Part shown: positions 1-64,000 of the stretch, one piece after another | Numbering within the stretch: the first letter of the stretch is position 1 | Layout of the letters: every line of letters starts with the position of its first letter | Source: an uncultured Pseudomonadota bacterium | GTDB lineage: Bacteria; Pseudomonadota; Alphaproteobacteria; Rs-D84 | Direction: 5' to 3' | DNA: 64,000 nt | Assembly (NCBI GenBank): GCA_902774285.1 | Contig: CACYHO010000002.1 | Location: 27,023-91,022, forward strand | Notes under the pieces: generated by a model | Databases searched by the model: none | Seen by the model: the letters and a program-made list of their open reading frames with translations, nothing else | What the model was told of the DNA's origin: nothing | Program-made: the position numbers and the translations under genes

Positions 1-1
1 A

Positions 2-1609
2 CTGAATTTGCAATTCGGAAATGGTCTTAATATTATGACTGGCGAAACTGGTGCCGGTAAAAGTATCTTGCTGGACGCGTTGTCGTTGGCACTTGGTGCG
101 CGTAGCGATACCGGTTTAATTCGTAGTGGTTGTGATATGGCGGCCGTCACTGCAGAATTTGATTTTATAAACAATAAAACCCGTGCAATATTGGACGAAA
201 ATGGAATTGATTATAACGACGGTTTGATATTGCGTCGTACACTTTCAACAGATGGCAAAAGCAGGGCGTGGGTTAATGATATTCCTGTATCTGTTAAAGT
301 ATTAAAGCAAATTGGCGATAAAATTATAGAAATTCACGGACAATTTGAAAATCATTCTTTGTTAGATGCGACTACGCATATAACATCGTTAGATGAATAC
401 GCAAAATTAAACAATTCTGAGTTTGATACTGTTTTATCACAAACAAAAGCTGCATATAATGATTTACATGAATCACAAAAACGATTAAAACAATTGGCAG
501 AATTATTAGAAAAATCAGAAAGCGAACGCGATTTCTTGGAACACAATGTTAATGAATTGCGTAATTTAAATCCGCAAATCGGTGAAGAAGAAGAATTATC
601 AACAACACGTGCCAAGATGATGGACGCAGAAAAGAATGCTGGTATTTTAAATGACGCACTGGAATCATTGAAACCAAACGGTAATTCTTTGGAAGAACAA
701 ATTTGTTCTGTGGCGCATATATTGGAACGCATAAAAACAGATCCAAATCCATATTCAGAACAAATTGATAAATTGTATGATGCCGCATCAACAGTTGCAG
801 AAATAAGTGAACAAATTCATCCAGAAAACACAAATATTGAAGATATCGATTCAATAGAAGAAAGATTGTTTGCTATACGCGCTGCCGCCCGTAAACATCG
901 TTGCACCGCCGATGAATTGCCAGACAAATTGATTGAAATGAAAAATCAATTAAACGCAATTGATAATTCCGATGCAGAATTACAAAAATGCAAAAGCGAT
1001 GTCGATAAATATACCAAAGTATTTAATGAGTATGCGACCAAACTATCAGATTTGCGTAAAAATGCCGCTGATAATTTAAGAAAACAAATATTAAAAGAAT
1101 TGCCAGATTTGAAATTAGGTTCTGCAGACTTTAATGTCGATATTCAAAAATGCGAACCAACAAATAACGGCACAGACATCGTTATATTTATGATAAAAAC
1201 AAATCCTGGCACACCTTTTGCCCCATTACACAAAATCGCGTCTGGGGGCGAATTATCACGCTTTATGTTAGCGTTGCGCGTGACACTTAACAATCCAAAC
1301 AACAAAAAGACGATTGTATTTGATGAATTAGATACTGGAATAAGTGGTGCAACCGCATCTGCTGTGGGCGAAAGATTGAATAAATTGGCGCAAAACGAAC
1401 AATTATTAGTTATAACTCATTCTGCCCAGGTTGCAGGGTATGCCGATAAACACTTTAAAATTTCAAAACACAGCGATAAAGATACAACTATAACCAATGT
1501 AGATGAAATAACTGGCGATGACAGAATAAACGAAATTGCACGTATAATAAGTGGTGCAACAATAACCGAAGAATCAATAGCCACTGCAAAAACATTGATT
1601 AAAAATTAA
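2..1609 (+). CDS. recN: DNA repair protein RecN, N-terminus cut by the window edge
   Basis: Walker A GETGAGKS near the start, a long coiled-coil middle, the SMC-type signature ASGGELSRFMLAL and Walker B IVFDELDTGISG. The frame stays open back to base 2. Confidence 0.9.
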   Translation: MNLQFGNGLNIMTGETGAGKSILLDALSLALGARSDTGLIRSGCDMAAVTAEFDFINNKTRAILDENGIDYNDGLILRRTLSTDGKSRAWVNDIPVSVKVLKQIGDKIIEIHGQFENHSLLDATTHITSLDEYAKLNNSEFDTVLSQTKAAYNDLHESQKRLKQLAELLEKSESERDFLEHNVNELRNLNPQIGEEEELSTTRAKMMDAEKNAGILNDALESLKPNGNSLEEQICSVAHILERIKTDPNPYSEQIDKLYDAASTVAEISEQIHPENTNIEDIDSIEERLFAIRAAARKHRCTADELPDKLIEMKNQLNAIDNSDAELQKCKSDVDKYTKVFNEYATKLSDLRKNAADNLRKQILKELPDLKLGSADFNVDIQKCEPTNNGTDIVIFMIKTNPGTPFAPLHKIASGGELSRFMLALRVTLNNPNNKKTIVFDELDTGISGATASAVGERLNKLAQNEQLLVITHSAQVAGYADKHFKISKHSDKDTTITNVDEITGDDRINEIARIISGATITEESIATAKTLIKN

Positions 1610-1991
1610 AAGTTCCTTGTTGTTTTTGCAATCTAAATTCACATATATGTAAACCAAGTTTATTATTCAACCAATCTGCCGCAATATGCCGATGACAGAA
1701 TTTTTCTGGTGTTTCATAGCATAAAAGAACAACGTCTTGCCCAATATTTTGTAAATCTTGTAATACTTGTGTTGGATCAAGTTGGTTCAAAACTGTTTCA
1801 TAATATTTTTCAACAAACCAATCATTTGACATATGTTCATCATGCCATTGTTTCCACCAGTTGTATTTAGGTGCCAGTTGTTGATATCGTGCACCATTAA
1901 AACCATCTGGAATTTTACCAGAAATACCAACTGGTATCAAACCGTTGGCTTCATATTCTTTAACTTTTGACCAATAGCCTGTATATATCAT
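1599..1991 (-). CDS. DUF488-like small protein
   Basis: 130 aa with an MIYTGYW start and a C-terminal LLCYE..EKFCHRHIAADWL motif typical of the DUF488 family. It overlaps both neighbours by a few nt. Confidence 0.5.
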   Translation of the reverse strand: MIYTGYWSKVKEYEANGLIPVGISGKIPDGFNGARYQQLAPKYNWWKQWHDEHMSNDWFVEKYYETVLNQLDPTQVLQDLQNIGQDVVLLCYETPEKFCHRHIAADWLNNKLGLHICEFRLQKQQGTFNF

Positions 1992-3220
1992 AACTTTAAT
2001 ATTCCATCAGCGAATTCAATAGAAGATGGTGTTGCAGAAGATGTGCTTATTATTTTATTATCGCCGTCACGCACAATCGCATAACCGCGTTGCAGAACAT
2101 TTTTATAAGATAATGAATTTAACATTTGTCCCATATGATTTATTGATTGATTTAAACTGGTCAATCTGTTTGATAAAATCATCGGGAAACGTGACATTAA
2201 TTCGATTCTTTGGTGCACATATTGTAATTTCTTATCAATAACTATATTCATAGTGCGCGCCAAATCGTCTAATCTTTGCGATTGTTCCATTAAAACCTGT
2301 TTTGGACTTTTTATATTTATTGCCGATAAATCGCGTTTCAATGCGATAATTTGATTTGTTAACGCAGTATTCAATCTATGTGACAAATTATCCAATTCTT
2401 GAATCAAAGATATTTTTGTTGGCACAACCATTTCTGCTGCACCGGTCGGGGTTGGTGCACGAACGTCGGCCGCAAAATCAATTAACATCCAATCCGGTTC
2501 GTGACCAACACCTGAAATCAATGGTATATTACTTGCCGCCGCTGCGCGCACGACAATTTCTTCACTAAAAGGTAACAAATCTTCCAGCGCCCCACCACCA
2601 CGTGCGACAATAATAACATCAACATTATTCATTTTATTAAAATATTCAATACCAGCAGCAACTTCTGAGGCGGCAGTTGTGCCTTGAACAGTGGCAGGAT
2701 ACAACAATACTTTTACAGGAAATCTTTCGCGTAATCTGTTTTGAATATCTTGAAAGGCAGCACCTGTGGGACTTGTCACAACACCTATAGTTTGTGGAAA
2801 ACGTGGCAACGTTTTTTTACGAGACGCATCAAATAAACCTTCGGCAGCAAGTTTGCGTTTGCGTTCTTCCAACATTTTAAGGATTGCGCCAACACCAGCC
2901 ATTTCAATGGAATTAATAACAATTTGATAGTTGCTGCGCGCTGGATAGGTTGTAAAACGTCCAGTAACTATTACTTCCATACCTTCTTCCAGTTTAAAGT
3001 TAACCGGTGTACCACGCCAAATAATTGCATTTATTGCTGCATTTGTATCTTTGATTGTCATATACAAATGGCCAGAAGACGCATGTGTTATTTGTGACAA
3101 TTCACCACGAATACGAATTTCAGGGAAAGCTGTTTCTACAACATTTTTAAGCAAAGCTGAAGCATCGCTGACGCTGAATATCATATCTGGTTTAACAAAC
3201 GGTTCTGGTTTTGGTAACAA
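1988..3220 (-). CDS. xseA: Exodeoxyribonuclease VII large subunit
   Basis: 410 aa. N-terminal OB-fold segment IRIRGELSQITHASSGHLYMTIKD..INAIIWRG, a catalytic core with GVVTSPTGAA and ARGGGALEDL, and a C-terminal coiled coil. Confidence 0.9.
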   Translation of the reverse strand: MLPKPEPFVKPDMIFSVSDASALLKNVVETAFPEIRIRGELSQITHASSGHLYMTIKDTNAAINAIIWRGTPVNFKLEEGMEVIVTGRFTTYPARSNYQIVINSIEMAGVGAILKMLEERKRKLAAEGLFDASRKKTLPRFPQTIGVVTSPTGAAFQDIQNRLRERFPVKVLLYPATVQGTTAASEVAAGIEYFNKMNNVDVIIVARGGGALEDLLPFSEEIVVRAAAASNIPLISGVGHEPDWMLIDFAADVRAPTPTGAAEMVVPTKISLIQELDNLSHRLNTALTNQIIALKRDLSAINIKSPKQVLMEQSQRLDDLARTMNIVIDKKLQYVHQRIELMSRFPMILSNRLTSLNQSINHMGQMLNSLSYKNVLQRGYAIVRDGDNKIISTSSATPSSIEFADGILKL

Positions 3221-3221
3221 T

Positions 3222-3728
3222 CTATTTTCCCTTGGTTTCTGTAATAGCCTTCATAAGATCAACACCAACACTTTTAGCAAAAACATTCGTTTCGTCATTC
3301 AAAAAAGATCCAGGCTTAACAACTTCGCCTGCCTTGTATGGAACCTGTGAAAGAAATTGATCATAAGTTAAATCCAAAATTTTTCCGGTTTCCTTGTGTC
3401 TTAAATAATGATGTGAATAATACCATTGACCTTTATCTTTATCTACGGCCATTAAATCCCAATCATGAAAATCCATAAGCATCATAAAACTTATGCTTGC
3501 TACACGACAGAATCCCGCAGAATCATATCCTAAATCCCAAACATTATCTTTGTGATTAGCCAAAGCGGTTGCTTTTTTTACTTCTTCTTTGGTAAACGCT
3601 TCACGAAATAATTTAACAAAATGTATGGCTTTGTCGTGCTTTTCAGGAGACAAATTCAATGCGTCTATTTGCGCTAACAGTTTTTGCGTTGCTTTTTTAT
3701 ATAAAACAGGGTCTTTTTTTAATCTCAT
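3222..3728 (-). CDS. Hypothetical protein, 168 aa
   Basis: Clean ORF packed tightly upstream of xseA. No motif recognised. Confidence 0.5.
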   Translation of the reverse strand: MRLKKDPVLYKKATQKLLAQIDALNLSPEKHDKAIHFVKLFREAFTKEEVKKATALANHKDNVWDLGYDSAGFCRVASISFMMLMDFHDWDLMAVDKDKGQWYYSHHYLRHKETGKILDLTYDQFLSQVPYKAGEVVKPGSFLNDETNVFAKSVGVDLMKAITETKGK

Positions 3729-3782
3729 AATGATGAATTATACAACAAAAAACCCTGAAAATCAATTCAGAGTTACAAATAT

Positions 3783-4907
3783 TTACAATTCTGTCAGTGG
3801 CCAACGAGGGCGGGGTGCAATTGGTTTTGAAACAATATTGCCAACACGATAATTTTCCAATCCTGCCCATGCAATCATTGCGCCATTATCTGTACACAAA
3901 TTCATTGGAGGCGCAGCAAACAACATATTTGATTTATGTGCCAAATCTTCCATAGCAGCACGCACGGCACTGTTTTTAGCAACACCACCAGCAACAACCA
4001 TTGTCTTTGGCGCAGCGTTTACAACACGATTATCATGCAAAGCGTTATGTAATCTGTTGGTTATACAATCAACGACCGCTTTTTGGAAAGACGCACAGAA
4101 ATCATTTATAAATTGTTCATCAATATCTGATTGAGGTGTTTTATCCAATAACATACGCGCCGCAGTTTTTATCCCAGAAAATGAGAAATCACATCCTGGT
4201 TTGTCGCATAATGGACGCGGAAAATGGAAACGATTTGAATTGCCCAATTGTGCACGTTTATCAACAATAGGGCCGCCAGGATAACCAAGTCCCAACATTT
4301 TTGAAATTTTATCAAATGCTTCACCAGCGCTGTCATCTAAAGTTTGTCCGATTAATTCATATTTTCCAACATTATGGACCAATAATATCTGACAATGCCC
4401 GCCTGATGCCAACATTAGCAAATAAGGGAATTTTACGTCTATATTTGTTGCAGAATCAGTCGCAGAAGCAGCCTTAAGGCGCGGCACTAATGCGTGTCCT
4501 TCTAAATGATTAACCGCAATCAAAGGTTTGTTTGTAGCGTTTGCAATTCCTGTCGCAGCCATCCATCCGACCAAAACACCGCCGATTAACCCCGGACCTG
4601 CTGTTGCAGCGACAACGTCAATATCATCAATAGTTTTATTTGCGCGTTCCAAAGTCAATTTTATTACTTCGTCTATTGCCAATATATGCGCACGCGCAGC
4701 AAGTTCTGGAACAACACCACCATATTTTTGATGTTCTGGAATTTGGGAATAAATAATATGGGATAAAATATTTCTGTCACTGTCCACAATTGCAGCACTG
4801 GTTTCATCGCACGAAGATTCTATACCCAAACACAAAGTAGGCCTTGCAGAAGATTCATGTTCGTTGCTTGCACCCATATCAGTTATAATAAGTTTTTCTT
4901 CATTCAT
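3783..4907 (-). CDS. tsaD: tRNA N6-adenosine threonylcarbamoyltransferase TsaD
   Basis: GIESSCDETSAAIV, AVNHLEGHAL and GGVAKN motifs of the Kae1/Gcp/TsaD family. Confidence 0.92.
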   Translation of the reverse strand: MNEEKLIITDMGASNEHESSARPTLCLGIESSCDETSAAIVDSDRNILSHIIYSQIPEHQKYGGVVPELAARAHILAIDEVIKLTLERANKTIDDIDVVAATAGPGLIGGVLVGWMAATGIANATNKPLIAVNHLEGHALVPRLKAASATDSATNIDVKFPYLLMLASGGHCQILLVHNVGKYELIGQTLDDSAGEAFDKISKMLGLGYPGGPIVDKRAQLGNSNRFHFPRPLCDKPGCDFSFSGIKTAARMLLDKTPQSDIDEQFINDFCASFQKAVVDCITNRLHNALHDNRVVNAAPKTMVVAGGVAKNSAVRAAMEDLAHKSNMLFAAPPMNLCTDNGAMIAWAGLENYRVGNIVSKPIAPRPRWPLTEL

Positions 4908-5602
4908 TTTATTTTTACCAATGCTATTCCAATGTTGTGTTTATTTCTTTTATGTTCGTTTATATATGTTTCAAAGTCAACATCTATAACACGTCCATAT
5001 TGTCTTGATGCATGCCGTAATATATTTCCCGGCAACAGAAAGCCCATATGAACGACAGCTAAATCCGTTCCGATTTTATCATAAAAACCGGTACCGTCAT
5101 GTATAAATAACACAATTAATGGCGATTGTATATCTATTTTTGATAAATTTTCATATGGGATGTATTCTATATCCACACTTTGTTTTTGAAAATCAGTATC
5201 AATTTTGTATTTTTTCTTGAACCAAGATTTTTTATAAATAACGACATGCCGTATTGAAGTATTGCCGTACAAACTGCTTATATTTTCAAAATTGTTGTTT
5301 GGCAACCAATCTGATTCAATAAAATGATTGCGATTTATAACATTAACTTTGCCATCTTTGTATCTGATTTTAGTTAATTTTTCTTTATTATCATCAGCCA
5401 ATACAGTTTCAACAAAAGTGGTGCAATCAAACGCATCAAATCGAATTAACGGATCGTCATCAGGCAATTTTTCTTCACCTAGTGGATTTATTTGATATTT
5501 TGCGCCCAAATATTTTGCGCCCAAATCAGCAGATATAGTTGTTGAACAACCAGTTAATAACAATAATAACACAAATAATTTATTCTTCGTCTGTTGAAGC
5601 AT
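4904..5602 (-). CDS. Lipoprotein with a DUF1460 (amidase-like) domain
   Basis: Lipobox LLLLTGCS, then GAKY..NPLGE...FDAFDCTTFVETVLA, which matches my recollection of the DUF1460 signature. Confidence 0.55.
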   Translation of the reverse strand: MLQQTKNKLFVLLLLLTGCSTTISADLGAKYLGAKYQINPLGEEKLPDDDPLIRFDAFDCTTFVETVLADDNKEKLTKIRYKDGKVNVINRNHFIESDWLPNNNFENISSLYGNTSIRHVVIYKKSWFKKKYKIDTDFQKQSVDIEYIPYENLSKIDIQSPLIVLFIHDGTGFYDKIGTDLAVVHMGFLLPGNILRHASRQYGRVIDVDFETYINEHKRNKHNIGIALVKIK

Positions 5603-5912
5603 TCATTTGTATCCCACTGTGACAAATAACAGTTGCATCTTTTATCAGCATTTCATTTGAATTAGGCAAACCGGCAATTTTATTAACACATTGCAGCAAT
5701 AATTCTTGGTCTGAGACGTTTGGTATAATACGTTGAAGTGTAGACACACGTTGTTCTTGTGTTAAATCTTGCCATTTTCTAAGATTTGCATTTTCAAAAG
5801 TATGAGTTGGATGAAAAAGTATCCCACACACGACAAACACCAGTAATACACCGAATACAATAGACGCTTTGAAAAAAAGTTTGATTTTTTGTAATTTTGT
5901 TTTTTTAGTCAT
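5580..5912 (-). CDS. Small membrane-anchored hypothetical protein
   Basis: 110 aa with one N-terminal hydrophobic helix, IVFGVLLVFVVCGILF. Co-directional and overlaps the downstream gene. Confidence 0.45.
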   Translation of the reverse strand: MTKKTKLQKIKLFFKASIVFGVLLVFVVCGILFHPTHTFENANLRKWQDLTQEQRVSTLQRIIPNVSDQELLLQCVNKIAGLPNSNEMLIKDATVICHSGIQMNASTDEE

Positions 5913-5915
5913 TGT

Positions 5916-6275
5916 TTACTCACATTTTTCAAGCCATACATCATAAGTATCATTTTGTAATGGATTTTGACCTGGTTCATTACGATTCATCCAACCACTA
6001 AAAATACGTCCATCTGTTTTTGTATATATTTCAAGAAACACGAAAAAGTTTTCCGCATCAAAAGGATCTGTTTGTTTACAGTTTTTGATTGTAAGCGTTA
6101 AACCATCATGTTGTATTGTGTTGCCAACCTTGCCAGAAACAACCTGCGTTTTTCCGGCAGCTTTGTTCATCACGCGCAACACAGCAGTATCTTTTTCAAC
6201 ATATGCAAAAGCAGGGGTATTTGATAATAAAAACAGGGGGGCAAAAACAAAACATAAATATTTTATGAAATGCAT
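5916..6275 (-). CDS. DUF2155 domain protein (secreted)
   Basis: Signal peptide, then VLRVMNKAAGKTQ...LTIKNCKQTDPFD..FFVFLEI...SGWM...YDVWLEKC. This is the pattern of the alphaproteobacterial DUF2155 family. Confidence 0.6.
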   Translation of the reverse strand: MHFIKYLCFVFAPLFLLSNTPAFAYVEKDTAVLRVMNKAAGKTQVVSGKVGNTIQHDGLTLTIKNCKQTDPFDAENFFVFLEIYTKTDGRIFSGWMNRNEPGQNPLQNDTYDVWLEKCE

Positions 6276-6309
6276 TTGTAGACCCCCTTTGATTTATTTA
6301 AAGTAAAGA

Positions 6310-6699
6310 TTAGTCTTCGCTGTCTTTTTTAGCATTAGCGGACAAATCTTCAACAATACGAGCTTTCTTGCCAGACAAACCACGCAAGAAGAATAATTTC
6401 GAACGACGGACTTTACCGACGCGAACTTTTTCAATCTTTTCGATTGCTGGGCTGTATAATGGGAATTTACGTTCTACACCAACGCCGTAAGATTCACGAC
6501 GTACTGTGAAAGAAGCGTTGTTTCCGTTTCCGCCATCACGTGCGATAACCACACCTTCAAACATTTGGATACGGAATTTATCACCATCTTTAATTTTAAC
6601 ATGAACTTTCACTGTATCACCAGCTTTGAATTCTGGGATAACTTTGTTGCCTTTTAATTTTGCAACTTGTTCTTGTTCAATTTTTTTAATAATGCTCAT
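6310..6699 (-). CDS. rplS: 50S ribosomal protein L19
   Basis: [33 protein letters not shown]...[20 protein letters not shown] is canonical L19. Confidence 0.95.
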
Positions 6700-6700
6700 T

Positions 6701-7375
6701 TTAGTTTTCCTTTATTAAATCCGGACGACGTTCTGTTGTTATTTCGTCCGATTGTTGTTTCCGCCACCGTTCGATATTGCCATGGTGACCGGACAGCAGG
6801 ACTTCTGGGACTTTATGTCCACGCCATACTGACGGACGGGTGTATAATGGCCATTCAAGCCCGCCGATTTCGAAACTTTCATTTTGGACGGCTTCATCGC
6901 CGCCACCCAATACATTATCTAACACGCGAACGCAACTGTCAACTAAAACTTGTGCTGCAATTTCACCACCAGATAACACATAATCGCCAATAGATAATTC
7001 TTCGATATCATATTCGTCGATAACCCGTTGATCAATACCTTCATACCGACCACAGAGCAGGGTTATTGTATCATATTTTGCATATTCATGCACTAATTTT
7101 TGATTCAAAGTTTTTCCACGTGGTGAAAAGAATATAATTTTGCCTGGTTTTTCAATAGAATCCAAGGCATTTCCCAGCACATCTGGGCGCATTACCATAC
7201 CAGCACCACCGCCAAATTGTTCGTCATCTACACTGCCGTAATTATTGATAGCAAAATCGCGAATATTTATTGCTTTATAAGACCATATACCTTTGTCCAA
7301 AGCACGTCCGACAACCCCTTTGTCAAGGGTTCCCGGGAACATTTCTGGAAAAACGGTCAGTATATTAAAGTGCAT
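6701..7375 (-). CDS. trmD: tRNA (guanine37-N1)-methyltransferase
   Basis: [28 protein letters not shown] and [11 protein letters not shown] motifs. Confidence 0.95.
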
Positions 7376-7567
7376 TTATCTTTGCCCTTTTTTACAAAAT
7401 TCGCACACTTCGTTTAATACAGATGGCAAATCAACATAATAAGCCCTTGGAGAAAAACTTACACCAATCAGAGCCTTTTTAACAGCCATTTTACGACAAT
7501 TATAATCTTTATTTGTCTCTAATGGGCAACCAGGATTCATATTAGGTTTTTCATCTATAAACGCCAT
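7376..7567 (-). CDS. Small four-cysteine protein, 63 aa, hypothetical
   Basis: It abuts the trmD start with no gap. Cys at C14, C24 and a C55..C58 pair (CEFC) suggests a small zinc-ribbon-like protein. Confidence 0.4.
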   Translation of the reverse strand: MAFIDEKPNMNPGCPLETNKDYNCRKMAVKKALIGVSFSPRAYYVDLPSVLNEVCEFCKKGQR

Positions 7568-7568
7568 G

Positions 7569-7958
7569 TTAAAACATCCTTAATTTTGTGTTTTTTCCAA
7601 TATTATTTAACGCTTGTTTTATTTTTTCGACAAACCCTGTTTTTATTACCGGTTGATCAAGCAATTCCAAGTAATCATCTAATTCTTTATACGGAACATC
7701 AGCACGATATAATCTTGGCATGCTGTGAATCAATTTATGTAAAGCTTGACGTATATCATCTAATTTCCACAAAGGCACATTATCACGATACAAGAATAGG
7801 GCTTTGTTTAGTTCAAGAACGGCTTTTTGCACATTATTATATATTGTTGTATCGCCATTTGCTTGGAAAACATGCATCAGTTTTTCAACCCCCACAAATA
7901 CTGGTATAACAAGTTCTTTTACATGGTTCTGTTGTTCTTTGTTCAATACTTTTGTCAT
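7569..7958 (-). CDS. Hypothetical protein, 129 aa
   Basis: Clean ORF 12 nt downstream of rimM and 1 nt upstream of the next ORF. No motif recognised. Confidence 0.45.
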   Translation of the reverse strand: MTKVLNKEQQNHVKELVIPVFVGVEKLMHVFQANGDTTIYNNVQKAVLELNKALFLYRDNVPLWKLDDIRQALHKLIHSMPRLYRADVPYKELDDYLELLDQPVIKTGFVEKIKQALNNIGKNTKLRMF

Positions 7959-7970
7959 TTTATATCACAC

Positions 7971-8444
7971 TTATCTGACAATAATTTGTTTATTTATCAT
8001 GTCAACACTTGCATCTTTAAAAGAAACCATCTCTCCGTTATCCAATTCAATAATATCGCCGCCGCCAAAGTTTTGAAAACAATCGACGACGCCTATCTTT
8101 ATTCCCCCGCGAATAACATCAAAACCAATTAAATCTGATTGATAATATTCGTTTTCTTTTAATTTTGGTAAATCATCACGTGAAATAAATAATTCGGTTC
8201 CACGTAATGTTTCAACAGTATTACGGTCATTTATACCGTCTATTTTTGCAATTATAATATTTTGTTTTAAAACACGAACAAACTGAAACTGTTCAGGTTC
8301 GCATTTGTCGCAAATAATATGGAATTTTTTAAAATCATTTGGCGTTTCTGCAAAAGATTGCACACGAAATTCTCCACGAATTCCCTGTGGTGCAACTATT
8401 TTTCCAACCAAGATTTTATTTTCTTTGTTCATACATAAAACCAT
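7971..8444 (-). CDS. rimM: 16S rRNA processing protein RimM
   Basis: VGKIVAPQGIRGEFRV N-terminal barrel, a C-terminal PRC-barrel-like half, and a position between rpsP and trmD. The true start may be the MNKEN Met at 8432. Confidence 0.9.
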   Translation of the reverse strand: MVLCMNKENKILVGKIVAPQGIRGEFRVQSFAETPNDFKKFHIICDKCEPEQFQFVRVLKQNIIIAKIDGINDRNTVETLRGTELFISRDDLPKLKENEYYQSDLIGFDVIRGGIKIGVVDCFQNFGGGDIIELDNGEMVSFKDASVDMINKQIIVR

Positions 8445-8480
8445 ACTTGGCGGTCGCCCGCCAAGTATTCAAGCAAAATA

Positions 8481-8969
8481 TTATTCGGCAACAGCTTCTG
8501 TTGCAGCAGTTTCTTCCGCTGGTGTTTCAGCAGGTGTTTCTTCTGCAACTGGTGCAGATTCTTCTGCTGGTGCTTCTGCGGCTGCTTTAGCAGCGGCTTC
8601 AGCGGCAGCTTTTTCTTCTGCGATTTTAGCCAATTTATCGGCTTTATCTTTAGCCTTCATTTGAGTTTTTTCAGAAGGTTGATTCTTTTTTGTTTGTGTT
8701 GGAATTGGTTTTGCAGCAACCAAACCTGCATTTACCAAGAATTTGTAAACGCGGTCAGATGGTTTTGCACCCTTGGCCATCCAAGATTTAACTTTTTCAA
8801 TATCCAAAACAACGCGTTTTGTATCGTCTTTTGCCAACATTGGGTTGTATTTACCAACTGTTTCCAAAATTGCCCCAGAATTACGTGCGTTACGAGAATC
8901 TGTAACAACTACATGATAATAAGGACGTTTTTTTGCACCATAACGTGCCAATCTGATAACTGTTGCCAT
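8481..8969 (-). CDS. rpsP: 30S ribosomal protein S16 with an Ala/Glu/Lys-rich C-terminal tail
   Basis: MATVIRLARYGAKKRPYYHVVVTDSRNARNSG is canonical S16. About 70 extra low-complexity residues follow. Confidence 0.95.
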   Translation of the reverse strand: MATVIRLARYGAKKRPYYHVVVTDSRNARNSGAILETVGKYNPMLAKDDTKRVVLDIEKVKSWMAKGAKPSDRVYKFLVNAGLVAAKPIPTQTKKNQPSEKTQMKAKDKADKLAKIAEEKAAAEAAAKAAAEAPAEESAPVAEETPAETPAEETAATEAVAE

Positions 8970-9119
8970 TTTATTTTGCTCCTTAGTTTTTTGTTATCTT
9001 TGTTATCCCAAAAACCACACGAAAAACTTGCATCAAGAGCGAAACTCGCCGGTTGATGTTCCTTGCGCATACCGCACACAGGGTTACTAGTGATGGCAAT
9101 CTTTGGGATTTGCAGGCTT

Positions 9120-9148
9120 ATTATGTATTAAATTTTATCAAAAGTCAA
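9120..9148 (-). promoter_or_regulatory. Sigma70-like promoter TTGACT-17-CATAAT for the rpsP operon
   Basis: The minus strand reads TTGACT (9148-9143), a 17-nt spacer, then CATAAT (9125-9120). This predicts a 5' UTR of about 140 nt before rpsP. Confidence 0.45.
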
Positions 9149-9162
9149 ATATTTATTGGTTT

Positions 9163-9804
9163 TTACCGAGCATATTGGCAACACTGGTTTTGACAATACT
9201 GCACCTGAGGATTCAAGGTTAAATGTACAGGACGGTATTTAACATTATGGTTATCATCAAATTCTAAAGTAATTTTTATATTGATGCGCACCTTTTGATT
9301 ATAAGCGGGCAGAATTCCGCGTCTGTTGTTACAAATCTTATGTGTTGGTTGCATATTATTTAATTCATAGCCACCGCCTAAAGATTTTGGTTGCATATGA
9401 TCCCATGAAAAAGCCATTTTGTCAGCCTGATTGGTGCGATACTGTTGGATACTGCCAGAATCTATCTTTATTGGTTGACCACATAATTTACAAACAGGGT
9501 AAACATGGTAATCACCCAGAATTTCATAAATCTGTTTAATTTGTTTGCGATTAAAAATATTATTAACATGACTGGTTTTTATTAAATCGGTTAACATCTT
9601 CTTTACTGTTTTTCGAACATCCAAAGCAAGAAAAAACGCACAGCCTTTTGTGGTCTGTGCGTCTATAAGAATCTTTAGTATTCTGTTTAAATGGGATTCA
9701 TCCATCTTGTCCGTTATTTGCTTAATCTCTTTTAGAGTTCCTTTGACTTCGCTGTTGGTCATAAATTCCCCCCTTTGATAATCAAAAACCTTTAACGTAC
9801 ACAT
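9163..9804 (-). CDS. HNH endonuclease domain protein
   Basis: The C-terminal half has CKLCG ... SWDHMQPKSLGG...NMQPTHKICNNRRG, which is a Cys pair plus H-N-H and so an HNH/zinc-finger nuclease layout. Confidence 0.6.
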   Translation of the reverse strand: MCTLKVFDYQRGEFMTNSEVKGTLKEIKQITDKMDESHLNRILKILIDAQTTKGCAFFLALDVRKTVKKMLTDLIKTSHVNNIFNRKQIKQIYEILGDYHVYPVCKLCGQPIKIDSGSIQQYRTNQADKMAFSWDHMQPKSLGGGYELNNMQPTHKICNNRRGILPAYNQKVRINIKITLEFDDNHNVKYRPVHLTLNPQVQYCQNQCCQYAR

Positions 9805-9908
9805 TATTACACAAAAACAGTATTAATTTTATACATAAAATCGATTTTTAACATTAAATCGTCTGGACTTTTTTGGCTAAATATTGTATAATTAATGTCA
9901 CTTACCCA

Positions 9909-9982
9909 GCGGGCATGGTATAATGGTAGAACGAAAGCTTCCCAAGCTTTAGACGAGGGTTCGATTCCCTTTGCCCGCACCA
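9909..9982 (+). tRNA. tRNA-Gly, anticodon CCC, with encoded CCA
   Basis: Hand-folded cloverleaf. Acceptor GCGGGCA/TGCCCGC, anticodon stem AAAGC/GCTTT with loop TTCCCAA, T-arm GAGGG-TTCGATT-CCCTT, 3' ACCA. Confidence 0.85.
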
Positions 9983-9989
9983 AAAATAA

Positions 9990-10018
9990 AGCCGACCCTT
10001 GTGGTCGGATTTGTTTTT
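9990..10018 (+). terminator. Rho-independent terminator after tRNA-Gly
   Basis: Stem CCGACC / GGTCGG with a 5-nt loop, followed by ATTTGTTTTT. Confidence 0.6.
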
Positions 10019-10126
10019 GTGTTGATAAAAAAGTTGAATCGAACCCGATAGAGTTGCGCAAGCAACGAAAGGGTTCGTAAACGAAGTTGAAAGGGGCCCA
10101 CGAGTATAAAAACGAGTGGGAATTAC

Positions 10127-10150
10127 ATTCCCTTTGCCCGCACCAAAAAT
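10127..10150 (+). repeat. 24-nt perfect direct copy of the tRNA-Gly 3' end (att-like remnant)
   Basis: ATTCCCTTTGCCCGCACCAAAAAT occurs at 9964-9987, inside and just past the tRNA, and again at 10127-10150. No 5' acceptor half accompanies the second copy. Confidence 0.7.
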
Positions 10151-10152
10151 TC

Positions 10153-10180
10153 AACCGGCTTAAAAGCCGGTTTATTTTTT
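10153..10180. terminator. Bidirectional hairpin terminator
   Basis: AACCGGCT-TAAA-AGCCGGTT followed by TATTTTTT, with an A-rich tract on the other side. It sits at the 3' end of the 10179-10421 ORF. Confidence 0.55.
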
Positions 10181-10421
10181 ATCTTTGATAATTATTACGA
10201 ATAATATAAAACTTGCTTGATATGCTGCGCAAAACTTTTCTTGGTAAATTTGTATTTTTCAATTGTTTTAATAATTTATTTAACGCCGTCCATTCTCCAG
10301 GTTTCAACGTTTTGCTTTTTATATACGAATATATTTCTGCATATAATTCTTGGGCTGATTGTTCCTTGCCAGAAGAAGATGGATTAAAATAATCATATTT
10401 TGCTTTTTTGTCTTCATTCAT
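10179..10421 (-). CDS. Hypothetical small protein, 80 aa
   Basis: ORF directly downstream of the LysM gene and followed by a terminator. No motif recognised. Confidence 0.35.
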   Translation of the reverse strand: MNEDKKAKYDYFNPSSSGKEQSAQELYAEIYSYIKSKTLKPGEWTALNKLLKQLKNTNLPRKVLRSISSKFYIIRNNYQR

Positions 10422-10434
10422 GGCTAATCCTATT

Positions 10435-11565
10435 TTAGTTTTTTGTTGGTATTTGCAACAACTGTTTTGGAAAAATCAAATCAGGATTTGTTATATTATT
10501 ACGTTCTGCTATCATTGTGAACAATATGCCACGACGCAAGAAATTACGTGCAATTATCCACAAACAATCGCCACGACGCACAGTATAAAAAGTGTCGTCA
10601 TCGCCAGTCATTTCAGGCATAACAAATTGATGTTCAACATTTGCTATTGTGGTTCCTTCACCATCGTGTAAACGAATATTCAATTTATATTCTTTGCCGC
10701 TTTCTAATTTACCAATATCTGCACCAAGACCGAAGTTTTTATAATCTGATACACGTGCAAAACCGATATATTCATCATTTAAAGACAAAGACACACGTAA
10801 TCTTGGCAATGCTTTACCTGTCACAATCATACGACCATTTTCCAAATAATCTATTTTTGAAACGATTAAATCACCATCCATCAATTCCGGTGCCTGCATA
10901 ATCTTGCTGCCATTTTTAGTCATCAATAAGGATACAGAATTTTTATATCCACGTTCTGAAACATAAACAAATACAGAATCTTCAGATTTGATGTTTTTAT
11001 CTGAATCTATCAAACGAATAACATAATTGCCTGGCTTCAATGCTTCACTTGGTGCATATACGAATTCACCATCTTTATTTGTGTGTTCTGTCGCGACTAT
11101 TTTTTTATTAATCATAATTGATATATTTGATTCACGAACATTGCGACCAGCGATAATTATGTTTCCCGCCGCTTCAATACGAACCAAATCAAATGATGGG
11201 GTAGTGTGTGTTTCTGTATTTTTAACAGTTCTTACAATTGGTTCTGGAACAGATGGTGCGATCACTTTTACTGGTGCATTTATTCTGAACAACATAACCA
11301 ATACAGCAATCAAAACAACCAACAAAGCGCAAACAATCGGAAACCAATAATCACGCAAGACAGCACGATTTTTTGATTCTGTTGTTTTTACTTTTTTAAC
11401 AACATTTTTTTCGTTTTGTTCAGGCTTTTTAAACATATTAAATCTTTGCAAGAATTTACGTGTAAATGCACGACGGTTTTCTAACCAGTCTTGTTGACGA
11501 TTAACTGCGCCATCTATCAATTCATCTGTACTGCGTTTAGTTTTGCCGATATTAGTAGCTGCCAT
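10435..11565 (-). CDS. Membrane-anchored LysM peptidoglycan-binding protein
   Basis: One TM helix, WFPIVCALLVVLIAVLVMLF. C-terminal LysM motif YTVRRGDCLWIIARNF.......NITNPDLIFPKQLLQIP. Confidence 0.7.
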   Translation of the reverse strand: MAATNIGKTKRSTDELIDGAVNRQQDWLENRRAFTRKFLQRFNMFKKPEQNEKNVVKKVKTTESKNRAVLRDYWFPIVCALLVVLIAVLVMLFRINAPVKVIAPSVPEPIVRTVKNTETHTTPSFDLVRIEAAGNIIIAGRNVRESNISIMINKKIVATEHTNKDGEFVYAPSEALKPGNYVIRLIDSDKNIKSEDSVFVYVSERGYKNSVSLLMTKNGSKIMQAPELMDGDLIVSKIDYLENGRMIVTGKALPRLRVSLSLNDEYIGFARVSDYKNFGLGADIGKLESGKEYKLNIRLHDGEGTTIANVEHQFVMPEMTGDDDTFYTVRRGDCLWIIARNFLRRGILFTMIAERNNITNPDLIFPKQLLQIPTKN

Positions 11566-11635
11566 ATTTTATATCCCTAGGTTTAGTTTCTTTGACAAAA
11601 TTATTCCAAAAAATATTTATTTGTCAATGTTTTTA

Positions 11636-11644
11636 TGATATAAT
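11636..11644 (+). promoter_or_regulatory. Extended -10 promoter element (TGaTATAAT) upstream of pfkA
   Basis: TGATATAAT at 11636-11644, about 30 nt upstream of the ATG. An AGGAG Shine-Dalgarno lies at about 11663. Confidence 0.4.
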
Positions 11645-11673
11645 CATAAAGACTCAAAACGACAGGAGATATT

Positions 11674-12762
11674 ATGGTTCGCAAGAAAATAGGCATTATG
11701 ACAACAGGCGGAGATTGTTCGGGTTTAAACACCGTTGTTCAACGCATTGTAGATGGTTGTAAACTACGTAAATGGGATATTGTTGGAATAAAAGATGGGA
11801 CAGATGGGTTGTATTCCGTACCAGCCAAAACAGTTGATTTAACAAACGAAAGTTTTCAATTTGCTTCTTCGCATTTAGCGGGCAGTATTTTAGCGAACGG
11901 AAATGATGGTGCTGAAAATTTTGAATCGGCTGCACGTGCTGGAAAATTAGGCGCTTTTAATAAAAAATTACAAAAATCATTAAAAGATTTGAATCTGGAC
12001 GCTTTGGTGTTAATCGGCGGTAATGGATCATTGTCTTTGGCACATTTGTATAATGAAATTTATAACGGTTTACAATTAATTTGTATTCCAAAAACTATAG
12101 ACATGGATGTCCCATTAACAGACAGAACCATTGGTTTTGATACAGCAGTGCAACAACTGGTTTCTTATTGTGATCAATTATTATTAACAGCACGCAGTCA
12201 TCACCGTTGGTTTGTTGTGCAAACTATGGGACGCGATTGTGGTAATTTGGCATTACATGCCGGGGTTGCTACTGCTGCAGATGCAATATTAATTCCAGAA
12301 ATAAAATTTGATGTTGATAATTTGATTAAACATATAAAACAATCAAAACGCGATTATGGAATTATTATGGTATCCGAAGCAATTTCTATTCGTGGACATT
12401 CTGGCAAGGCTGCAGATATGATTTCACGCGCGTTAAACAATGCAAACATTCCAAATCGCACAGCATTTCCAGAATACATTCAAAGGGCAGGTGACACCGT
12501 AGCAAGCGACAGAATTTTGGCTGTTGGTTTTGCCGACACAGCATTAAAAGCCATTGAAAACAACGAAACAAATGTTATGACTGTTTTACAAGATGGCGAA
12601 TATAAAACTGTTTCTTTGTCAGATTTCTTTGCGGCTGGCAAGCAAGAAAAAGATCCACATATTATCGGTGCGATGACTTCTAATCGTTATGTAGAACCAG
12701 ATGATATATTATTACAAATCGCAACAGACATGGGAATATATATTGGTGAAAAACGGAAATAA
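11674..12762 (+). CDS. pfkA: 6-phosphofructokinase
   Basis: GIMTTGGDCSGLNTVV, LIGGNGS, IPKTIDMDV and MGRDCGNLAL motifs of the PFK family. ATP versus PPi specificity cannot be decided by eye. Confidence 0.88.
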   Translation: MVRKKIGIMTTGGDCSGLNTVVQRIVDGCKLRKWDIVGIKDGTDGLYSVPAKTVDLTNESFQFASSHLAGSILANGNDGAENFESAARAGKLGAFNKKLQKSLKDLNLDALVLIGGNGSLSLAHLYNEIYNGLQLICIPKTIDMDVPLTDRTIGFDTAVQQLVSYCDQLLLTARSHHRWFVVQTMGRDCGNLALHAGVATAADAILIPEIKFDVDNLIKHIKQSKRDYGIIMVSEAISIRGHSGKAADMISRALNNANIPNRTAFPEYIQRAGDTVASDRILAVGFADTALKAIENNETNVMTVLQDGEYKTVSLSDFFAAGKQEKDPHIIGAMTSNRYVEPDDILLQIATDMGIYIGEKRK

Positions 12763-12790
12763 AAAAACCGGGCAAACGCCCGGTTTTCTA
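12761..12790. terminator. Bidirectional terminator
   Basis: A7, then CCGGGC-AAAC-GCCCGG, then TTTTC. It lies between the convergent pfkA and the 12788-13195 ORF. Confidence 0.65.
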
Positions 12791-13195
12791 TTTTGTTAAT
12801 TGTCTTTTTGCTGCTGCAAACGCTATTTTTTGGCGTTCAATATTGTTAAAATCTTTAAGTATTTTATCAGCACCATTTTGTTTTATTTGTGTTTGAGTTT
12901 TATTTTCTATAATAATTGGTCTTTCTTTTGTTTCATCGTTAACCAATGCGTATGTTACAACCACAATGTCGCCACGACGTAAATCTTCTTCTTCTGAGCT
13001 AAGCCCACCAAGTTGAACCATCAAATCACCCCATACAGGAGAGTAACAATAAGCAAACTGTTTGTCCATTCTTGTGACAAGTTTATAAACAACTGCCTCT
13101 TGGTGCTTATTTTGAACAAATTTTTTTAACTTGGTTTCTTCTTTTGTAATATCGTATAAATCAGACATATTATGAACCTTTTTGTTTTTACACAA
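12788..13195 (-). CDS. Hypothetical protein
   Basis: 135-aa ORF. The start is more likely MSDLYD, about 13168. No motif recognised. Confidence 0.4.
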   Translation of the reverse strand: MCKNKKVHNMSDLYDITKEETKLKKFVQNKHQEAVVYKLVTRMDKQFAYCYSPVWGDLMVQLGGLSSEEEDLRRGDIVVVTYALVNDETKERPIIIENKTQTQIKQNGADKILKDFNNIERQKIAFAAAKRQLTK

Positions 13196-13226
13196 AAATC
13201 ATAAAACAAAATATTATATTGTCAAC

Positions 13227-13257
13227 AAAAAACCGGGCAAATGCCCGGTTTTGTTTT
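13227..13257 (-). terminator. Terminator downstream of dnaK
   Basis: CCGGGC-AAAT-GCCCGG flanked by A and T runs. It is almost the same hairpin as at 12768-12783. Confidence 0.65.
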
Positions 13258-13271
13258 AAGAAAGGAGGATT

Positions 13272-15164
13272 TTATTTTTCAGAAAAATCTGCATCTGTGG
13301 CACCTTTGTCTTCGCCAGATTCAGATTTAGATTCTTCCGCTTTTTGCGCTTCTTGGGCTGCTTTATAAACCGCTTCACCCAATTTCATCGCTTTTTCAGT
13401 CAAAGCATCTGTTTTTGCTTTCAAAGATTCAGCGGTTGCTTCGGCTTTTGCCAATTCGTCGCTTAACTCTTTTTTAGCATTTTCGATTGCTTCGCGTTCT
13501 TCGGCAGAAATCTTGTCACCATGTTCTTTCAAAGACTTTTCAATACTGAACACTGCTGTTTCTGCTGTATTTTTCGCTTCTGCCAATTCTTTTTTCTTTT
13601 TATCAGATTCAGCGTTAGCAGCGGCTTCATCAACCATACGTTTGATTTCTTCTTCGCTTAATCCACCGTCTGATTTAATTGAAATCGCTTGTTCTTTGCC
13701 CGTTCCTTTATCTTTTGCAGATACATGAACGATACCGTTTGCATCAATATCGAAAGATACTTCGATTTGAGGCATACCACGTGGGGCAGGTGCAATACCT
13801 TCCAAATTAAATTGACCAAGCAATTTATTGTCTGCAGCCATATCACGTTCGCCCTGGAATACGCGAATTGTTACGGCAGATTGGTTATCTTCGGCAGTAG
13901 AGAAGATCTGTGATTTTTTAGTTGGAATTGTTGTGTTTCTGTCAATCAATCTTGTGAACACACCACCCAATGTTTCAATACCAAGTGACAATGGTGTCAC
14001 ATCCAACAACAAAACGTCTTTGACTTCGCCTTTCAAAACACCACCCTGAATTGCAGCACCAAGGGCGACAACTTCATCTGGGTTAACACCTTTGTGTGGT
14101 TCTTTGCCAAAGAATTCTTTAACAGTTTCAACAACCTTTGGCATACGTGTTTGACCACCAACCAAGATAACTTCGTTGATTTGAGATGTTGTTAAACCAG
14201 CATCTTTCAAAGCTTTTTTGCAAGGTTCGATTGTCTTTTCAATCAAATCTTCAACCAAAGATTCCAATTTTGCACGCGTAAGTGTCGTGTTGAAATGTTT
14301 TGGACCTGTTGCATCAGCAGTCAAATAAGGCAAATTGATATCTGTTGATGTTTTAGAAGACAATTCAATTTTTGCCTTTTCTGCGGCTTCTTTTAATCTT
14401 TGCAACGCCAATTTATCATTTGATAAATCAATACCTGTTTGAGATTTGAATTCATCCATTAAATATTTCAAAACGCGTGCATCAAAGTCTGAACCACCCA
14501 ATGCAGTATCACCGTTTGTAGATTTAACTTCAAATACGCCGTCCACGATTTCCAAAATGGACACATCGAATGTACCACCACCAAGGTCATAAACAGCGAT
14601 AGTTCCATCTTTGTTTTTATCCAAACCATATGCCAAAGCAGCGGCAGTTGGTTCGTTAACAATACGCAAAACATTTAATCCTGCGATACGACCAGCGTCT
14701 TTTGTTGCCTGACGTTGAGAATCATTAAAATATGCAGGAACAGTGATAACAGCATCTGTAATTGTTTCGCCCAGATATGCTTCTGCGTCTTTCTTTAATT
14801 TAGATAAAATCATTGCTGAAATTTGAGAAGGTGCATATTTTTTACCTTCAATTTCAACCCATGCGTCACCGTTATCCCCGGCAACAATTTTATAAGGAAC
14901 GCGTTTTTGAATTTCTTTCACAGCAGGGCTATCAAAACGTAAACCCATTAAACGTTTAATTTCATAAATTGTGTTTTCTGGATTTGTGACTGCTTGATTC
15001 TTGGCAGTAATACCAACCAATTGATCGCCATTATTAGTAATAGCAACAACAGATGGGGTAGTACGTTGACCTTCGCTGTTTTCGATAATTTTTGGATCTG
15101 AACCGTCCATGAAAGCCATGGCGGAATTTGTTGTACCCAAATCAATACCTAATACTTTTGCCAT
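13272..15164 (-). CDS. dnaK: Molecular chaperone DnaK (Hsp70)
   Basis: [19 protein letters not shown] and [11 protein letters not shown]. Full-length, 630 aa. Confidence 0.98.
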
Positions 15165-15201
15165 AATTTTTACTCCTTAGATAAGTTTTTTCGCTTAATC
15201 G

Positions 15202-15236
15202 AAATATAGTTATAAAAAATATGGTTTCAAGGGGGT
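15202..15236 (-). promoter_or_regulatory. Possible sigma32-type heat-shock promoter of dnaK
   Basis: The minus strand reads CCCCCTTGAAA (15236-15225), a 15-nt spacer, then CTATATTT (15209-15202). The -35 fits the CCCTTGAA consensus well, but the -10 fits only partly. Confidence 0.35.
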
Positions 15237-15265
15237 AAAACCAAAATAATTATAAGTTTTTATTC

Positions 15266-15293
15266 AAAAGAAAAACCGCCCGTTTGGGCGGTT
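15266..15293 (-). terminator. Terminator downstream of rplY
   Basis: AACCGCCC-GTTT-GGGCGGTT hairpin, followed on the minus strand by a T-run. Confidence 0.65.
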
Positions 15294-15318
15294 TGATTTT
15301 AAATATCTTTGATTGATA

Positions 15319-15945
15319 TTATTTCTTTGCTGGTGCAGCAGCAGTTGCTGCAGCGGCAGCTTGTGGTTTTGCATCTGCTTCTTCTGGCATTTTACCACCG
15401 ATAGTAGCGAAAGCCAAATCTTCCATATGCAATCCCAATTTAATACCGGCAGGCAATACCAAATCAGAACCGTGAATTGTGTCACCAATTGTAACATCAG
15501 ACAAATCGATTGTAATTTTTTCTGGCATATCATCTACCAAACCAACCAAAGCAACTTTACGAACAGCAAAGTTCAAAACACCGCCCAATTTGATACCTTT
15601 GGAAATATCAGCATTGATAACTTCCACAGGAACAACAACATGAACAGGTTCTTTAACATTGATACGTTTAAAATCAACGTGAACAACTTTATCAGACACT
15701 GGATGATATTGAATATCCATCAACATAGCGTCTTCTTTGCCATTAGCAGTTGTAATTTCAAACAATTTTGTTCGCAATGATGGTTGTACCAACAACATAT
15801 TGAATTCGCGTCCATTCAATTCGATAGACACAGGTTCTTTCTTTTCGCCATAGATAACAGCAGGGATGTTTTGGTTCTTGCGAACTGCACGTGCGGCCCC
15901 CTTGCCAGCAACTTTGCGAATTTCAGCGTTTAATTTAATAGCCAT
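15319..15945 (-). CDS. rplY: 50S ribosomal protein L25 / general stress protein Ctc
   Basis: N-terminal KGAARAVRKNQNIPAVIYG. Two-domain Ctc-length protein of 208 aa with an Ala-rich tail. Confidence 0.9.
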   Translation of the reverse strand: MAIKLNAEIRKVAGKGAARAVRKNQNIPAVIYGEKKEPVSIELNGREFNMLLVQPSLRTKLFEITTANGKEDAMLMDIQYHPVSDKVVHVDFKRINVKEPVHVVVPVEVINADISKGIKLGGVLNFAVRKVALVGLVDDMPEKITIDLSDVTIGDTIHGSDLVLPAGIKLGLHMEDLAFATIGGKMPEEADAKPQAAAAATAAAPAKK

Positions 15946-16051
15946 TTTAAATCCTTTTTAATGGTTGTTTTTTTATGTTTGCATGACCTCCAAGGGTGTC
16001 ATGCGGGGTATATTATTTATCAAAAGCCGTGAAAAATCAAGTTTTTTGTGA

Positions 16052-16603
16052 TTATTTTTTGCGCAAGATTAAAAATCTGGCACGACCATATGTTTTATCA
16101 CGCAAAACATCCCAATATTCTGTTAAATCTGGCGCTTTTTGGATGTTTTCAAATTCCCAAATTAAAATCGCGCCACTTTTTGCGATTTTGCTTAATTTTT
16201 TTACAAACAATACGCCAAAATTAAAGTCCGGATAGGGCGGATCGACAAAGAACAAATCTGATATGCCACCAAATCTTGATATTGCGCCCAATGCGTCACA
16301 CATTTCAATCGTTGCGTTTTCGTTCACGGACACCAGATTCTTTTTTATTGTATCTATTGAATTTTTTGCATTGTCTGTAAACACCACCATTGGATTATTA
16401 AAACGCGATAAACATTCCAAACCAAATGCACCAGATCCGGCAAAAACATCCCAGACTGATATTGGTTTTGTTGTATCAATTATGCCATTTAACATGTTAA
16501 ACAGCGCACCACGCGCCAAATTTTGTGTAGGGCGCGCATCAATTGGCAGATTTAGTTTCTTGCCACGATATTTTCCCGAAATAATTTGCAAATTTGATTT
16601 CAT
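16052..16603 (-). CDS. rsmD: 16S rRNA (guanine966-N2)-methyltransferase
   Basis: GKYRGKKL...RPT, DVFAGSGAFGLECLSR and the FVDPPY motif. Confidence 0.85.
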   Translation of the reverse strand: MKSNLQIISGKYRGKKLNLPIDARPTQNLARGALFNMLNGIIDTTKPISVWDVFAGSGAFGLECLSRFNNPMVVFTDNAKNSIDTIKKNLVSVNENATIEMCDALGAISRFGGISDLFFVDPPYPDFNFGVLFVKKLSKIAKSGAILIWEFENIQKAPDLTEYWDVLRDKTYGRARFLILRKK

Positions 16604-16620
16604 AGTGTAAAGTTTACATT

Positions 16621-17076
16621 ATGAATTTTATGAATCAAGCATTTTTATTAGCAAAAAAAGCCCAATCCCATGGCGACGTGCCAATTGGGGTGGTTATTGT
16701 TCGCGACGGCAAAATAATTGCACGCGGGGAAAACAGGGTTCAAAAATCTAAAAATCCAACATTACACGCCGAAATTGTTGCAATCAACAAAGCCTGTAAG
16801 AAATTAAATGCTAAATTCTTGGACGGATGCGATTTATATGTGACATTGGAACCGTGTTCTATGTGTGCAACCGCGATTTCTTTTGCGCGCATAAAAAACA
16901 TTTATTTTGCAGCATGCGATGAAAAGGGTGGTGGAATAACCAGCAATGCAAAGATTTTTGAAAACGATAAACACCTTTGGAAACCAAATGTAATTCAAAT
17001 GCAAGAACATGCAGACAAATCCACAAAAATGCTTAAAGATTTTTTTGAAAATTTACGAAATAAAAAAGGTAAATAA
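16621..17076 (+). CDS. tadA: tRNA-specific adenosine deaminase
   Basis: Zinc-binding motifs of the CDA fold, HAEIVAI and PCSMCATAI. 151 aa. Confidence 0.9.
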   Translation: MNFMNQAFLLAKKAQSHGDVPIGVVIVRDGKIIARGENRVQKSKNPTLHAEIVAINKACKKLNAKFLDGCDLYVTLEPCSMCATAISFARIKNIYFAACDEKGGGITSNAKIFENDKHLWKPNVIQMQEHADKSTKMLKDFFENLRNKKGK

Positions 17077-17514
17077 ATGTCAACAGAACAAGAATATTTC
17101 TTAATAGAAAAAGAATATCTTATGAATGAAGAGGAAAAATGTTCGCTGATATCTTTAAATCCGCGCGACCAAAAACCTTTCTGTAAAGTGGTGTTTAACG
17201 TAAGATACACCAAAAATCCTTTTGGATTTGGATCCGTTATTAAACCAATTGAAAATAATGGATGGAACAGACTTTATAAATATAACGAACACAAATATGA
17301 TTACGTTATTGTTTTGGAAAAACATAAAAACAACCTAACTGTTTTCGGAAACAAAATCGGTGAACGTACTATAAAAATTGACAATGACTATACACATATA
17401 GAACGTGGTGATCATTTATTATTAGATACACATTATGACACTATCGTTCACAACGTTACACGTGCAAAAATGACATACAACATACAAAGATTAGCACGTT
17501 GCAAAGAAAAATAA
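17077..17514 (+). CDS. Hypothetical protein, 145 aa
   Basis: The start codon immediately follows the tadA stop. No motif recognised. Confidence 0.45.
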   Translation: MSTEQEYFLIEKEYLMNEEEKCSLISLNPRDQKPFCKVVFNVRYTKNPFGFGSVIKPIENNGWNRLYKYNEHKYDYVIVLEKHKNNLTVFGNKIGERTIKIDNDYTHIERGDHLLLDTHYDTIVHNVTRAKMTYNIQRLARCKEK

Positions 17515-17518
17515 TATT

Positions 17519-18985
17519 TTAAACCAAACTTTCACCGGTCATTTCGGCCGGTTTTTTTATACCCAATAATTTTAATATTGTTGGTGCAACATCACTTAAA
17601 CCGCCATCATGCGCCACAAAATGTTCGTTGGAAACCATTATAAAATTCACAGGGTTTGTTGTATGTGATGTTAATGGAACATTGTGTTCTTCGTCCCACA
17701 TTTGTTCTGCATTGCCATGATCTGCAATTATTAAAACACAACCGTCCAAATCAAGCACAGCAGGGACAATGCGCGATAATTGTTTGTCCAAACATTCCAT
17801 TGCTTTGATTGCCGCCTTTTCGTTTCCAGTATGTCCGACCATATCACCATTTGCAAAATTCAACAGCACAACATCAAACTTTGATAAACGCGGTAACAAG
17901 GCGTCAGTAATTTCATTTGCTGACATTTCTGGTTTCATATCAAAAGTTGCAACATCTGGTGATGGTATCAAAACTTTTTCTTCTTGGTCGTAATCTATAT
18001 TACGTTCTGCATCCATAAAATAGGTCACATGATTATATTTTTCTGTTTCTGCAATACGTAATTGCGTTTTACCATTTTTCGCCAAAATATCACCCAACGT
18101 ATTTGTTGTCTTTATGTCTGGTAAAAGCGCAGGGCAAACTTCGTCTAAACCTTCGCCGTATTGGGAAAAGCACAATATATGGCAACCATTTTCAACAACT
18201 TTACGCATAATTTGTCGTGCACGATCCGAACGATAATTACAGAATAAAAAGCCATCACGCGTTGTTAATTTTGTTGGTGTTATAACAGTCGGTTTTATAA
18301 ATTCATCAGTTTCGCCACGTGCATAAGCATCAGCCAATGCTGTATCTATATTATCTGCACGATATTCTGATTCGCCATTGGCAATCGCATCAAAAGCCAA
18401 TTCTGTTCTGTCCAGATTACTGTTACGATCCATCGCATAATAACGCCCGCAAATTGTTCCGAAAAACACAGCATTATTTTCAATTTCTGCACCCAATTCA
18501 GATTTTATTATATCAATATATTTCTGGGCAGATTGTGGTGGGGTATCGCGTCCGTCTGCAATAAAATGAATACATACATGTAAACCATTTTTTATAATGT
18601 ATTTAACCGCTTTTAATGTGTCTTCCAAATCTGCGTGAACGCGACCATCAGACATAAGGCCAGCAACATGGACAATTCCACCATCATCTTTGACAGATTT
18701 TATAAAACTGTTTAATGGTTTGTTTTTCGATAAATCTTCAATTTCAAATCTGCGTAAAAATTGATTAACTATACGACCAGAACCAATTGTTATATGGCCA
18801 ACTTCGGAATTGCCCATGATACCATCGGGCAAACCAACTGCATTTCCAGATGCACTTAATTTTGAATGCGGATATTTTTTTAATAAATTATCAAAAAAGG
18901 GCATATCAGCCAATGCTACTGCGTTATGCGACTTGTTATTATTTATACCAACACCATCTAAAATACACAAAACAATCGGTTTCAT
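17519..18985 (-). CDS. gpmI: 2,3-bisphosphoglycerate-independent phosphoglycerate mutase
   Basis: ILDGVGI, MGNSEVGHITIGSGR and ADHGNAE motifs. Confidence 0.92.
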   Translation of the reverse strand: MKPIVLCILDGVGINNNKSHNAVALADMPFFDNLLKKYPHSKLSASGNAVGLPDGIMGNSEVGHITIGSGRIVNQFLRRFEIEDLSKNKPLNSFIKSVKDDGGIVHVAGLMSDGRVHADLEDTLKAVKYIIKNGLHVCIHFIADGRDTPPQSAQKYIDIIKSELGAEIENNAVFFGTICGRYYAMDRNSNLDRTELAFDAIANGESEYRADNIDTALADAYARGETDEFIKPTVITPTKLTTRDGFLFCNYRSDRARQIMRKVVENGCHILCFSQYGEGLDEVCPALLPDIKTTNTLGDILAKNGKTQLRIAETEKYNHVTYFMDAERNIDYDQEEKVLIPSPDVATFDMKPEMSANEITDALLPRLSKFDVVLLNFANGDMVGHTGNEKAAIKAMECLDKQLSRIVPAVLDLDGCVLIIADHGNAEQMWDEEHNVPLTSHTTNPVNFIMVSNEHFVAHDGGLSDVAPTILKLLGIKKPAEMTGESLV

Positions 18986-19099
18986 ATTTCAATTTCTCCA
19001 TATATGCTAAGGGTATCATATATGTTTTTTCATTGCAAAATAAAAAGAAACGGTGTATAAATAATTCTATAAGAACTTTTTCTTACAAAAGGAATAAAT

Positions 19100-19516
19100 A
19101 TGGCACGCAAAGCAGGGCTTATTAATTCAGTAGATCATCACATTGCAAAACGTTTACAATTACGCCGTGTTATGTTGGGACTTACCCAAACAGATTTGGC
19201 ACATAAATGTGGTGTAAGTTTTCAACAGATTCAAAAATATGAAACTGCAGGGAATCGTATTCCTGCTGCGCGTTTATTTGATTTAAGTCAGGCATTAGAA
19301 ACATCTGTCGCTTTTTTCTTTTCTGGATTACCAGGTAATTTTCCACCAGAAACAAAAGCAATTCGTTCTATGCGCGTTTCAGATGCCAAAGAAGACGACC
19401 CGTTAAGCAAAAATGAATCTTTGCAATTGATTAATTTATATTGGAATTTACCATCAGATGCACAAAGAAAAACCGTTATGGATATGTTAAAATTATTAAA
19501 CGGTACAGATAAATAA
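19100..19516 (+). CDS. XRE-family helix-turn-helix transcriptional regulator
   Basis: LGLTQTDLAHKCGVSFQQIQKYETAGNRI is a classic Cro/C1-type HTH. Confidence 0.8.
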   Translation: MARKAGLINSVDHHIAKRLQLRRVMLGLTQTDLAHKCGVSFQQIQKYETAGNRIPAARLFDLSQALETSVAFFFSGLPGNFPPETKAIRSMRVSDAKEDDPLSKNESLQLINLYWNLPSDAQRKTVMDMLKLLNGTDK

Positions 19517-19542
19517 AAAAACGCCAAACTGGCGTTTTTTTA
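19515..19542. terminator. Bidirectional terminator
   Basis: A6, then ACGCCA-AAC-TGGCGT, then T7, between convergent genes. Confidence 0.7.
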
Positions 19543-19558
19543 TTTTGTAACAATATCT

Positions 19559-22009
19559 TTATAACCCATAGCCGCTGAGACTTTCTTTTGTAAGATTATC
19601 TATCACACAGCTTTTTCCACTCTTGTCCCAACGACCTTTTAACAAATCTGTGCACATATCCATGAACCAATAATCTGTTAATTTGCAAGAACCATTGTCA
19701 TCTAAACCTTCCTGCCATTCATCTTTTAAATCAATACACTGGCTTTCTTTTTCAGCACTGATACACCAACCAGTGTCCACCAAACCCATTTCAACAAAAT
19801 CGCCAGCTTTTGTAACTTTACGTCCATAGTATTTTGTATAAAATTCTTGAACCAACATTTCAAGGGCCGGTTTTGCTACTTCATCGGCATCAACCCAAGA
19901 ACCGCCCAAATCTTCACAACCAGCTGTAAATGCAATACCCATATCATCATAAATTTTCTTTATAATAATATTCATAACATTTGTATTCAATGCAGTAGCA
20001 CTTATAGTGTTAGCCCCATCTTCGTTTATTAAATCACTTGGGCAAAATACTTTTCTTCTGTTATCCATTGCAGCGCGTATCTGTGCTTTACTTTTCTTTA
20101 CGTCTTTATCTGTTGCACATTTACCATAAGGAATCTGTTTATCAATAATGTAATTACCGCTTGCATCTGTCGCTATACTACCATCAGCTTCATATTTATA
20201 TGTAATATCATCAGGGCATAATTCATGTGCATAGTCTGATAATACGGATTCGCAGCCTTCGGCAACTTTGACACTGTCAACGGTATCAACAAATGTTAAC
20301 AAAGATTGTAAACCGCAATTTTTACCCGCAACAGGTTTTAATTTCTTTGATGCGTCATCATATACACAACCATCAGGATCACCGTACAATGCCGCACAAG
20401 CCTGAACACGATCATAACACATACCACGTGCGGTCGCCGTTGCTATTGCGCCAGTTCCCTGAGTTTTTGTAGTATCTATTGATAACAAATCACCAGTTTG
20501 TTTATCATAACATTCTTTCACAGTTGCGACACAAGAATCTTTTATTTGTTGGATTTTATCATCTTGAGCTTGAGCAATTTGGACAATTGCAGAACGTTTG
20601 AATTCTTCCCATACAACATCTGCATTATCACGACAAGAATCCAATGCTGTTTCTGCAAATATTTTTTTGTTATCCAACCAACTATTAAACTTTGGATTTG
20701 TAGACAATATATCCGAACTGCCATTCAAAACAATCAAATTATTAAGACCAAACAAAGCTTGAGAATAAATCGGTTTACCTGTGTTAGGATTTATATATTG
20801 ACCCGTATAATCCATACATTTTTCATAATTTGGACCACATGCAGTAGATTGACGCAAAGCATCTTCTACCTCTGCTAAACATTCGTTAACATCAGAAGAG
20901 TTATGAGCTTCATAGTTGTCTAATCTTGCTTTCATAAGATACTTACGTGCTGTTCTGACAGTTTCTTCTACACTAAGCTTCTTGGCGCTTATATTTTTTT
21001 CATACGCATTACAATCTTGGGTTATCATGATAGAATATGAACTGCGTGCCAAATTAAACATCGCATCGCCGCCGCAGGATTCGCGGACTATTTCGCTGCA
21101 TTGTTTCATTGCGCTATCATATAATTCTTTACCTTCTAATGTTGAAACATCTGTATATGAATTATCACCGAATATTGAAGATGAAGAACCAAATATATCG
21201 TAATCATCACCCGAAGAAAAACTGGACAAATCTAATACACCCAATGATGTTGTGTTTTTCTTTTGTTTAACAGTCGATTTTTTCCCAGATAAAATATCAC
21301 CAATGTTATTTAATAAATCCCATGATGCACTGGAATCTTTTGTTATAGCTTTTTCACCTTCTGTCGCTGTGTACATAGCATGAACTTCAGCAGCAGTGTT
21401 GTTAACAGACTCTAAACTGTTGTCCTGAAATTCTGCCAACATTTTTAATGCTTCATCCAATTTATCGGATGTATCACGAAAATCAGCGAAACGATCACTG
21501 CAAAAACATCTTCTGTATGTATCATTAGCATTTGCGCACAATTGATCCATACATGTTGCATATGCATCACGACAGTTCGCATAACCACCACCAATCTTTG
21601 ACACATCATTAAATACAGCGGTTGCACGAGCAACACCGGCACGTGATACATTAGCAGAACCAACTTTTTGTTTTGTTCCAGAACGAACAACAGATGATTT
21701 AGATGCACTTCGTGCCATACCGTTTCCATTTACAACATGACGGGCAGAACGGACAGAAGCCGCACGAACGGAAGCAGGGCGTGCAGTAATAACAGCACGA
21801 CTTTTTCTGCCGTTTTCAGCAGCGGAACGAGCGATTACAGAAGTAGCAGAACTCCGTATGGCAGCACTGCTTGCAGAATCTGCCGATCTAGCAGAACTTT
21901 TTGCAACCGATGAACCACGTTGATTAGGCTGTTGTACACCAAACGCAATCGCAGGTACAGCCAACGCTATAACTGATATTTTCAAAATATTTTTGATAAA
22001 ACCTGCCAC
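19559..22009 (-). CDS. Secreted cysteine-rich protein with an S/A/R-rich low-complexity N-terminal region, 816 aa, unknown family
   Basis: Signal peptide ILKISVIALAVPAIAFG. About 100 residues are made almost only of S, A, R and V. The rest is a large domain with many spaced Cys, e.g. YANCRDAYATCMDQLCANAND..RRCFC. Confidence 0.6.
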   Translation of the reverse strand: MAGFIKNILKISVIALAVPAIAFGVQQPNQRGSSVAKSSARSADSASSAAIRSSATSVIARSAAENGRKSRAVITARPASVRAASVRSARHVVNGNGMARSASKSSVVRSGTKQKVGSANVSRAGVARATAVFNDVSKIGGGYANCRDAYATCMDQLCANANDTYRRCFCSDRFADFRDTSDKLDEALKMLAEFQDNSLESVNNTAAEVHAMYTATEGEKAITKDSSASWDLLNNIGDILSGKKSTVKQKKNTTSLGVLDLSSFSSGDDYDIFGSSSSIFGDNSYTDVSTLEGKELYDSAMKQCSEIVRESCGGDAMFNLARSSYSIMITQDCNAYEKNISAKKLSVEETVRTARKYLMKARLDNYEAHNSSDVNECLAEVEDALRQSTACGPNYEKCMDYTGQYINPNTGKPIYSQALFGLNNLIVLNGSSDILSTNPKFNSWLDNKKIFAETALDSCRDNADVVWEEFKRSAIVQIAQAQDDKIQQIKDSCVATVKECYDKQTGDLLSIDTTKTQGTGAIATATARGMCYDRVQACAALYGDPDGCVYDDASKKLKPVAGKNCGLQSLLTFVDTVDSVKVAEGCESVLSDYAHELCPDDITYKYEADGSIATDASGNYIIDKQIPYGKCATDKDVKKSKAQIRAAMDNRRKVFCPSDLINEDGANTISATALNTNVMNIIIKKIYDDMGIAFTAGCEDLGGSWVDADEVAKPALEMLVQEFYTKYYGRKVTKAGDFVEMGLVDTGWCISAEKESQCIDLKDEWQEGLDDNGSCKLTDYWFMDMCTDLLKGRWDKSGKSCVIDNLTKESLSGYGL

Positions 22010-22063
22010 TTCTTCTCTCTTTTTTTAGTATTATATCACTTTTTGCCATACCATTGCAAGAAT

Positions 22064-22663
22064 TTATTCTATACAACAGTTAACAGCATTCTTAACCCAT
22101 TGCCCCAGTCTTTTGACACCAGACAGTTTTTCTTCTTTTTTGTCTGATTTCTTTGCTTTTTTACCTTCTTTTTCATCGGCACAAGCCTGTGTTGCACCAT
22201 CATAAAAAGCAGGAACAGATTCATGAACCCCACCCAAATCTATCAAATGCATATTTAAACCCCAGAACAAAGAATATAAATCATATGCTTTTTCAAACAT
22301 TTCATATGCTTCTTTTTTCTTACCTGCACCAATCGCTTTGGTTCCAACCTCATAAATACGCATAGAAGCGGCCAATAAATGTTTAGAAATGCACCAAACT
22401 TCACCATCGTCACCGCTAGATTTTTTTACAATGCGTTCCATCAATTCTTTGCGCATACTGCGAACAGTATTTATCAAATCATAAAAACCAACTTTACCGG
22501 TTTTTGCGCCACTGAAAAAGAAATGTTCTTCCAAAGATACCAGGTTCATCAACGCAATAGACAAATCTTGATCAGAAGACAAATCAAGTGGATTCGCTTT
22601 TTTAGCAGCATCCAATTTTGCAATCATTTCTTCCATAGATAATTTTTTACTATTTTTTTTCAT
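22064..22663 (-). CDS. Hypothetical protein, 199 aa, Lys-rich C-terminus
   Basis: Clean ORF co-directional with its neighbours. No motif recognised. Confidence 0.45.
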   Translation of the reverse strand: MKKNSKKLSMEEMIAKLDAAKKANPLDLSSDQDLSIALMNLVSLEEHFFFSGAKTGKVGFYDLINTVRSMRKELMERIVKKSSGDDGEVWCISKHLLAASMRIYEVGTKAIGAGKKKEAYEMFEKAYDLYSLFWGLNMHLIDLGGVHESVPAFYDGATQACADEKEGKKAKKSDKKEEKLSGVKRLGQWVKNAVNCCIE

Positions 22664-22681
22664 AATACTGTTCCTTTTTAA

Positions 22682-23200
22682 TTACATTGCAAATTTTGAA
22701 ACCAACATACTTGTTATCATTAACATCACTATTGCCAACACAACCTTTTCAAAAGGGAAGTGTGCATGATTATTATTACGTTTTTTCATCCATTCATACA
22801 ATTTCTGTGAAATAACATAGACAATTCCACCAACAATAGCCCAAAATAAAAACGCATCAAATATCCAATAGCATGGACTGTAAGACAAATGATAGATATA
22901 CAAACCAGCAATCATTGAAAAAGCCAAAAGCATTAAAAACGCATCACGTCCCCAAAAATGCCAATTCTTTTTATCAAACCATTTGATCGCCCAATATCCC
23001 ATAATTACCAAAAATGCACCCAACCAAACAGCAACAGCATTATCACAAACGCCCAATTTTCTGGATATAGTAAGAGTTGCACCAATAGCGACAGTGCATA
23101 CAGCACACGCAGGGTTAGCAAATGCTTTTGAAGTACACAAAGTGGCAAATAAACCCAACAATAACTTTTTCATATCTTTTCTTCCTTTTTCTTTCGCCAT
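22682..23200 (-). CDS. Integral membrane protein, about 4 TM, with an N-terminal CAVC motif
   Basis: Hydrophobic helices throughout. CAVCTVAIGATL follows directly after the signal-like segment. Confidence 0.5.
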   Translation of the reverse strand: MAKEKGRKDMKKLLLGLFATLCTSKAFANPACAVCTVAIGATLTISRKLGVCDNAVAVWLGAFLVIMGYWAIKWFDKKNWHFWGRDAFLMLLAFSMIAGLYIYHLSYSPCYWIFDAFLFWAIVGGIVYVISQKLYEWMKKRNNNHAHFPFEKVVLAIVMLMITSMLVSKFAM

Positions 23201-23237
23201 TTTACCAAAAAAACAAATATCAGGTCAATAGCATAAT

Positions 23238-24086
23238 TTACAACTTTTCAACCCCGCGCAAATGTGCAGATCGTGCGCGAGAATTTAGTTCTAATTCACC
23301 ATCTGACGGTGTTTTGGTTTTTAATAATTTATATTTTGGCACATTTACAACCGGCAATCTGGGGTCACCAGTAGTTTCCGTCCATTTACGAAAGGTGTTT
23401 TTCACAATTCTGTCTTCAATTGAATGAAATGTTACACAAATACAACGTCCACCAGGGCGTAACAAATCATTCACAGACACTAACGCATCCTTAATTTGTC
23501 CCATTTCGTCATTCACTGCGATACGCAATGCCTGAAACACTGGTGCTATGTCACCCGGGTTCTTTATCAAATCACGCAATTCAAATGTTGTTTTCGGTTG
23601 TTTTTCTTTCAATATAGTTGCCAACATACGCGACTTTTTAATATCACCGTATTCGTATAAAACATCAGCCAAATCTTCCACACTGGTATTTTTTATCAAA
23701 TCAGCAGCTGTCGTATTTGTCCGTACATCCATGCGCATATCAAGCGGGGCATCAAACCGAAATGAAAAACCGCGTTCTGCATTATCTATTTGCATAGAAG
23801 AAATCCCAAGGTCAAAAACAACATCATCAAAATCTTCGGATTTTAATTGGTCGATTTCTGCAAATGGCGCATTGATAAAACGAAAGTTATTACCATACTC
23901 TTGCAGTAATTGTTTGGCATCAGCAACCACATTTGTATCACGATCAAAAGCAATGACTTTTGCACCACGTTCTAAAAATGCGCGCGAATATCCCCCAGCA
24001 CCAAATGTGCAATCAACAATTGTGCGGCCACCTATATTACCAAGCGTATCCAAAACATCGTTTAAAAGAACAGGTATATGTTTCAT
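23238..24086 (-). CDS. rsmH: 16S rRNA (cytosine1402-N4)-methyltransferase
   Basis: HIPVLLNDVL, DCTFGAGGYSRAFLE, DLGISSMQID and FHSIEDRIVK motifs. Confidence 0.93.
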   Translation of the reverse strand: MKHIPVLLNDVLDTLGNIGGRTIVDCTFGAGGYSRAFLERGAKVIAFDRDTNVVADAKQLLQEYGNNFRFINAPFAEIDQLKSEDFDDVVFDLGISSMQIDNAERGFSFRFDAPLDMRMDVRTNTTAADLIKNTSVEDLADVLYEYGDIKKSRMLATILKEKQPKTTFELRDLIKNPGDIAPVFQALRIAVNDEMGQIKDALVSVNDLLRPGGRCICVTFHSIEDRIVKNTFRKWTETTGDPRLPVVNVPKYKLLKTKTPSDGELELNSRARSAHLRGVEKL

Positions 24087-27000
24087 TATTCTATCGTTAC
24101 TTTTGTTCCAAGTGCTGTTAAATCTTTTGCAGTTGTAGCGCCTAATTCTACTGTATTCTTAAGCGCCAACGTTGCTGTTTTGCCATTTGAGCACAAATTC
24201 AAAACAACCCGTGTTTGACCGGCAGGCAAAGCAATCAGTGCTTTCTTAACATCTGCCAAAACAGCCTTATCATGCACTTCTATTGTTATTGTTTTCGCTA
24301 TTTTCGCAACCCATTTATTCAATGGCATTATAGAATCTACAAATATAGATATTCTGTCGTCACGTACAGATGTTTTTCCAGAAATTACCACTTCTGTTTC
24401 ACTGTTTAATATTTGCGACAAATCAATGGAAGCTTCACCAAACGCAACACATTCAATATTTCCAAAGCTGTCTGACGCATTTATAGTCAACATATCTTTG
24501 CCAGTTTTTGTCTTGCGACGTGAAAAAGAATTAACATTGGCGGCAATTTGAACATTTTTACGATCCCCCAGACCAAGTAAAGTTTGGCTGGTTGTTAAAC
24601 CGGCACGCGTAATTAAATGTTTATATTGGTCAAGTGGATGTGCAGAAATATAAAAACCAAGTGCCGACAATTCGTTTTCTAATCTTTGCGCAAAAGTCCA
24701 CTGTTTTGTTTTTGGTAAATCTTTTAACAATCTGTCTTCACTAACATCATCTTGTGTTGTATTAGCAAACAAAGACAAAGAATTGGCGCTTTCACGTGAT
24801 TTAGACGCATATGCCAATATTGCATCTGCATTCATAAATATCAATGCACGATTTTTTTCCAAAGAATCTAAAACACCAACCCTGGCAAAAGCTTCCAATA
24901 TACGTTTGTTTATAAAAGGCGAACAACGTTTGATAAAGTCTGTTAAATTTTTAAATTTACCGTTGGCTTCGCGTTCAGCAACAATTTGATCTGTAACACC
25001 CGTTCCAACACCTTTTATTGCGGCCAGGGCATAAATGATTTTACCGTCTTTTACTGCAAACGAAGATTCACTTTCATTAATATCTGGGGCAACGATTGGA
25101 ATATTAAAATTAGTTTTTGCATCATCTACAAATATTGCCAATTGGTCTGTATCATTCATATTACTGGACATAGATGCAGCCAAAAATTCAGCCGGGAAAT
25201 GTGCTTTTAAATACGCACATTGATTTGCAACGATAGAATAGGCGATAGCATGTGATTTATTAAATGCATATTTTGCAAATTCTTTGAACTTTTCCCACAA
25301 ATCTTTTGCTGTTGCTTCATCCAAAGTCCCTTCGGTTTTGCAACCTTCCAAGAACTTGATTTCCATTTTGGCCAACAAATCCGCTTTCTTTTTACCCATA
25401 GCCTTTCGCACGGTGTCAGATTCACCGCGTGTAAATCCAGCCAATGCACGCGTCAAAAGCATAACCTGTTCTTGATAAACGATAATTCCATAACTTTCTT
25501 TCAGAATCGCTTCCGCTTTTGGGTGAACATATTCTATTTTTTCTTCACCATGCATACGGGCAATAAATTGTGGGATAAATGCAATAGGTCCCGGACGATT
25601 TAAAGCATTTAATGCAGATATTTCCAAGAAACTTGTTGGGTGCATTTTTTTCAATGTCTGTTGAACAAACGGGGCATCGAATTGGAATATGCCTTCGGTT
25701 AACCCAGATTGCCACAATTTCATCGTTTTTTCATCATCTGTTGGAATCTGATCCAAATCTATATTTATGCCATGTGTTTTTTGAATAAGTTTTGTTGCAT
25801 ATTTTAATACAACCAATGTTTCCAATCCCAAAAAGTCAAACTTGATCAAACCAGCACTTTCCAAATAATGTCCGTCAAATTGACAAGATGGTAATTGGTT
25901 GGCCGGGTCACGATAAACAGGTGCAATCTGCGTAGTAGGGCGGTCACCAATAACCACACCACATGCATGTTGACCAAGATTTCTGATTGATCCTTCCAAA
26001 TCTTCCGCAACAGAAACCACTTTCGCCATATCAGGATCGTTTTCCAGCACTTCTTGAATTTCACGCGAAGAATCAACAGCTTCGCGTAATGTTTTTGCAT
26101 CTTGTGGGATTAATTTAGAAAGCCTGTCTGATTTAGAATAAGGCATACCGTAAACACGTCCAATATCACGAACGGCCCCACGCGCCTGTAACGAACCAAA
26201 TGTTATTATTCTGCATACTGAATCTCGACCGTATTTTTCGCCAACATAATCCAAGACGCGTTCAATACCAGTAGGTTCAAAGTCAACGTCAAAATCAGGC
26301 ATTGATATACGATCAGGATTCAAAAATCTTTCGAAAAGCAAACCATATTTTAATGGGTCAACATGCGTGATACCCAATGCCCACGCAACAATAGAACCAG
26401 CACCAGACCCACGACCTGGCCCAGTTAAAATATCGTTATTGCGGCACCAATTAATATAGTCGGCAACAATTAAAAAATACCCCGGGAACCCCATACCAAT
26501 AATTGTTTTCAATTCAAATTCTGCCTGTTCAAAATAGGGCGCAGTATCGGTAATATTATGATCTTTTAAACGTTTAGTTAAACCGTTAATTGTCGCATCA
26601 CGCAACATTTGACATTCTGCTTCAAAATTATCACCAAATTTGGGCAACAATGGTTTTTCGTGTACATTTACATAGAATGCACATCTTTTTGCAATATTAA
26701 CAGTATTTTCAATTGCTTCTGGTAAATCAGAAAACAATTCAGACATTTCTTCGCTCGATTTAAAATATTGCTCAGACGATTTACGTGGTCTGTCTGGATC
26801 AATAACTTTTGTTTGCCCCAACACGCAACCCAAAGCATCCATTGCTTCATAATCATCTGGATGCGCAAAACAAACATCATTAGTCGCAACAATCGGTATA
26901 TTTAAATCACGCGCAATTTGTAAAAACACTGGTTCTGTTTTTATTTCTGCTTCCAATCCATGTCGTTGAATTTCAATATAAAAATTATTGCCAAATATAT

Positions 27001-27523
27001 CTAAGAATTGTTGTGCTAAATTAAATGCGGTATTATTTTGATTATTTAAAATTGCCATACCAATCGCACCAGTATGCGCACCAGACAAACAAATCAAATC
27101 GTCTTTATGTGCCTTTAGTTCCGCCATCGTTATATATGGTCCCAAATGATGATTTTCTTGGCGCATATACATTATGCGACTAAGTTCGCACAGATTTAAA
27201 TAACCAGCATGATGTTTTGCCAACAAAACAATTTTAGACAAAGAAGATTGACGCAAAATTTTTGGGTCGGCACTATGATGATTCAACGACAATTCAACAC
27301 CAATAATTGGTTGTAATTTACTTGATGGCATAACATCAGAAAATTCTGCACAACCAGACATCATATTTGTATCTGTCAAAGCACAAGCAAACATATCATT
27401 GTCATGACATAATTCTGGTATACCTTTCAATATCCCTAATTTTTTATTAGCAGCAACAGACAGAGTACTGGCCCCAACAGATATTTTTGAATGAACACGA
27501 AGATGTACAAATTGTGAAGGCAT
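24086..27523 (-). CDS. dnaE: DNA polymerase III alpha subunit
   Basis: N-terminal PHP domain (FVHLRVHS), GRGSGAGSIVAWALGITHVDP, FLGLETL, and a C-terminal OB-fold region. 1145 aa. Confidence 0.97.
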   Translation of the reverse strand: MPSQFVHLRVHSKISVGASTLSVAANKKLGILKGIPELCHDNDMFACALTDTNMMSGCAEFSDVMPSSKLQPIIGVELSLNHHSADPKILRQSSLSKIVLLAKHHAGYLNLCELSRIMYMRQENHHLGPYITMAELKAHKDDLICLSGAHTGAIGMAILNNQNNTAFNLAQQFLDIFGNNFYIEIQRHGLEAEIKTEPVFLQIARDLNIPIVATNDVCFAHPDDYEAMDALGCVLGQTKVIDPDRPRKSSEQYFKSSEEMSELFSDLPEAIENTVNIAKRCAFYVNVHEKPLLPKFGDNFEAECQMLRDATINGLTKRLKDHNITDTAPYFEQAEFELKTIIGMGFPGYFLIVADYINWCRNNDILTGPGRGSGAGSIVAWALGITHVDPLKYGLLFERFLNPDRISMPDFDVDFEPTGIERVLDYVGEKYGRDSVCRIITFGSLQARGAVRDIGRVYGMPYSKSDRLSKLIPQDAKTLREAVDSSREIQEVLENDPDMAKVVSVAEDLEGSIRNLGQHACGVVIGDRPTTQIAPVYRDPANQLPSCQFDGHYLESAGLIKFDFLGLETLVVLKYATKLIQKTHGINIDLDQIPTDDEKTMKLWQSGLTEGIFQFDAPFVQQTLKKMHPTSFLEISALNALNRPGPIAFIPQFIARMHGEEKIEYVHPKAEAILKESYGIIVYQEQVMLLTRALAGFTRGESDTVRKAMGKKKADLLAKMEIKFLEGCKTEGTLDEATAKDLWEKFKEFAKYAFNKSHAIAYSIVANQCAYLKAHFPAEFLAASMSSNMNDTDQLAIFVDDAKTNFNIPIVAPDINESESSFAVKDGKIIYALAAIKGVGTGVTDQIVAEREANGKFKNLTDFIKRCSPFINKRILEAFARVGVLDSLEKNRALIFMNADAILAYASKSRESANSLSLFANTTQDDVSEDRLLKDLPKTKQWTFAQRLENELSALGFYISAHPLDQYKHLITRAGLTTSQTLLGLGDRKNVQIAANVNSFSRRKTKTGKDMLTINASDSFGNIECVAFGEASIDLSQILNSETEVVISGKTSVRDDRISIFVDSIMPLNKWVAKIAKTITIEVHDKAVLADVKKALIALPAGQTRVVLNLCSNGKTATLALKNTVELGATTAKDLTALGTKVTIE

Positions 27524-27546
27524 TTAATTTTTCTCTGATTTTCTCT

Positions 27547-28278
27547 TTACGCTACATTATGACTTCTTTTAAACATATTCCAAAACAAATTGAAAACATT
27601 CATATCTGTTTCTGGGTTTTTAGCAATAGACAAAGTATCCCAGTCGATTATACCGATAATATTCATATCATCATCAAAAAATAAATTGGTTTCATTTAAA
27701 TCAAAATGCGCCAATACCGGTTTAGGATTAACACCTGTTGGTATACTTTGTTCTGGTTGACGTTCAGGCTGAAGTCCGAACCAAAAACGATCATAATCAG
27801 GAACAGAATTAATATCTATTTGTTGTATTTCTTTGATAATTTCAGATATTTGTTTTTTTATCTTTTTTTCATTTTTTAATATGGTTTGCATGTCAAAATC
27901 AGATATTGGGTGCCCTTGTATTTTTTCTGTTACATACATAGGCATATGACCTTCCAAATACATTTCTGGTATATTTACACTTATGTGCGGTCGAACAAAA
28001 TCGACTAAAAACTTATGCTCTTGCAATCGTTTCAAAGAAATATTACGAAACGCTTTTACATAATATTTATCATTAACAACACACGCAAATCTGTTTAAAT
28101 TAATCTGTCTTACAAATTTGATTGTTTTTACTTTTTCATTATACACACGTTTAATCAATCTTTTAATCCTTGGCGCGTACAGTATCATGTTAATACTTCC
28201 CCTTACGCGTGAACGTCTGCCACCATTTGGAACAAAACAAGATACAAAGTTTCCAATATAAAAAGGTATTGTACTCAT
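27547..28278 (-). CDS. Kinase-fold phosphotransferase (APH/choline-kinase-like)
   Basis: Catalytic-loop-like HFDLNETNLFF (HxDxxxxN) followed by IIDWDT, with an upstream YVKAF lysine. The substrate is unknown. Confidence 0.55.
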   Translation of the reverse strand: MSTIPFYIGNFVSCFVPNGGRRSRVRGSINMILYAPRIKRLIKRVYNEKVKTIKFVRQINLNRFACVVNDKYYVKAFRNISLKRLQEHKFLVDFVRPHISVNIPEMYLEGHMPMYVTEKIQGHPISDFDMQTILKNEKKIKKQISEIIKEIQQIDINSVPDYDRFWFGLQPERQPEQSIPTGVNPKPVLAHFDLNETNLFFDDDMNIIGIIDWDTLSIAKNPETDMNVFNLFWNMFKRSHNVA

Positions 28279-28304
28279 AATACACTTCCTTTTGTTGCCA
28301 CAGA

Positions 28305-30935
28305 TTAATTTAATTTTCCGTGGCAGTGTTTATATTTCAAACCAGAACCACATGGACATAAAGCATTACGCGATATGTTCATATTAGACATATTATTCGC
28401 ACCAGTATTTTGATTCAATGCAGAATCATGTTGTGCCTGTTGTTGTGCGGTTGCATCAACATCTTCACGTGTCAATTCCATACGACAAATATATGCAACA
28501 GACATCGTTTTAAAATTCTGAATCGTGTTTTTAAATAATTCCAGTGCTTCATTTTTATATTCATACAAAGGATTCTTTTGAGCATAACCACGTAAACCGA
28601 TGGCGCCCTGTAAATAGTCCATTTGTTGCAAATGGCGTTTCCACACTGCATCCAACGCGCCCAACATCATTTGTCTTTGTGCTGTCTGCATCAATTCATC
28701 ACCATACTTTTCATTTTGTTGATTATAACGATGCATTCCCAGATTAAACAATGTATTATACGCGGCGCGTTCTGATATTGTTTCATCTGTTTTCCATTTA
28801 TCAATATCAGTAATATCCAGTGCAAATATACGCATCATATCATCGTGAATTCCTTGTATGTTCCAAGTAGAAGGGTGCGCCTTTTCTGGAATATTTTTTT
28901 CACAAATGATTTCCACAACATCGCCAATCAATTCTGTTGCAAAAGGTTTCAAATCCTCCGATGTCATCAAATCATTGCGCTGTTTATAGATCACTGTTCT
29001 TTGATCATTCATAACATTATCGTATTTAAGCAATTCTTTACGTGCTTCAAAATATCTGGCTTCAACACGCTTTTGCGCTTTTTCTAATGCCTTTGTTATC
29101 CATGGATGAGTAATTGCTTCACCAGGTTTCAAGCCAAGCGTTGTTAACATATTTTGCAATCTGGCTGCACCAAAGATACGCATCAGATCATCGTCCAATG
29201 CCAAAAAGAATTTAGAATCACCAGGATCACCCTGACGACCAGAACGACCGCGCAACTGATTATCAATACGACGCGATTCATGACGTTCTGTACCAATTAC
29301 ATAAAGTCCGCCAGCCTTTAATACTTTTTCTTTGTTCTTTTCGATTGTTTTTATAATTTCTTTTTTCTTCTTTTCGAAATCTGGTGCAGTTTCATCCAAG
29401 TCAGCAATTAAATCTTCGGCATTACCACCCAATTTAATATCTGTTCCACGACCAGCCATATTTGTAGCAATTGTTACCGCCCCAGGTGCACCAGCCTGAG
29501 ATACAATTTTTGCCTCTGATTCATGGTGTTTTGCATTCAAAACCGCCGGTTTAATACCCAATTTTTCTTGAACAATTTTTGCCAATTCTTCAGATTTTTC
29601 AATTGAAACCGTTCCAACCAAAACAGGTTGTTCGCGTTCCATACATTCGGAAATTTGTTTTATAATTGCGTCATATTTTTCAGATTTATTACGATAAATT
29701 TCGTCATGATGATCAACACGCGCCACAGGCTTATTTGTTGGAATCGCAACTACACGCAATTTATAAATTTCTTCAAATTCTGCTGCTTCTGTCATTGCCG
29801 TTCCGGTCATACCAGCTAACGTAGGGTACATTCTGAATAAATTCTGGTAAGAAATGCTGGAAACAGTTTGGTTTTCCGGTTGAACAGTCACGTGTTCTTT
29901 TGCTTCAATTGCTTGATGTAATCCTTTTCCAAAACGACGACCAGACATTACACGACCAGTAAATTCATCAACAATTAAAACTTCGCCATTACGAACAACA
30001 TAATTCACATTTTTTTCATATAAGTGATGTGCCAAAAGAGATTGTTGCAAATGCATAACAACAATAGCGTTTTCAGAAGAATACAAATTATCACCAATTA
30101 AAATATCGGCAGATTTCAAAAGGTTTGTAGCATGATCTATACCAGTTTCTGTTAATGTAACATGTCTGTCTTTTTCATCAACCTTGTAATCATCCGCAAC
30201 CAATTGGACAACGACTGCATCGACTTTGTTATACAAATCACTGGTATCTTCGGCAGGCCCAGAAATGATTAACGGAGTACGCGCTTCATCGATTAAAATA
30301 CTGTCCACTTCGTCAACGATTGCGTAAAAGAATGGGCGCAAAACCTGTTGTTCTTTGGTGAATTTCATATTATCACGCAAATAATCAAAGCCTAATTCAG
30401 AATTAGTAACATATGTTATATCGCAATTGTACGCTGCGCGTCTGTCTTCATCAGACATATCGTGTTGAACGACACCAATTGTCATACCCAAAAATCTGTA
30501 AACTTGTCCCATCCAACCGGCGTCACGCGATGCCAAATAATCATTAACCGTAATCAAATGCGCACCTTTACCATGCAAAGCCTTTAAATACAGTGCCAAT
30601 GTAGCAACCAATGTTTTACCTTCACCGGTTTTCATTTCAGAAATCTGACCGTTGGATAAAACCATACCACCAATCAATTGAACATCAAAATGACGCATTC
30701 CAACAGAACGTTTAGCGGCTTCACGAACAGCGGCAAAAACATCCGGCAAAATATCTTTTTCTTTTTCACCGTTTTGTAATCTTTCGCGAAAAACAGCGGT
30801 TAATCCATGAATTTCATCATCGGACATCGCCGCATATTTTTCTTCCAAACTATTTATTATGGAAACAGTTTTATCGTATGATTTTACCAATCTGTCATTT
30901 GCCGAACCTAACAGCAATTTTAATACATTTTTCAT
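28305..30935 (-). CDS. secA: Preprotein translocase ATPase SecA
   Basis: MKTGEGKTL, DEVDSILIDEARTPLIISG, TNMAGRGTDIKLGG and the C-terminal zinc motif CPCGSGLKYKHCHG. Confidence 0.98.
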   Translation of the reverse strand: MKNVLKLLLGSANDRLVKSYDKTVSIINSLEEKYAAMSDDEIHGLTAVFRERLQNGEKEKDILPDVFAAVREAAKRSVGMRHFDVQLIGGMVLSNGQISEMKTGEGKTLVATLALYLKALHGKGAHLITVNDYLASRDAGWMGQVYRFLGMTIGVVQHDMSDEDRRAAYNCDITYVTNSELGFDYLRDNMKFTKEQQVLRPFFYAIVDEVDSILIDEARTPLIISGPAEDTSDLYNKVDAVVVQLVADDYKVDEKDRHVTLTETGIDHATNLLKSADILIGDNLYSSENAIVVMHLQQSLLAHHLYEKNVNYVVRNGEVLIVDEFTGRVMSGRRFGKGLHQAIEAKEHVTVQPENQTVSSISYQNLFRMYPTLAGMTGTAMTEAAEFEEIYKLRVVAIPTNKPVARVDHHDEIYRNKSEKYDAIIKQISECMEREQPVLVGTVSIEKSEELAKIVQEKLGIKPAVLNAKHHESEAKIVSQAGAPGAVTIATNMAGRGTDIKLGGNAEDLIADLDETAPDFEKKKKEIIKTIEKNKEKVLKAGGLYVIGTERHESRRIDNQLRGRSGRQGDPGDSKFFLALDDDLMRIFGAARLQNMLTTLGLKPGEAITHPWITKALEKAQKRVEARYFEARKELLKYDNVMNDQRTVIYKQRNDLMTSEDLKPFATELIGDVVEIICEKNIPEKAHPSTWNIQGIHDDMMRIFALDITDIDKWKTDETISERAAYNTLFNLGMHRYNQQNEKYGDELMQTAQRQMMLGALDAVWKRHLQQMDYLQGAIGLRGYAQKNPLYEYKNEALELFKNTIQNFKTMSVAYICRMELTREDVDATAQQQAQHDSALNQNTGANNMSNMNISRNALCPCGSGLKYKHCHGKLN

Positions 30936-30999
30936 ATTTTATTCCTTACCATTTCTTTCAAAGACGATATCGTCCCAGAAACACCCAAATATTTATATT

Positions 31000-31028
31000 T
31001 TTATAGCAATTTTAGGCGTCTGGGTCAA
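31000..31028 (-). promoter_or_regulatory. Sigma70-like promoter TTGACC-17-TATAAA upstream of secA
   Basis: The minus strand reads TTGACC (31028-31023), a 17-nt spacer, then TATAAA (31005-31000). Confidence 0.45.
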
Positions 31029-31092
31029 GACACTTTATCTATATAATAAAGATTTTTTGTAAAACAAGTTTTATGGCAATATTTTTATCAAA

Positions 31093-34000
31093 TTAGTCCA
31101 CATTTACCGATGCATCGTGTGCATTATAGACTTTGTTACCAATTGCAACACGCAATTTCTTTGAAGAACCATTGTGAATCGGAACATTTTTATCTTTTGT
31201 TAACATTATGTACATTGGGCTGCCCCTTGTTCCAAACACTAATACTGCCCCAGCAGGTTTTTCTGCATACATACATATTTTGTCGTCGCCATTACCGATA
31301 TGTAACCATTTACCAGATTGACATTCAAATTCCCATTTTGCCCATAATGCTTTGTTACCAGTTGAACCCTTGGCAATCTGTGTAACAGGGTTGCCATTAA
31401 ATTCAGGGTTATCATACCAGCCAGCAAAGTTATAAGCTGTCTTGGTTGGTGTTCCAAGCGTTATGGTATCTGTTGCAACAGTATATGTTTCCAGTGCATC
31501 ATCATACGTTCCACCATCAAGATTATATGTTATTGTATAAGTATGCGCTTCACAAGTCGCCAGCGTGTTCGCAGAACCAAGCAACGCTGTTGTTGATACA
31601 TCTGCACCAGGGGTTACATCATAACCGGTTTTGCAACTTGTTGGTTCGCAGGTCCTTGTTCCGTCTTTGTAAACATGGCCTGTAACTGATTTCGCATTCG
31701 GCACATCTAATTTGTTACATGTGCGATAGCACTGATCAATTGATGTTGCTAATGCGACAGATTTTGGATGTGATAATGGACAAGATTGACATACGTTATT
31801 ACCGTCCAGATACTGGCCAGCCGCACAAGTTATCCAATGTGCATACAAATCAACGTCACCAACAAATTCAGATTCTTCTGTTACCTCTGTTCCATTTGCA
31901 GTAAACCAACCAATAAATTTATACCCGTCTTTTGTTAAGTTTGGCAATGTTAATTCGGCCAATCCATAATTATCTGCCGCAGATTCTTTATAATTAATAT
32001 TTTGTGTTTCTGTTTCGTCGCCGTTATGATAGGTCACAATTGCATAACAAGATTCATGTGTATCATTAGAACCCTTTACAGAATGAGGATACACGTCGCC
32101 ACAACCATCGCACATAACCTTGTTTTGTAAATTTTCACGATTCAACCAATCTGGCATATAATTCGTGTACATATTCGTTGGACATGATATTGCGATTTGG
32201 GTGTTATTAAACATAGAAGTTGTCACATCTATATTATTAGTATTTGTTAAATTCGTACTCAAGAACCCATACGGTATATAATCAGGCTCATCAGAATCAG
32301 TTAGTACAGCTGGGCTAAATTTTTTCAAATTTATGCAACCATCAAATGTGGACCCAAATAAATACGGAGAAACACTGCCTGTCAAATTACTAAATAGGTT
32401 AACAGGGACTTTTGTCAAACCGCTACAACCAGAGAATGTGCCAAAAAACATCGACCCTGCCGAACCAGAAACACCTTGACCATTTGCATTAACAAACAAG
32501 TGTTCCGGTATTGATTTTAAACCACTGCAACCTTCAAAGGTGTTATAAAACATATAACTTGCCGCGCCAGAAACACCTTTAAACAAGTCTTCTGGCAATG
32601 ATGTCAGTCCGCTACAACCGCTGAATGTGCTTTCAAACATATAATCTGTCGCGCCAAAAACATCTGTAAATAATGTTGAATTACCATTTTCATCAATTGG
32701 CAGAGATGTTAATCTAGTACACCCCTTGAATGTTTGACTAAACTGTGGTTGTTGTGACGGATCATTTGAACCATCATTTAATGTCGGGAATATCGCACTT
32801 AATGAACCGGATATAGATACAATTTTTTTAGGATTCGACCCATAGTCTCTACCAAAATGTATGGTTGGCACGTTCTGCGTCATACTATATTGTTCTGCAA
32901 TTCCAGCATATTTAATAGTGTGTTCAGTACCAGATTCCCATATGCAATTATATTCATACATATCTGTGTTTTGTTTATCTATAACGCCAACTTGTTTTCC
33001 AGTATTATTAAAGTTTCCACCCGTGCCACAATCTATATAAAATTCGCCAAATGCACTAATCCATGTAGAGAAGGTTCCGCCGTCGTCAACCGTAGTCACA
33101 GTAAATTTTGCAGGGATACAGTGTTTATTTTCATTGTTGTCTGTATATTCTATGTTGTTTTCATCACATAGATATTGTGCGTATAATGTGATATCGCGCG
33201 CAATACTTGTGTCCACAGAATCTACACGATTACCGTTTTCATCTTGCCATTCTGTAAACTGGAAACCATCATGTTCTGGTATTGGCAAACGTGCTATTGT
33301 GGCCATTCTGACATTATATCCTGTTGGTTCTATTGTGTTTCCACCATCCGTATTATAATATACATGGTAAGCAACCGGCGTATAAACACAGGTATTTATG
33401 CCGTTGCTGTATTTACGCCCAGCAACAGTGTAATGTTCACGTTCTTCACAAAGTTTGTAACAATCATCGGCAGACTTTGCACCAACATCCGACAATGGAT
33501 AATCTTCATCACAGGACATGATAATATTTGGTGTATTTGAATACGCGATAGTTCCACCAGGGCAATATACACCATCGCCTGCACATTGCGCACATTCTGT
33601 TGAATTGGCCATCAAATAATATCCAGGATCACAATGTGTAGTTACAAGTGTAAATTTAGCATAGAATGTTTTTGCACCCCTGATGTTTGCATTTGGCGCA
33701 TAACCATTGGTAGATGACGAGAAGACAGAATTATTATAACGCAAATACCAACGTTCAAAATTATATCCAGGAACATTTATCTGACTTTTTGTTGGCAATC
33801 TGATACCGTTGCTTGCCGTGTATTTTGCAGACCCCAAGAAACTCAAATCTATTTCATTACCGTCAGTATCATATCCCTTGTAGAAAACATCATATTCAAC
33901 ATCGGCATAAGATATTACTGGGGTACATGTAATATCGCTGCTTTGTATTGCCATCGTTCCAGTATATGTTTGTCCGTTACATGTCCATCCAGTTATACTG

Positions 34001-34470
34001 CCAACAGTTATTTCGCATTCTTCTGTTGTTGGGACATTTACATTTGATTCAACAAAGCCTGTGCGTTCTATTGTTTTGTCATCTGTACAATTATATGTTA
34101 TTGTTCTGATATCTGGATTCTTAATCCATTTAACATATAATTTTATATTCTTGTAATTTGCCATTGCCCCAGAAATACTGGTTACAGTAGCACCACTTGT
34201 GGAATTCAAACGCCATCCATTGAATGTGTAATCTGTTTTTGTTGGCACATATAAAGTCGTTTCTGGTGTTTCAATATTATATGTTTGTGGATTCGTCAAA
34301 CCAGTATCCAATGAACCACCATCCATGTAATACGTAATAGTATATGATTTTGGAACACAAATATTGCTGTTCATTGCGTAATGATTATCACAATTGCATT
34401 GTGCAACAAGACCGCCAGCGCTTGTTGAATGAGCAGGGCAAGCTTCACAACTGTCAGTGGTTGTATTCAA
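31093..34470 (-). CDS. C-terminal segment of the giant repeat surface protein (Flg_new repeats, one FYIDCG + BspA-LRR module, Cys-rich modules)
   Basis: This frame is open upstream to 34680, beyond the listed Met. It has no signal peptide of its own. Repeats carry GY.F.GW ... LYA.W, and LRR units look like F..TFSGCSGLTSLP. Confidence 0.75.
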   Translation of the reverse strand: MNTTTDSCEACPAHSTSAGGLVAQCNCDNHYAMNSNICVPKSYTITYYMDGGSLDTGLTNPQTYNIETPETTLYVPTKTDYTFNGWRLNSTSGATVTSISGAMANYKNIKLYVKWIKNPDIRTITYNCTDDKTIERTGFVESNVNVPTTEECEITVGSITGWTCNGQTYTGTMAIQSSDITCTPVISYADVEYDVFYKGYDTDGNEIDLSFLGSAKYTASNGIRLPTKSQINVPGYNFERWYLRYNNSVFSSSTNGYAPNANIRGAKTFYAKFTLVTTHCDPGYYLMANSTECAQCAGDGVYCPGGTIAYSNTPNIIMSCDEDYPLSDVGAKSADDCYKLCEEREHYTVAGRKYSNGINTCVYTPVAYHVYYNTDGGNTIEPTGYNVRMATIARLPIPEHDGFQFTEWQDENGNRVDSVDTSIARDITLYAQYLCDENNIEYTDNNENKHCIPAKFTVTTVDDGGTFSTWISAFGEFYIDCGTGGNFNNTGKQVGVIDKQNTDMYEYNCIWESGTEHTIKYAGIAEQYSMTQNVPTIHFGRDYGSNPKKIVSISGSLSAIFPTLNDGSNDPSQQPQFSQTFKGCTRLTSLPIDENGNSTLFTDVFGATDYMFESTFSGCSGLTSLPEDLFKGVSGAASYMFYNTFEGCSGLKSIPEHLFVNANGQGVSGSAGSMFFGTFSGCSGLTKVPVNLFSNLTGSVSPYLFGSTFDGCINLKKFSPAVLTDSDEPDYIPYGFLSTNLTNTNNIDVTTSMFNNTQIAISCPTNMYTNYMPDWLNRENLQNKVMCDGCGDVYPHSVKGSNDTHESCYAIVTYHNGDETETQNINYKESAADNYGLAELTLPNLTKDGYKFIGWFTANGTEVTEESEFVGDVDLYAHWITCAAGQYLDGNNVCQSCPLSHPKSVALATSIDQCYRTCNKLDVPNAKSVTGHVYKDGTRTCEPTSCKTGYDVTPGADVSTTALLGSANTLATCEAHTYTITYNLDGGTYDDALETYTVATDTITLGTPTKTAYNFAGWYDNPEFNGNPVTQIAKGSTGNKALWAKWEFECQSGKWLHIGNGDDKICMYAEKPAGAVLVFGTRGSPMYIMLTKDKNVPIHNGSSKKLRVAIGNKVYNAHDASVNVD

Positions 34471-34643
34471 ATATTGATTTCGTTCACATGGTTCACGTGT
34501 CCATTGTGCAGTTAATTCTTTATTACCAGATGCTCCAGCTGGAATTTCTGTGACGACTTTATTGTTATTATCAACCCAACCAGCAAATACATAGTTAGCA
34601 CGTGTAATATTGTCTGATGTTGGTAATAATACCGTGCCACTGT

Positions 34644-34880
34644 TTATATTATATGTTGCAACAGGTGTATAACCAATTCTTTATTTCCTGTTGAACCCTG
34701 TGCAACCATATCAACAGCAGAACCAGATAATGCTTCGTTGTCATACCAGCCCGCAAAAGTGTATCCGTTGCGGACAGCATTCTGTGGTAATATTATATCA
34801 GCAGAATTAACAGTATATTGTTTCTGTGGATATGTTGTACCACCGTTTGAATGATATTTTATAGTGTATCTTTGTATATC
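34644..34880 (-). pseudogene. Out-of-frame Flg_new repeat joining the middle and C-terminal giant-gene segments
   Basis: A third frame reads YTIKYHSNGGTTYPQKQYTVNSADIILPQNAVRNGYTFAGWYDNEALSGSAVDMVAQGSTGNKEL. That is a complete canonical repeat, reachable only by one frame change at each end. Confidence 0.7.
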
Positions 34881-37800
34881 CAGTATATGTTACAACACAA
34901 CCATTATTCACAATGTCACCACTGGACTTCGTTGTTCCATCGGCCAATTTCCAATTAACAAATGTATAACCATTACGAACAGGTGCGTCTGGCAATGTAA
35001 AATCACTACCATATTCGCAACTGCCATTGTCTATCAAAGTGCCACCGTTTTCATTCCAATCTAATATTATTGTGTTTGCTACACAGCTTTCACCATTATC
35101 ATTATAACCTTCATTACATACACATTCTGTTGCTAATCCACCATTGCTTGACGAATTGACAGGGCAATCAATACACACACCATCTTGTATATATTGATTT
35201 GCTTCACAAGTCAAAGGTTTTACCTTGGCCCATACTGTCATATTGTTTGCCACACTGCCAGCAACACCTGTCGTGGTCGCACCAGAAAGACTTGAATTAG
35301 AATACCATGCTATAAACCTATAATTAGGAATATTAACATCTGCTTTATTTGGATATGCTACCGATTGCCCGATGGTTCTTTTTGTATAACGTTCTGCAAA
35401 CATATCAGATATATCATGAACGACACCATCAACATCTTTGAATTTGTAAACTATATTGTATTCTATCAATTCGATGTCGGCAAAGAAATGCAAGTCCCCA
35501 AATGACGAACCTTGCTCAATTGTTTTTGTGGTTTCACAGTTTTCTGTCAATTCTGCATTCGTGCACCATGCATTGAATTTATATCCAGCCACAGACGGGT
35601 TATTCAATGTGAATGTTGGTGTTTCTTTAGTATATGTTGTTCTATTAGCAACTGTTTTACCGTATGGTATTGTATAAGATATACTATATGGAATCGCTTC
35701 CCATTTTGCATACAATACAACTGTTGCATTATTATCCGGGGTCAATCTTGAAACAGTTCCTTTGTCAGTATAAACTTGATCAGAGCAGGTGGCAGTATTA
35801 CACCAGCCAACAAAATTATAACCAGATCTTGCATAATGATTTTCAGGCAATTGTGTTTCCGCGGTATATTGTAAGTTTTCAACGGCATCCACATTACCAG
35901 ATTCAGCACCATTACCATCGAATACTATATTATATGTATTAACTGTTGTCTGGGCCACACATCCAACATCGTGATTTGGCATCTTATTATTATCAACAAA
36001 ATTATCACCACAGTTCCATGCTGTTAATGTATGACCAGGATTATTACAACGTGCATAATCCAGCAATTCAACATCATCGTTATATTCCATACCACCAACA
36101 ATTATGTTATTACCATTGTCACAATCATATGAAATTGCATATTGTTCAATATCCCAATTTGCATGCATTGTAACAACACCTGATTCAGGAACATTATCGT
36201 TAATTTTGCGTTCATTATTATCGATGCGAATATCGTTATATTCGTTTCCTTTGTTATCTATCCAACCAATAAATGTTCTGCCTTCAACAGCGGTTGGAAC
36301 GCACAATGGCACAGCATTTCTTTCAGCAATATGATATGTTTGTACATCACAATTTTCAGATCCTTCGTATTCTATATCAGCCTTGTACCAACAAACATCG
36401 CGTGCTGTTTGACCGTAACGAATCTTGCTGTGTTCAGAATCAATTACATAATTACCATATGTTGCATCACACGGTACATAACAATAATCGCGAGATGGTG
36501 CGCATCCGCCAATTTTATCAGAACCTGGGCATTGACTGTCTGTCGTTACCATAGCATACGAACCAAAATCCGCCCGACAAGCTCTAATTCCTTGATCCGT
36601 TGTTGCGTTGTAAACATAGTCGCCAGCCGCAAAACCAGTACAATAAAATCCAACAGGGCAATTTGTACATTTATCATAATCTCCGGCTTTAAGGTATGTT
36701 CCTGGCTCGCATGCTATATTATCTTGTAATTTCCATTGTGCATACATAGTTATATCTGATAATTTTTCTTTTACTGTATCGCCGACATTATATGTTTCGT
36801 TCTCATTTGATTTCCAGCCATTGAACATATAACCTTTTCTTACATATGTGCTTTCTGGCATTGCACAACCAGTAGAATACGGGCAAGACATTGATCCCAC
36901 AGCATCAGCATTTGTGACATACATAGAATTTGGGTTAAATGAAACATTAAATTGTATTTCTTCCCAAGGGCTTGGCACACAAGATACATCATATGTTACA
37001 TGCCAGTTTTCCACAGAGTCTGTAGGAACATAATGTGTTTCTAAATTTGCATCAACATACGAACATGTCCAACCTGTAAATATCCAACCAGTGCGCGAAC
37101 AAATCATTGAATTACCAGTATTGGAAACGAATGTATAAGGATCAGCATATATCAAACTATCAGTATGTACAATATCGCCATTATCATCGCAACGATAAGT
37201 TATTTCATATGTTTCCGGCACCCATGATGCATAGAATGTTTTTGAACCAATTGAATTTTGCGGAATTGATGTTATTATATTGCCAGTTAATTCAACGTTA
37301 TCGTACCAGCCGGCAAAATCATAACCAATTCTTGACGCATCATACAATGTTACATCTTGTGTAGTGTTATAAGTTGACGGATTTTGATCATCATTAGATG
37401 CATTTGCAACACAATCTGACGAACTGTCTGGACATAATACATATTGTATTTGATATCCATATGTACATGTTGATATATCATCCCCATTAACATCATAATA
37501 CGCATGGCCACCTAGTTCTGACACATACGTTCCGCCCAAAGAATCAGTTGCAGGGCAGGCCGTGTAACATTGATTAATTGTATCATTCGAACCAGATACC
37601 GATGTATAATTGTTTGGACATGGATCACACCATGGTCTGCCCGCGGCACTAAATATACCATTAGTTTGTGATTTTTGGTTTTTATATGTTCCCTCAGGAC
37701 AATTTGACTTAAAAGCCGTACTTGCGAACATATCTGTTACTAATCCAGTCGCACTGGTTGTAATATTATCCAAGAAGAATCCAGGTATATAATTTAATGT

Positions 37801-39705
37801 TTCATTTGTATTGGTGTTATATACATGCCAAACAGACGAACCATCAAAGGTATTGGCAAACATACTTGTTGCACCACCTGACAATCCTGCAAACAGATCT
37901 GAACGTATTGTTGATAAATTTCTCATAGAAGCAAATGTGTAATTAAACGCTTCATTCGCAGAACCACTTAATCCAGCGAACAAACCACTTGGTAATGATG
38001 ACAATGCTGTTCCACTGAATGTATAAGCAAACATTCGATTTGCAACCTGTGTCGTATTTGCAGATGCATTTGATATGCCTGGGAACAAATGGGTTGGTAA
38101 TGACAACAAACTTGTCCCACTGAATGTAGCGTGATACATAGCTGTGTTTGAACCTGTTACATGTTTAAATAATAACGAAGCTCCATTTGTATCTGATGGC
38201 AATGTTTTCAAAGAACGACAACCAGAGAATGTGCTTGAAAATAATCTGTCTGCGTTGCCACTAATACTATCAAACAAAGTATCTGGTATTGATGTCAAAC
38301 CAGCACTATCAAATGTTTGCAAAAACATTGCACTATATGCGCCATTAAGATCTGCAAATAAATCACCAGGTAAAGTTGTCAAAGCAGAACAATTCTTAAA
38401 CGTCTTGTCAAACAACGCTGTCGCACCTGTAATATCATCAAACAAACCACTTGGTAATAATGTTAACCCAGTATTCGAGAATGTCCGGTAAAACATTTCA
38501 TCTACACCGGCACCAGATATACCACTAAATAATGTAGATTTGTTATTAGTATCAACTGGCAATGCTGTCAAATATGTTGCGCCGTCAAATGTTCTGCCAA
38601 ATCTTGGCTGATCTGCATACCCAGCAGAACCATTATTCTTAGTCGGGAATATTGCACCCAATGATCCTGTTATTGACGCAATCTTTGCCGGAGTAGAATC
38701 GCTTGTTGAATCATTAACACCAGTTCCAAATCTGATTGCCGGTGTGTCTATATAACTTCCATCCGTCCATGATGCGGTAGAATAACGTTCCGCCAATCCA
38801 CCAAACTTAATTGTGTGGGAATTTGCCGCGTTTCCATATGTACATGTATATGTTGCATTTGTTGTATTGCCACGTGTAATAACTTTACCAACAACATCAT
38901 TTGCTGTTGAAGTCAACACACCATCATCGCCACAATCTACATAGAAAGTCCCATATGCAGTCATATTAAATTTAAATGTATCATTCGCAACCATTGGTCG
39001 TGTTACGACTGTAAACTTAACAGGCGTCCATTTAGCATAGAATGTTTTGTTGCCGGTATCTGATGCTGATATTGTATGGCTTGATGCACAATTTTGTAGT
39101 TGTTCATCTGTGCACCATCCAATAAAGAAATACCCATCGCGTGTTGGAACACTATCTATTGTTGCGCCAATACCAAACACATATGAAGCAGGGGCATTAT
39201 TATTTGTTGCACCATCCATATTATTATAGGTAATAGCGTATCCATATGTACATGTTGATATATCATCCCCATTAACATCATAATACGCATGGCCACCCAG
39301 TTCTGACACATACGTTCCGCCCAAAGAATCAGTTGCAGGGCATTCTGTATAACATTGATTAATTGTATCATTCGAACCAGATACCGATGTATAATTATTT
39401 GGACATGGATCACACCATGGTTTAGATGCAGCTCTTCCAAATTCAGGTTTTACCTGATATGTGCCAGCCGGACATGGATTATCAAAACCAGAATTAAGGA
39501 ACATATTGTACATAATATTATTCGTTCTGTAATTGGTTCCGGCAGTATAAATATTATTTAAAAATGACGCATCAATATAATTATGATTAACACCATTGGC
39601 ATCTGGCATTTTCAGATTTGAACAACCATAGAATGTGCTTGCGAACATACCTTCTGCTGTGCTGGTTATACCAGAGAATGTATTCAAAGGTATTGTACCA
39701 TTCAA
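34807..39705 (-). CDS. Middle segment of the giant repeat surface protein
   Basis: The listed start is a TTG inside an LRR unit, and there is no signal peptide. It repeats the last 27 residues of the upstream ORF. Content is BspA-type LRRs, the FYVDCG domain, CDPCPNNYTS Cys modules and many Flg_new repeats. Confidence 0.75.
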   Translation of the reverse strand: MNGTIPLNTFSGITSTAEGMFASTFYGCSNLKMPDANGVNHNYIDASFLNNIYTAGTNYRTNNIMYNMFLNSGFDNPCPAGTYQVKPEFGRAASKPWCDPCPNNYTSVSGSNDTINQCYTECPATDSLGGTYVSELGGHAYYDVNGDDISTCTYGYAITYNNMDGATNNNAPASYVFGIGATIDSVPTRDGYFFIGWCTDEQLQNCASSHTISASDTGNKTFYAKWTPVKFTVVTRPMVANDTFKFNMTAYGTFYVDCGDDGVLTSTANDVVGKVITRGNTTNATYTCTYGNAANSHTIKFGGLAERYSTASWTDGSYIDTPAIRFGTGVNDSTSDSTPAKIASITGSLGAIFPTKNNGSAGYADQPRFGRTFDGATYLTALPVDTNNKSTLFSGISGAGVDEMFYRTFSNTGLTLLPSGLFDDITGATALFDKTFKNCSALTTLPGDLFADLNGAYSAMFLQTFDSAGLTSIPDTLFDSISGNADRLFSSTFSGCRSLKTLPSDTNGASLLFKHVTGSNTAMYHATFSGTSLLSLPTHLFPGISNASANTTQVANRMFAYTFSGTALSSLPSGLFAGLSGSANEAFNYTFASMRNLSTIRSDLFAGLSGGATSMFANTFDGSSVWHVYNTNTNETLNYIPGFFLDNITTSATGLVTDMFASTAFKSNCPEGTYKNQKSQTNGIFSAAGRPWCDPCPNNYTSVSGSNDTINQCYTACPATDSLGGTYVSELGGHAYYDVNGDDISTCTYGYQIQYVLCPDSSSDCVANASNDDQNPSTYNTTQDVTLYDASRIGYDFAGWYDNVELTGNIITSIPQNSIGSKTFYASWVPETYEITYRCDDNGDIVHTDSLIYADPYTFVSNTGNSMICSRTGWIFTGWTCSYVDANLETHYVPTDSVENWHVTYDVSCVPSPWEEIQFNVSFNPNSMYVTNADAVGSMSCPYSTGCAMPESTYVRKGYMFNGWKSNENETYNVGDTVKEKLSDITMYAQWKLQDNIACEPGTYLKAGDYDKCTNCPVGFYCTGFAAGDYVYNATTDQGIRACRADFGSYAMVTTDSQCPGSDKIGGCAPSRDYCYVPCDATYGNYVIDSEHSKIRYGQTARDVCWYKADIEYEGSENCDVQTYHIAERNAVPLCVPTAVEGRTFIGWIDNKGNEYNDIRIDNNERKINDNVPESGVVTMHANWDIEQYAISYDCDNGNNIIVGGMEYNDDVELLDYARCNNPGHTLTAWNCGDNFVDNNKMPNHDVGCVAQTTVNTYNIVFDGNGAESGNVDAVENLQYTAETQLPENHYARSGYNFVGWCNTATCSDQVYTDKGTVSRLTPDNNATVVLYAKWEAIPYSISYTIPYGKTVANRTTYTKETPTFTLNNPSVAGYKFNAWCTNAELTENCETTKTIEQGSSFGDLHFFADIELIEYNIVYKFKDVDGVVHDISDMFAERYTKRTIGQSVAYPNKADVNIPNYRFIAWYSNSSLSGATTTGVAGSVANNMTVWAKVKPLTCEANQYIQDGVCIDCPVNSSSNGGLATECVCNEGYNDNGESCVANTIILDWNENGGTLIDNGSCEYGSDFTLPDAPVRNGYTFVNWKLADGTTKSSGDIVNNGCVVTYTGYTKIHYKISFKRWYNISTETIYC

Positions 39706-39806
39706 ACCAGAACAATTAGAATGTGCTTGCGAACATACCTTCTGCTGTGCTGGTTATACCAGAGAATGTATTCAAAGGTATTGTACCATTCAAACCAGAA
39801 CAATTA
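39631..39806. repeat. Perfect 88-bp tandem duplication (2 x 88 bp) inside an LRR unit
   Basis: 39631-39718 and 39719-39806 are identical base for base when read by eye. The junction reads TTC TAA TTG on the minus strand, and that TAA is the stop of the 39716-52165 ORF. Confidence 0.9.
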
Positions 39807-42800
39807 TAGAATGTATTTGCAAACATATTATCAGCACCAGTTCCACCAACGATATTTTTGAAACTCGGAACATTACCGGTTAAACCGCTACAATTCTGGA
39901 ATGTGCCAGAAAACATACCTGATGCCGCACTGTTTATACCACTAAAGGCATCTGATGGCACACCGCTTAAGCCAGAACAACCAGAGAATGTTTGTCTAAA
40001 CATACTATCTGCACCACCAACTATATTTTTGAAGCTCGGGGCATTGCCGGTTAAACCGCTGCAACCATAGAATGTACCAGAAAACATCTCTGTTGCTGCA
40101 CTGTTTATACCCAAAAACGCATCTGGTGATATTGGTCCACTCAAACCAGAGCAACCTTGAAATGTCCTGAAAAACATTCGACTTTGACCAGCGCCATTGA
40201 TATTGCTGAAATATGGGATGCGGCCAGTCAATTTTGAACAACCAGCGAATGTATTATCAAACATACTTTGTGCTGTGCCGTTTATACCTTCAAAAGCATC
40301 AGATGGTATTGTACCATTCAAACCAGAACAATTATAGAATGTGTGTCTAAACATATTATCCGCGCCAGTTCCGCCAACAATATTTTTGAAACTTGGGACA
40401 CTACCAGTCAACCCAGAACAACCATAGAATGTTACAGCGAACATACTGGACGCTGCACTTGTTATACCCAAAAACGCATCAGGTGATATTGGTCCAGTCA
40501 AACCGGAACAATTACGGAATGTACCAGAAAACATAGATGGTTTACCTTCACCATGGATGTTGCTGAAATCTGGGATTCCGCCAGTCAATTTTGAACACCC
40601 TTCGAATGTGCTCTCAAACATCATAGTTCTAGTTCCGGTAACGCCAGAGAATATATTGGTTGGTATCGTCCCTTCTATTTCCGATCCGCCCGCAAATGTT
40701 TCGCCAAACCCAGGTTGAGATTTCCAATTATTATTTGACAGATTTGAAACCGTTTTAAATATTGAACCTAACGAACCATATATTTTGTTAATTTTCTTTA
40801 CATTTGTATCTTGCAACAATTGGGTGCCGGTATATCCACTGTATGTATAATTTACTTTGTTAAATGATATTGATGTTTCACTACCATTGCCATATCCTTC
40901 TGCTTCACCAGCAAAATTTATTGTTTTTGTTCCAGCCGTTGTATATGTACATGTGTATATCCGTTTATTTGGATAATCTGGACGATAAATACGTGTTCCG
41001 TACAGATTGTCAACATCAGTTGGGTTAGCATTGCTGGTCAAAGTCCCGTCCGCGCCGCAATCTACATAAAATGTCCCGGCCGCAGCAATACTAAATCCAA
41101 ATGTTTTATCATCATCTGGGATAACAACATCCAACCAGAACTTACGTGGATAACAAGTCCCCAAATATTCAATTTCTGTTGATGAACAAATACCGGTTAA
41201 CAATGTCCATTTTGCATATAATTCTTTGTTACCAGTTGAACCGTGTGTAATTTCTGTAATACGGGTATCAAATGTTGATTCTGCAAACCAACCATCAAAT
41301 GCATATCCTGTCTTTGTCGGATCTGCCAAAGTTATTGTTTCACTGTTGACATTATAACTTGATGGGTTGTTTGCATTATTTGTTCCATCATCAAGGTTAT
41401 ATGTGATTGTGTATGTATATTTACATTGTGAAACATCGTCCGCAACACCTTCACCAACATAATATGCATTACCAGACAGATATGTTCCCTGGTTATTTGT
41501 ATCAGTCACAGGGCAGGTCGTATAACACTGATTGATTGTGTCATTTGAACCAGATACCGATGTATAATTATTTGGACATGGCGAACACCATGGTTTAGAT
41601 GCAGCGCTTCCAAATTCAGATTTTACCTGATATGTGCCAGCCGGACATGGATTATCAAAACCAGAGTCGTTGAACATATCAGTCATAATATTGTTGGTAC
41701 TATAATTTGTTCCTGCAGTATAAACGTTATTTAAAAACGATCCATCAACATAATTATGAACAACACCATTGTTATCTGGCATTTGATTCAAGTTAGAACA
41801 ACCATAGAATGTACCTGCAAACATGCCTCGTGCTGTTCCGGTTATACCAGAAAATACATCTGATGGTATCGTACCGTTTAATCCGGAACACGAGAAAAAT
41901 GTGGCAATAAACATATTATTAGCACCAGTTCCACCAACGATGTTTTTGAAACTCGGGACATTACCGGTTAAACCGCTACAACCTGAGAATGTATATGCAA
42001 ACATACTTGCTGCTGCGCTGTTTATACCAGAGAATGCATCTGATGGTATTGTGCTATTCAAACCAGAACAACCATAGAATGTACCTGCAAACATGCTATC
42101 AGCACCACCAATTATATTTTTGAAACTCGGGACTTTACCGGTTAAACCGCTACAATTATGGAATGTACCAGAAAACATCTCTGTTGCTGCACTGTTTATA
42201 CCCAAAAATGCATCTGATGGTATTGTACCGTTTAATCCAGAACAACCGTTAAATGTCCTATAAAACATCCGATTTTGACCAGCGCCACTGATATTACTAA
42301 AATCTGGGACACCGCCGGTCAATTTTGAACAACCATCGAATGTACTCTCAAACATGTATATTCTTGTTCCGGTAACGCCAGAGAATATATTGGCTGGTAT
42401 CGTCTCTTCTATTTCCGATCCGCCAGCAAATGTTTCCATAAACATAGGCTGGGCTTCCCAGTTATTATTTGACAGATTTGTAATCGTTTTAAATATTGAA
42501 CCTAACGAACCATATATTTTGTTAATTTTCTTTACATTTGTATCTTGTTGTAATAACTGACTGTCAGTATATCCAACAGATGTAAAATTCATTGTGTTAA
42601 ATGATATTGATGTTTCAGTACCATTGCCATATCCTTCTGCTTCACCAGCAAAGTTTATTGTTTTTGTTCCAGCCGTTGTATATGTACATGTGTATATCCG
42701 TTTATTTGGATAATCTGGACGATAAATACGTGTTCCGTGCAGATTGTCAACATCAGTTGGGTCGGCATTGCTGGTCAATGTTCCATCTGCACCACAATCT

Positions 42801-45800
42801 ACATAGAATGTCCCAGCAGCTGCAATCATGAATTGGAATTGCTTATCATCATCTGGGATAACAATATCCATCCAGAACTTACGTGGATAACAAGTCCCCA
42901 AATATTCAATTTCTGTTGATGAACAAATACCGGTTAACAATGTCCATTTTGCATATAATTCTTTATTACCAGTTGAACCGTGTGTAATTTCTGTAATACG
43001 GGTATCAAATGTTGATTCTGCAAACCAACCATCAAATGTATATCCTGTCTTTGTCGGATCTGCCAAAGTTATTGTTTCACTGTTGACATTATAACTTGAT
43101 GGGTTGTTTGCATTATTTGTTCCATCATCAAGGTTGTATGTAATTGTGTATGTGTTTTGACTCCATTTCGCATATAATGTTAAGTCGACATTTGTGACAC
43201 TGGAACCCGATGCATATACAACCCCACCATCGGCCGATGTTGCCCAACCACCAAAAGAATATCCTGTGCGGTTTGGTTCACAAAGTGTTGTTGTACCAGA
43301 ATAGGTTGTATTATCACATCCAGAACCACCATCTAAATTATATGTTATTGTGTACGTGTTTGGATTACAACTTGGTGATGTGCTAACTTGCGAATTTGTA
43401 TTCCCATAGAACGTTCCAGATTGTTCACCATTTGTATTATAATATTCAACGCAAGTATATGTGTATTTACAACGATTTGGATCATCAGATACGATCGATT
43501 CACAAGATGCTACACTAACATCATGCAGACATCTACAATTACTAAATTTTGCATACCATGTTGTATCGGCAGTAGTTGATACTGTACTTCTTAACAATCC
43601 ATCTGCCTGTATTTTTTGCACATTATTGCTGTCATAATACCCTTGGAATAATCCTGATGTGCTTGTTGGGATTGTCACAGATGTTATCGTGTTGCCATTG
43701 GCGTCTGTCCATCTGCTGTTATATATTTCTTTGATGGTTCCCATACCACCAGATCCGCCATTTGTCACATCATCTAATGTCACGGTGTATGTATTTGATG
43801 TCCATTTTGCATATAATGTTTGATCGCCACCACTTAAATCAGCAGATGTATTTAATGGGTTCCCAGTATATGCCAAACTGGTATACCAACCAGCAAATGT
43901 AAATCCATCGCGCACAGGTATTGGGAATTCGTCTGACACACAAGCATCATCAAATTCGGCAGCATGCATCTTTGGATTTGCTATTACACCACCGGCACAG
44001 CTGATCGCACAGTTATTAGTGCATTCAGACATTGTGTTAGAAAATACCCATGTATCACTTGCCGAAGTCGAAACATTGCTGTTATTATCAACAAAAGATT
44101 CAACTTTGCACCAACAATTATTACCAGACGCAGTAGTATTTGGATTGCCAACTGTTCCTGCACTAGCGGCCGATGTTGTGCTGCACCATGATTTACCATT
44201 GATGGTACCGTATGTCCATTCTACCGCCCAATCACCATTGGACAAATCGTCAAACAACGCGTTATTGCAATCTTCGCTTATTGCTGTATTACCATTATCG
44301 CCTGCATAACAATAAGTGCCGTTTAATCTTTTGCTTTTGAACATCACCATTTCAGCATCTGTTTCATCTATTATCGCAGATAAACATGTGCCCATATTGC
44401 CACCATCATTATAATAATAATTTCTGTCAGCGATTGTGTTCCCACCATATGTATTAAATGAAATTGTTGCATAGCACTGTTTTTTCATCCATGCGGCGCG
44501 TTGTGAATGAGTATAGGCACCGTTTGTTTCCACAGAACAAGATTTATAAGTATCACTTACATCAGTTGTTACGTCACCTGTTTCAAGATCAGTCAAATTA
44601 CCATATACAGATATTGCCCCAATATTGTTTGAATAAAATTCTCTTTCTTCTTCTTCCATATTTTCATTATTTATCACTGCGTCATATGTTGCAGTATAGT
44701 AACCCGCGTCACCTTCGGTACATACATATGGTGCCCCCATATGTGATTTGATTGTATTAATAACATTTGTTGTACATGTTGAATCACCATCACATTGATT
44801 TATCTGGCTTGCAATTTGCGTTTCAAAATCAATATCAGATTGTGGGATATAATAACCATTGGCACATAATACAATGTCATAAAAACCAAGTGCAGCACCT
44901 GGCAGCAACGGCAAACAATTTGTATAAGCATGTGTAGTTGAATCATATGCACATGATGTCGTACTCATTGCATTTCTTGTGTTTGCAGGCAAAGAGCTGT
45001 CATAATTTTGGTCTGCCGAGATAGAATAACCAAAATTGGAAGTTTCAATTACAGATTGTTTACCATATACAAAACCAGCAGCACAATCTCCTTCTGTATC
45101 AGACAACTCTATGTCACCAGACAACCAAGGTAACGTAGCATAACCAGTGATTGAATATGCGCCTTCTTGGGCATTTGTTGTTGTCGGACAGTCTATTTTA
45201 CCTTGATCAATATTAGTTATTGTGATTGGACCACCCGGACAATAATAACCACCTCCGTAACATTCTTCACAATCGTTACCATTTGTTGTATTTTCCGCTC
45301 TGACATAATATCCCGGCGGGCAGGTTATACGTGTCCATTTTGCATATAGTTCTTTGTCACCATACATATCTGATGTGATTTTGTTTATTGTATTACCGTT
45401 ATCATCATACCAATAACCAGAAAACACATGATCCGCCACATTAACATTTGTTGGCAGGTTGATGGTGCTGCCCGTTGTATAAGAGGTCGGATTAAGGCCG
45501 TTTATTACTTCGCCATTATAACTTGTTTTATATGTAATAGTGTATGTGTTTGGTGTCCATTGGGCAGTAAATCTTACCGTTCCAGATGTTGCGCGCAAGT
45601 TTTTAAATGTTTTTGCCGTTATTCCAGATAAACTGGTTGCGTTGGTTGTTGATGAACCAATAGTATGTTCCGTATCATCCATACCGGTTATATTCCATCC
45701 GGCAAAAGTATATCCATCGCGGGTTGGACCCGATTTCGTAAAACTGGAGTTATAGGTCGCATTAGAACTAGTGATACTGCTGTTACCGTCATTTAAATCT

Positions 45801-48800
45801 GTTTCAACCGTGTATCGATTTGCGGTCCAATTAGCATATGCTGTTATATTGCCGTTTGTTGTATAAACAGCATCCAATATATTTCCAGAAGAATCTATGT
45901 ATTGTGTTCCGTTACCACTAGTGGAAAAATTATACCCATTAAATGTGTATCCCAAGCGGGTTGGTAATGTTATTGGTGTTGACAGGCAATTTGCAGAGGT
46001 TCTATTTTCAGCAACAGACGCATCAGCGGCATAATAAGTGCAAGGATTATTGCTTTCATTATAACGATACCAGAATTCAGACACATTTGACGATGTATTT
46101 GCGCCATTATCTTGCAATGTAACCTTATAAACGAGTGGTTCCCAATGTGCATATAATGTAATAGCTGCAGACGGAGTATAGCGAGAAGGCCCAATATATG
46201 TCGAACCTGAAGTACACCTGGCGACACAATTACCACCGTTTTGTGTTTCATACCAACCAAGGAAATTGTATCCATCGCGGGTATTTACAACTGGTGGATA
46301 AACATATTGTGGTTGCCATTGTGCGTGCCATACATTATTATTTGTGGTATATAATTTTCCTGCGTTTCTACCATCAGTTGTCATATATCCAGCGCCAGAA
46401 ATATATTGTGTTCCACCAGTGACATCGCTGTAATAACCGTCAAATTCGTAAGTTGACTTTGTATTATCGTCAGTCAAAGCATTTTTTATGCTTCCGCCAT
46501 TTGCATTATAAGATACGGTTATATAATCAGAACGTTGCGGTATTATTATTGGGTTTGAAGAATTCACAATTGTTGTGCGTGCACTGTCCAAATAAACGTT
46601 TGTATTATATGTTGTATAAATGGTGGCAGTACCATTTGTAGTCGCGTTTGCATTATCCAATGTAATTGCATATCCATTTGGATCACAACTTGGCGATGTG
46701 CTGGATTGTGAGTTTGTATTCCCATAAAATGTTCCAGATTGTGCGCCGTTTGTATTATAATATTCACGACATGTATATGTGTATTTGCAACGATTTGGAT
46801 CATCAGATGCGATTGATTCACAAGATGCTACACCAGTAGCAGTTGTACACACACAATTACTAAATTTTGCATACCATGTTGCATTGGCAGTGATTAATGT
46901 TTTATTTGTTAAAGCCCCATTGGCTGATATTTTTTGTACATTATTGCTGTCATAATATCCTTGGAATAATCCTGATGCACTTGTTGGGATTGTCACAGAT
47001 GTTATTGTGTTGCCATTGGCGTCTGTCCATTTGTTGCCATATATTTCTTTGATGGTTCCCATACCACCAGATCCACCATTTGTCGCATCATCCAATGTCA
47101 CAGTGTATGTATTTGGTGTCCATTGGGCATATATTGGGAAACTACGAGTTGAATCAGACGCTTCATCATCCAATTCACCAGTGTCATCATCTTCACTATC
47201 ATAGCCAATATAACCATTCCGTGTTATCATCAAGTTTCCGCCAGTTTGTGCATCAAAATATCCATTAAATGTATATCCAGTGTAATCTGGTACCGATTTG
47301 CCACATTGTGAAGTTGTTATATTATAATCATCCCATGCCTCTATTGTCGCTGCATCATCACAGTATATACCGGAAGTTAAATCGCTTCCATAGTCAGCAT
47401 TACCGCTTGATACCGCATACATATATTGAGGAGTTGGCGAACCACCCCTTGCGTACAATGTAACAGTATAAACAGGAACCCAACGCGCATATAATGTCAC
47501 ATTTGCGTCTGTCTTGTTCCAAGTGCGCACAGGAGAACCTTTGCGGGTATAATATGCAGTGCCACCTGTTGCCGCAGATGTATCATACCAACCACCAAAC
47601 GCATATCCAGATCTTGTCGGTTTTGTTGTTGACGACAATGTCGGCATTGATTGACCATATATCGCAGGATCACTGACAGTAGGTGCCGTTCCATCGCCAC
47701 CATTTAAATTAAATGTCAAATTTGAAGCCTTCGCTATCCATCGGGCATATATCGTGAAATTACCGCTAGATTCACCAGCCAAATAATCAATATCGTCACC
47801 ATCTACAGAAGTGTAACCTGTTTCACTGATAACCTGATGCCCACCACTTTGTGTATTATAATATCCATCAAATGTATATCCAGTACGTGTTGGCACCGCA
47901 AGTATAGAGTTTCCTTGTCTATCTTTGTAATCTGTTATAAGCTTATTAGACGCGTTTACTGTTGCGGCTGCATCAAAATATACACCAAACGAAATACCAT
48001 CATATTCATAGTCTTCTGAGACGGCATACATATATTGGGTTGGTGAACCACCATTTGCGTTCAATGTAATAGTATAAACAGGGACCCAACGCGCATATAA
48101 TGTCACATTTGCGGCTGTCTTGTTCCAAGTGCGCGCGGAAGAACCATCGCGACGATAATATTGTGTTCCGTCGCCAACATCAGGGTCGTCCCACCAACCA
48201 CCAAACGCATATCCTGTTTTTGTTGGTTTTGTTGTTGACGACAATGTCGGCATTGATTGACCAGCTGTTGCAGGACCAGCTGTTGGTGCAGTACCAGTTC
48301 CGCCATTCAAATTAAATGTCAGATTCGAAGAAGCCAATGTCCATTTGGCAGTAAATGTTTTACCACTTGTATAAGTCCATTTGAACGCAGTACCTGCTGG
48401 TCTGTCAGATGTTCCATCATTCCAGCCTGCAAATGTATAACCCGTCTTTGCACATGTGTTATTAGCATCTGGTGTAAAGTTAGCATTATATGTAGCCGTA
48501 CCATTAGTAGGCGGATTACCGGTCGCGCCAGTTCCACATGCATATTTTACGGTATATGTATTGGCTGCGCAAGTTGAAGCAGTTCCTGGGAAGCCCCTGT
48601 CAACAGAGCCAAGCAAAGCAGCACGATACGCTAGATTATCATTGTCGTCTGCCATAAGGCGATACGCACAAATAAACGAACAATCCCCCGCACAATAATG
48701 ATTTTGATCAAAATTATTGGTTAACACCCAAGAAGAAGATACCTTTTGCCAGTTTTCACCGTCTGCTGTATATCCATCAATATGACACCAACAATGTCCC

Positions 48801-51800
48801 GCGTCAGTATCATATGGCCGATCATTAATTGAAGATTGTGTCGAAAATGTAGAATTTGTACCATTAAAATTGACCGTTCCCGATGTTGTGCTGCACGCAG
48901 CATGACCGCGGATTATACCACGATCACCATAATTTACCGCAAATGAATTATTATCACCAGCAGTCAGGCCATAGAAACTTGGATCATGATTTGTGTATTC
49001 CTTATAATTAGCATTATAATTCGCATCGATACTTGCCTGACTTTCAGCCGCACCCGTTCCAATTATGTCTACTAAATCTACAGCAGAGCCTGGATTAAAT
49101 GTATAACCCGTATCACATGTGAATTTAGAATGATATGTTTTGTCACCAATGGCTGTTGTAGATATGGTTTGTGTCGTGGCACAGTTTGTTAATCCGGCAT
49201 CCAAGCACCATTTATCAAATGATCCATGCGCTTTTGATGGTGTCGCATTGATTGTTGCGCCAGTGCCAACAGTATATGTTGTTGTCGGTGTTAAACCAGT
49301 CAATGTCATTCCACCGTCCATATACGTGATGTCATATGTATTTTTTACCCATTTGGCTGTTAATGTTATTGTGTCGGTACGATACTGACTACCTGCTGCA
49401 GTTGCTATAGATTCGCCAGCAGAATATATCTGTTTTTCTTCACACAGTCCATCGTTGATATCAAGGACACAGATCCAACCATCAAATGTATAACCTGTCT
49501 TTGTATAAGTATTTGCCGGTGCAGCAGTGCAATTTCCGCCATATGTACACGTCTGATTTGCTGGTGTTGTTCCACCAGTATTTCCATAACCATAATACTT
49601 TACATAAAATGTGTTTACTGTCCATTGTGCATATAATGTTGTGACGGATGTATTATCATAATTCTTTACGGATGCCCCATTTTTATCGTAATATTGTGTT
49701 CCACCACTTGTTGCAGTGAAATAACCATTAAATTTATATCCTGTGCGTGTCGGCAAAGTTATCGGTGTTGGCATCGCAGAACCATATGTCGCCGTCACAG
49801 ATGTTGTACCCGCCGTAGCATCTGAAGCATTTTTATTCAATGTAACAGTGTATGTGCTTGGGGCGTTTTGTGTCCATTTTGCGATCAAAGTGACTTCGTC
49901 TGTATTTGTATAATGATTGGCTATATAATTTGCCACTGACGATACATTTATCGAACCAGATGACGATATCCATTGTTCTGTTTGATAATTTGCATCATAA
50001 TATCCTGCAAAAGTATATCCAGAAAGTGTTGGTGGTGTAGTACTACTTATATTTCCGCTGCTGTTACCCTGAACCAAGTTAACGTTTGAATCATACATAT
50101 TACCATTTGACAAAGCATACAAAATATTTTTAGTGCCGGTTCCACCGTTATGATTCAAACGAACCTTGTAATATTTTGAATTACATGCTGTGTTAGTATT
50201 TGCCCATTTGGCATATAACACCAGATTACCAGATTGATTGGAAGAGTTTGTAACAGCATTGCCTGAAAAGTTCGCTGTTTTATACCAACCAACAAATTCA
50301 TCGTTTGCCTTTGAAACATCAATCAAACGAACCGCATAGTTTCCATCAGATTCATACTGATATTTAACGACAACCGGTGGATTACAGTTGTTTTGCATAA
50401 ATGTAACCGTCGCATAACAGTCGTTTATGCTGACCGCACCAATGTCTGAATTAGGGAAGGTTGATGGACAGTTTGAACATGTTGTTGAATTTGCATATTG
50501 CCCGGGTGAACAAATCGTCGCATTTTCACATCCTGACAATGTGTTATTATAACATCTGCCACAAACAGCACCACTAATATGCTTAATAAACAGCTTATCT
50601 TGGTAGGTCAATTTCCGCATATTAGCCGGACAAGATTCGCTTAATACGGGTGTGACCTTAACACCATTTACATACTCTGGTGCGGTAAAAGAATGAAATG
50701 CGGACGTACTAGAACCGATATCATATCCGGTATCAGCAAAATTAGTAATCAGAGATTCAGAAACATAATAATCACTTGCATCATACTTAGCCAACGCAAA
50801 CATATTTTTAAATGCCATTTTCGCTGGAACACCGCTTAACCTATTAAACAATGTTTCCGGCAAACCATGTAATCCATCGCCAGATAAACCGGCACCACGG
50901 AATGTGTCATAAAACAACCCATATGATGGTGTTCCGTATATATTTCCAAACAAATCTTTGGGAATATATTTTAAATATTTTGCACCATTAAATGTATTAT
51001 AATACATATATGATTGTTGTTCACCCGCGATTGTTTCAAATAATGCAGGCTGAATTTCGGTTAAACCTTCATTGCCATAAAAGGTCCCATGGAACAAACC
51101 GGCGCTCGTTCCGTGCAACCCTGAAAATAAGCCGGTTGGAATATTTTGTATACCGGAACCAGAAAAAGTATATGCGAACATACAAATACCAGGCTCTCCA
51201 CTTACACCATCAAAAACATTTGCAGGTATCGATGTCATGTTTTTCGTGCCAGAAAAAGTTTCACGAAATATTGGTTGTTTATTACCATTGGTTAATGTTT
51301 TGAATATTTTTCCCAAACTTCCCGATACACTTTGTACTTTTTCTCCACTGCCACTTGCTATTCTGAATACATTCCATTTTGGGCATCGATTATAATTTGA
51401 ATCAGAAGTCTCTGTATTGTCCACCATAGATGCGCTTATTGCCAAATAATCCTCTACATCGCCACTAAATCTGATGATATGTTCGCCCGCCAAACTGTAC
51501 GAACACGTAACTGTTTGTTTGCCCGAACAACTATAATTACCGGAACTTGATGTACAATTGATACCTTTTATATAAACCTTTGCCACGGTTCCAGAGACCG
51601 TCGTGCTGAGATATTGCAGCGAATTTGCTTCACTGTAACTGGGTGTTCCACCTAAACCACAATCAACATAAAATGTTCCTTGTGCTGCACCACCAAACTC
51701 AAATGATATTGAAGTTGTAGAACTCGTCGTTTTAACACTGAAATATGCGGTTTTACATGTCCCGTTGAAATTAATCTCGTTCAAAGAACACGTGCTTGAT

Positions 51801-52165
51801 GCGGTACAGTTGCTGCCACTTCTGTTGCTTGTTCCACCACCACCAGAATATCCAGTTTTACATGTACAATATGTGGCACCTGCAGACGATGTTGCGTTCG
51901 AAGAACACGATGTACATGATGTAGCACTAGAATTTGGTTGATATGTTCCCGCCGGACATATTACACAGCCTTGGATCGTTCCACCCCCTGTAAGTTGGGC
52001 ACATGATGTCTTGTAATAGCCAGCACCACATGATGATGCCGTCGGATCGGTATCTCTACACATAGGTACCACATCAAGAGAGAACGCATTATTTGTTCCA
52101 AAAGCAACACACAACGCAAAAATTGCGCCATAGAAAAGACGTAAAAATCTGCGGAAAACCGCCAT
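39716..52165 (-). CDS. N-terminal 4,149-codon segment of the giant secreted repeat protein
   Basis: Signal peptide MAVFRRFLRLFYGAIFALCVAFGTNNAFS and Cys-rich CPAGTY..C..C modules. Three FYVDCG + BspA-LRR modules and dozens of Listeria-Bacteroides type repeats (NGG ... GY.F.GW ... LYA.W). Confidence 0.85.
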   Translation of the reverse strand: MAVFRRFLRLFYGAIFALCVAFGTNNAFSLDVVPMCRDTDPTASSCGAGYYKTSCAQLTGGGTIQGCVICPAGTYQPNSSATSCTSCSSNATSSAGATYCTCKTGYSGGGGTSNRSGSNCTASSTCSLNEINFNGTCKTAYFSVKTTSSTTSISFEFGGAAQGTFYVDCGLGGTPSYSEANSLQYLSTTVSGTVAKVYIKGINCTSSSGNYSCSGKQTVTCSYSLAGEHIIRFSGDVEDYLAISASMVDNTETSDSNYNRCPKWNVFRIASGSGEKVQSVSGSLGKIFKTLTNGNKQPIFRETFSGTKNMTSIPANVFDGVSGEPGICMFAYTFSGSGIQNIPTGLFSGLHGTSAGLFHGTFYGNEGLTEIQPALFETIAGEQQSYMYYNTFNGAKYLKYIPKDLFGNIYGTPSYGLFYDTFRGAGLSGDGLHGLPETLFNRLSGVPAKMAFKNMFALAKYDASDYYVSESLITNFADTGYDIGSSTSAFHSFTAPEYVNGVKVTPVLSESCPANMRKLTYQDKLFIKHISGAVCGRCYNNTLSGCENATICSPGQYANSTTCSNCPSTFPNSDIGAVSINDCYATVTFMQNNCNPPVVVKYQYESDGNYAVRLIDVSKANDEFVGWYKTANFSGNAVTNSSNQSGNLVLYAKWANTNTACNSKYYKVRLNHNGGTGTKNILYALSNGNMYDSNVNLVQGNSSGNISSTTPPTLSGYTFAGYYDANYQTEQWISSSGSINVSSVANYIANHYTNTDEVTLIAKWTQNAPSTYTVTLNKNASDATAGTTSVTATYGSAMPTPITLPTRTGYKFNGYFTATSGGTQYYDKNGASVKNYDNTSVTTLYAQWTVNTFYVKYYGYGNTGGTTPANQTCTYGGNCTAAPANTYTKTGYTFDGWICVLDINDGLCEEKQIYSAGESIATAAGSQYRTDTITLTAKWVKNTYDITYMDGGMTLTGLTPTTTYTVGTGATINATPSKAHGSFDKWCLDAGLTNCATTQTISTTAIGDKTYHSKFTCDTGYTFNPGSAVDLVDIIGTGAAESQASIDANYNANYKEYTNHDPSFYGLTAGDNNSFAVNYGDRGIIRGHAACSTTSGTVNFNGTNSTFSTQSSINDRPYDTDAGHCWCHIDGYTADGENWQKVSSSWVLTNNFDQNHYCAGDCSFICAYRLMADDNDNLAYRAALLGSVDRGFPGTASTCAANTYTVKYACGTGATGNPPTNGTATYNANFTPDANNTCAKTGYTFAGWNDGTSDRPAGTAFKWTYTSGKTFTAKWTLASSNLTFNLNGGTGTAPTAGPATAGQSMPTLSSTTKPTKTGYAFGGWWDDPDVGDGTQYYRRDGSSARTWNKTAANVTLYARWVPVYTITLNANGGSPTQYMYAVSEDYEYDGISFGVYFDAAATVNASNKLITDYKDRQGNSILAVPTRTGYTFDGYYNTQSGGHQVISETGYTSVDGDDIDYLAGESSGNFTIYARWIAKASNLTFNLNGGDGTAPTVSDPAIYGQSMPTLSSTTKPTRSGYAFGGWYDTSAATGGTAYYTRKGSPVRTWNKTDANVTLYARWVPVYTVTLYARGGSPTPQYMYAVSSGNADYGSDLTSGIYCDDAATIEAWDDYNITTSQCGKSVPDYTGYTFNGYFDAQTGGNLMITRNGYIGYDSEDDDTGELDDEASDSTRSFPIYAQWTPNTYTVTLDDATNGGSGGMGTIKEIYGNKWTDANGNTITSVTIPTSASGLFQGYYDSNNVQKISANGALTNKTLITANATWYAKFSNCVCTTATGVASCESIASDDPNRCKYTYTCREYYNTNGAQSGTFYGNTNSQSSTSPSCDPNGYAITLDNANATTNGTATIYTTYNTNVYLDSARTTIVNSSNPIIIPQRSDYITVSYNANGGSIKNALTDDNTKSTYEFDGYYSDVTGGTQYISGAGYMTTDGRNAGKLYTTNNNVWHAQWQPQYVYPPVVNTRDGYNFLGWYETQNGGNCVARCTSGSTYIGPSRYTPSAAITLYAHWEPLVYKVTLQDNGANTSSNVSEFWYRYNESNNPCTYYAADASVAENRTSANCLSTPITLPTRLGYTFNGYNFSTSGNGTQYIDSSGNILDAVYTTNGNITAYANWTANRYTVETDLNDGNSSITSSNATYNSSFTKSGPTRDGYTFAGWNITGMDDTEHTIGSSTTNATSLSGITAKTFKNLRATSGTVRFTAQWTPNTYTITYKTSYNGEVINGLNPTSYTTGSTINLPTNVNVADHVFSGYWYDDNGNTINKITSDMYGDKELYAKWTRITCPPGYYVRAENTTNGNDCEECYGGGYYCPGGPITITNIDQGKIDCPTTTNAQEGAYSITGYATLPWLSGDIELSDTEGDCAAGFVYGKQSVIETSNFGYSISADQNYDSSLPANTRNAMSTTSCAYDSTTHAYTNCLPLLPGAALGFYDIVLCANGYYIPQSDIDFETQIASQINQCDGDSTCTTNVINTIKSHMGAPYVCTEGDAGYYTATYDAVINNENMEEEEREFYSNNIGAISVYGNLTDLETGDVTTDVSDTYKSCSVETNGAYTHSQRAAWMKKQCYATISFNTYGGNTIADRNYYYNDGGNMGTCLSAIIDETDAEMVMFKSKRLNGTYCYAGDNGNTAISEDCNNALFDDLSNGDWAVEWTYGTINGKSWCSTTSAASAGTVGNPNTTASGNNCWCKVESFVDNNSNVSTSASDTWVFSNTMSECTNNCAISCAGGVIANPKMHAAEFDDACVSDEFPIPVRDGFTFAGWYTSLAYTGNPLNTSADLSGGDQTLYAKWTSNTYTVTLDDVTNGGSGGMGTIKEIYNSRWTDANGNTITSVTIPTSTSGLFQGYYDSNNVQKIQADGLLRSTVSTTADTTWYAKFSNCRCLHDVSVASCESIVSDDPNRCKYTYTCVEYYNTNGEQSGTFYGNTNSQVSTSPSCNPNTYTITYNLDGGSGCDNTTYSGTTTLCEPNRTGYSFGGWATSADGGVVYASGSSVTNVDLTLYAKWSQNTYTITYNLDDGTNNANNPSSYNVNSETITLADPTKTGYTFDGWFAESTFDTRITEITHGSTGNKELYAKWTLLTGICSSTEIEYLGTCYPRKFWMDIVIPDDDKQFQFMIAAAGTFYVDCGADGTLTSNADPTDVDNLHGTRIYRPDYPNKRIYTCTYTTAGTKTINFAGEAEGYGNGTETSISFNTMNFTSVGYTDSQLLQQDTNVKKINKIYGSLGSIFKTITNLSNNNWEAQPMFMETFAGGSEIEETIPANIFSGVTGTRIYMFESTFDGCSKLTGGVPDFSNISGAGQNRMFYRTFNGCSGLNGTIPSDAFLGINSAATEMFSGTFHNCSGLTGKVPSFKNIIGGADSMFAGTFYGCSGLNSTIPSDAFSGINSAAASMFAYTFSGCSGLTGNVPSFKNIVGGTGANNMFIATFFSCSGLNGTIPSDVFSGITGTARGMFAGTFYGCSNLNQMPDNNGVVHNYVDGSFLNNVYTAGTNYSTNNIMTDMFNDSGFDNPCPAGTYQVKSEFGSAASKPWCSPCPNNYTSVSGSNDTINQCYTTCPVTDTNNQGTYLSGNAYYVGEGVADDVSQCKYTYTITYNLDDGTNNANNPSSYNVNSETITLADPTKTGYAFDGWFAESTFDTRITEITHGSTGNKELYAKWTLLTGICSSTEIEYLGTCYPRKFWLDVVIPDDDKTFGFSIAAAGTFYVDCGADGTLTSNANPTDVDNLYGTRIYRPDYPNKRIYTCTYTTAGTKTINFAGEAEGYGNGSETSISFNKVNYTYSGYTGTQLLQDTNVKKINKIYGSLGSIFKTVSNLSNNNWKSQPGFGETFAGGSEIEGTIPTNIFSGVTGTRTMMFESTFEGCSKLTGGIPDFSNIHGEGKPSMFSGTFRNCSGLTGPISPDAFLGITSAASSMFAVTFYGCSGLTGSVPSFKNIVGGTGADNMFRHTFYNCSGLNGTIPSDAFEGINGTAQSMFDNTFAGCSKLTGRIPYFSNINGAGQSRMFFRTFQGCSGLSGPISPDAFLGINSAATEMFSGTFYGCSGLTGNAPSFKNIVGGADSMFRQTFSGCSGLSGVPSDAFSGINSAASGMFSGTFQNCSGLTGNVPSFKNIVGGTGADNMFANTFYNCSGLNGTIPLNTFSGITSTAEGMFASTF
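39720..43155 (-). repeat. Two tandem coding modules of about 1.74 kb (Flg_new repeat, FYVDCG domain, LRR block, Cys module)
   Basis: Equivalent positions are offset by 1737 bp, e.g. AATATTCAATTTCTG at 41164 and 42901. I count only 4 mismatches across about 240 nt (41164-41403 versus 42901-43140). Confidence 0.85.
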
Positions 52166-52359
52166 GTGTAGAATGCCTTCCTTTTATTCTTATAAAGAGT
52201 GTAGAAAAAAATCGTATGGTCTGTCTATTAAAATCGTGTATATACAATGCGTTTTTTTCATTTGACAGGATTTTGAAAAAATCATCAAAAATCATTTTTT
52301 ATTTTTAGCATTTTGTGATATGATGAAAACAAAATAAAAACAACGGGCAGGGGGTTATT

Positions 52360-52569
52360 ATGAAAGACGATGTAAGAATGCTGAAAACCAGCGAAATTTC
52401 AAGCGATGTTTTCGTTATTACGCCCGCTCAGATCGATATTATTTCTCAGCAATTCGGCGATGCGTTGGCGGAAGCGATGAATATCAGACCTTTGGCACAA
52501 AAAATCCGCATTATCGCGTCGGATATTTTGGTTAAAACCCTGCAGGGCGCCAAAACTATGGGCGAATAA
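52360..52569 (+). CDS. Small hypothetical protein, 69 aa, with atypical codon usage
   Basis: A GGGGG purine tract lies 6-8 nt upstream of the ATG. Third codon positions are much richer in G/C than in neighbouring genes. No motif recognised. Confidence 0.35.
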   Translation: MKDDVRMLKTSEISSDVFVITPAQIDIISQQFGDALAEAMNIRPLAQKIRIIASDILVKTLQGAKTMGE

Positions 52570-52614
52570 TACGTTTTTCACATTGAAAATAAAAAAATTA
52601 ATGCTATCATTCAC

Positions 52615-52932
52615 GCACCAGGCGCGAAAAAGCATAGCTTTGTTGCATTCGTCGCAACAAAGAGGAAAGTCCGGACTGCGTGGGACAACATAGTGGCTAA
52701 TTACCACACGGGGCAACCCGATGATCAGAGCAGCAGAGACGAGCGTGTTAAGTCACGGTGAAACGGGCAATCTCTATGTGCAGCAACCTTAAGTAAGATT
52801 CCAAGACCGTCCCAGTCGTTAACGGAATCGGGTAGAGGGCTTGACATTTTGCGGTAACGCAATTTGCAGATTAATTATGCTTGGCAACCATTTCGGTTGT
52901 TACAGAATCCGGCTTATTGAACGCCTGGTATT
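52615..52932 (+). ncRNA. rnpB: RNase P RNA, bacterial type A, compact
   Basis: Conserved GAGGAAAGTCCGG (52662-52674) and ACAGAATCCGGCTTA (52902-52916). The P1 pairing is ACCAGGCG (52617-52624) with CGCCTGGT (52922-52929). Ends are approximate. Confidence 0.85.
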
Positions 52933-52962
52933 AAAAAAAATCGCATTCTTGCGATTTTTTTT
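52933..52962. terminator. Bidirectional terminator between rnpB and the tolA-like gene
   Basis: A8, then TCGCA-TTCT-TGCGA, then T8. Confidence 0.7.
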
Positions 52963-52968
52963 ATTTGT

Positions 52969-53718
52969 TTACATAACTTTTCCACTGGTTGGATAAAAAG
53001 TAACCGATGTATCACGCCATTTATTGTATTCATTACGTGGCAACATCGAAAACGGAGAACAGGTTTTGATTGCAGATTTTGCAGTGTCCAAAACATATGC
53101 AAAATCTGGATCTGTTTCGGCACGCGATTCTGATTCAAACCACAAACGATCAACTACACCTGTTGGTAAAAATTTTATATGGGCAGTAAGACGAATATCT
53201 TCGATACCAGGATGCGTTGTATCAATGTTCCAACAACGTGTCAAAGCAACCTTTAATGCATCAATCACAGACACCGTCATTGTACGATCCAAAGATAACA
53301 CTTCACGGTTCACACGAACCACTGTTTTTTTACGAGGAGCAGGTTTATCTGCGACCTTTTTTTCGTCTTTTTTCTTTGATTTTTCTTTGTTTAAATCTTT
53401 ACTTTCATTTTCAATCATAGTCGGTTGTTTCAAGTCGATTTTTTTAATTTCTGTATTTTTGTCTTCCCGGCTTTTTTTATCAATTTTTTCATCTTTTTCT
53501 GGCTGCATTTGGTTGGTATTATAAAGCTTGGTTTCATCACCAGAAATTTTAACATTTTTTAAATCAATTTCTATTATTTGAACACGGTTTGGTGTGACTA
53601 ATTTTGCACGTTCAACAACCACCGAAAAAGATAACATCATTATTGCAATCAAAACAAGATGCCCAAATACAGACATCAGAAAATTTTCACTTTGAAATTG
53701 TGTATCTTTACTTATCAT
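52969..53718 (-). CDS. tolA: TolA-like cell envelope protein (TonB/TolA C-terminal domain)
   Basis: N-terminal TM helix, a Lys/Glu-rich linker, and a C-terminal domain (ALTRCWNI....V.F.P). It lies directly after tolQ-tolR. Confidence 0.7.
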   Translation of the reverse strand: MISKDTQFQSENFLMSVFGHLVLIAIMMLSFSVVVERAKLVTPNRVQIIEIDLKNVKISGDETKLYNTNQMQPEKDEKIDKKSREDKNTEIKKIDLKQPTMIENESKDLNKEKSKKKDEKKVADKPAPRKKTVVRVNREVLSLDRTMTVSVIDALKVALTRCWNIDTTHPGIEDIRLTAHIKFLPTGVVDRLWFESESRAETDPDFAYVLDTAKSAIKTCSPFSMLPRNEYNKWRDTSVTFYPTSGKVM

Positions 53719-54119
53719 TTACTATCAAGTTTTGTTCGTAATCCAACACGCTGAAAACCAACATCTTTTAATTTACCCATCATCGACATAACCGCACCAT
53801 AATCTGCATGCGTGTCACCACTTAAAGTAATTGCAAGATTTGGATTTTCACCACGCATGGCGATTGCACGCTTTACGATTTCATCACGTGGCAATTGTTG
53901 ATCCAACAAATAATAATTTCCTTTGCTGTCAACACTTATTTGAATTGCATGATCATTGCCAGTCATTGCAGATGTGCCCGCACGCGGCAATTCTATATCG
54001 ATTCCAGTTGTCATCATTGGCGTTGTAACCATAAACACCGCCAATAATGTTGTCATAATATCTATCATTGGTGTCAATGACATATTTGCATCGCTAACAC
54101 CAGAACGTCTTCTGGACAT
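53715..54119 (-). CDS. tolR: Biopolymer transport protein TolR/ExbD
   Basis: MSLTPMIDIMTTLLAVFMVT TM segment and an ExbD-type periplasmic domain. Confidence 0.85.
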   Translation of the reverse strand: MSRRRSGVSDANMSLTPMIDIMTTLLAVFMVTTPMMTTGIDIELPRAGTSAMTGNDHAIQISVDSKGNYYLLDQQLPRDEIVKRAIAMRGENPNLAITLSGDTHADYGAVMSMMGKLKDVGFQRVGLRTKLDSK

Positions 54120-54130
54120 TTGTACAATCC

Positions 54131-54622
54131 TTATTTATGTTTCATTTCTTTGACAGTGTCTGATAAAGAATCATATAAATCGTCTGATTTTTTAGAAAAC
54201 ACATTGTATGCGATAGCTGCAGGAACCGCGGCAATCAATCCCAATGCAGTCGTTCCAAGCGCAACCGCCAAACCTGGTGCAATAACACCGATACTGACCG
54301 ATTGATTAACACCGATCGACGCAAAAGAATCCATAACCCCCCAAACTGTTCCAAACAAACCTATGAATGGGGCAACGTAAGAAACCATCGATAAAAACCA
54401 CAAATTTTTATCAAAAGGACGTATTAATTTATCAACTATGGTATCTAAATTGTCACCGTGTTTGACAGCCACAGGATTTCTTTTTTGAAAATGCCAAACG
54501 CGAATTTTTTCAATAATAACCGCCCAAGACAAAATACTGGCAGCAACCAACAATAATGACACAAACAAAGTCATTAAATCACGACCACTAAAAAGTGATA
54601 ACAAAGAAAAACTATTTTCCAT
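54131..54622 (-). CDS. tolQ: MotA/TolQ/ExbB proton channel protein, short form of 163 aa
   Basis: PFIGLFGTVWGVMDSF and GLAVALGTTALGLIAAVPAAIAYN motifs. Confidence 0.8.
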   Translation of the reverse strand: MENSFSLLSLFSGRDLMTLFVSLLLVAASILSWAVIIEKIRVWHFQKRNPVAVKHGDNLDTIVDKLIRPFDKNLWFLSMVSYVAPFIGLFGTVWGVMDSFASIGVNQSVSIGVIAPGLAVALGTTALGLIAAVPAAIAYNVFSKKSDDLYDSLSDTVKEMKHK

Positions 54623-54644
54623 CTCTCTTCCTTTCTTTATAAAA

Positions 54645-55022
54645 TTAATTCAACGCATTTAATATAGATTCTGGTATTGCCTTTGGTCGCATATCAGAAC
54701 CTAAATACGCAATTGTTATGTTCATTATAGCACAAATTTCACCATCTTTCACGAACTTTTGTTCAATCATCATAGAAGCTGCACCAATTTTAACTGGTTT
54801 TGTTTCGACAGTAAATTCATCGTTCAAAAAAAGAGGGTGCATATATTTCACATTTACTTCGCGAACTACAAACCCAGCATCACCGTCTGGTATTATAACA
54901 CCACGCGACCAATTAGAACGCGCACGTTCGCCAACTTCTATATAGCGCGCATGATACATTATCCCGAAAGCATCGGTATCTGCATACGCGACTGCAAAAT
55001 TAAATATATGTGTTTTTGTCAT
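54645..55022 (-). CDS. ybgC: Tol-Pal associated acyl-CoA thioesterase (4HBT fold)
   Basis: VAYADTDAFGIMYHARYIEVGERARSNW matches the YbgC hot-dog motif. It lies between ruvB and tolQ. Confidence 0.8.
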   Translation of the reverse strand: MTKTHIFNFAVAYADTDAFGIMYHARYIEVGERARSNWSRGVIIPDGDAGFVVREVNVKYMHPLFLNDEFTVETKPVKIGAASMMIEQKFVKDGEICAIMNITIAYLGSDMRPKAIPESILNALN

Positions 55023-55041
55023 GATAAAATCCCATTAAAAA

Positions 55042-56034
55042 TTATTTTTCAAAACCAAGGTGTTTATATCCCGCTTCTGTTATAACGCGTCCACGTGGGG
55101 TACGCTGAACGAAACCAAGTTGCATCAAATATGGTTCAATTACATCTTCAATTGTATCTGCCGGTTCAGAAAGTGCAGCCGACAAATTATCAATTCCCAC
55201 AGGGCCGCCAGCATAATTTTTAATTATTGCACTGATATATTCACGATCTATTTCGTCCAAGCCTTTGTCGTCAATATGTAATTGATAAAGTGTTGTTTTA
55301 ATTGTGTCTGCATCAACAAAATCTTTGTTTGCAGCCGCAGCAAAATCACGAGCGCGCTTTAATAATCTGTTCGCAATACGCGGTGTTCCACGCGAAGATG
55401 CCGCCAACATTTCTGCACCAGCAGTGTCAATATTAGTACCCAAAATCTTTGCACTGCGCATAATAATCTTTGCCAAATCAGACACAGAATAAAACGACAA
55501 TCTTAAATCAATCCCAAATCTGTCACGCAAAGGATTCGAAAGCAAACCTGTACGCGTTGTCGCACCAACCAATGTAAAAGGCGGCAAATCAATACGAACA
55601 GACTTAGCCGTTGGGCCTTCGCCCAACATAATGTCCAACTTAAAATCTTCCATTGCAGAATAAAGGACTTCTTCTATCGCAGTTGGCAATCTGTGAATTT
55701 CATCTATAAACAATACGTCCATTGGTTCTAACGCTGTTAAAATAGCCGCCAAATCACCTTGCTTTGTAAGCATAGGAGCAGAAGTCGCACGAAAATTCGT
55801 TCCTAATTCGTTTGCAATAATGTGCGCCAATGTAGTTTTGCCCAATCCCGGAGGCCCATAAAGCAATACATGATCCATTGCTTCACTGCGACCACGTGCC
55901 GCAGAAACGAATACAGATAAATTTTGTTTTAATGCTTCATGTCCAATAAAATCATCCAGAGTTTTTGGACGAATTGTGTTCGCCATTTCATCTGGAATAT
56001 TAGGATCCATAAATCTTTTGTTTTCGTTCATCAT
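55042..56034 (-). CDS. ruvB: Holliday junction branch migration helicase RuvB
   Basis: [26 protein letters not shown] and [18 protein letters not shown]. Confidence 0.97.
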
Positions 56035-56036
56035 AA

Positions 56037-56696
56037 TTATAACAACTTGTCATCTGAGTTTTCGCGTCCAACATACGCCTTTAAATCATTATACATTTGG
56101 CGTAAATCTGGGGCCTGAGAATAATTACAATCTGCGTTTTTAACACGAATTGTTTCCAAATCAATTTGAGCCTGTTTTTTCAACACTTGTGTCAAATGAA
56201 CACCGAAAGCAGTTGCTTCATCGCCTTCATTCATACCCTGCAACAGCAATCCGCGATTAGGGCGGGGTGATAAAAACCCAAAATCAGACACAGACGGATC
56301 GGGAGACACCAGCGCAAAACCAGAAATTTCTGGACGGCGCATCATAGCCTGTAATACATACCAAGCACCCAATTGATGTCCTGCCAACCAAATCTTGTCG
56401 CTGTCTTCATTTTTGTTTTGTATCCAATCTATTACTGTTGCGATATCCAACATATTTTCAGCAGTTGTTCCAATCGAACCTTCGGAATCATTAACACCAC
56501 GATAATTAAAACGCACCACAGAAAAACCTATATCCATAAAAGCACGGAACATCGCGTAAGAAACACGATCGTTCATATGGCATTTTTGACGCGGGCTGCC
56601 TGATAATATAACCGCCAATGGGGCAGCTTCTTGTTCTGATTTGTGATATACAGCATGTAATTTGCCAGATTCACCTGTTATAATAACATCTACCAT
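56037..56696 (-). CDS. Alpha/beta-hydrolase-fold protein with a degenerate nucleophile elbow
   Basis: Its length and layout are those of short alpha/beta hydrolases. The elbow reads GHQLG where GxSxG is expected. Confidence 0.6.
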
Positions 56697-56783
56697 TTCT
56701 TCACCTTAATCTTTTTTTCTTTCGTATTATATCACATTTATAAAACAATTTCGTTATTATTTTCAATAAAAATATTTTTTGCT

Positions 56784-56813
56784 TTGACATAACCCATTAA
56801 AATATTCTATTAT
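56784..56813 (+). promoter_or_regulatory. Sigma70-like promoter TTGACA-18-TATTAT
   Basis: TTGACA at 56784-56789 and TATTAT at 56808-56813, about 35 nt upstream of the 56849 start. A GAGAAAGG Shine-Dalgarno is present. Confidence 0.45.
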
Positions 56814-56848
56814 TTGATAAGAAGTATACGAAGAGAAAGGTTAACCAT

Positions 56849-57784
56849 ATGAAAAACTTTGCTTTTTTTGCTACAATGTTGGCTTTGGGCGCAAGTAATG
56901 TTTGTGCTGCACAATATTACGATGATTACATGTATGATGATTATTCGGTTCAAGAAACCGTTTATTCGGAAATACCTGTGCGTTCATATTATGCATATCC
57001 TGACGATCAAAACTTTATTCCTGAAACAGAATTCATGAATATGGATGATGACATCGACTATGATGAAGTAATATACCAAGTACGCAGCGAAGAAGCAGAT
57101 GCAAATCCTGGTGTTCAATTCACAGAAAGACCAACTATTATCTGTCGCGACTTCAATTGCACACGCTTGAATGACCGTATAACACGTACATTCTTGTTTA
57201 ACAGTTTGGCAAATATGTTTATGACAAATGCACATTCACGCGTTTATATTTGCGAAGCAGATCCTTTCTCACGCAGTTGTTTACAGTCAGGTATTTCGTT
57301 TCCTGTTCGTTCTGGCATAGCAAACGCGTTGGTAAAAGTGCCAAAGGCCACAATTTCCCAGGTAAATTTATCAACTGGGCTTTCTCGCGCAACGGTTACT
57401 ATGACTTATGAATTCTTGGTTAATGGTATCCAGCGCACATGCGAACCAACAATTATGGATATATCTGTTCCTAATAATTCACAGGCCACATTAACAAATC
57501 GCGAATTTACTTGTAATTTGACAAGTGATGGTATGTCTAACATATCCTTGCTATTAAGTGTTGATTACATTGATTTAGATTACGGGCTTATCGGTGCATA
57601 TTATTCAATTGGTATGCAAGGTCCAGCATCTGGTGGCGCAAACGGATATCTGGCGTTCAAAACAGAATTCACAACAAACGGTGCAAAATTCCGCGCAAAC
57701 ACATATAAATACGGTGAAAACCTGGACAATCCAGGACGCGCTATCAAACCAGGCGAATATGCTGTTGAAGCACTAGGCAGATAA
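56849..57784 (+). CDS. Secreted hypothetical protein, 311 aa
   Basis: Signal peptide FFATMLALGASNVCAA, then an acidic Tyr/Asp-rich stretch and a Cys-containing domain. No family recognised. Confidence 0.5.
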   Translation: MKNFAFFATMLALGASNVCAAQYYDDYMYDDYSVQETVYSEIPVRSYYAYPDDQNFIPETEFMNMDDDIDYDEVIYQVRSEEADANPGVQFTERPTIICRDFNCTRLNDRITRTFLFNSLANMFMTNAHSRVYICEADPFSRSCLQSGISFPVRSGIANALVKVPKATISQVNLSTGLSRATVTMTYEFLVNGIQRTCEPTIMDISVPNNSQATLTNREFTCNLTSDGMSNISLLLSVDYIDLDYGLIGAYYSIGMQGPASGGANGYLAFKTEFTTNGAKFRANTYKYGENLDNPGRAIKPGEYAVEALGR

Positions 57785-57825
57785 TATCTCGTTGGTCTGG
57801 CGCAACAAAAAGTAGTGTTATAGTA

Positions 57826-58470
57826 ATGGCGATGACCAAAAATATACTTGTTATTGACGATGATAAAATGTTAAGAACCAGCTTAGCCACTGGGTTGCGT
57901 CACGCTGATTTTAAAGTTATTACATCAGAATCTGCCGAAGAAGCAACAGAAATATTGGCCCGCATAAGCGTTGATGCCATTGTTCTTGATCGCATGATGG
58001 GTGGCATGGATGGACTGACTTTCCTTAAACAAATAAGATTAAATGGCAATTATACACCTGTTATTATGTTAACCGCATTATCTGGTTCTGAAAATGCCAT
58101 TGACGGATTGTCCGGTGGCGCAAACGATTATATGGCAAAACCTTTTCAATTACAGGAATTAATATTAAGATTAAACAATATTATAAAAACAGACCAGCAA
58201 AAATCAGAATCTGGCAATATTTCCTGTGGTTTAATATTTGCTGATGGCGAATTCTTTGTAAAAAGCGATGATGGGCAAAATAAATTATTATCGTTGTCGG
58301 CCGAAGAAAAGAAATTATTACATAACCTGATAAATCCAATTGGCAATATTGTTGCTGCAACGCCAATGGTTGCAAAACGCTTGCGCAATAAAATAAATGG
58401 TGTATTATCAGATATAGATATAATAACAGTTCGTGGAATGGGCTATAAAATTATAAATAAAAAACACTAA
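57826..58470 (+). CDS. OmpR-family response regulator
   Basis: Receiver motifs ILVIDDD, VLDRMMGGMDGL, MLTAL and YMAKPF. The C-terminal winged helix ends in VRGMGYKI. Confidence 0.85.
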   Translation: MAMTKNILVIDDDKMLRTSLATGLRHADFKVITSESAEEATEILARISVDAIVLDRMMGGMDGLTFLKQIRLNGNYTPVIMLTALSGSENAIDGLSGGANDYMAKPFQLQELILRLNNIIKTDQQKSESGNISCGLIFADGEFFVKSDDGQNKLLSLSAEEKKLLHNLINPIGNIVAATPMVAKRLRNKINGVLSDIDIITVRGMGYKIINKKH

Positions 58471-58482
58471 AAGGACATATGG

Positions 58483-59763
58483 ATGAGAATGATACCGCGC
58501 AGCTTCTTAGGCAGAACCATTTTAATGGTGCTGGTTCCGATGATTATCGCATTATTAATTGTTGCAAATTCGTTTTTTGGTAATCATTGGAAAAAAGTTC
58601 ATGCCACTTTGGCGCGTACATTGGCAGGCGAAGTTGCTACAATGATGCATTTTATGGATCAAAACAATAAAGATGCCGTCAACATGTTGGCAAAAGATAT
58701 TGGTATCAATGTTTCCATTAACGATAAACTAAACAGACCAAAAGATAACGACAACGAATCCATGGAAGCAGGACCTCTGGTTTCTGAATTACAAATAAGG
58801 CTAAAACAGCCAACAAATGTGTATATTGATCGTGGTAGACGCCTTTTGTTCATAGACATACCAACAAAAGATGATAAAGTTGCAACATTCGCAACCAGTA
58901 TGTATCGTATATATTCTACCAGCGCAGAAGTATTCTTGTTGTGGGTTATTGGGGCTATATTGATTGTATCTATATTGTTGACACCGTTTGTGGTATTGCA
59001 CACACGCAGCATTCGTCGTATTGCTAAGGCCGCAAACAAATTTGGTCGTGGTATGGATGTCCCCGGGTTTAAGCCAAGCGGATCTTTGGAAATTCGTGAA
59101 GCAGCAAATGCTATGATTACCATGAAAGAACGTCTTAATCGTTATAACAAAACAAGAACAGACATGTTAAATGCGGTTGGACACGATTTGAAAACGCCAC
59201 TTACGCGTATGAGATTGGCCATTGAAACAGATTCTGCAAACAAACAAGATTTGTTACACGAAATCGACCGTATGAGCGAAATGGTCAATGGTTATCTTGC
59301 TTTTGCACGTGGTGAAACCCCAGAAATAGAACAAGCTGTTGAATTGCCAGCTATGTTAACAAGAATTGCACGTGATGCAGCATCAAAGAAGGACATCGTG
59401 TTAAAATTCCCAGAAGACCCTGTCCAATTTTATGCGCGCCCAAATGCTTTGACAAGTGCATTCACAAACATAATTGAAAATGCGGCGCGTTTTACCAAAA
59501 AGACTTTGCGTATTTCTGAAATAGATTCTGAAGATTCTGTTACAGTCATTATCGAAGATGATGGGATTGGTATCCCAGACAACAAAAAAGAAATGGCATT
59601 ACAACCATTCGTCAGATTGGATGAATCACGCAGTGAATCAACCGGTGGGACAGGGCTTGGTTTATCCATTGCTAAAACAGCAATTGAAAATCACGGCGGT
59701 CAAATATTCCTGGAAAACAGCGAACTTGGTGGATTAAAAGTTCGCGTAGTATTACCTTTATAA
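58483..59763 (+). CDS. Sensor histidine kinase, EnvZ-like topology
   Basis: Two TM helices flank a periplasmic loop of about 120 aa. H-box HDLKTPLTRM, N-box NIIENAARF, G-boxes DDGIGI and GGTGLGLSI. Confidence 0.88.
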   Translation: MRMIPRSFLGRTILMVLVPMIIALLIVANSFFGNHWKKVHATLARTLAGEVATMMHFMDQNNKDAVNMLAKDIGINVSINDKLNRPKDNDNESMEAGPLVSELQIRLKQPTNVYIDRGRRLLFIDIPTKDDKVATFATSMYRIYSTSAEVFLLWVIGAILIVSILLTPFVVLHTRSIRRIAKAANKFGRGMDVPGFKPSGSLEIREAANAMITMKERLNRYNKTRTDMLNAVGHDLKTPLTRMRLAIETDSANKQDLLHEIDRMSEMVNGYLAFARGETPEIEQAVELPAMLTRIARDAASKKDIVLKFPEDPVQFYARPNALTSAFTNIIENAARFTKKTLRISEIDSEDSVTVIIEDDGIGIPDNKKEMALQPFVRLDESRSESTGGTGLGLSIAKTAIENHGGQIFLENSELGGLKVRVVLPL

Positions 59764-59778
59764 TAAACGGATTTTATC

Positions 59779-61488
59779 ATGAATTTACACAAATACGTAT
59801 CTGATGCAATAAATAATAAGTTAGGTTTTGAAGCAAAATTAGATGTTCCAAAAAATCGTGATTTTGGTGATTTTTCAACAAATGCTGCTATGGTTGGGGC
59901 AAAGACCGCTGGTAAAAATCCGCGTGAATTAGCTAATGAGTATTTGCCATTGTTAAAAGAACTTGATTTTGTTGCAGATGTTTCTGTTGCTGGTCCTGGT
60001 TTTATCAATATCAAAATCAAAGACGATTTTATTTTACAAAACACAACTGCACCAAAACAAATGTCGGCAGAAAAACCTTTGACCATAGATTTAGATTACG
60101 GCGCATATAATGTCGCAAAATCTTTGCACATTGGACATTTGCGCACATCTATTGTTGGTGATACTTTTAATCGTGTTGCTAAATTCCTGGGACACAAAAC
60201 ATTTTCTTGGAATCACATCGGCGATTGGGGCAAACCGATGGGATTAATTATCGCATGGATTGAACGCTTGCACCCCGAATTACCTTATTTCCAGGATAAT
60301 TTTGATCCAAAAACACCTGTTGATTACGAAATAGACGAAAAAGAATTGAATAATTATTATCCAAGTGCATCAGCATTATCCAAAGAAGATGCTGAATTTC
60401 AGGCACGCGCACAAGAAATCAAAGCAAAATTTCAAGCAGGGCACCCGGGATATTTTGCTTTATACGAAAGATTCTTGGCAATATCTTTGCGCACGATGAA
60501 TAACACCGTCAAAAGATTAAATATTTTACCGTTTGATTATGATTTGGGCGAAAGAAACGCCGCAAAATATTTGGAACCTGTTGAAAAAATCTTGCGCGAA
60601 AAGAATATGATTTTTGAAGACGATGGTGCACAAATAATCAATGTCAAACGCGATACAGACAATGCACCAATTCCACCATATATGTGGCGTGATTCACGTG
60701 GTGCAGACACTTATGATTCCACCGATTTGGCGGCTGTTTATTGTCGTAAATTGACAGATAATCCTGACACAATTATTTATTTCACAGATTTGCGTCAATC
60801 ATTACATTTTGAACAATTATTCCGTGCGGCCGATATGTCTGGAATATATCCATATGATAAATTTGAACATATTGGATATGGGACAATAAACGGTAAAGAT
60901 GGTAAACCATTTAAAACACGTGATGGCAATGCCGCCGGTCTTGACGATATTATTGATATTGCCAACGAAGCAGTTACGGCACGCGTTGCAGAATCAGGTA
61001 AAAAGTTAGACGAAGAAACAATTAAAACCATTGCTTTGGCCGCGGTTAAATTTAATGATTTAATCCACGATGTAAAGTCAGATTATATATTTGAACCATC
61101 TGCAATAACCAGTTTCGAAGGAAAAACAGGTCCATATATATTATACACAGCCGTTCGTTTAAATTCTATTTTAAAACGTGCAAATGCTGATTTTTCAAAA
61201 CCATACGGGTACACATTGACGACAGAAGAACGTAATTTGTTGATTGAAATTATGGATTTTGAAAGAACAATATTGTCTGCATATGAAAATCGTGCGACAG
61301 ATATGATTGCTAATTATGCATACGATTTGTGTCAATTGATAAACAATTTCTATCATAACTGTCCTATCTTGCGTGATGATATTCCAGCAAACATCAAAGC
61401 AGGGCGTTTATATATCGCAAAATTGGCCTTTGATACATTGGCAACAGCGATTGATTTAATGGGCTTAAAGATTCCGAGAGAGATGTAA
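59779..61488 (+). CDS. argS: Arginine--tRNA ligase
   Basis: HIGH-type motif SLHIGHLRTSIVGD, an ArgRS N-terminal domain and a C-terminal DALR anticodon-binding region. 569 aa. Confidence 0.93.
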   Translation: MNLHKYVSDAINNKLGFEAKLDVPKNRDFGDFSTNAAMVGAKTAGKNPRELANEYLPLLKELDFVADVSVAGPGFINIKIKDDFILQNTTAPKQMSAEKPLTIDLDYGAYNVAKSLHIGHLRTSIVGDTFNRVAKFLGHKTFSWNHIGDWGKPMGLIIAWIERLHPELPYFQDNFDPKTPVDYEIDEKELNNYYPSASALSKEDAEFQARAQEIKAKFQAGHPGYFALYERFLAISLRTMNNTVKRLNILPFDYDLGERNAAKYLEPVEKILREKNMIFEDDGAQIINVKRDTDNAPIPPYMWRDSRGADTYDSTDLAAVYCRKLTDNPDTIIYFTDLRQSLHFEQLFRAADMSGIYPYDKFEHIGYGTINGKDGKPFKTRDGNAAGLDDIIDIANEAVTARVAESGKKLDEETIKTIALAAVKFNDLIHDVKSDYIFEPSAITSFEGKTGPYILYTAVRLNSILKRANADFSKPYGYTLTTEERNLLIEIMDFERTILSAYENRATDMIANYAYDLCQLINNFYHNCPILRDDIPANIKAGRLYIAKLAFDTLATAIDLMGLKIPREM

Positions 61489-61508
61489 CGATAAAGGGAT
61501 TAGAAAAT

Positions 61509-62207
61509 ATGAACAACAAACATCTTGAATTATTAAAGACATTATCACCAGAATTTTTTGGTGGAAACAGTGTCCACCTTTTTGTAGATTGGTCAAAGGG
61601 TCCACGTCGTATTGCAATTTTGTATCACTCTCTTGGTTATTATATGAGCAGTGGCAGCAATCCTGTGAATATGCCAGACATAAAATATTTTCCCGGCTTT
61701 CGTTATAGTGTTTTGGATTATATAAATCCTGGATATAACCATTTTTATGAAGATGTTTATGTAAGTCGGTTTTCGTTACCAAAATTGTACAAAAACGTTA
61801 TAACCCAAACACAACCTTTGACACGCAAAGTTAGAATTAAACCAAAACAAAATGTTTCTTTCAAAGAAGCAAATGAACTGCGTCAAAAATTTATTAATAT
61901 ATCAAATATCGACATGTCTAACTTACCAACTCGTGCTGATTGTGAAGAATACACGAACCAATGCTATGAAGCATTAACACAATTGTTAGACAAAGCGGAC
62001 TTGGTTGACAATGGATATGGTCTAAACCCAAAAAAAGGTTCTGTTATATTGGCAGAAGAATTAAATAACTTGTTGTTTAGTCAAGGTATGATACTAAGAC
62101 ACCACAACGCGAATAAATACGCAAGACCATCTATCGAGCAAAAACAAAAAGAAATGAGAAATATTATCTTGCACAAGCAAGCAATGTTCGGTGAACTGCA
62201 AAGATAA
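61509..62207 (+). CDS. Hypothetical protein, paralog A
   Basis: 232-aa ORF. Its C-terminal GSVILAEELNNLLFSQ...KEMRNIILHKQAMFGEL resembles the next ORF. Confidence 0.5.
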   Translation: MNNKHLELLKTLSPEFFGGNSVHLFVDWSKGPRRIAILYHSLGYYMSSGSNPVNMPDIKYFPGFRYSVLDYINPGYNHFYEDVYVSRFSLPKLYKNVITQTQPLTRKVRIKPKQNVSFKEANELRQKFINISNIDMSNLPTRADCEEYTNQCYEALTQLLDKADLVDNGYGLNPKKGSVILAEELNNLLFSQGMILRHHNANKYARPSIEQKQKEMRNIILHKQAMFGELQR

Positions 62208-62222
62208 TCAAAAGGGTTCAAA

Positions 62223-63032
62223 ATGTACGGGCAGGCATATAAACATATAGAATTGTTCAAAAAAATACCTTTTAAACAATTTGCCACAAATGCAGATTTT
62301 ATTGATAATGTCATAACAAATCCCGAACAATACGCCACATATGAAAATATATTAAAAGTATATTATTTCATATCTTCTGAAATGTGGGATTCGTTGAATG
62401 TAAAGCCTTCAATTACAGACGAAACAACAAAAATTTGCTTTTATGATTTTATTCGCAAAAGACCTGACTTTGTAAAAAAATTTAATTCGACCGAACAATT
62501 AAAAAAGAATAAACAGTATATGCGATATAAACCGGTAAAAATGTTTAACGGCGTATTTAATGAACGCGGCGAAAATCGACATTATAAAAGATATCATGGT
62601 CTGGTCGCACAACCCAAATCTAAATCAAAAGAATTAAAGCAAGAAGCTTATAAATGGCGCGATATGTTTATATCTTATGCGTACATCTACAATGGCGACA
62701 TGAAATTTTATAAACAAAATGATTATCTGTTACCAACAGAATGGGCCGAACATCTTTATGAAATTTTAAATAAATTATCCGAACAAGCGGTCTTTTTTTA
62801 TAAACAGCGTGGATCCATGATATTGACACAAGAAATGGTCAACCTTTTAAGCAATCAATTTTTATTTGTGTGTTCTAACTATCGGATAAACAACTGTAAA
62901 GAAAATCGTCAAAAAGTTATGCGTCAAATACGCGCAAAAAAGCAATTTATGTTTAGCGAATTAAAACACGACGATGTTCATTTCCAAGCAGTCAAAGCAA
63001 TGTGGTCGCAAAAGACAAACAATTTACGGTAA
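62223..63032 (+). CDS. Hypothetical protein, paralog B
   Basis: 269-aa ORF. Its C-terminal GSMILTQEMVNLLSNQ...KVMRQIRAKKQFMFSEL aligns by eye with the preceding ORF. Confidence 0.5.
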   Translation: MYGQAYKHIELFKKIPFKQFATNADFIDNVITNPEQYATYENILKVYYFISSEMWDSLNVKPSITDETTKICFYDFIRKRPDFVKKFNSTEQLKKNKQYMRYKPVKMFNGVFNERGENRHYKRYHGLVAQPKSKSKELKQEAYKWRDMFISYAYIYNGDMKFYKQNDYLLPTEWAEHLYEILNKLSEQAVFFYKQRGSMILTQEMVNLLSNQFLFVCSNYRINNCKENRQKVMRQIRAKKQFMFSELKHDDVHFQAVKAMWSQKTNNLR

Positions 63033-63054
63033 TATAATACCATATAGATTTTTC

Positions 63055-63083
63055 TTGACTTTTATGCGGGTTTGATACATAAT
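63055..63083 (+). promoter_or_regulatory. Sigma70-like promoter TTGACT-17-CATAAT for rplM-rpsI
   Basis: TTGACT at 63055-63060, a 17-nt spacer, then CATAAT at 63078-63083. These are the same hexamers and spacing as upstream of rpsP. Confidence 0.5.
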
Positions 63084-63122
63084 AAGCCCGCTATTTTAAA
63101 CAAACACTAAAAGGTAGAAACA

Positions 63123-63596
63123 ATGGCACAAACAAAATCATTGAAAAAATGCGAATTAGAAGCCAAATGGTATCTGATTGACGCAACAAACTGCACATTG
63201 GGTCGTTTGGCTGCTTTCACAGCAAACATCTTGCGCGGTAAAAACAAACCAACATGGACACCAAATATGGATTGTGGCGATCATGTTATCATTATTAACG
63301 CTGACAAAGTTGCTTTGACTGGTCATAAAGCTGAAAAAACAAAATTCTTTTGGCATTCACTTTGGACAGGCAGCACCAAAGAAAGAACTTTGGGTCAAAT
63401 GCGTTCTGAAAAACCAGAAAAATTGATTACAAACGCAGTAAAACGTATGATGGGCCGTCGCACAGCTGTTGCATTGGCTAACAAACGTTTAACAAAATTG
63501 CACGTTTATGCAGGCGCAGAACACAAACACGCTGCACAAAACCCAATCGTTATTGATTTTGCATCGTTGAATCGTAAAAACAAAAGGGGCGAATAA
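63123..63596 (+). CDS. rplM: 50S ribosomal protein L13
   Basis: [16 protein letters not shown] and [11 protein letters not shown] motifs. Confidence 0.96.
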
Positions 63597-64000
63597 TGAC
63601 AGAAACAAAGAAAACAACAGCAACTAAAACTGCTGCAAAGAAAGCAGCCCCTGCAAAAAAGGCAACTGCTGAAAAAGCAACAAAAACAACAGTAAAAGCA
63701 GCACCAAAAGCTGCTGCATCTGCAAAATTATCTGGTGCAATTTATGCAACTGGCAAAAGAAAAGATTCTGTTGCACGTGTTTATTTAACACCAGGTAAGG
63801 GCAACATCACAATCAACGGCGAAGAAATGAAAAAATATTTCAAACGTCCTGTGTTGCAAATGATCTTGGTTCAACCATTTGATGTAACTAAACGCGATGG
63901 CGCATATGACGTTGTTGCTATGGTTATGGGTGGCGGTTTATCAGGCCAGGCTGGCGCCGTTAAACACGGTATTTCCAAAGCTTTGGAAAAAGCAGAACCA
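63596..64000 (+). CDS. rpsI: 30S ribosomal protein S9, C-terminus cut by the window edge, with a Lys/Ala/Thr-rich N-terminal extension
   Basis: This ORF is not in the supplied track. The ATG overlaps the rplM TAA by 1 nt. My translation gives [22 protein letters not shown]...[26 protein letters not shown]...[19 protein letters not shown], which is canonical S9. Confidence 0.9.

Follow-up and report, generated by a model that had tools for sequence, protein, structure and literature searches.

On the minus strand of the window (the whole 64-kb stretch of DNA analyzed here), a giant gene occupies positions 31093 to 52165. It is present as three ORFs arranged head to tail, at 39716-52165 (4149 aa, starting with ATG), 34807-39705 (1632 aa) and 31093-34470 (1125 aa), which form one frame of 7030 codons once three indels are corrected. 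The exact coordinates were recovered in the ORF listing, in agreement with an earlier sequence-only reading of this DNA that had described three co-directional ORFs of these sizes. At the base composition of the window, 4149 open codons would arise by chance with a probability of about 1e-119. The gaps between the ORFs are 10 nt and 336 nt long. The second gap had been read as coding for the same repeat type in another frame, and a stop-to-stop piece at 34647-34889 (minus strand) did match the local Flg_new HMM with an E value of 1e-20.

A Shine-Dalgarno-like sequence, AAGGAAGG, was read by eye at 52176-52183 (minus strand), 10 nt 5' of the ATG at 52165. The first 29 residues (52079-52165, minus strand) resemble a Sec-type signal peptide without a lipobox, the start of ORF1 being MAVFRRFLRLFYGAIFALCVAFGTNNAFS|LD. 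Judged by eye, only ORF1 begins in this way, as had been claimed. Promoter and terminator scans yielded nothing better than shuffled controls.

The gene lies between secA (28305-30935) and rnpB (52618-52932), beyond which are a tolQ/tolR-like pair (53715-54622) and a 249-aa ORF without assignment. The remaining genes of the window are housekeeping genes, and no further paralog of the giant gene was found among them. The position between secA and rnpB in a core-gene neighborhood was borne out.

Comparison with other assemblies

An intact 7030-aa version of the gene (P0017) is located upstream of an identical secA in the sibling assembly ERZ27280243, and another assembly contains an intact 7239-aa version (P0018); the cluster mates are thus 7030 and 7239 aa long. 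Against the 7030-aa version, the window shows one SNP and three indels that shift the frame (+88, -41 and -67 nt). When the 88-nt insertion was removed and the 41- and 67-nt deletions were restored, a single open frame of 7030 codons resulted, whose translation differs from P0017 in one residue over 7030. Over the final 10 kb of the gene, the sibling contig (L001) agrees at every base, save the three indels and the one SNP, and 16 kb of flanking sequence show 100% identity to the intact version. A third assembly has a 9.6-kb contig that is 100% identical throughout; it spans the final 3.6 kb of the gene, secA and a portion of dnaE. These results show that the three ORFs are pieces of one gene coding for at least 7030 residues, and the intact 7030- and 7239-aa versions confirm the earlier claim of a single giant gene of about 7,000 codons.

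The two intact versions are 99.76% identical and colinear over their full length. Relative to P0017, the only changes in P0018 are 17 substitutions and two in-frame additions: 59 aa of LRR sequence inserted at aa 4118 and 149 aa duplicated exactly in tandem at aa 5748. The indels of the window, at aa 4120, 5733 and 5815, fall at the same two spots where P0017 and P0018 disagree. The 88-nt extra segment (39719-39806, minus strand) is a second copy of a 90-nt LRR unit with 2 nt missing. It accounts for the break between ORF1 and ORF2 and is located at the site of the 59-aa insertion of P0018. The 41 nt missing at 34879/34880 (minus strand) abut the 5' edge of a 447-nt unit, of which P0018 has two tandem copies, and the 67 nt missing at 34675/34676 (minus strand) lie inside this unit. 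The exact 447-nt tandem repeat exceeds the typical short-read length, and the contig of the third assembly ends 13 nt from the site of the 67-nt deletion. All compared assemblies are apparently short-read assemblies, as indicated by MEGAHIT-style contig names, and the repeat copy numbers are given as assembled. Because all three indels sit at two repeat hot spots where assemblies disagree, the breaks in the frame most probably arose during short-read assembly of tandem repeats and do not reflect biology.

It is unlikely that the gene is truly broken in this strain. If it were, a 4149-aa N-terminal part would be secreted and the two remnants would be either untranslated or translated separately, the locus being a pseudogene of recent origin or the off state of a phase-variable gene. 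The breaks belong to the contig as deposited, and ORF1 and ORF3 have separate protein entries in the database. The 41- and 67-nt deletions lack the flanking microhomology that a de Bruijn collapse classically leaves, and the 88-nt junction, with its 2-nt loss in a TATA run, requires k-mers that the intact version does not contain, so that the breaks could be real in the population. Gene loss also occurs in the clade, since one relative (L004) has three consecutive ORFs at this locus and another is without the gene. However, one SNP against three indels over 21 kb between completely identical flanks, the coincidence of the indels with two spots of assembly disagreement and with an exact repeat longer than short reads, and a contig break next to one of them all argue for artifacts of assembly. 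Programmed frameshifting was ruled out, as the breaks are indels of 88, 41 and 67 nt and not slippery sites.

Domain architecture

The whole protein contains 37 Flg_new repeats, five supermodules (each with a divergent PKD-like domain, 28- to 30-aa LRR units, a cap and a Cys-rich part), two copies of a six-Cys domain (CWC) and one C-terminal domain (CTD). It has 216 Cys residues and a high content of Thr, Ser, Asn and Gly. The mosaic architecture with dozens of Flg_new repeats and five LRR blocks, proposed from the letters alone, was confirmed by HMMs. All features described below are on the minus strand.

The signal peptide is followed by a Cys-rich region with one repeat that matches Ephrin_rec_like when isolated (aa 30-130, 51776-52078) and by supermodule 1 (aa 152-560, 50486-51712), which was delimited by local HMMs and consists of a divergent PKD-like domain (51437-51712), about five LRR units and a Cys-rich tail. 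An array of five Flg_new copies (aa 586-1010, 49136-50410), detected by HMMs, leads to the first CWC copy (aa 1087-1171, 48653-48907). The local HMMs then located 11 Flg_new copies with Cys-rich linkers (aa 1204-2272, 45350-48556), the second CWC copy (aa 2644-2728, 43982-44236), which according to the local HMM and AF2 is apparently nested in a Flg_new-like repeat, and four further Flg_new copies (aa 2740-3069, 42959-43948).

Three supermodules, each ending in a cap and a Cys module, follow according to the local HMMs. Supermodule 2 (aa 3107-3560, 41486-42847) has a PKD-like domain, eight LRR units and a Cys module of the CPAGTY..CSPCPNNYTS type; supermodule 3 (aa 3686-4250, 39328-41110), with 11 LRR units behind its PKD-like domain, holds the first frame break; and supermodule 4 (aa 4365-4845, 37543-38985) combines a PKD-like domain with about seven LRR units. 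The second and third breaks are inside an array of 12 Flg_new copies with Cys-rich linkers found with the local HMM (aa 4888-6013, 34147-37416). Supermodule 5 (aa 6369-6720, 32026-33081; local HMMs and AF2) contains a PKD-like domain, four LRR units, a cap and a Cys module. The CTD (aa 6955-7028, 31102-31323; HMM and AF2) is a small β-domain and a candidate surface-retention or export domain.

Both families expected for the Flg_new repeats were detected above their cutoffs in all three ORFs. PF09479 (Flg_new) scored 346.5, 163.3 and 129.5 bits in ORF1, ORF2 and ORF3 (cutoff, 27) and TIGR02543 scored 212, 92.7 and 60.9 bits (cutoff, 20.95); the count of 37 copies was obtained with the local HMM. 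The last Flg_new copy and the CTD were modeled by AF2 with pLDDT values of 68 to 93, mostly 79 to 93. InlB entries (LRR plus B-repeat) topped the Foldseek list for the C-terminal model but were not significant (E = 0.4 to 1.4).

The LRR blocks belong to the generic leucine-rich repeat superfamily. They comprise about 35 units of 28 to 30 aa with the consensus MFxxTFxGCSGLTGxIPxxxFxGI and a conserved Cys in the LRR core, and the solenoid of supermodule 5, like its PKD-like domain, was modeled with a pLDDT above 90. Five LRR blocks had been described as BspA type; the blocks exist, but the type was not supported. Pfam LRR_5 (PF13306) was not detected on the three ORFs at E ≤ 0.01, nor at E ≤ 10 on a 372-aa LRR block searched alone. 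TIGR02167 (PARCEL) was marginal and limited to ORF3, with 31.3 bits against a cutoff of 30 over model positions 1 to 12 of 26; ORF2 scored 20.2 bits and ORF1 gave no match. A profile of the PKD-like domain and LRRs, searched against all PDB sequences, returned plant LRR kinases, a cellulosomal scaffoldin and a carboxypeptidase, and no BspA-like chain at E ≤ 1. There was a weak profile match to the LRRs of FLS2, which are of the plant type LtGxIP (E = 1.2e-5 for the whole sequence, no single stretch significant), and neither Foldseek nor PDB sequence searches gave significant relatives of the LRR block.

The Cys-rich modules had been compared with GCC2_GCC3, now Ephrin_rec_like (PF07699). The modules are present, and the N-terminal copy passes the cutoff of 23.1 bits when isolated (27.3 bits; 20.8 bits in the full ORF), but the CPAGTY..CDPCPNNYTS modules remain below it (16.7 and 12.4 bits). 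Foldseek gave short TNFR-like Cys-rich matches with E values above 1.

Two domain types had been left unassigned. Both exist, and one of them is a divergent PKD-like domain. The four PKD-like copies of the window that were tested had no Pfam match even at E ≤ 10. However, an HMM built from one copy found the equivalent WGDG-type domain of paralogs (120 sequences), which passes PKD_4 and PKD with 34.8 and 33.9 bits (cutoff, 27). The PKD-like domain was modeled by AF2 as a β-sandwich.

CWC domain and CTD

The CWC domain and the CTD are two domain types without a match in the libraries searched. For the CWC domain, no Pfam, NCBIfam or PDB match was obtained, and Foldseek found nothing in the PDB at E ≤ 0.001 for its model, the core of which had a pLDDT of 80 to 91. 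Sequence profile searches of the PDB with the CTD and the CWC domain returned noise or the Flg_new part only, and isolated CTD, CWC and PKD-like segments gave nothing usable in Pfam/NCBIfam. A 662-aa C-terminal model likewise had no Foldseek match in the PDB or BFVD at E ≤ 0.001, a search in which multidomain queries and low-confidence linkers lower the sensitivity.

When the short profiles of the CTD and the CWC domain were used in word-indexed searches, only 4 and 5 proteins, respectively, were recovered. In an exhaustive search, the conserved CTD of about 75 aa was found in at least 1,146 protein clusters at E ≤ 1e-3. It was located within 20 residues of the C terminus in 144 of the 150 best matches, in proteins of 74 to 6622 aa with varied passenger domains, and it is retained in the syntenic, otherwise very different genes of relatives. 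The CWC domain is also usually C-terminal in homologs; here it is internal twice, and at the L004 locus one ORF stops directly after it. A polymorphic toxin was ruled out, since the C-terminal domain is conserved and the passenger variable, which is the reverse of toxins, and the next gene is secA, with no immunity gene.

Export and anchoring signals

No hydrophobic segment of transmembrane quality was found beyond the signal peptide, and no LPXTG motif. There is no RTX array, just three scattered GGxGxD matches. Pfam detected no family indicative of a T5SS β-barrel or YadA-type anchor on the ORFs or the isolated C terminus, which in the AF2 model is a small β-domain of about 75 aa with a nonaromatic last residue. 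The T9SS C-terminal domain (Por_Secre_tail) had no Pfam/NCBIfam match on the CTD and was not among the Foldseek matches; T9SS is not known outside Bacteroidota and relatives. The earlier statement that the protein has no anchor motif therefore holds for LPXTG, autotransporter barrels and T1SS/T9SS signals but was incomplete, as it missed the conserved CTD. The absence of dedicated secretion genes was verified, with no transporter or secretion gene in the 64-kb window.

Relatives and host

At least 320 homologs of the supermodule were found, most of which start with a signal-peptide-like hydrophobic N terminus. All that bear a source name are called "hypothetical protein", in line with the earlier description of the protein as poorly described. 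Standalone paralogs with the same modules are abundant, the family being mostly 450 to 880 aa long, and comparable giants of 6622, 5087 and 3265 aa occur in other lineages. Searches of GTDB species genomes gave 284 matching stretches. All 78 loci listed are from uncultured MAGs, and the record titles among them that name a source refer to animal or human gut. One genome, RGIG3039, has at least seven loci of the family among the matches listed.

The slot between rnpB and secA was hypervariable in three relatives (L003, L004 and L006), whose SecA is 94.6, 90.6 and 95.4% identical and whose DnaE is 91.6, 88.2 and 93.6% identical, respectively. The giant gene at the L003 locus is very different, with 36 to 44% identity in patches, the three consecutive ORFs of L004 gave no match at E ≤ 1e-30, and the gene is absent from L006 despite the high identity of its SecA. 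Turnover of the content of this slot is thus much more rapid than that of the core genes on either side.

The genome had been described as AT-rich and alphaproteobacterium-like, and this was supported. DnaK is 89.7% identical to that of MAG KS320-82, which a published table places in Enterousia and gives a genome size of 0.876 Mb (PMC12306168). On the basis of this identity and the table, the host can be placed among the relatives of "Candidatus Enterousia" (order Rs-D84, genomes of about 0.75 to 1.0 Mb) as an uncultured alphaproteobacterium of the gut, an assignment made from sequence comparison. Members of this group occur widely in the guts of ruminants, horses, chickens and humans; their genomes of about 0.75 to 1.0 Mb are without respiration, parts of glycolysis and standard transporters, and a partner-dependent lifestyle has been proposed (PMC12306168).

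Discussion

Overall, the locus is best explained as one gene of an Rs-D84 host, with breaks that are most probably artifactual, and one that probably encodes a fast-evolving, fibrillar-adhesin-like surface protein. The export route suggested by the N terminus is Sec, via a cleavable signal peptide. Outside the cytoplasm, the protein would act as a long disulfide-rich fiber in which the 37 Flg_new domains and the Cys-rich linkers may form the spacer or stalk, and the five PKD-like plus LRR supermodules and the two CWC domains may be the ligand-binding units. The C-terminal β-domain of about 75 aa could serve in cell retention or in handing the protein over to an export step. The surface location and the role of the CTD are presumptive, and an adhesion role is plausible, judging from the domain types. 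The turnover of the locus fits a surface protein diversifying under pressure from partner or host binding, phages or immunity.

The fibrillar adhesin class is characterized by length and tandem stalk domains (PMC8286594; PMC9210967), and the protein has 7030 aa with 37 Flg_new domains. A survey of fibrillar adhesins counts Flg_new among the stalk domains and LRRs among the adhesive domains (cluster 15; PMC9210967). Among adhesive-domain models, no LRR block passes a curated threshold, and the sole sorting candidate is the uncharacterized CTD.

Several known systems resemble the protein in part. The LRR units of internalins are 21 to 22 aa long. Internalins carry their LRRs as one N-terminal head, whereas the protein described here has LtGxIP units of 28 to 30 aa in five blocks spread along the chain. 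Its other differences are the Gram-negative host, the lack of an LPXTG or GW anchor, a roughly tenfold larger size and the additional PKD-like, CWC and CTD domains. The similarities to the Listeria internalins InlB and InlJ are the combination of LRRs with Flg_new/InlB B-repeats, a long repetitive extracellular protein and a Cys in the LRR core (PMC9210967, PMC8286594); a reference cited in PMC9210967 describes InlJ as having a cysteine ladder. With BspA/TpLRR (LRR_5) and PARCEL (TIGR02167) proteins, which are surface proteins of gut and mucosal microbes, the LRR blocks share the motif logic F..C..L....IP.....I...F. In contrast to these, LRR_5 was not detected, TIGR02167 covered 12 of 26 positions in ORF3 only, and the period is 28 to 30 instead of 26.

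Giants of the SiiE/LapA-type T1SS and of the T5SS are similar in size class, in the logic of a stalk of tandem β-domains and in a presumed attachment role; abstracts describe SiiE as a 595-kDa protein with 53 BIg repeats. Unlike these, the present protein has a Sec signal peptide and other repeat types, and it lacks an RTX array, a β-barrel or YadA-type anchor and adjacent transporter genes. Repeat-rich giant genes that are broken or misassembled in short-read metagenomes have also been reported, including Flg_new-containing giants in gut Clostridia for which binding to host or prey surfaces was suggested (bioRxiv 10.1101/2023.11.21.568195). Those giants belong to another phylum and have other domains, and the present protein is far below their size of >30,000 aa and is encoded in a genome that is probably smaller than 1 Mb.

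A secreted or surface protein that is not mainly adhesive, such as a coat or S-layer-like shield, a phage or immunity decoy, or a nutrient-binding scaffold, is considered rather improbable. It would be compatible with the lack of a recognized adhesive domain above a curated threshold, and the richness in Thr, Ser, Asn and Gly together with the 216 Cys residues suits a structural coat. Many paralogs per small genome, as in RGIG3039, and hypervariability are also the pattern of an arms race over phage receptors or decoys, and a host without standard transporters and with a proposed dependence on partners (PMC12306168) would fit as well. However, long Flg_new stalks that bear LRR and PKD modules are the architecture described for fibrillar adhesins and internalins (PMC9210967), and a coat would be expected to be conserved in close relatives, of which one with 95% identical SecA lacks the gene.

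An assembly chimera of shorter paralogs joined via shared repeats can be dismissed almost entirely: although such paralogs are abundant, CWC is normally C-terminal and ends an ORF in L004, and repeats within the gene reach 97% identity over 183 nt, independent assemblies agree (L001, P0017, P0018 and the 9.6-kb contig), 7030 codons stay open, which is not expected of random misjoins, similar giants occur in other lineages, and most repeats are only 60 to 88% identical at the DNA level, too divergent to mislead an assembly at k = 141.

With a fibrillar-adhesin-like surface protein as the preferred explanation, a more far-reaching idea can be put forward, although it is doubtful that it is correct as a whole. 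The CTD might be the sorting or retention signal of an undescribed display route that only gut Alphaproteobacteria with reduced genomes possess (Rs-D84/"Ca. Enterousia" and relatives). Together with its many smaller paralogs, the giant protein might then be an apparatus for attachment to a partner microbe or to the epithelium, and the rnpB-secA slot a cassette site at which specificities are built by fusion and duplication of paralog modules.

As a practical warning, repeat-induced assembly errors make gene calls split such genes in MAGs of Rs-D84/"Ca. Enterousia". The hypervariable locus would be useful in strain tracking. The lineage-specific family of PKD-like plus LRR modules and the orphan CWC and CTD domains offer handles for further study, and the CTD, common to more than 1,000 protein clusters, is a candidate sorting signal. 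A gene of 21 kb takes up about 2 to 3% of such a genome, which would be hard to explain unless the protein is central to the lifestyle of the organism.

Reading frames and integrity of the giant gene

Three co-directional ORFs, which the sequence-only reading had joined into one giant secreted protein, were recovered on the minus strand exactly as described: ORF1 at 39716-52165 (4149 aa), ORF2 at 34807-39705 (1632 aa) and ORF3 at 31093-34470 (1125 aa). Given the window composition, stops should occur about once per 16 codons, and the chance of 4149 open codons is ~1e-119. ORF1 begins with a Sec-type signal peptide and has a AAGGAAGG motif 10 nt upstream of its start (both read by eye). The ORF1/ORF2 junction lies within a leucine-rich repeat (LRR) unit, and the LRR frame resumes in ORF2 after a shift. 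The second gap (336 nt) indeed encodes the same repeat type, Flg_new, in another frame (HMM E=1e-20).

The neighbouring SecA sequence has an exact match on a 267-kb contig of another metagenome assembly (ERZ27280243), on which a single 7030-aa product is called upstream of secA. The 90%-identity cluster of ORF1 has four members: the intact versions P0017 (7030 aa) and P0018 (7239 aa), and ORF1 and ORF3 of the window. In the final ~10 kb of the gene, the window and the ERZ27280243 contig differ by only three indels and one SNP, and the 16 kb past the gene are 100% identical. In this alignment the window has an extra segment of 88 nt (39719-39806) and gaps of 41 nt (34879/34880) and 67 nt (34675/34676). 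Undoing the three indels restores a frame of 7030 open codons, with a single residue different from P0017, indicating that the claim of a single giant gene is correct for the lineage.

The three frame breaks are probably an assembly artefact. P0018 is 99.76% identical to P0017, with 17 substitutions and two in-frame insertions: 59 aa at aa 4118, giving LRR units A-B-A-C where P0017 has A-C, and a 149-aa two-Flg_new unit at aa 5748, which is an exact tandem duplication. The window indels map to aa 4120, 5733 and 5815, the same two spots. The 88-nt segment is a second copy of LRR unit A that lacks 2 nt (A-A-C); the 41-nt gap adjoins the 5' edge of the 447-nt unit duplicated in P0018, and the 67-nt gap lies inside it. 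A perfect tandem repeat of 447 nt exceeds typical short-read lengths and k-mers, and the breaking up of giant genes by repeats in assembly is a known problem (bioRxiv 10.1101/2023.11.21.568195). The 41- and 67-nt deletions have no microhomology at their flanks, which counts against an artefact and favors a real disruption in this population, with a pseudogene in this strain. Such a disruption is rather unlikely, however, as the indels coincide with the spots where P0018 and P0017 disagree, and the contig of a third assembly, identical otherwise, ends 13 nt from the 67-nt site. An assembly chimera of shorter paralogues is unlikely because independent assemblies agree in their shared parts, at the DNA level for the last 10 kb and at the protein level from end to end, and the frame remains open throughout.

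Domain architecture

In the indel-corrected protein, the signal peptide (aa 1-29) is followed by an N-terminal stretch rich in Cys (aa 30-130), whose single Ephrin_rec_like repeat scored 27.3 bits in isolation (cut-off 23.1). The LRRs, about 35 units in all, fall into five supermodules (aa 152-560, 3107-3560, 3686-4250, 4365-4845 and 6369-6720), in each of which a β-sandwich domain leads into an LRR block, then a cap and finally a Cys module (CPAGTY...CDPCPNNYTS). The predicted dozens of Flg_new repeats amount to 37 domains (Pfam 346.5, 163.3 and 129.5 bits; TIGR02543 also matches). The protein further contains two copies (aa 1087-1171 and 2644-2728) of CWC, a ~90-aa domain type with six invariant Cys, about ten other Cys-rich linkers and a C-terminal domain (CTD, aa 6955-7028); it has 216 Cys in total. 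Recent duplication accounts for supermodules 2 and 3 and for several of the LRR and Flg_new units, with identities of up to 97% over 183 nt. A scan of the giant protein detected no LPXTG, no RTX array and, beyond the signal peptide, no hydrophobic segment of transmembrane quality.

The five LRR blocks noticed from sequence were confirmed, but not their BspA type. Pfam LRR_5 did not match the whole ORFs, nor an isolated LRR block even at E<=10, and the LRR profile matched no BspA-like structure in the PDB. The NCBIfam PARCEL repeat TIGR02167 was just over threshold in ORF3 (31.3 vs. 30), spanning only 12 of 26 positions, and failed in ORF1 and ORF2. The units are 28-30 aa long (consensus MFxxTFxGCSGLTGxIPxxxFxGI), and their profile matched plant LRR kinases weakly (FLS2, E=1.2e-5) via the LtGxIP motif. 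These repeats are best filed as an LRR-superfamily subtype of their own rather than as LRR_5.

Two domain types had been considered unassignable. This holds for CWC, which has no relative in Pfam, NCBIfam, PDB sequences or Foldseek, but not for the domain preceding the LRR blocks. Four window copies of the latter had no Pfam match; an HMM seeded from one copy recovered an equivalent domain in 120 sequences, in many of which it has a WGDG...HTY motif and passes Pfam PKD and PKD_4, indicating a probable divergent PKD-like domain. The predicted models of this domain and of the LRR solenoid have pLDDT >90. In the predicted CWC core, a sheet of five strands is followed by a C-terminal helix (pLDDT 80-91); in small paralogues (e.g., SP-Flg_new-CWC, 210-246 aa) CWC is the C-terminal domain, ending ...ALFGQ.

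The CTD, the last ~75 residues, is alignable with the C-termini of many paralogues and has two subtypes with intermediate forms between them. When its profile was searched exhaustively against 1.84 billion representatives, 1,146 proteins matched at E<=1e-3, of which 388 reached E<=1e-10, and the CTD ends within 20 residues of the C-terminus in 144 of the 150 best matches. Carriers are 74 to 6622 aa long, and their passengers vary (Flg_new arrays, PKD-like plus LRR modules, Cys-rich repeats or nothing recognisable). The predicted model is a small β-domain (pLDDT about 85-93) with no relative in Pfam, NCBIfam or PDB. A polymorphic toxin was rejected, its pattern being the opposite of a constant C-terminal domain with variable passengers. 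A constant CTD on variable passengers appears to be the signature of a sorting or retention element. That it tags proteins for an undescribed route of surface display, by which the cell attaches to partners, is a speculative and rather doubtful extension.

Locus variability between rnpB and secA

The rnpB-secA slot is hypervariable. In the close relative L003 (SecA 94.6%, DnaE 91.6% identical), it holds a 5087-aa gene whose last 3280 aa match the window's giant protein at only 36-44%, in patches; this part has 25 Flg_new and two CWC, no PKD-like domain or LRR, and the same CTD at its end. In L004 (GCA_017524525.1; SecA 90.6%, DnaE 88.2%), the slot holds three ORFs of at least 1326, 406 and 2498 aa. 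The 2498-aa ORF gave no alignment with the giant protein at E<=1e-30, and its C-terminus has the same CTD motif (by eye). In GCA_017511715.1 (L006-L008; SecA 95.4%, DnaE 93.6%), the slot holds no gene. A 358-aa paralogue with a signal peptide, Cys-rich, CWC and Flg_new-like parts (L006, 8064-9140) sits there beyond rnpB, between rnpB and the unassigned 249-aa ORF next to the tolQ/tolR-like genes; in the window no counterpart lies between these two. In a more distant relative (SecA about 79% identical), a CTD-bearing family member adjoins secA and is cut by the contig end. One L004 ORF stops just past CWC, whereas CWC is internal in the window's gene, which suggests that the giant gene grew via fusion of paralogous genes. 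A split in L004, instead of fusion in the window's lineage, is equally possible.

Genomic neighbourhood

Besides the giant gene, only housekeeping genes were found in the 64-kb window: recN-like, xseA, tsaD, trmD, dnaK, pfk, gpmI, rsmH, dnaE, secA, rnpB, tolQ/tolR-like, ruvB, a two-component pair, argS and rplM. Behind the tolQ/tolR-like pair, a 249-aa ORF (52969-53718, minus strand) has no Pfam match and by position fits the putative tolA named in the sequence-only reading. A 105-aa mechanical ORF (52399-52716, minus strand) overlaps the RNase P RNA gene on the opposite strand (52618-52932, plus; Rfam RF00010, 175 bits) and is almost certainly spurious. Three conserved ORFs of 172, 199 and 816 aa downstream of rsmH (19559-23200, minus strand) have no Pfam match above threshold, the 172-aa ORF having a sub-threshold TMD0_ABC match only. 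They are syntenic in all relatives examined, where the large one is 781-868 aa; its counterparts in two remoter MAGs are about 36% identical. Since the three follow rsmH, divergent genes for cell division or the cell wall are a possibility. At 9163-9982, an ORF with an HNH-endonuclease domain (213 aa, minus strand) adjoins tRNA-Gly CCC (9909-9982), the sole tRNA gene in the window. Near 56.7 kb the genes turn from the minus to the plus strand, and the cumulative GC skew has its minimum at about 58 kb; this could reflect a replication origin or merely coding-strand bias, and no dnaA was seen nearby.

Carriers and host

The supermodule is encoded in 284 stretches (one genome per GTDB species). 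Homologues with a source name are all "hypothetical proteins" of "Alphaproteobacteria bacterium" MAGs. Among the matches listed, all 78 supermodule loci are from uncultured MAGs, labelled Candidatus Enterousia, Alphaproteobacteria bacterium RGIG, uncultured Rickettsiales UMGS860, Hadza gut and similar, and some single MAGs carry several loci. The RGIG MAGs are from goat, sheep, yak and buffalo gut. DnaK of the window is 89.7% identical to that of MAG KS320-82, which is listed as Enterousia, order Rs-D84, 0.876 Mb (PMC12306168). Enterousia/Rs-D84 genomes are 0.75-1.0 Mb in size, have neither a TCA cycle nor respiration and miss several steps of glycolysis; a partner-dependent lifestyle is possible (PMC12306168). 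At this size the giant gene would make up 2-3% of the host genome.

In Enterousia MAGs (KS320-82, L049, 198-4935; L042), a PKD-like plus LRR paralogue lies between dnaK and trmD, which in the window are about 6 kb apart with other genes in between. Paralogues seem to land repeatedly between core genes. Giants from other lineages (<50% identical) end in the same CTD: P0175 (6622 aa), P0249 (3265 aa), P0219 (2640 aa) and P0275 (2349 aa). P0175 has 20 Flg_new, 4 PKD-like domains and 23 LRR HMM matches in the same grammar. As grammar and CTD are shared by giants of other lineages, the giant format is recurrent and not one-off.

Possible function

The established features are the Sec signal, extracellular-type composition, repeat architecture, conserved C-terminal domain and rapid turnover. 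In fibrillar adhesins, the stalk role has been ascribed to Flg_new and the adhesive one to LRRs (PMC9210967), and by analogy the giant protein appears to match this operational picture. It would be exported by Sec and then fold into a disulfide-stabilised fibre, in which Flg_new domains and Cys-rich linkers may be spacers between the five binding units built on LRRs and the two CWC domains. The CTD would retain the protein at the cell surface or pass it to an export step. No adhesive-domain model or anchor directly supporting adhesion was matched in the giant protein, and a non-adhesive coat or decoy is a less likely rival reading. As an adhesin, the protein may let the cell hold on to particles, the host surface or other, partner cells.

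Adhesin-like giant repeat proteins that combine Flg_new with LRRs have been known before, and the category is not new. What is new is the particular domain combination, with an LRR subtype of its own and two orphan domains; the CTD family of >1,100 clusters, for which the Pfam/NCBIfam copies searched hold no matching model; and the setting, a hypervariable slot among core genes of a probably very small genome.

Follow-up and report, generated by a model that had tools for sequence, protein, structure and literature searches.

A giant gene that is intact in related metagenome assemblies is broken into three open reading frames (ORFs) in the window, as the whole 64-kb stretch of DNA analysed here is called, and a perfect tandem duplication of 88 bp creates the first of the stops. 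Tentatively, and with a confidence just short of even, the 88-bp repeat is read as a non-programmed lesion private to this assembly, most likely the result of imprecise joining in assembly or scaffolding. It probably reflects an error in the assembly or else a gene inactivated very recently, rather than a genetic switch. The lesions in the gene are private to one assembly, their junctions lack usable homology, they coincide with variable sites, and there is almost no point divergence from the closest relative; from this we infer that the joins were made by software, not by the cell. The organism itself would most likely carry an intact gene for a protein of ~7000 aa.

In its intact form in the related assemblies, the giant gene encodes 7030 aa, and it occupies positions 31093–52165 of the window on the minus strand, a length of 21,073 nt. 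Its three pieces, all on the minus strand, are an ORF of 4149 aa at 39716–52165, an ORF of 1632 aa at 34807–39705, and an ORF of 1125 aa at 31093–34470, and homology to the intact protein resumes for the last piece at 34674. The duplicated unit corresponds to about one repeat of 29–30 aa of the PARCEL type (...NCSGLNGTIPLNTFSGITSTAEGMFASTF), and its copies lie on the minus strand at 39631–39718 (copy 1 in plus-strand order) and 39719–39806 (copy 2). The two 88-mers are 100% identical, as an earlier note on this DNA had claimed. The minus strand reads ACA TTC TAA TTG at the copy junction and ACA TTC TAT AAT TGT in the native context one unit upstream, and the TA/TATA microhomology at the join and the creation of a TAA by the duplication, both described in the earlier note, are confirmed from the sequence. 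This TAA spans the copy junction at 39716–39718 on the minus strand (junction sequence AAACCAGAACAATTAGAATGTGCTTGCGAAC, window 39704–39734) and ends the 4149-aa ORF. The period-88 identity extends over 90 nt, with 39629–39718 matching 39717–39806, which gives a junction microhomology of 2 nt (TA), and TRF calls an array of period 88 at the duplication. Since the neighbouring repeat units, with periods of 81–96 nt, are at most 57% identical in DNA and 38 nt is the most that any other exact tandem run reaches in the 64-kb window, the 88-bp identity is far beyond chance. Other perfect tandem duplications with periods of 25–400 nt number four in 1.48 Mb of compared loci; in three of them the period is a multiple of 3, and around the fourth there are only short ORFs.

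Compared with the intact allele, the window lacks 41 nt at the junction 34879/34880 (...CTTTGTATAT/CCAGTATATG...) and 67 nt at the junction 34675/34676 (...GGTGTATAACCA/ATTCTTTATTTCC...). Each deletion shifts the frame of the minus-strand gene; the 41-nt junction has no microhomology and the 67-nt junction has 1 nt. The two deletions add up to 108 nt and restore the frame, yet a TAA at 34807–34809 lies in the shifted stretch between them. Removal of one 88-bp copy in silico fuses the 4149-aa and 1632-aa ORFs with the very reading that had been predicted at the outset, and the fused ORF of 5756 aa is still truncated relative to the intact 7030 aa. Because two further frameshifting deletions follow, losing one 88-bp copy alone would not restore the protein. 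When all three lesions are undone in silico, the product is a 7030-aa protein with one residue different. The giant protein has a signal-peptide-like N-terminus, and the stops cut off a conserved C-terminal domain of ~80 aa (31096–31338, minus strand) from the part that bears it.

An exact-sequence look-up has shown that the 4149-aa and 1125-aa ORFs share a 90% cluster with proteins of 7030 aa and 7239 aa, which derive from two other metagenome assemblies that carry the gene as one intact ORF. The contig of the 7030-aa version, k141_1108579 of ERZ27280243, matches the window at 100% identity over 20,750, 16,371 and 1,199 nt and has one SNP in a further 4,837 nt, which makes one SNP in ~43 kb overall. 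This sole substitution, at window position 39299 in the minus-strand gene, gives Leu in the window and in the 7239-aa allele and Pro in the 7030-aa allele; since Leu is common to the former two, the substitution probably occurred on the other lineage. The earlier note had proposed a comparison with related strains or metagenome-assembled genomes, and this near-identical contig proves to have a single 88-bp copy (copy 2 is missing from it), the 41 nt and 67 nt that are missing from the window, and an intact 7030-aa ORF. None of the three lesions, the duplication and the two deletions, occurs in any other assembly compared.

The 7239-aa version, from scaffold STEW19-1_SAMEA5383888_METAG-scaffold_23 of ERZ28613750 (sample SAMEA5383888), has been compared as a protein. 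Relative to the 7030-aa protein, it has 59 additional residues in frame exactly at the duplicated unit, consisting of a second copy and an extra unit SSLIGDIPDFSRIQGNGATS; 149 additional residues in frame at the window's deletion sites, which are a tandem copy of two Flg_new repeats; and, within residues 3622–3785, 16 substitutions and one inserted residue that match a paralogous module. The 41- and 67-nt deletions, ~4.8 kb downstream of the duplication, are located at the second of these sites of length difference, and the 41-nt deletion is situated at the left edge of a 447-nt unit of which the 7239-aa allele has two tandem copies. The extra unit SSLIGDIPDFSRIQGNGATS is encoded nowhere in the window, indicating that the long allele has real extra sequence that is not derivable from the short allele. 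The contigs of both intact versions encode proteins identical to the SecA, 249-aa and 69-aa products of the window. The duplicated unit is thus found in three allelic states, namely as a single copy, as an out-of-frame pair, and as an in-frame pair with an extra unit. As judged from the assembled alleles, this shows that the in-frame repeat number truly varies between assemblies at two fixed sites of the giant gene.

Contigs of the same strain assembled by MEGAHIT with k87 (ERZ1029112) break inside the giant gene, once at a 96-nt exact repeat near 43,040 and once at 34,662, 13 nt from the junction of the 67-nt deletion, which shows that the region is hard to assemble. Stewart et al. 2019 (PMC6785717) used a k-list that ends in 87 for co-assembly, and this setting together with the STEW19 sample label suggests that the related contigs originate from cattle rumen.

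In the favored reading of a mis-join in assembly, heterogeneity in repeat number between assemblies of the same strain would tangle the assembly graph at two sites, where an overlap left not fully merged would appear as a perfect tandem copy and over-trimmed joins would appear as the 41- and 67-nt losses. In agreement with this, a contig that differs from the window by one SNP in ~43 kb still has one copy and both missing segments, and the lesions lie at exactly the two sites with a large difference in length between the 7239-aa and 7030-aa proteins, as expected of alternative assembler paths. The breaks of the k87 contigs in the giant gene, one of them so close to a deletion junction, point in the same direction. 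So does the structure of the joins. The neighbouring units are 90 nt apart and have the 9-mer ATAGAATGT in common at their borders, the unit spacing across the duplication is 90, 88 and 90 nt, and the join in the window falls 2 nt short of this 9-nt homology. A join within ATAGAATGT would give an in-frame duplication of 90 nt reading ...MFASTFYNCSGLNG..., which is the hybrid present in the 7239-aa allele. The 88-bp join therefore bypasses an in-register homology of 9 nt, the expected substrate of a slippage-type event, and the microhomology amounts to only 1–2 nt at two junctions and is absent from the third. A set of three large indels with no more than one substitution would also be an odd spectrum for natural decay.

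Several features are harder to reconcile with a mis-join. The k-mers at the junctions are novel, in that a 14-mer that crosses one of the three joins, with 3 nt or more to either side, is found nowhere else in the window, whereas a pure de Bruijn graph assembler outputs only k-mers found in reads. For an artefact, the contigs must therefore have passed through scaffolding, gap-closing, merging or polishing. The window contains no Ns and, over its 64 kb, no second duplication of 88 bp, and the exact repeats of greatest length in the gene (96, 93 and 85 nt, at 40.9–43.1 kb) are assembled exactly as in the intact allele. Moreover, every difference lies at or downstream of the first stop, as real decay following an initial hit would also give. 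Two specific routes to an artefact have been considered. De Bruijn mis-threading via shared k-mers is rejected because no join-spanning 14-mer is found elsewhere in the window, and an overlap of k − 1 nt with k = 89 seems a poor source of the 88 bp, as the copies do not begin and end at the points of divergence that the two intact allele proteins lead one to expect.

The window resembles mis-joins at tandem repeats in short-read metagenomes in that indels are found only at sites variable in repeat number, the junctions are free of homology, the flanks otherwise match, and the same places are broken or different in other assemblies of the strain; it departs from plain de Bruijn graph contigs in its novel junction k-mers. 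If the lesions are an artefact, three ORFs in the record wrongly stand for one intact 7030-aa gene, and false pseudogenes would be counted in annotation or pangenome studies based on this record.

The alternative that competes most closely with a mis-join, plausible but in our view doubtful, is that the lesions are real and that a dispensable giant gene, truncated at codon 4150, is being lost without any programmed function. The duplication could have arisen by an illegitimate 88-bp duplication on the short allele or through loss of the middle unit, in a deletion of 89 bp, from a long two-copy allele of the 7239-aa type, and the untranslated 3′ part would already be decaying by deletions. Since SSLIGDIPDFSRIQGNGATS is not encoded in the window, two unit copies may be ancestral. 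If the sequence consists of plain de Bruijn graph contigs, the novel junction k-mers must derive from reads. The duplication, the SNP at 39299 and the 41- and 67-nt deletions all fall at the new stop or downstream of it, where the sequence would be newly neutral. Bacterial pseudogenes show a deletional bias, with which the two later events, both deletions, agree. The locus is also a hypervariable slot among relatives with SecA 94.6–97.9% identical to that of the window. As expected of a pseudogene of a dispensable gene, several independent disabling lesions are found here and a close relative has the gene intact, provided that the lesions exist in the DNA.

Against this, three large indels without usable homology and 0–1 substitutions in ~43 kb make an unusual natural spectrum, the coincidence with the two variable sites of another assembly needs a further explanation, and no other assembly has any of the three lesions. 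Giant repetitive surface-protein genes of host-associated bacteria are likewise found split into several ORFs where a close relative has them intact, and the dispensability of the gene and the variability of the locus add to the likeness. Such genes are usually split by single-base frameshifts or nonsense mutations, unlike the window, where the lesions are three homology-free large indels with almost no substitutions. If the lesion is real, the 4149-aa product would keep the signal-peptide-like N-terminus and lose ~2880 residues including the conserved C-terminal domain, an ordinary loss of a dispensable giant adhesin gene. Translational rescue of the distal part from the in-frame ATGs at 39648 or 39609 is rejected, because no ribosome-binding site lies at the proper distance from either of them and a signal peptide would be missing from the product.

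The earlier note had offered three explanations, of which recent inactivation and assembly artefact survive, whereas the reversible on/off or length switch is weakened by the two extra frameshifts, by a join 2 nt off the 9-nt homology, and by the lack of a second assembly with the duplication among those compared. Such a switch, in which the duplication would be gained and lost at appreciable frequency between the 88-bp copies and would toggle the distal part of an adhesin, is very unlikely. Equally improbable is its extended form, in which the one-copy, the out-of-frame two-copy and the in-frame three-unit alleles would interconvert, so that the distal 2900 residues and the C-terminal domain are attached or not. 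The host in this reading would be an uncultured gut alphaproteobacterium, probably with a reduced genome. A perfect tandem duplication inside an ORF can indeed be lost precisely, three allelic states of the unit exist across assemblies, and the product is a surface protein of a host-associated bacterium, all of which would suit a switch. However, reversion would give 5756 aa, not 7030 aa, and would leave the conserved C-terminal domain disconnected. The duplication, with its out-of-register join, is found in only one assembly, and the two states are not seen together in one sample; the assemblies with a single copy or with the in-frame expansion stem from other samples. Nothing in the sequence favors recurrence, since the microhomology is 2 nt and the nearby 9-nt homology gives an in-frame product.

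Phase variation by tandem duplication is on record for cap3A, cap8E/wchA and tts of Streptococcus pneumoniae (Waite et al. 2001, 2003, cited in PMC4022640). The window shares with cap3A, cap8E and tts a perfect, frame-shifting tandem duplication within an ORF whose loss restores the local frame, and the duplication here, with 88 bp at 100% identity, a length not divisible by 3 and a TAA at the join, has the same form. In pneumococcus both states occur in one culture and reversion restores function (PMC4022640), whereas the window presents one state in one assembly. A further difference from the pneumococcal loci is that reversion in the window would not restore the full protein and that the lesion may not exist in the DNA at all. 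Loss of one copy does not restore the full product here, because repairs of 41 nt and 67 nt are also needed. The case would be biologically notable only if a reversible switch at the population level were true. A contingency locus of the simple-sequence-repeat type, with many copies of a unit of 1–9 nt, is dismissed, as TRF finds no short-unit tract at the duplication site, where the unit is 88 nt in two copies. The probability left over beyond an artefact, a pseudogene and a switch belongs to other or mixed explanations.

The broken protein is built of repeats. The Flg_new family (PF09479, Listeria-Bacteroides repeat) matches the three consecutive ORF pieces with 346.5, 163.3 and 129.5 bits in 14, 6 and 4 stretches, respectively, and multiple repeats score above the gathering score; Cys-rich ephrin-receptor-like segments give weak matches in the ORFs. 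The duplicated unit is the last of a PARCEL/TIGR02167-type array at 39610–40717 on the minus strand with units of 87–90 nt, and TIGR02167 passes its cut-off of 30 on this array narrowly, with 31.0 bits. The earlier note had taken the duplicated stretch for about one LRR repeat, a view that sequence models do not bear out: the units appear to be of the 29–30-aa PARCEL/TIGR02167 type, and no Pfam LRR family matches either ORF or the repeat array even at E ≤ 1. Pfam scans have not found PF03382 on the window's protein; PF03382 is present as a precomputed match on three weaker relatives from the protein search. The PARCEL repeat TIGR02167 is equated with DUF285 (Roske et al. 2010, PMC2996958). The giant protein is like the PARCEL proteins (PMC2996958) in having tandem amphipathic repeats of variable number, in being surface-targeted, and in belonging to a host-associated bacterium with a probably small genome. 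It differs from them (PMC2996958) in that its units are 29–30 aa instead of 25–26 aa, that the repeats form part of a multi-module protein of 7030 aa that also has Flg_new repeats, and that the host is an alphaproteobacterium.

Beyond the three assemblies, exact searches with flanking sequence have given no match, either with 55-mers among the GTDB species representatives or with 33-mers among the JGI metagenomes. A protein-based scan of the GTDB representatives has yielded relatives at 30–63% identity only, so there is no orthologous junction to compare beyond the three assemblies. A word-indexed protein search with the junction region has returned only proteins of up to 546 aa at up to 54% identity; it missed the known 7030-aa protein and yielded no extra alleles. 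Among relatives with SecA 94.6–97.9% identical to that of the window, the corresponding place is taken by a 5087-aa protein that is 36–44% identical or by an unrelated protein of at least 2453 aa, and GCA_017511715.1, in which SecA is 95.4% identical, lacks a giant gene in the interval from the conserved 69-aa ORF to SecA. The comparison shows that the slot next to secA varies in content among close relatives.

The neighbouring genes include secA, dnaE, ruvB, exbB/exbD-like genes and argS, indicating that the window is part of a chromosome, and the G+C content is ~37%. The nearest genomes are metagenome-assembled genomes of Alphaproteobacteria from ruminant and other guts, including Candidatus Enterousia, and genomes of this lineage have been reported to be smaller than about 1 Mb (PMC12306168). 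If the organism resembles these relatives, the giant gene would make up ~2% of a genome of roughly 0.9 Mb.

The slot that contains the giant surface-protein gene (window positions 31093-52360), bounded by a conserved 69-aa ORF on the plus strand at 52360-52569, was compared with the corresponding loci L087, L088 and L089 of close relatives, and the content between the 69-aa ORF and secA is hypervariable among them. The slot of the window is occupied by the gene that encodes 7030 or 7239 aa in the intact alleles from other metagenome assemblies, and that of L087 by a 5087-aa gene with 36-44% identity. In L088 the slot is filled by an unrelated gene encoding 2453 aa or more, in which DNA similarity is confined to the last ~400 nt, corresponding to the conserved C-terminal end, and no giant gene lies in the slot of L089 (GCA_017511715.1).

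The final 81 aa of the giant protein (31096-31338, minus strand) form a conserved C-terminal domain with the consensus ...YAKWxFxCESGKWLHIG..DKxCLY...YYxxL..D...PIHxGSxKKxRV..G...YNAHDASV, which includes two invariant Cys residues. A phmmer search of 1.84 billion representatives has identified relatives of this domain in 119 proteins, which range from 57 to 5654 aa in length and, with few exceptions, carry it at the extreme C-terminus. The domain has no Pfam match, and its AlphaFold2 model, with six strands and a mean pLDDT of 92.6, has no Foldseek match in the PDB at E<=0.001 (best TM 0.38). The domain may serve as a module that sorts or anchors the surface proteins of one family, whose members are highly variable.

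Within the giant gene, an entire module is segmentally duplicated (40751-41398 and 42485-43135), the copies being spaced 1737 nt apart and sharing exact repeats, the longest of 96 nt. The MEGAHIT k87 assembly of the same strain is broken at this duplication. The 7239-aa allele has the sequence of the paralogous module in place of aa 3622-3785, a replacement that originated either by gene conversion or by assembler mis-threading. Relative to the intact allele, the window carries two frameshifting deletions of 41 and 67 nt (108 nt in sum) at 34675-34880, spaced 204 nt apart. Because of these deletions, the 1632-aa ORF described in the earlier note stops at 34807 and is followed by a separate 1125-aa ORF.

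The 816-aa ORF at 19559-22009 (minus strand) has no Pfam match, and its position is kept in relatives, where the proteins are 804-888 aa long. A perfect 37-nt tandem duplication is present in another Candidatus Enterousia MAG (L014, 7943-8025), in a stretch with short ORFs only.
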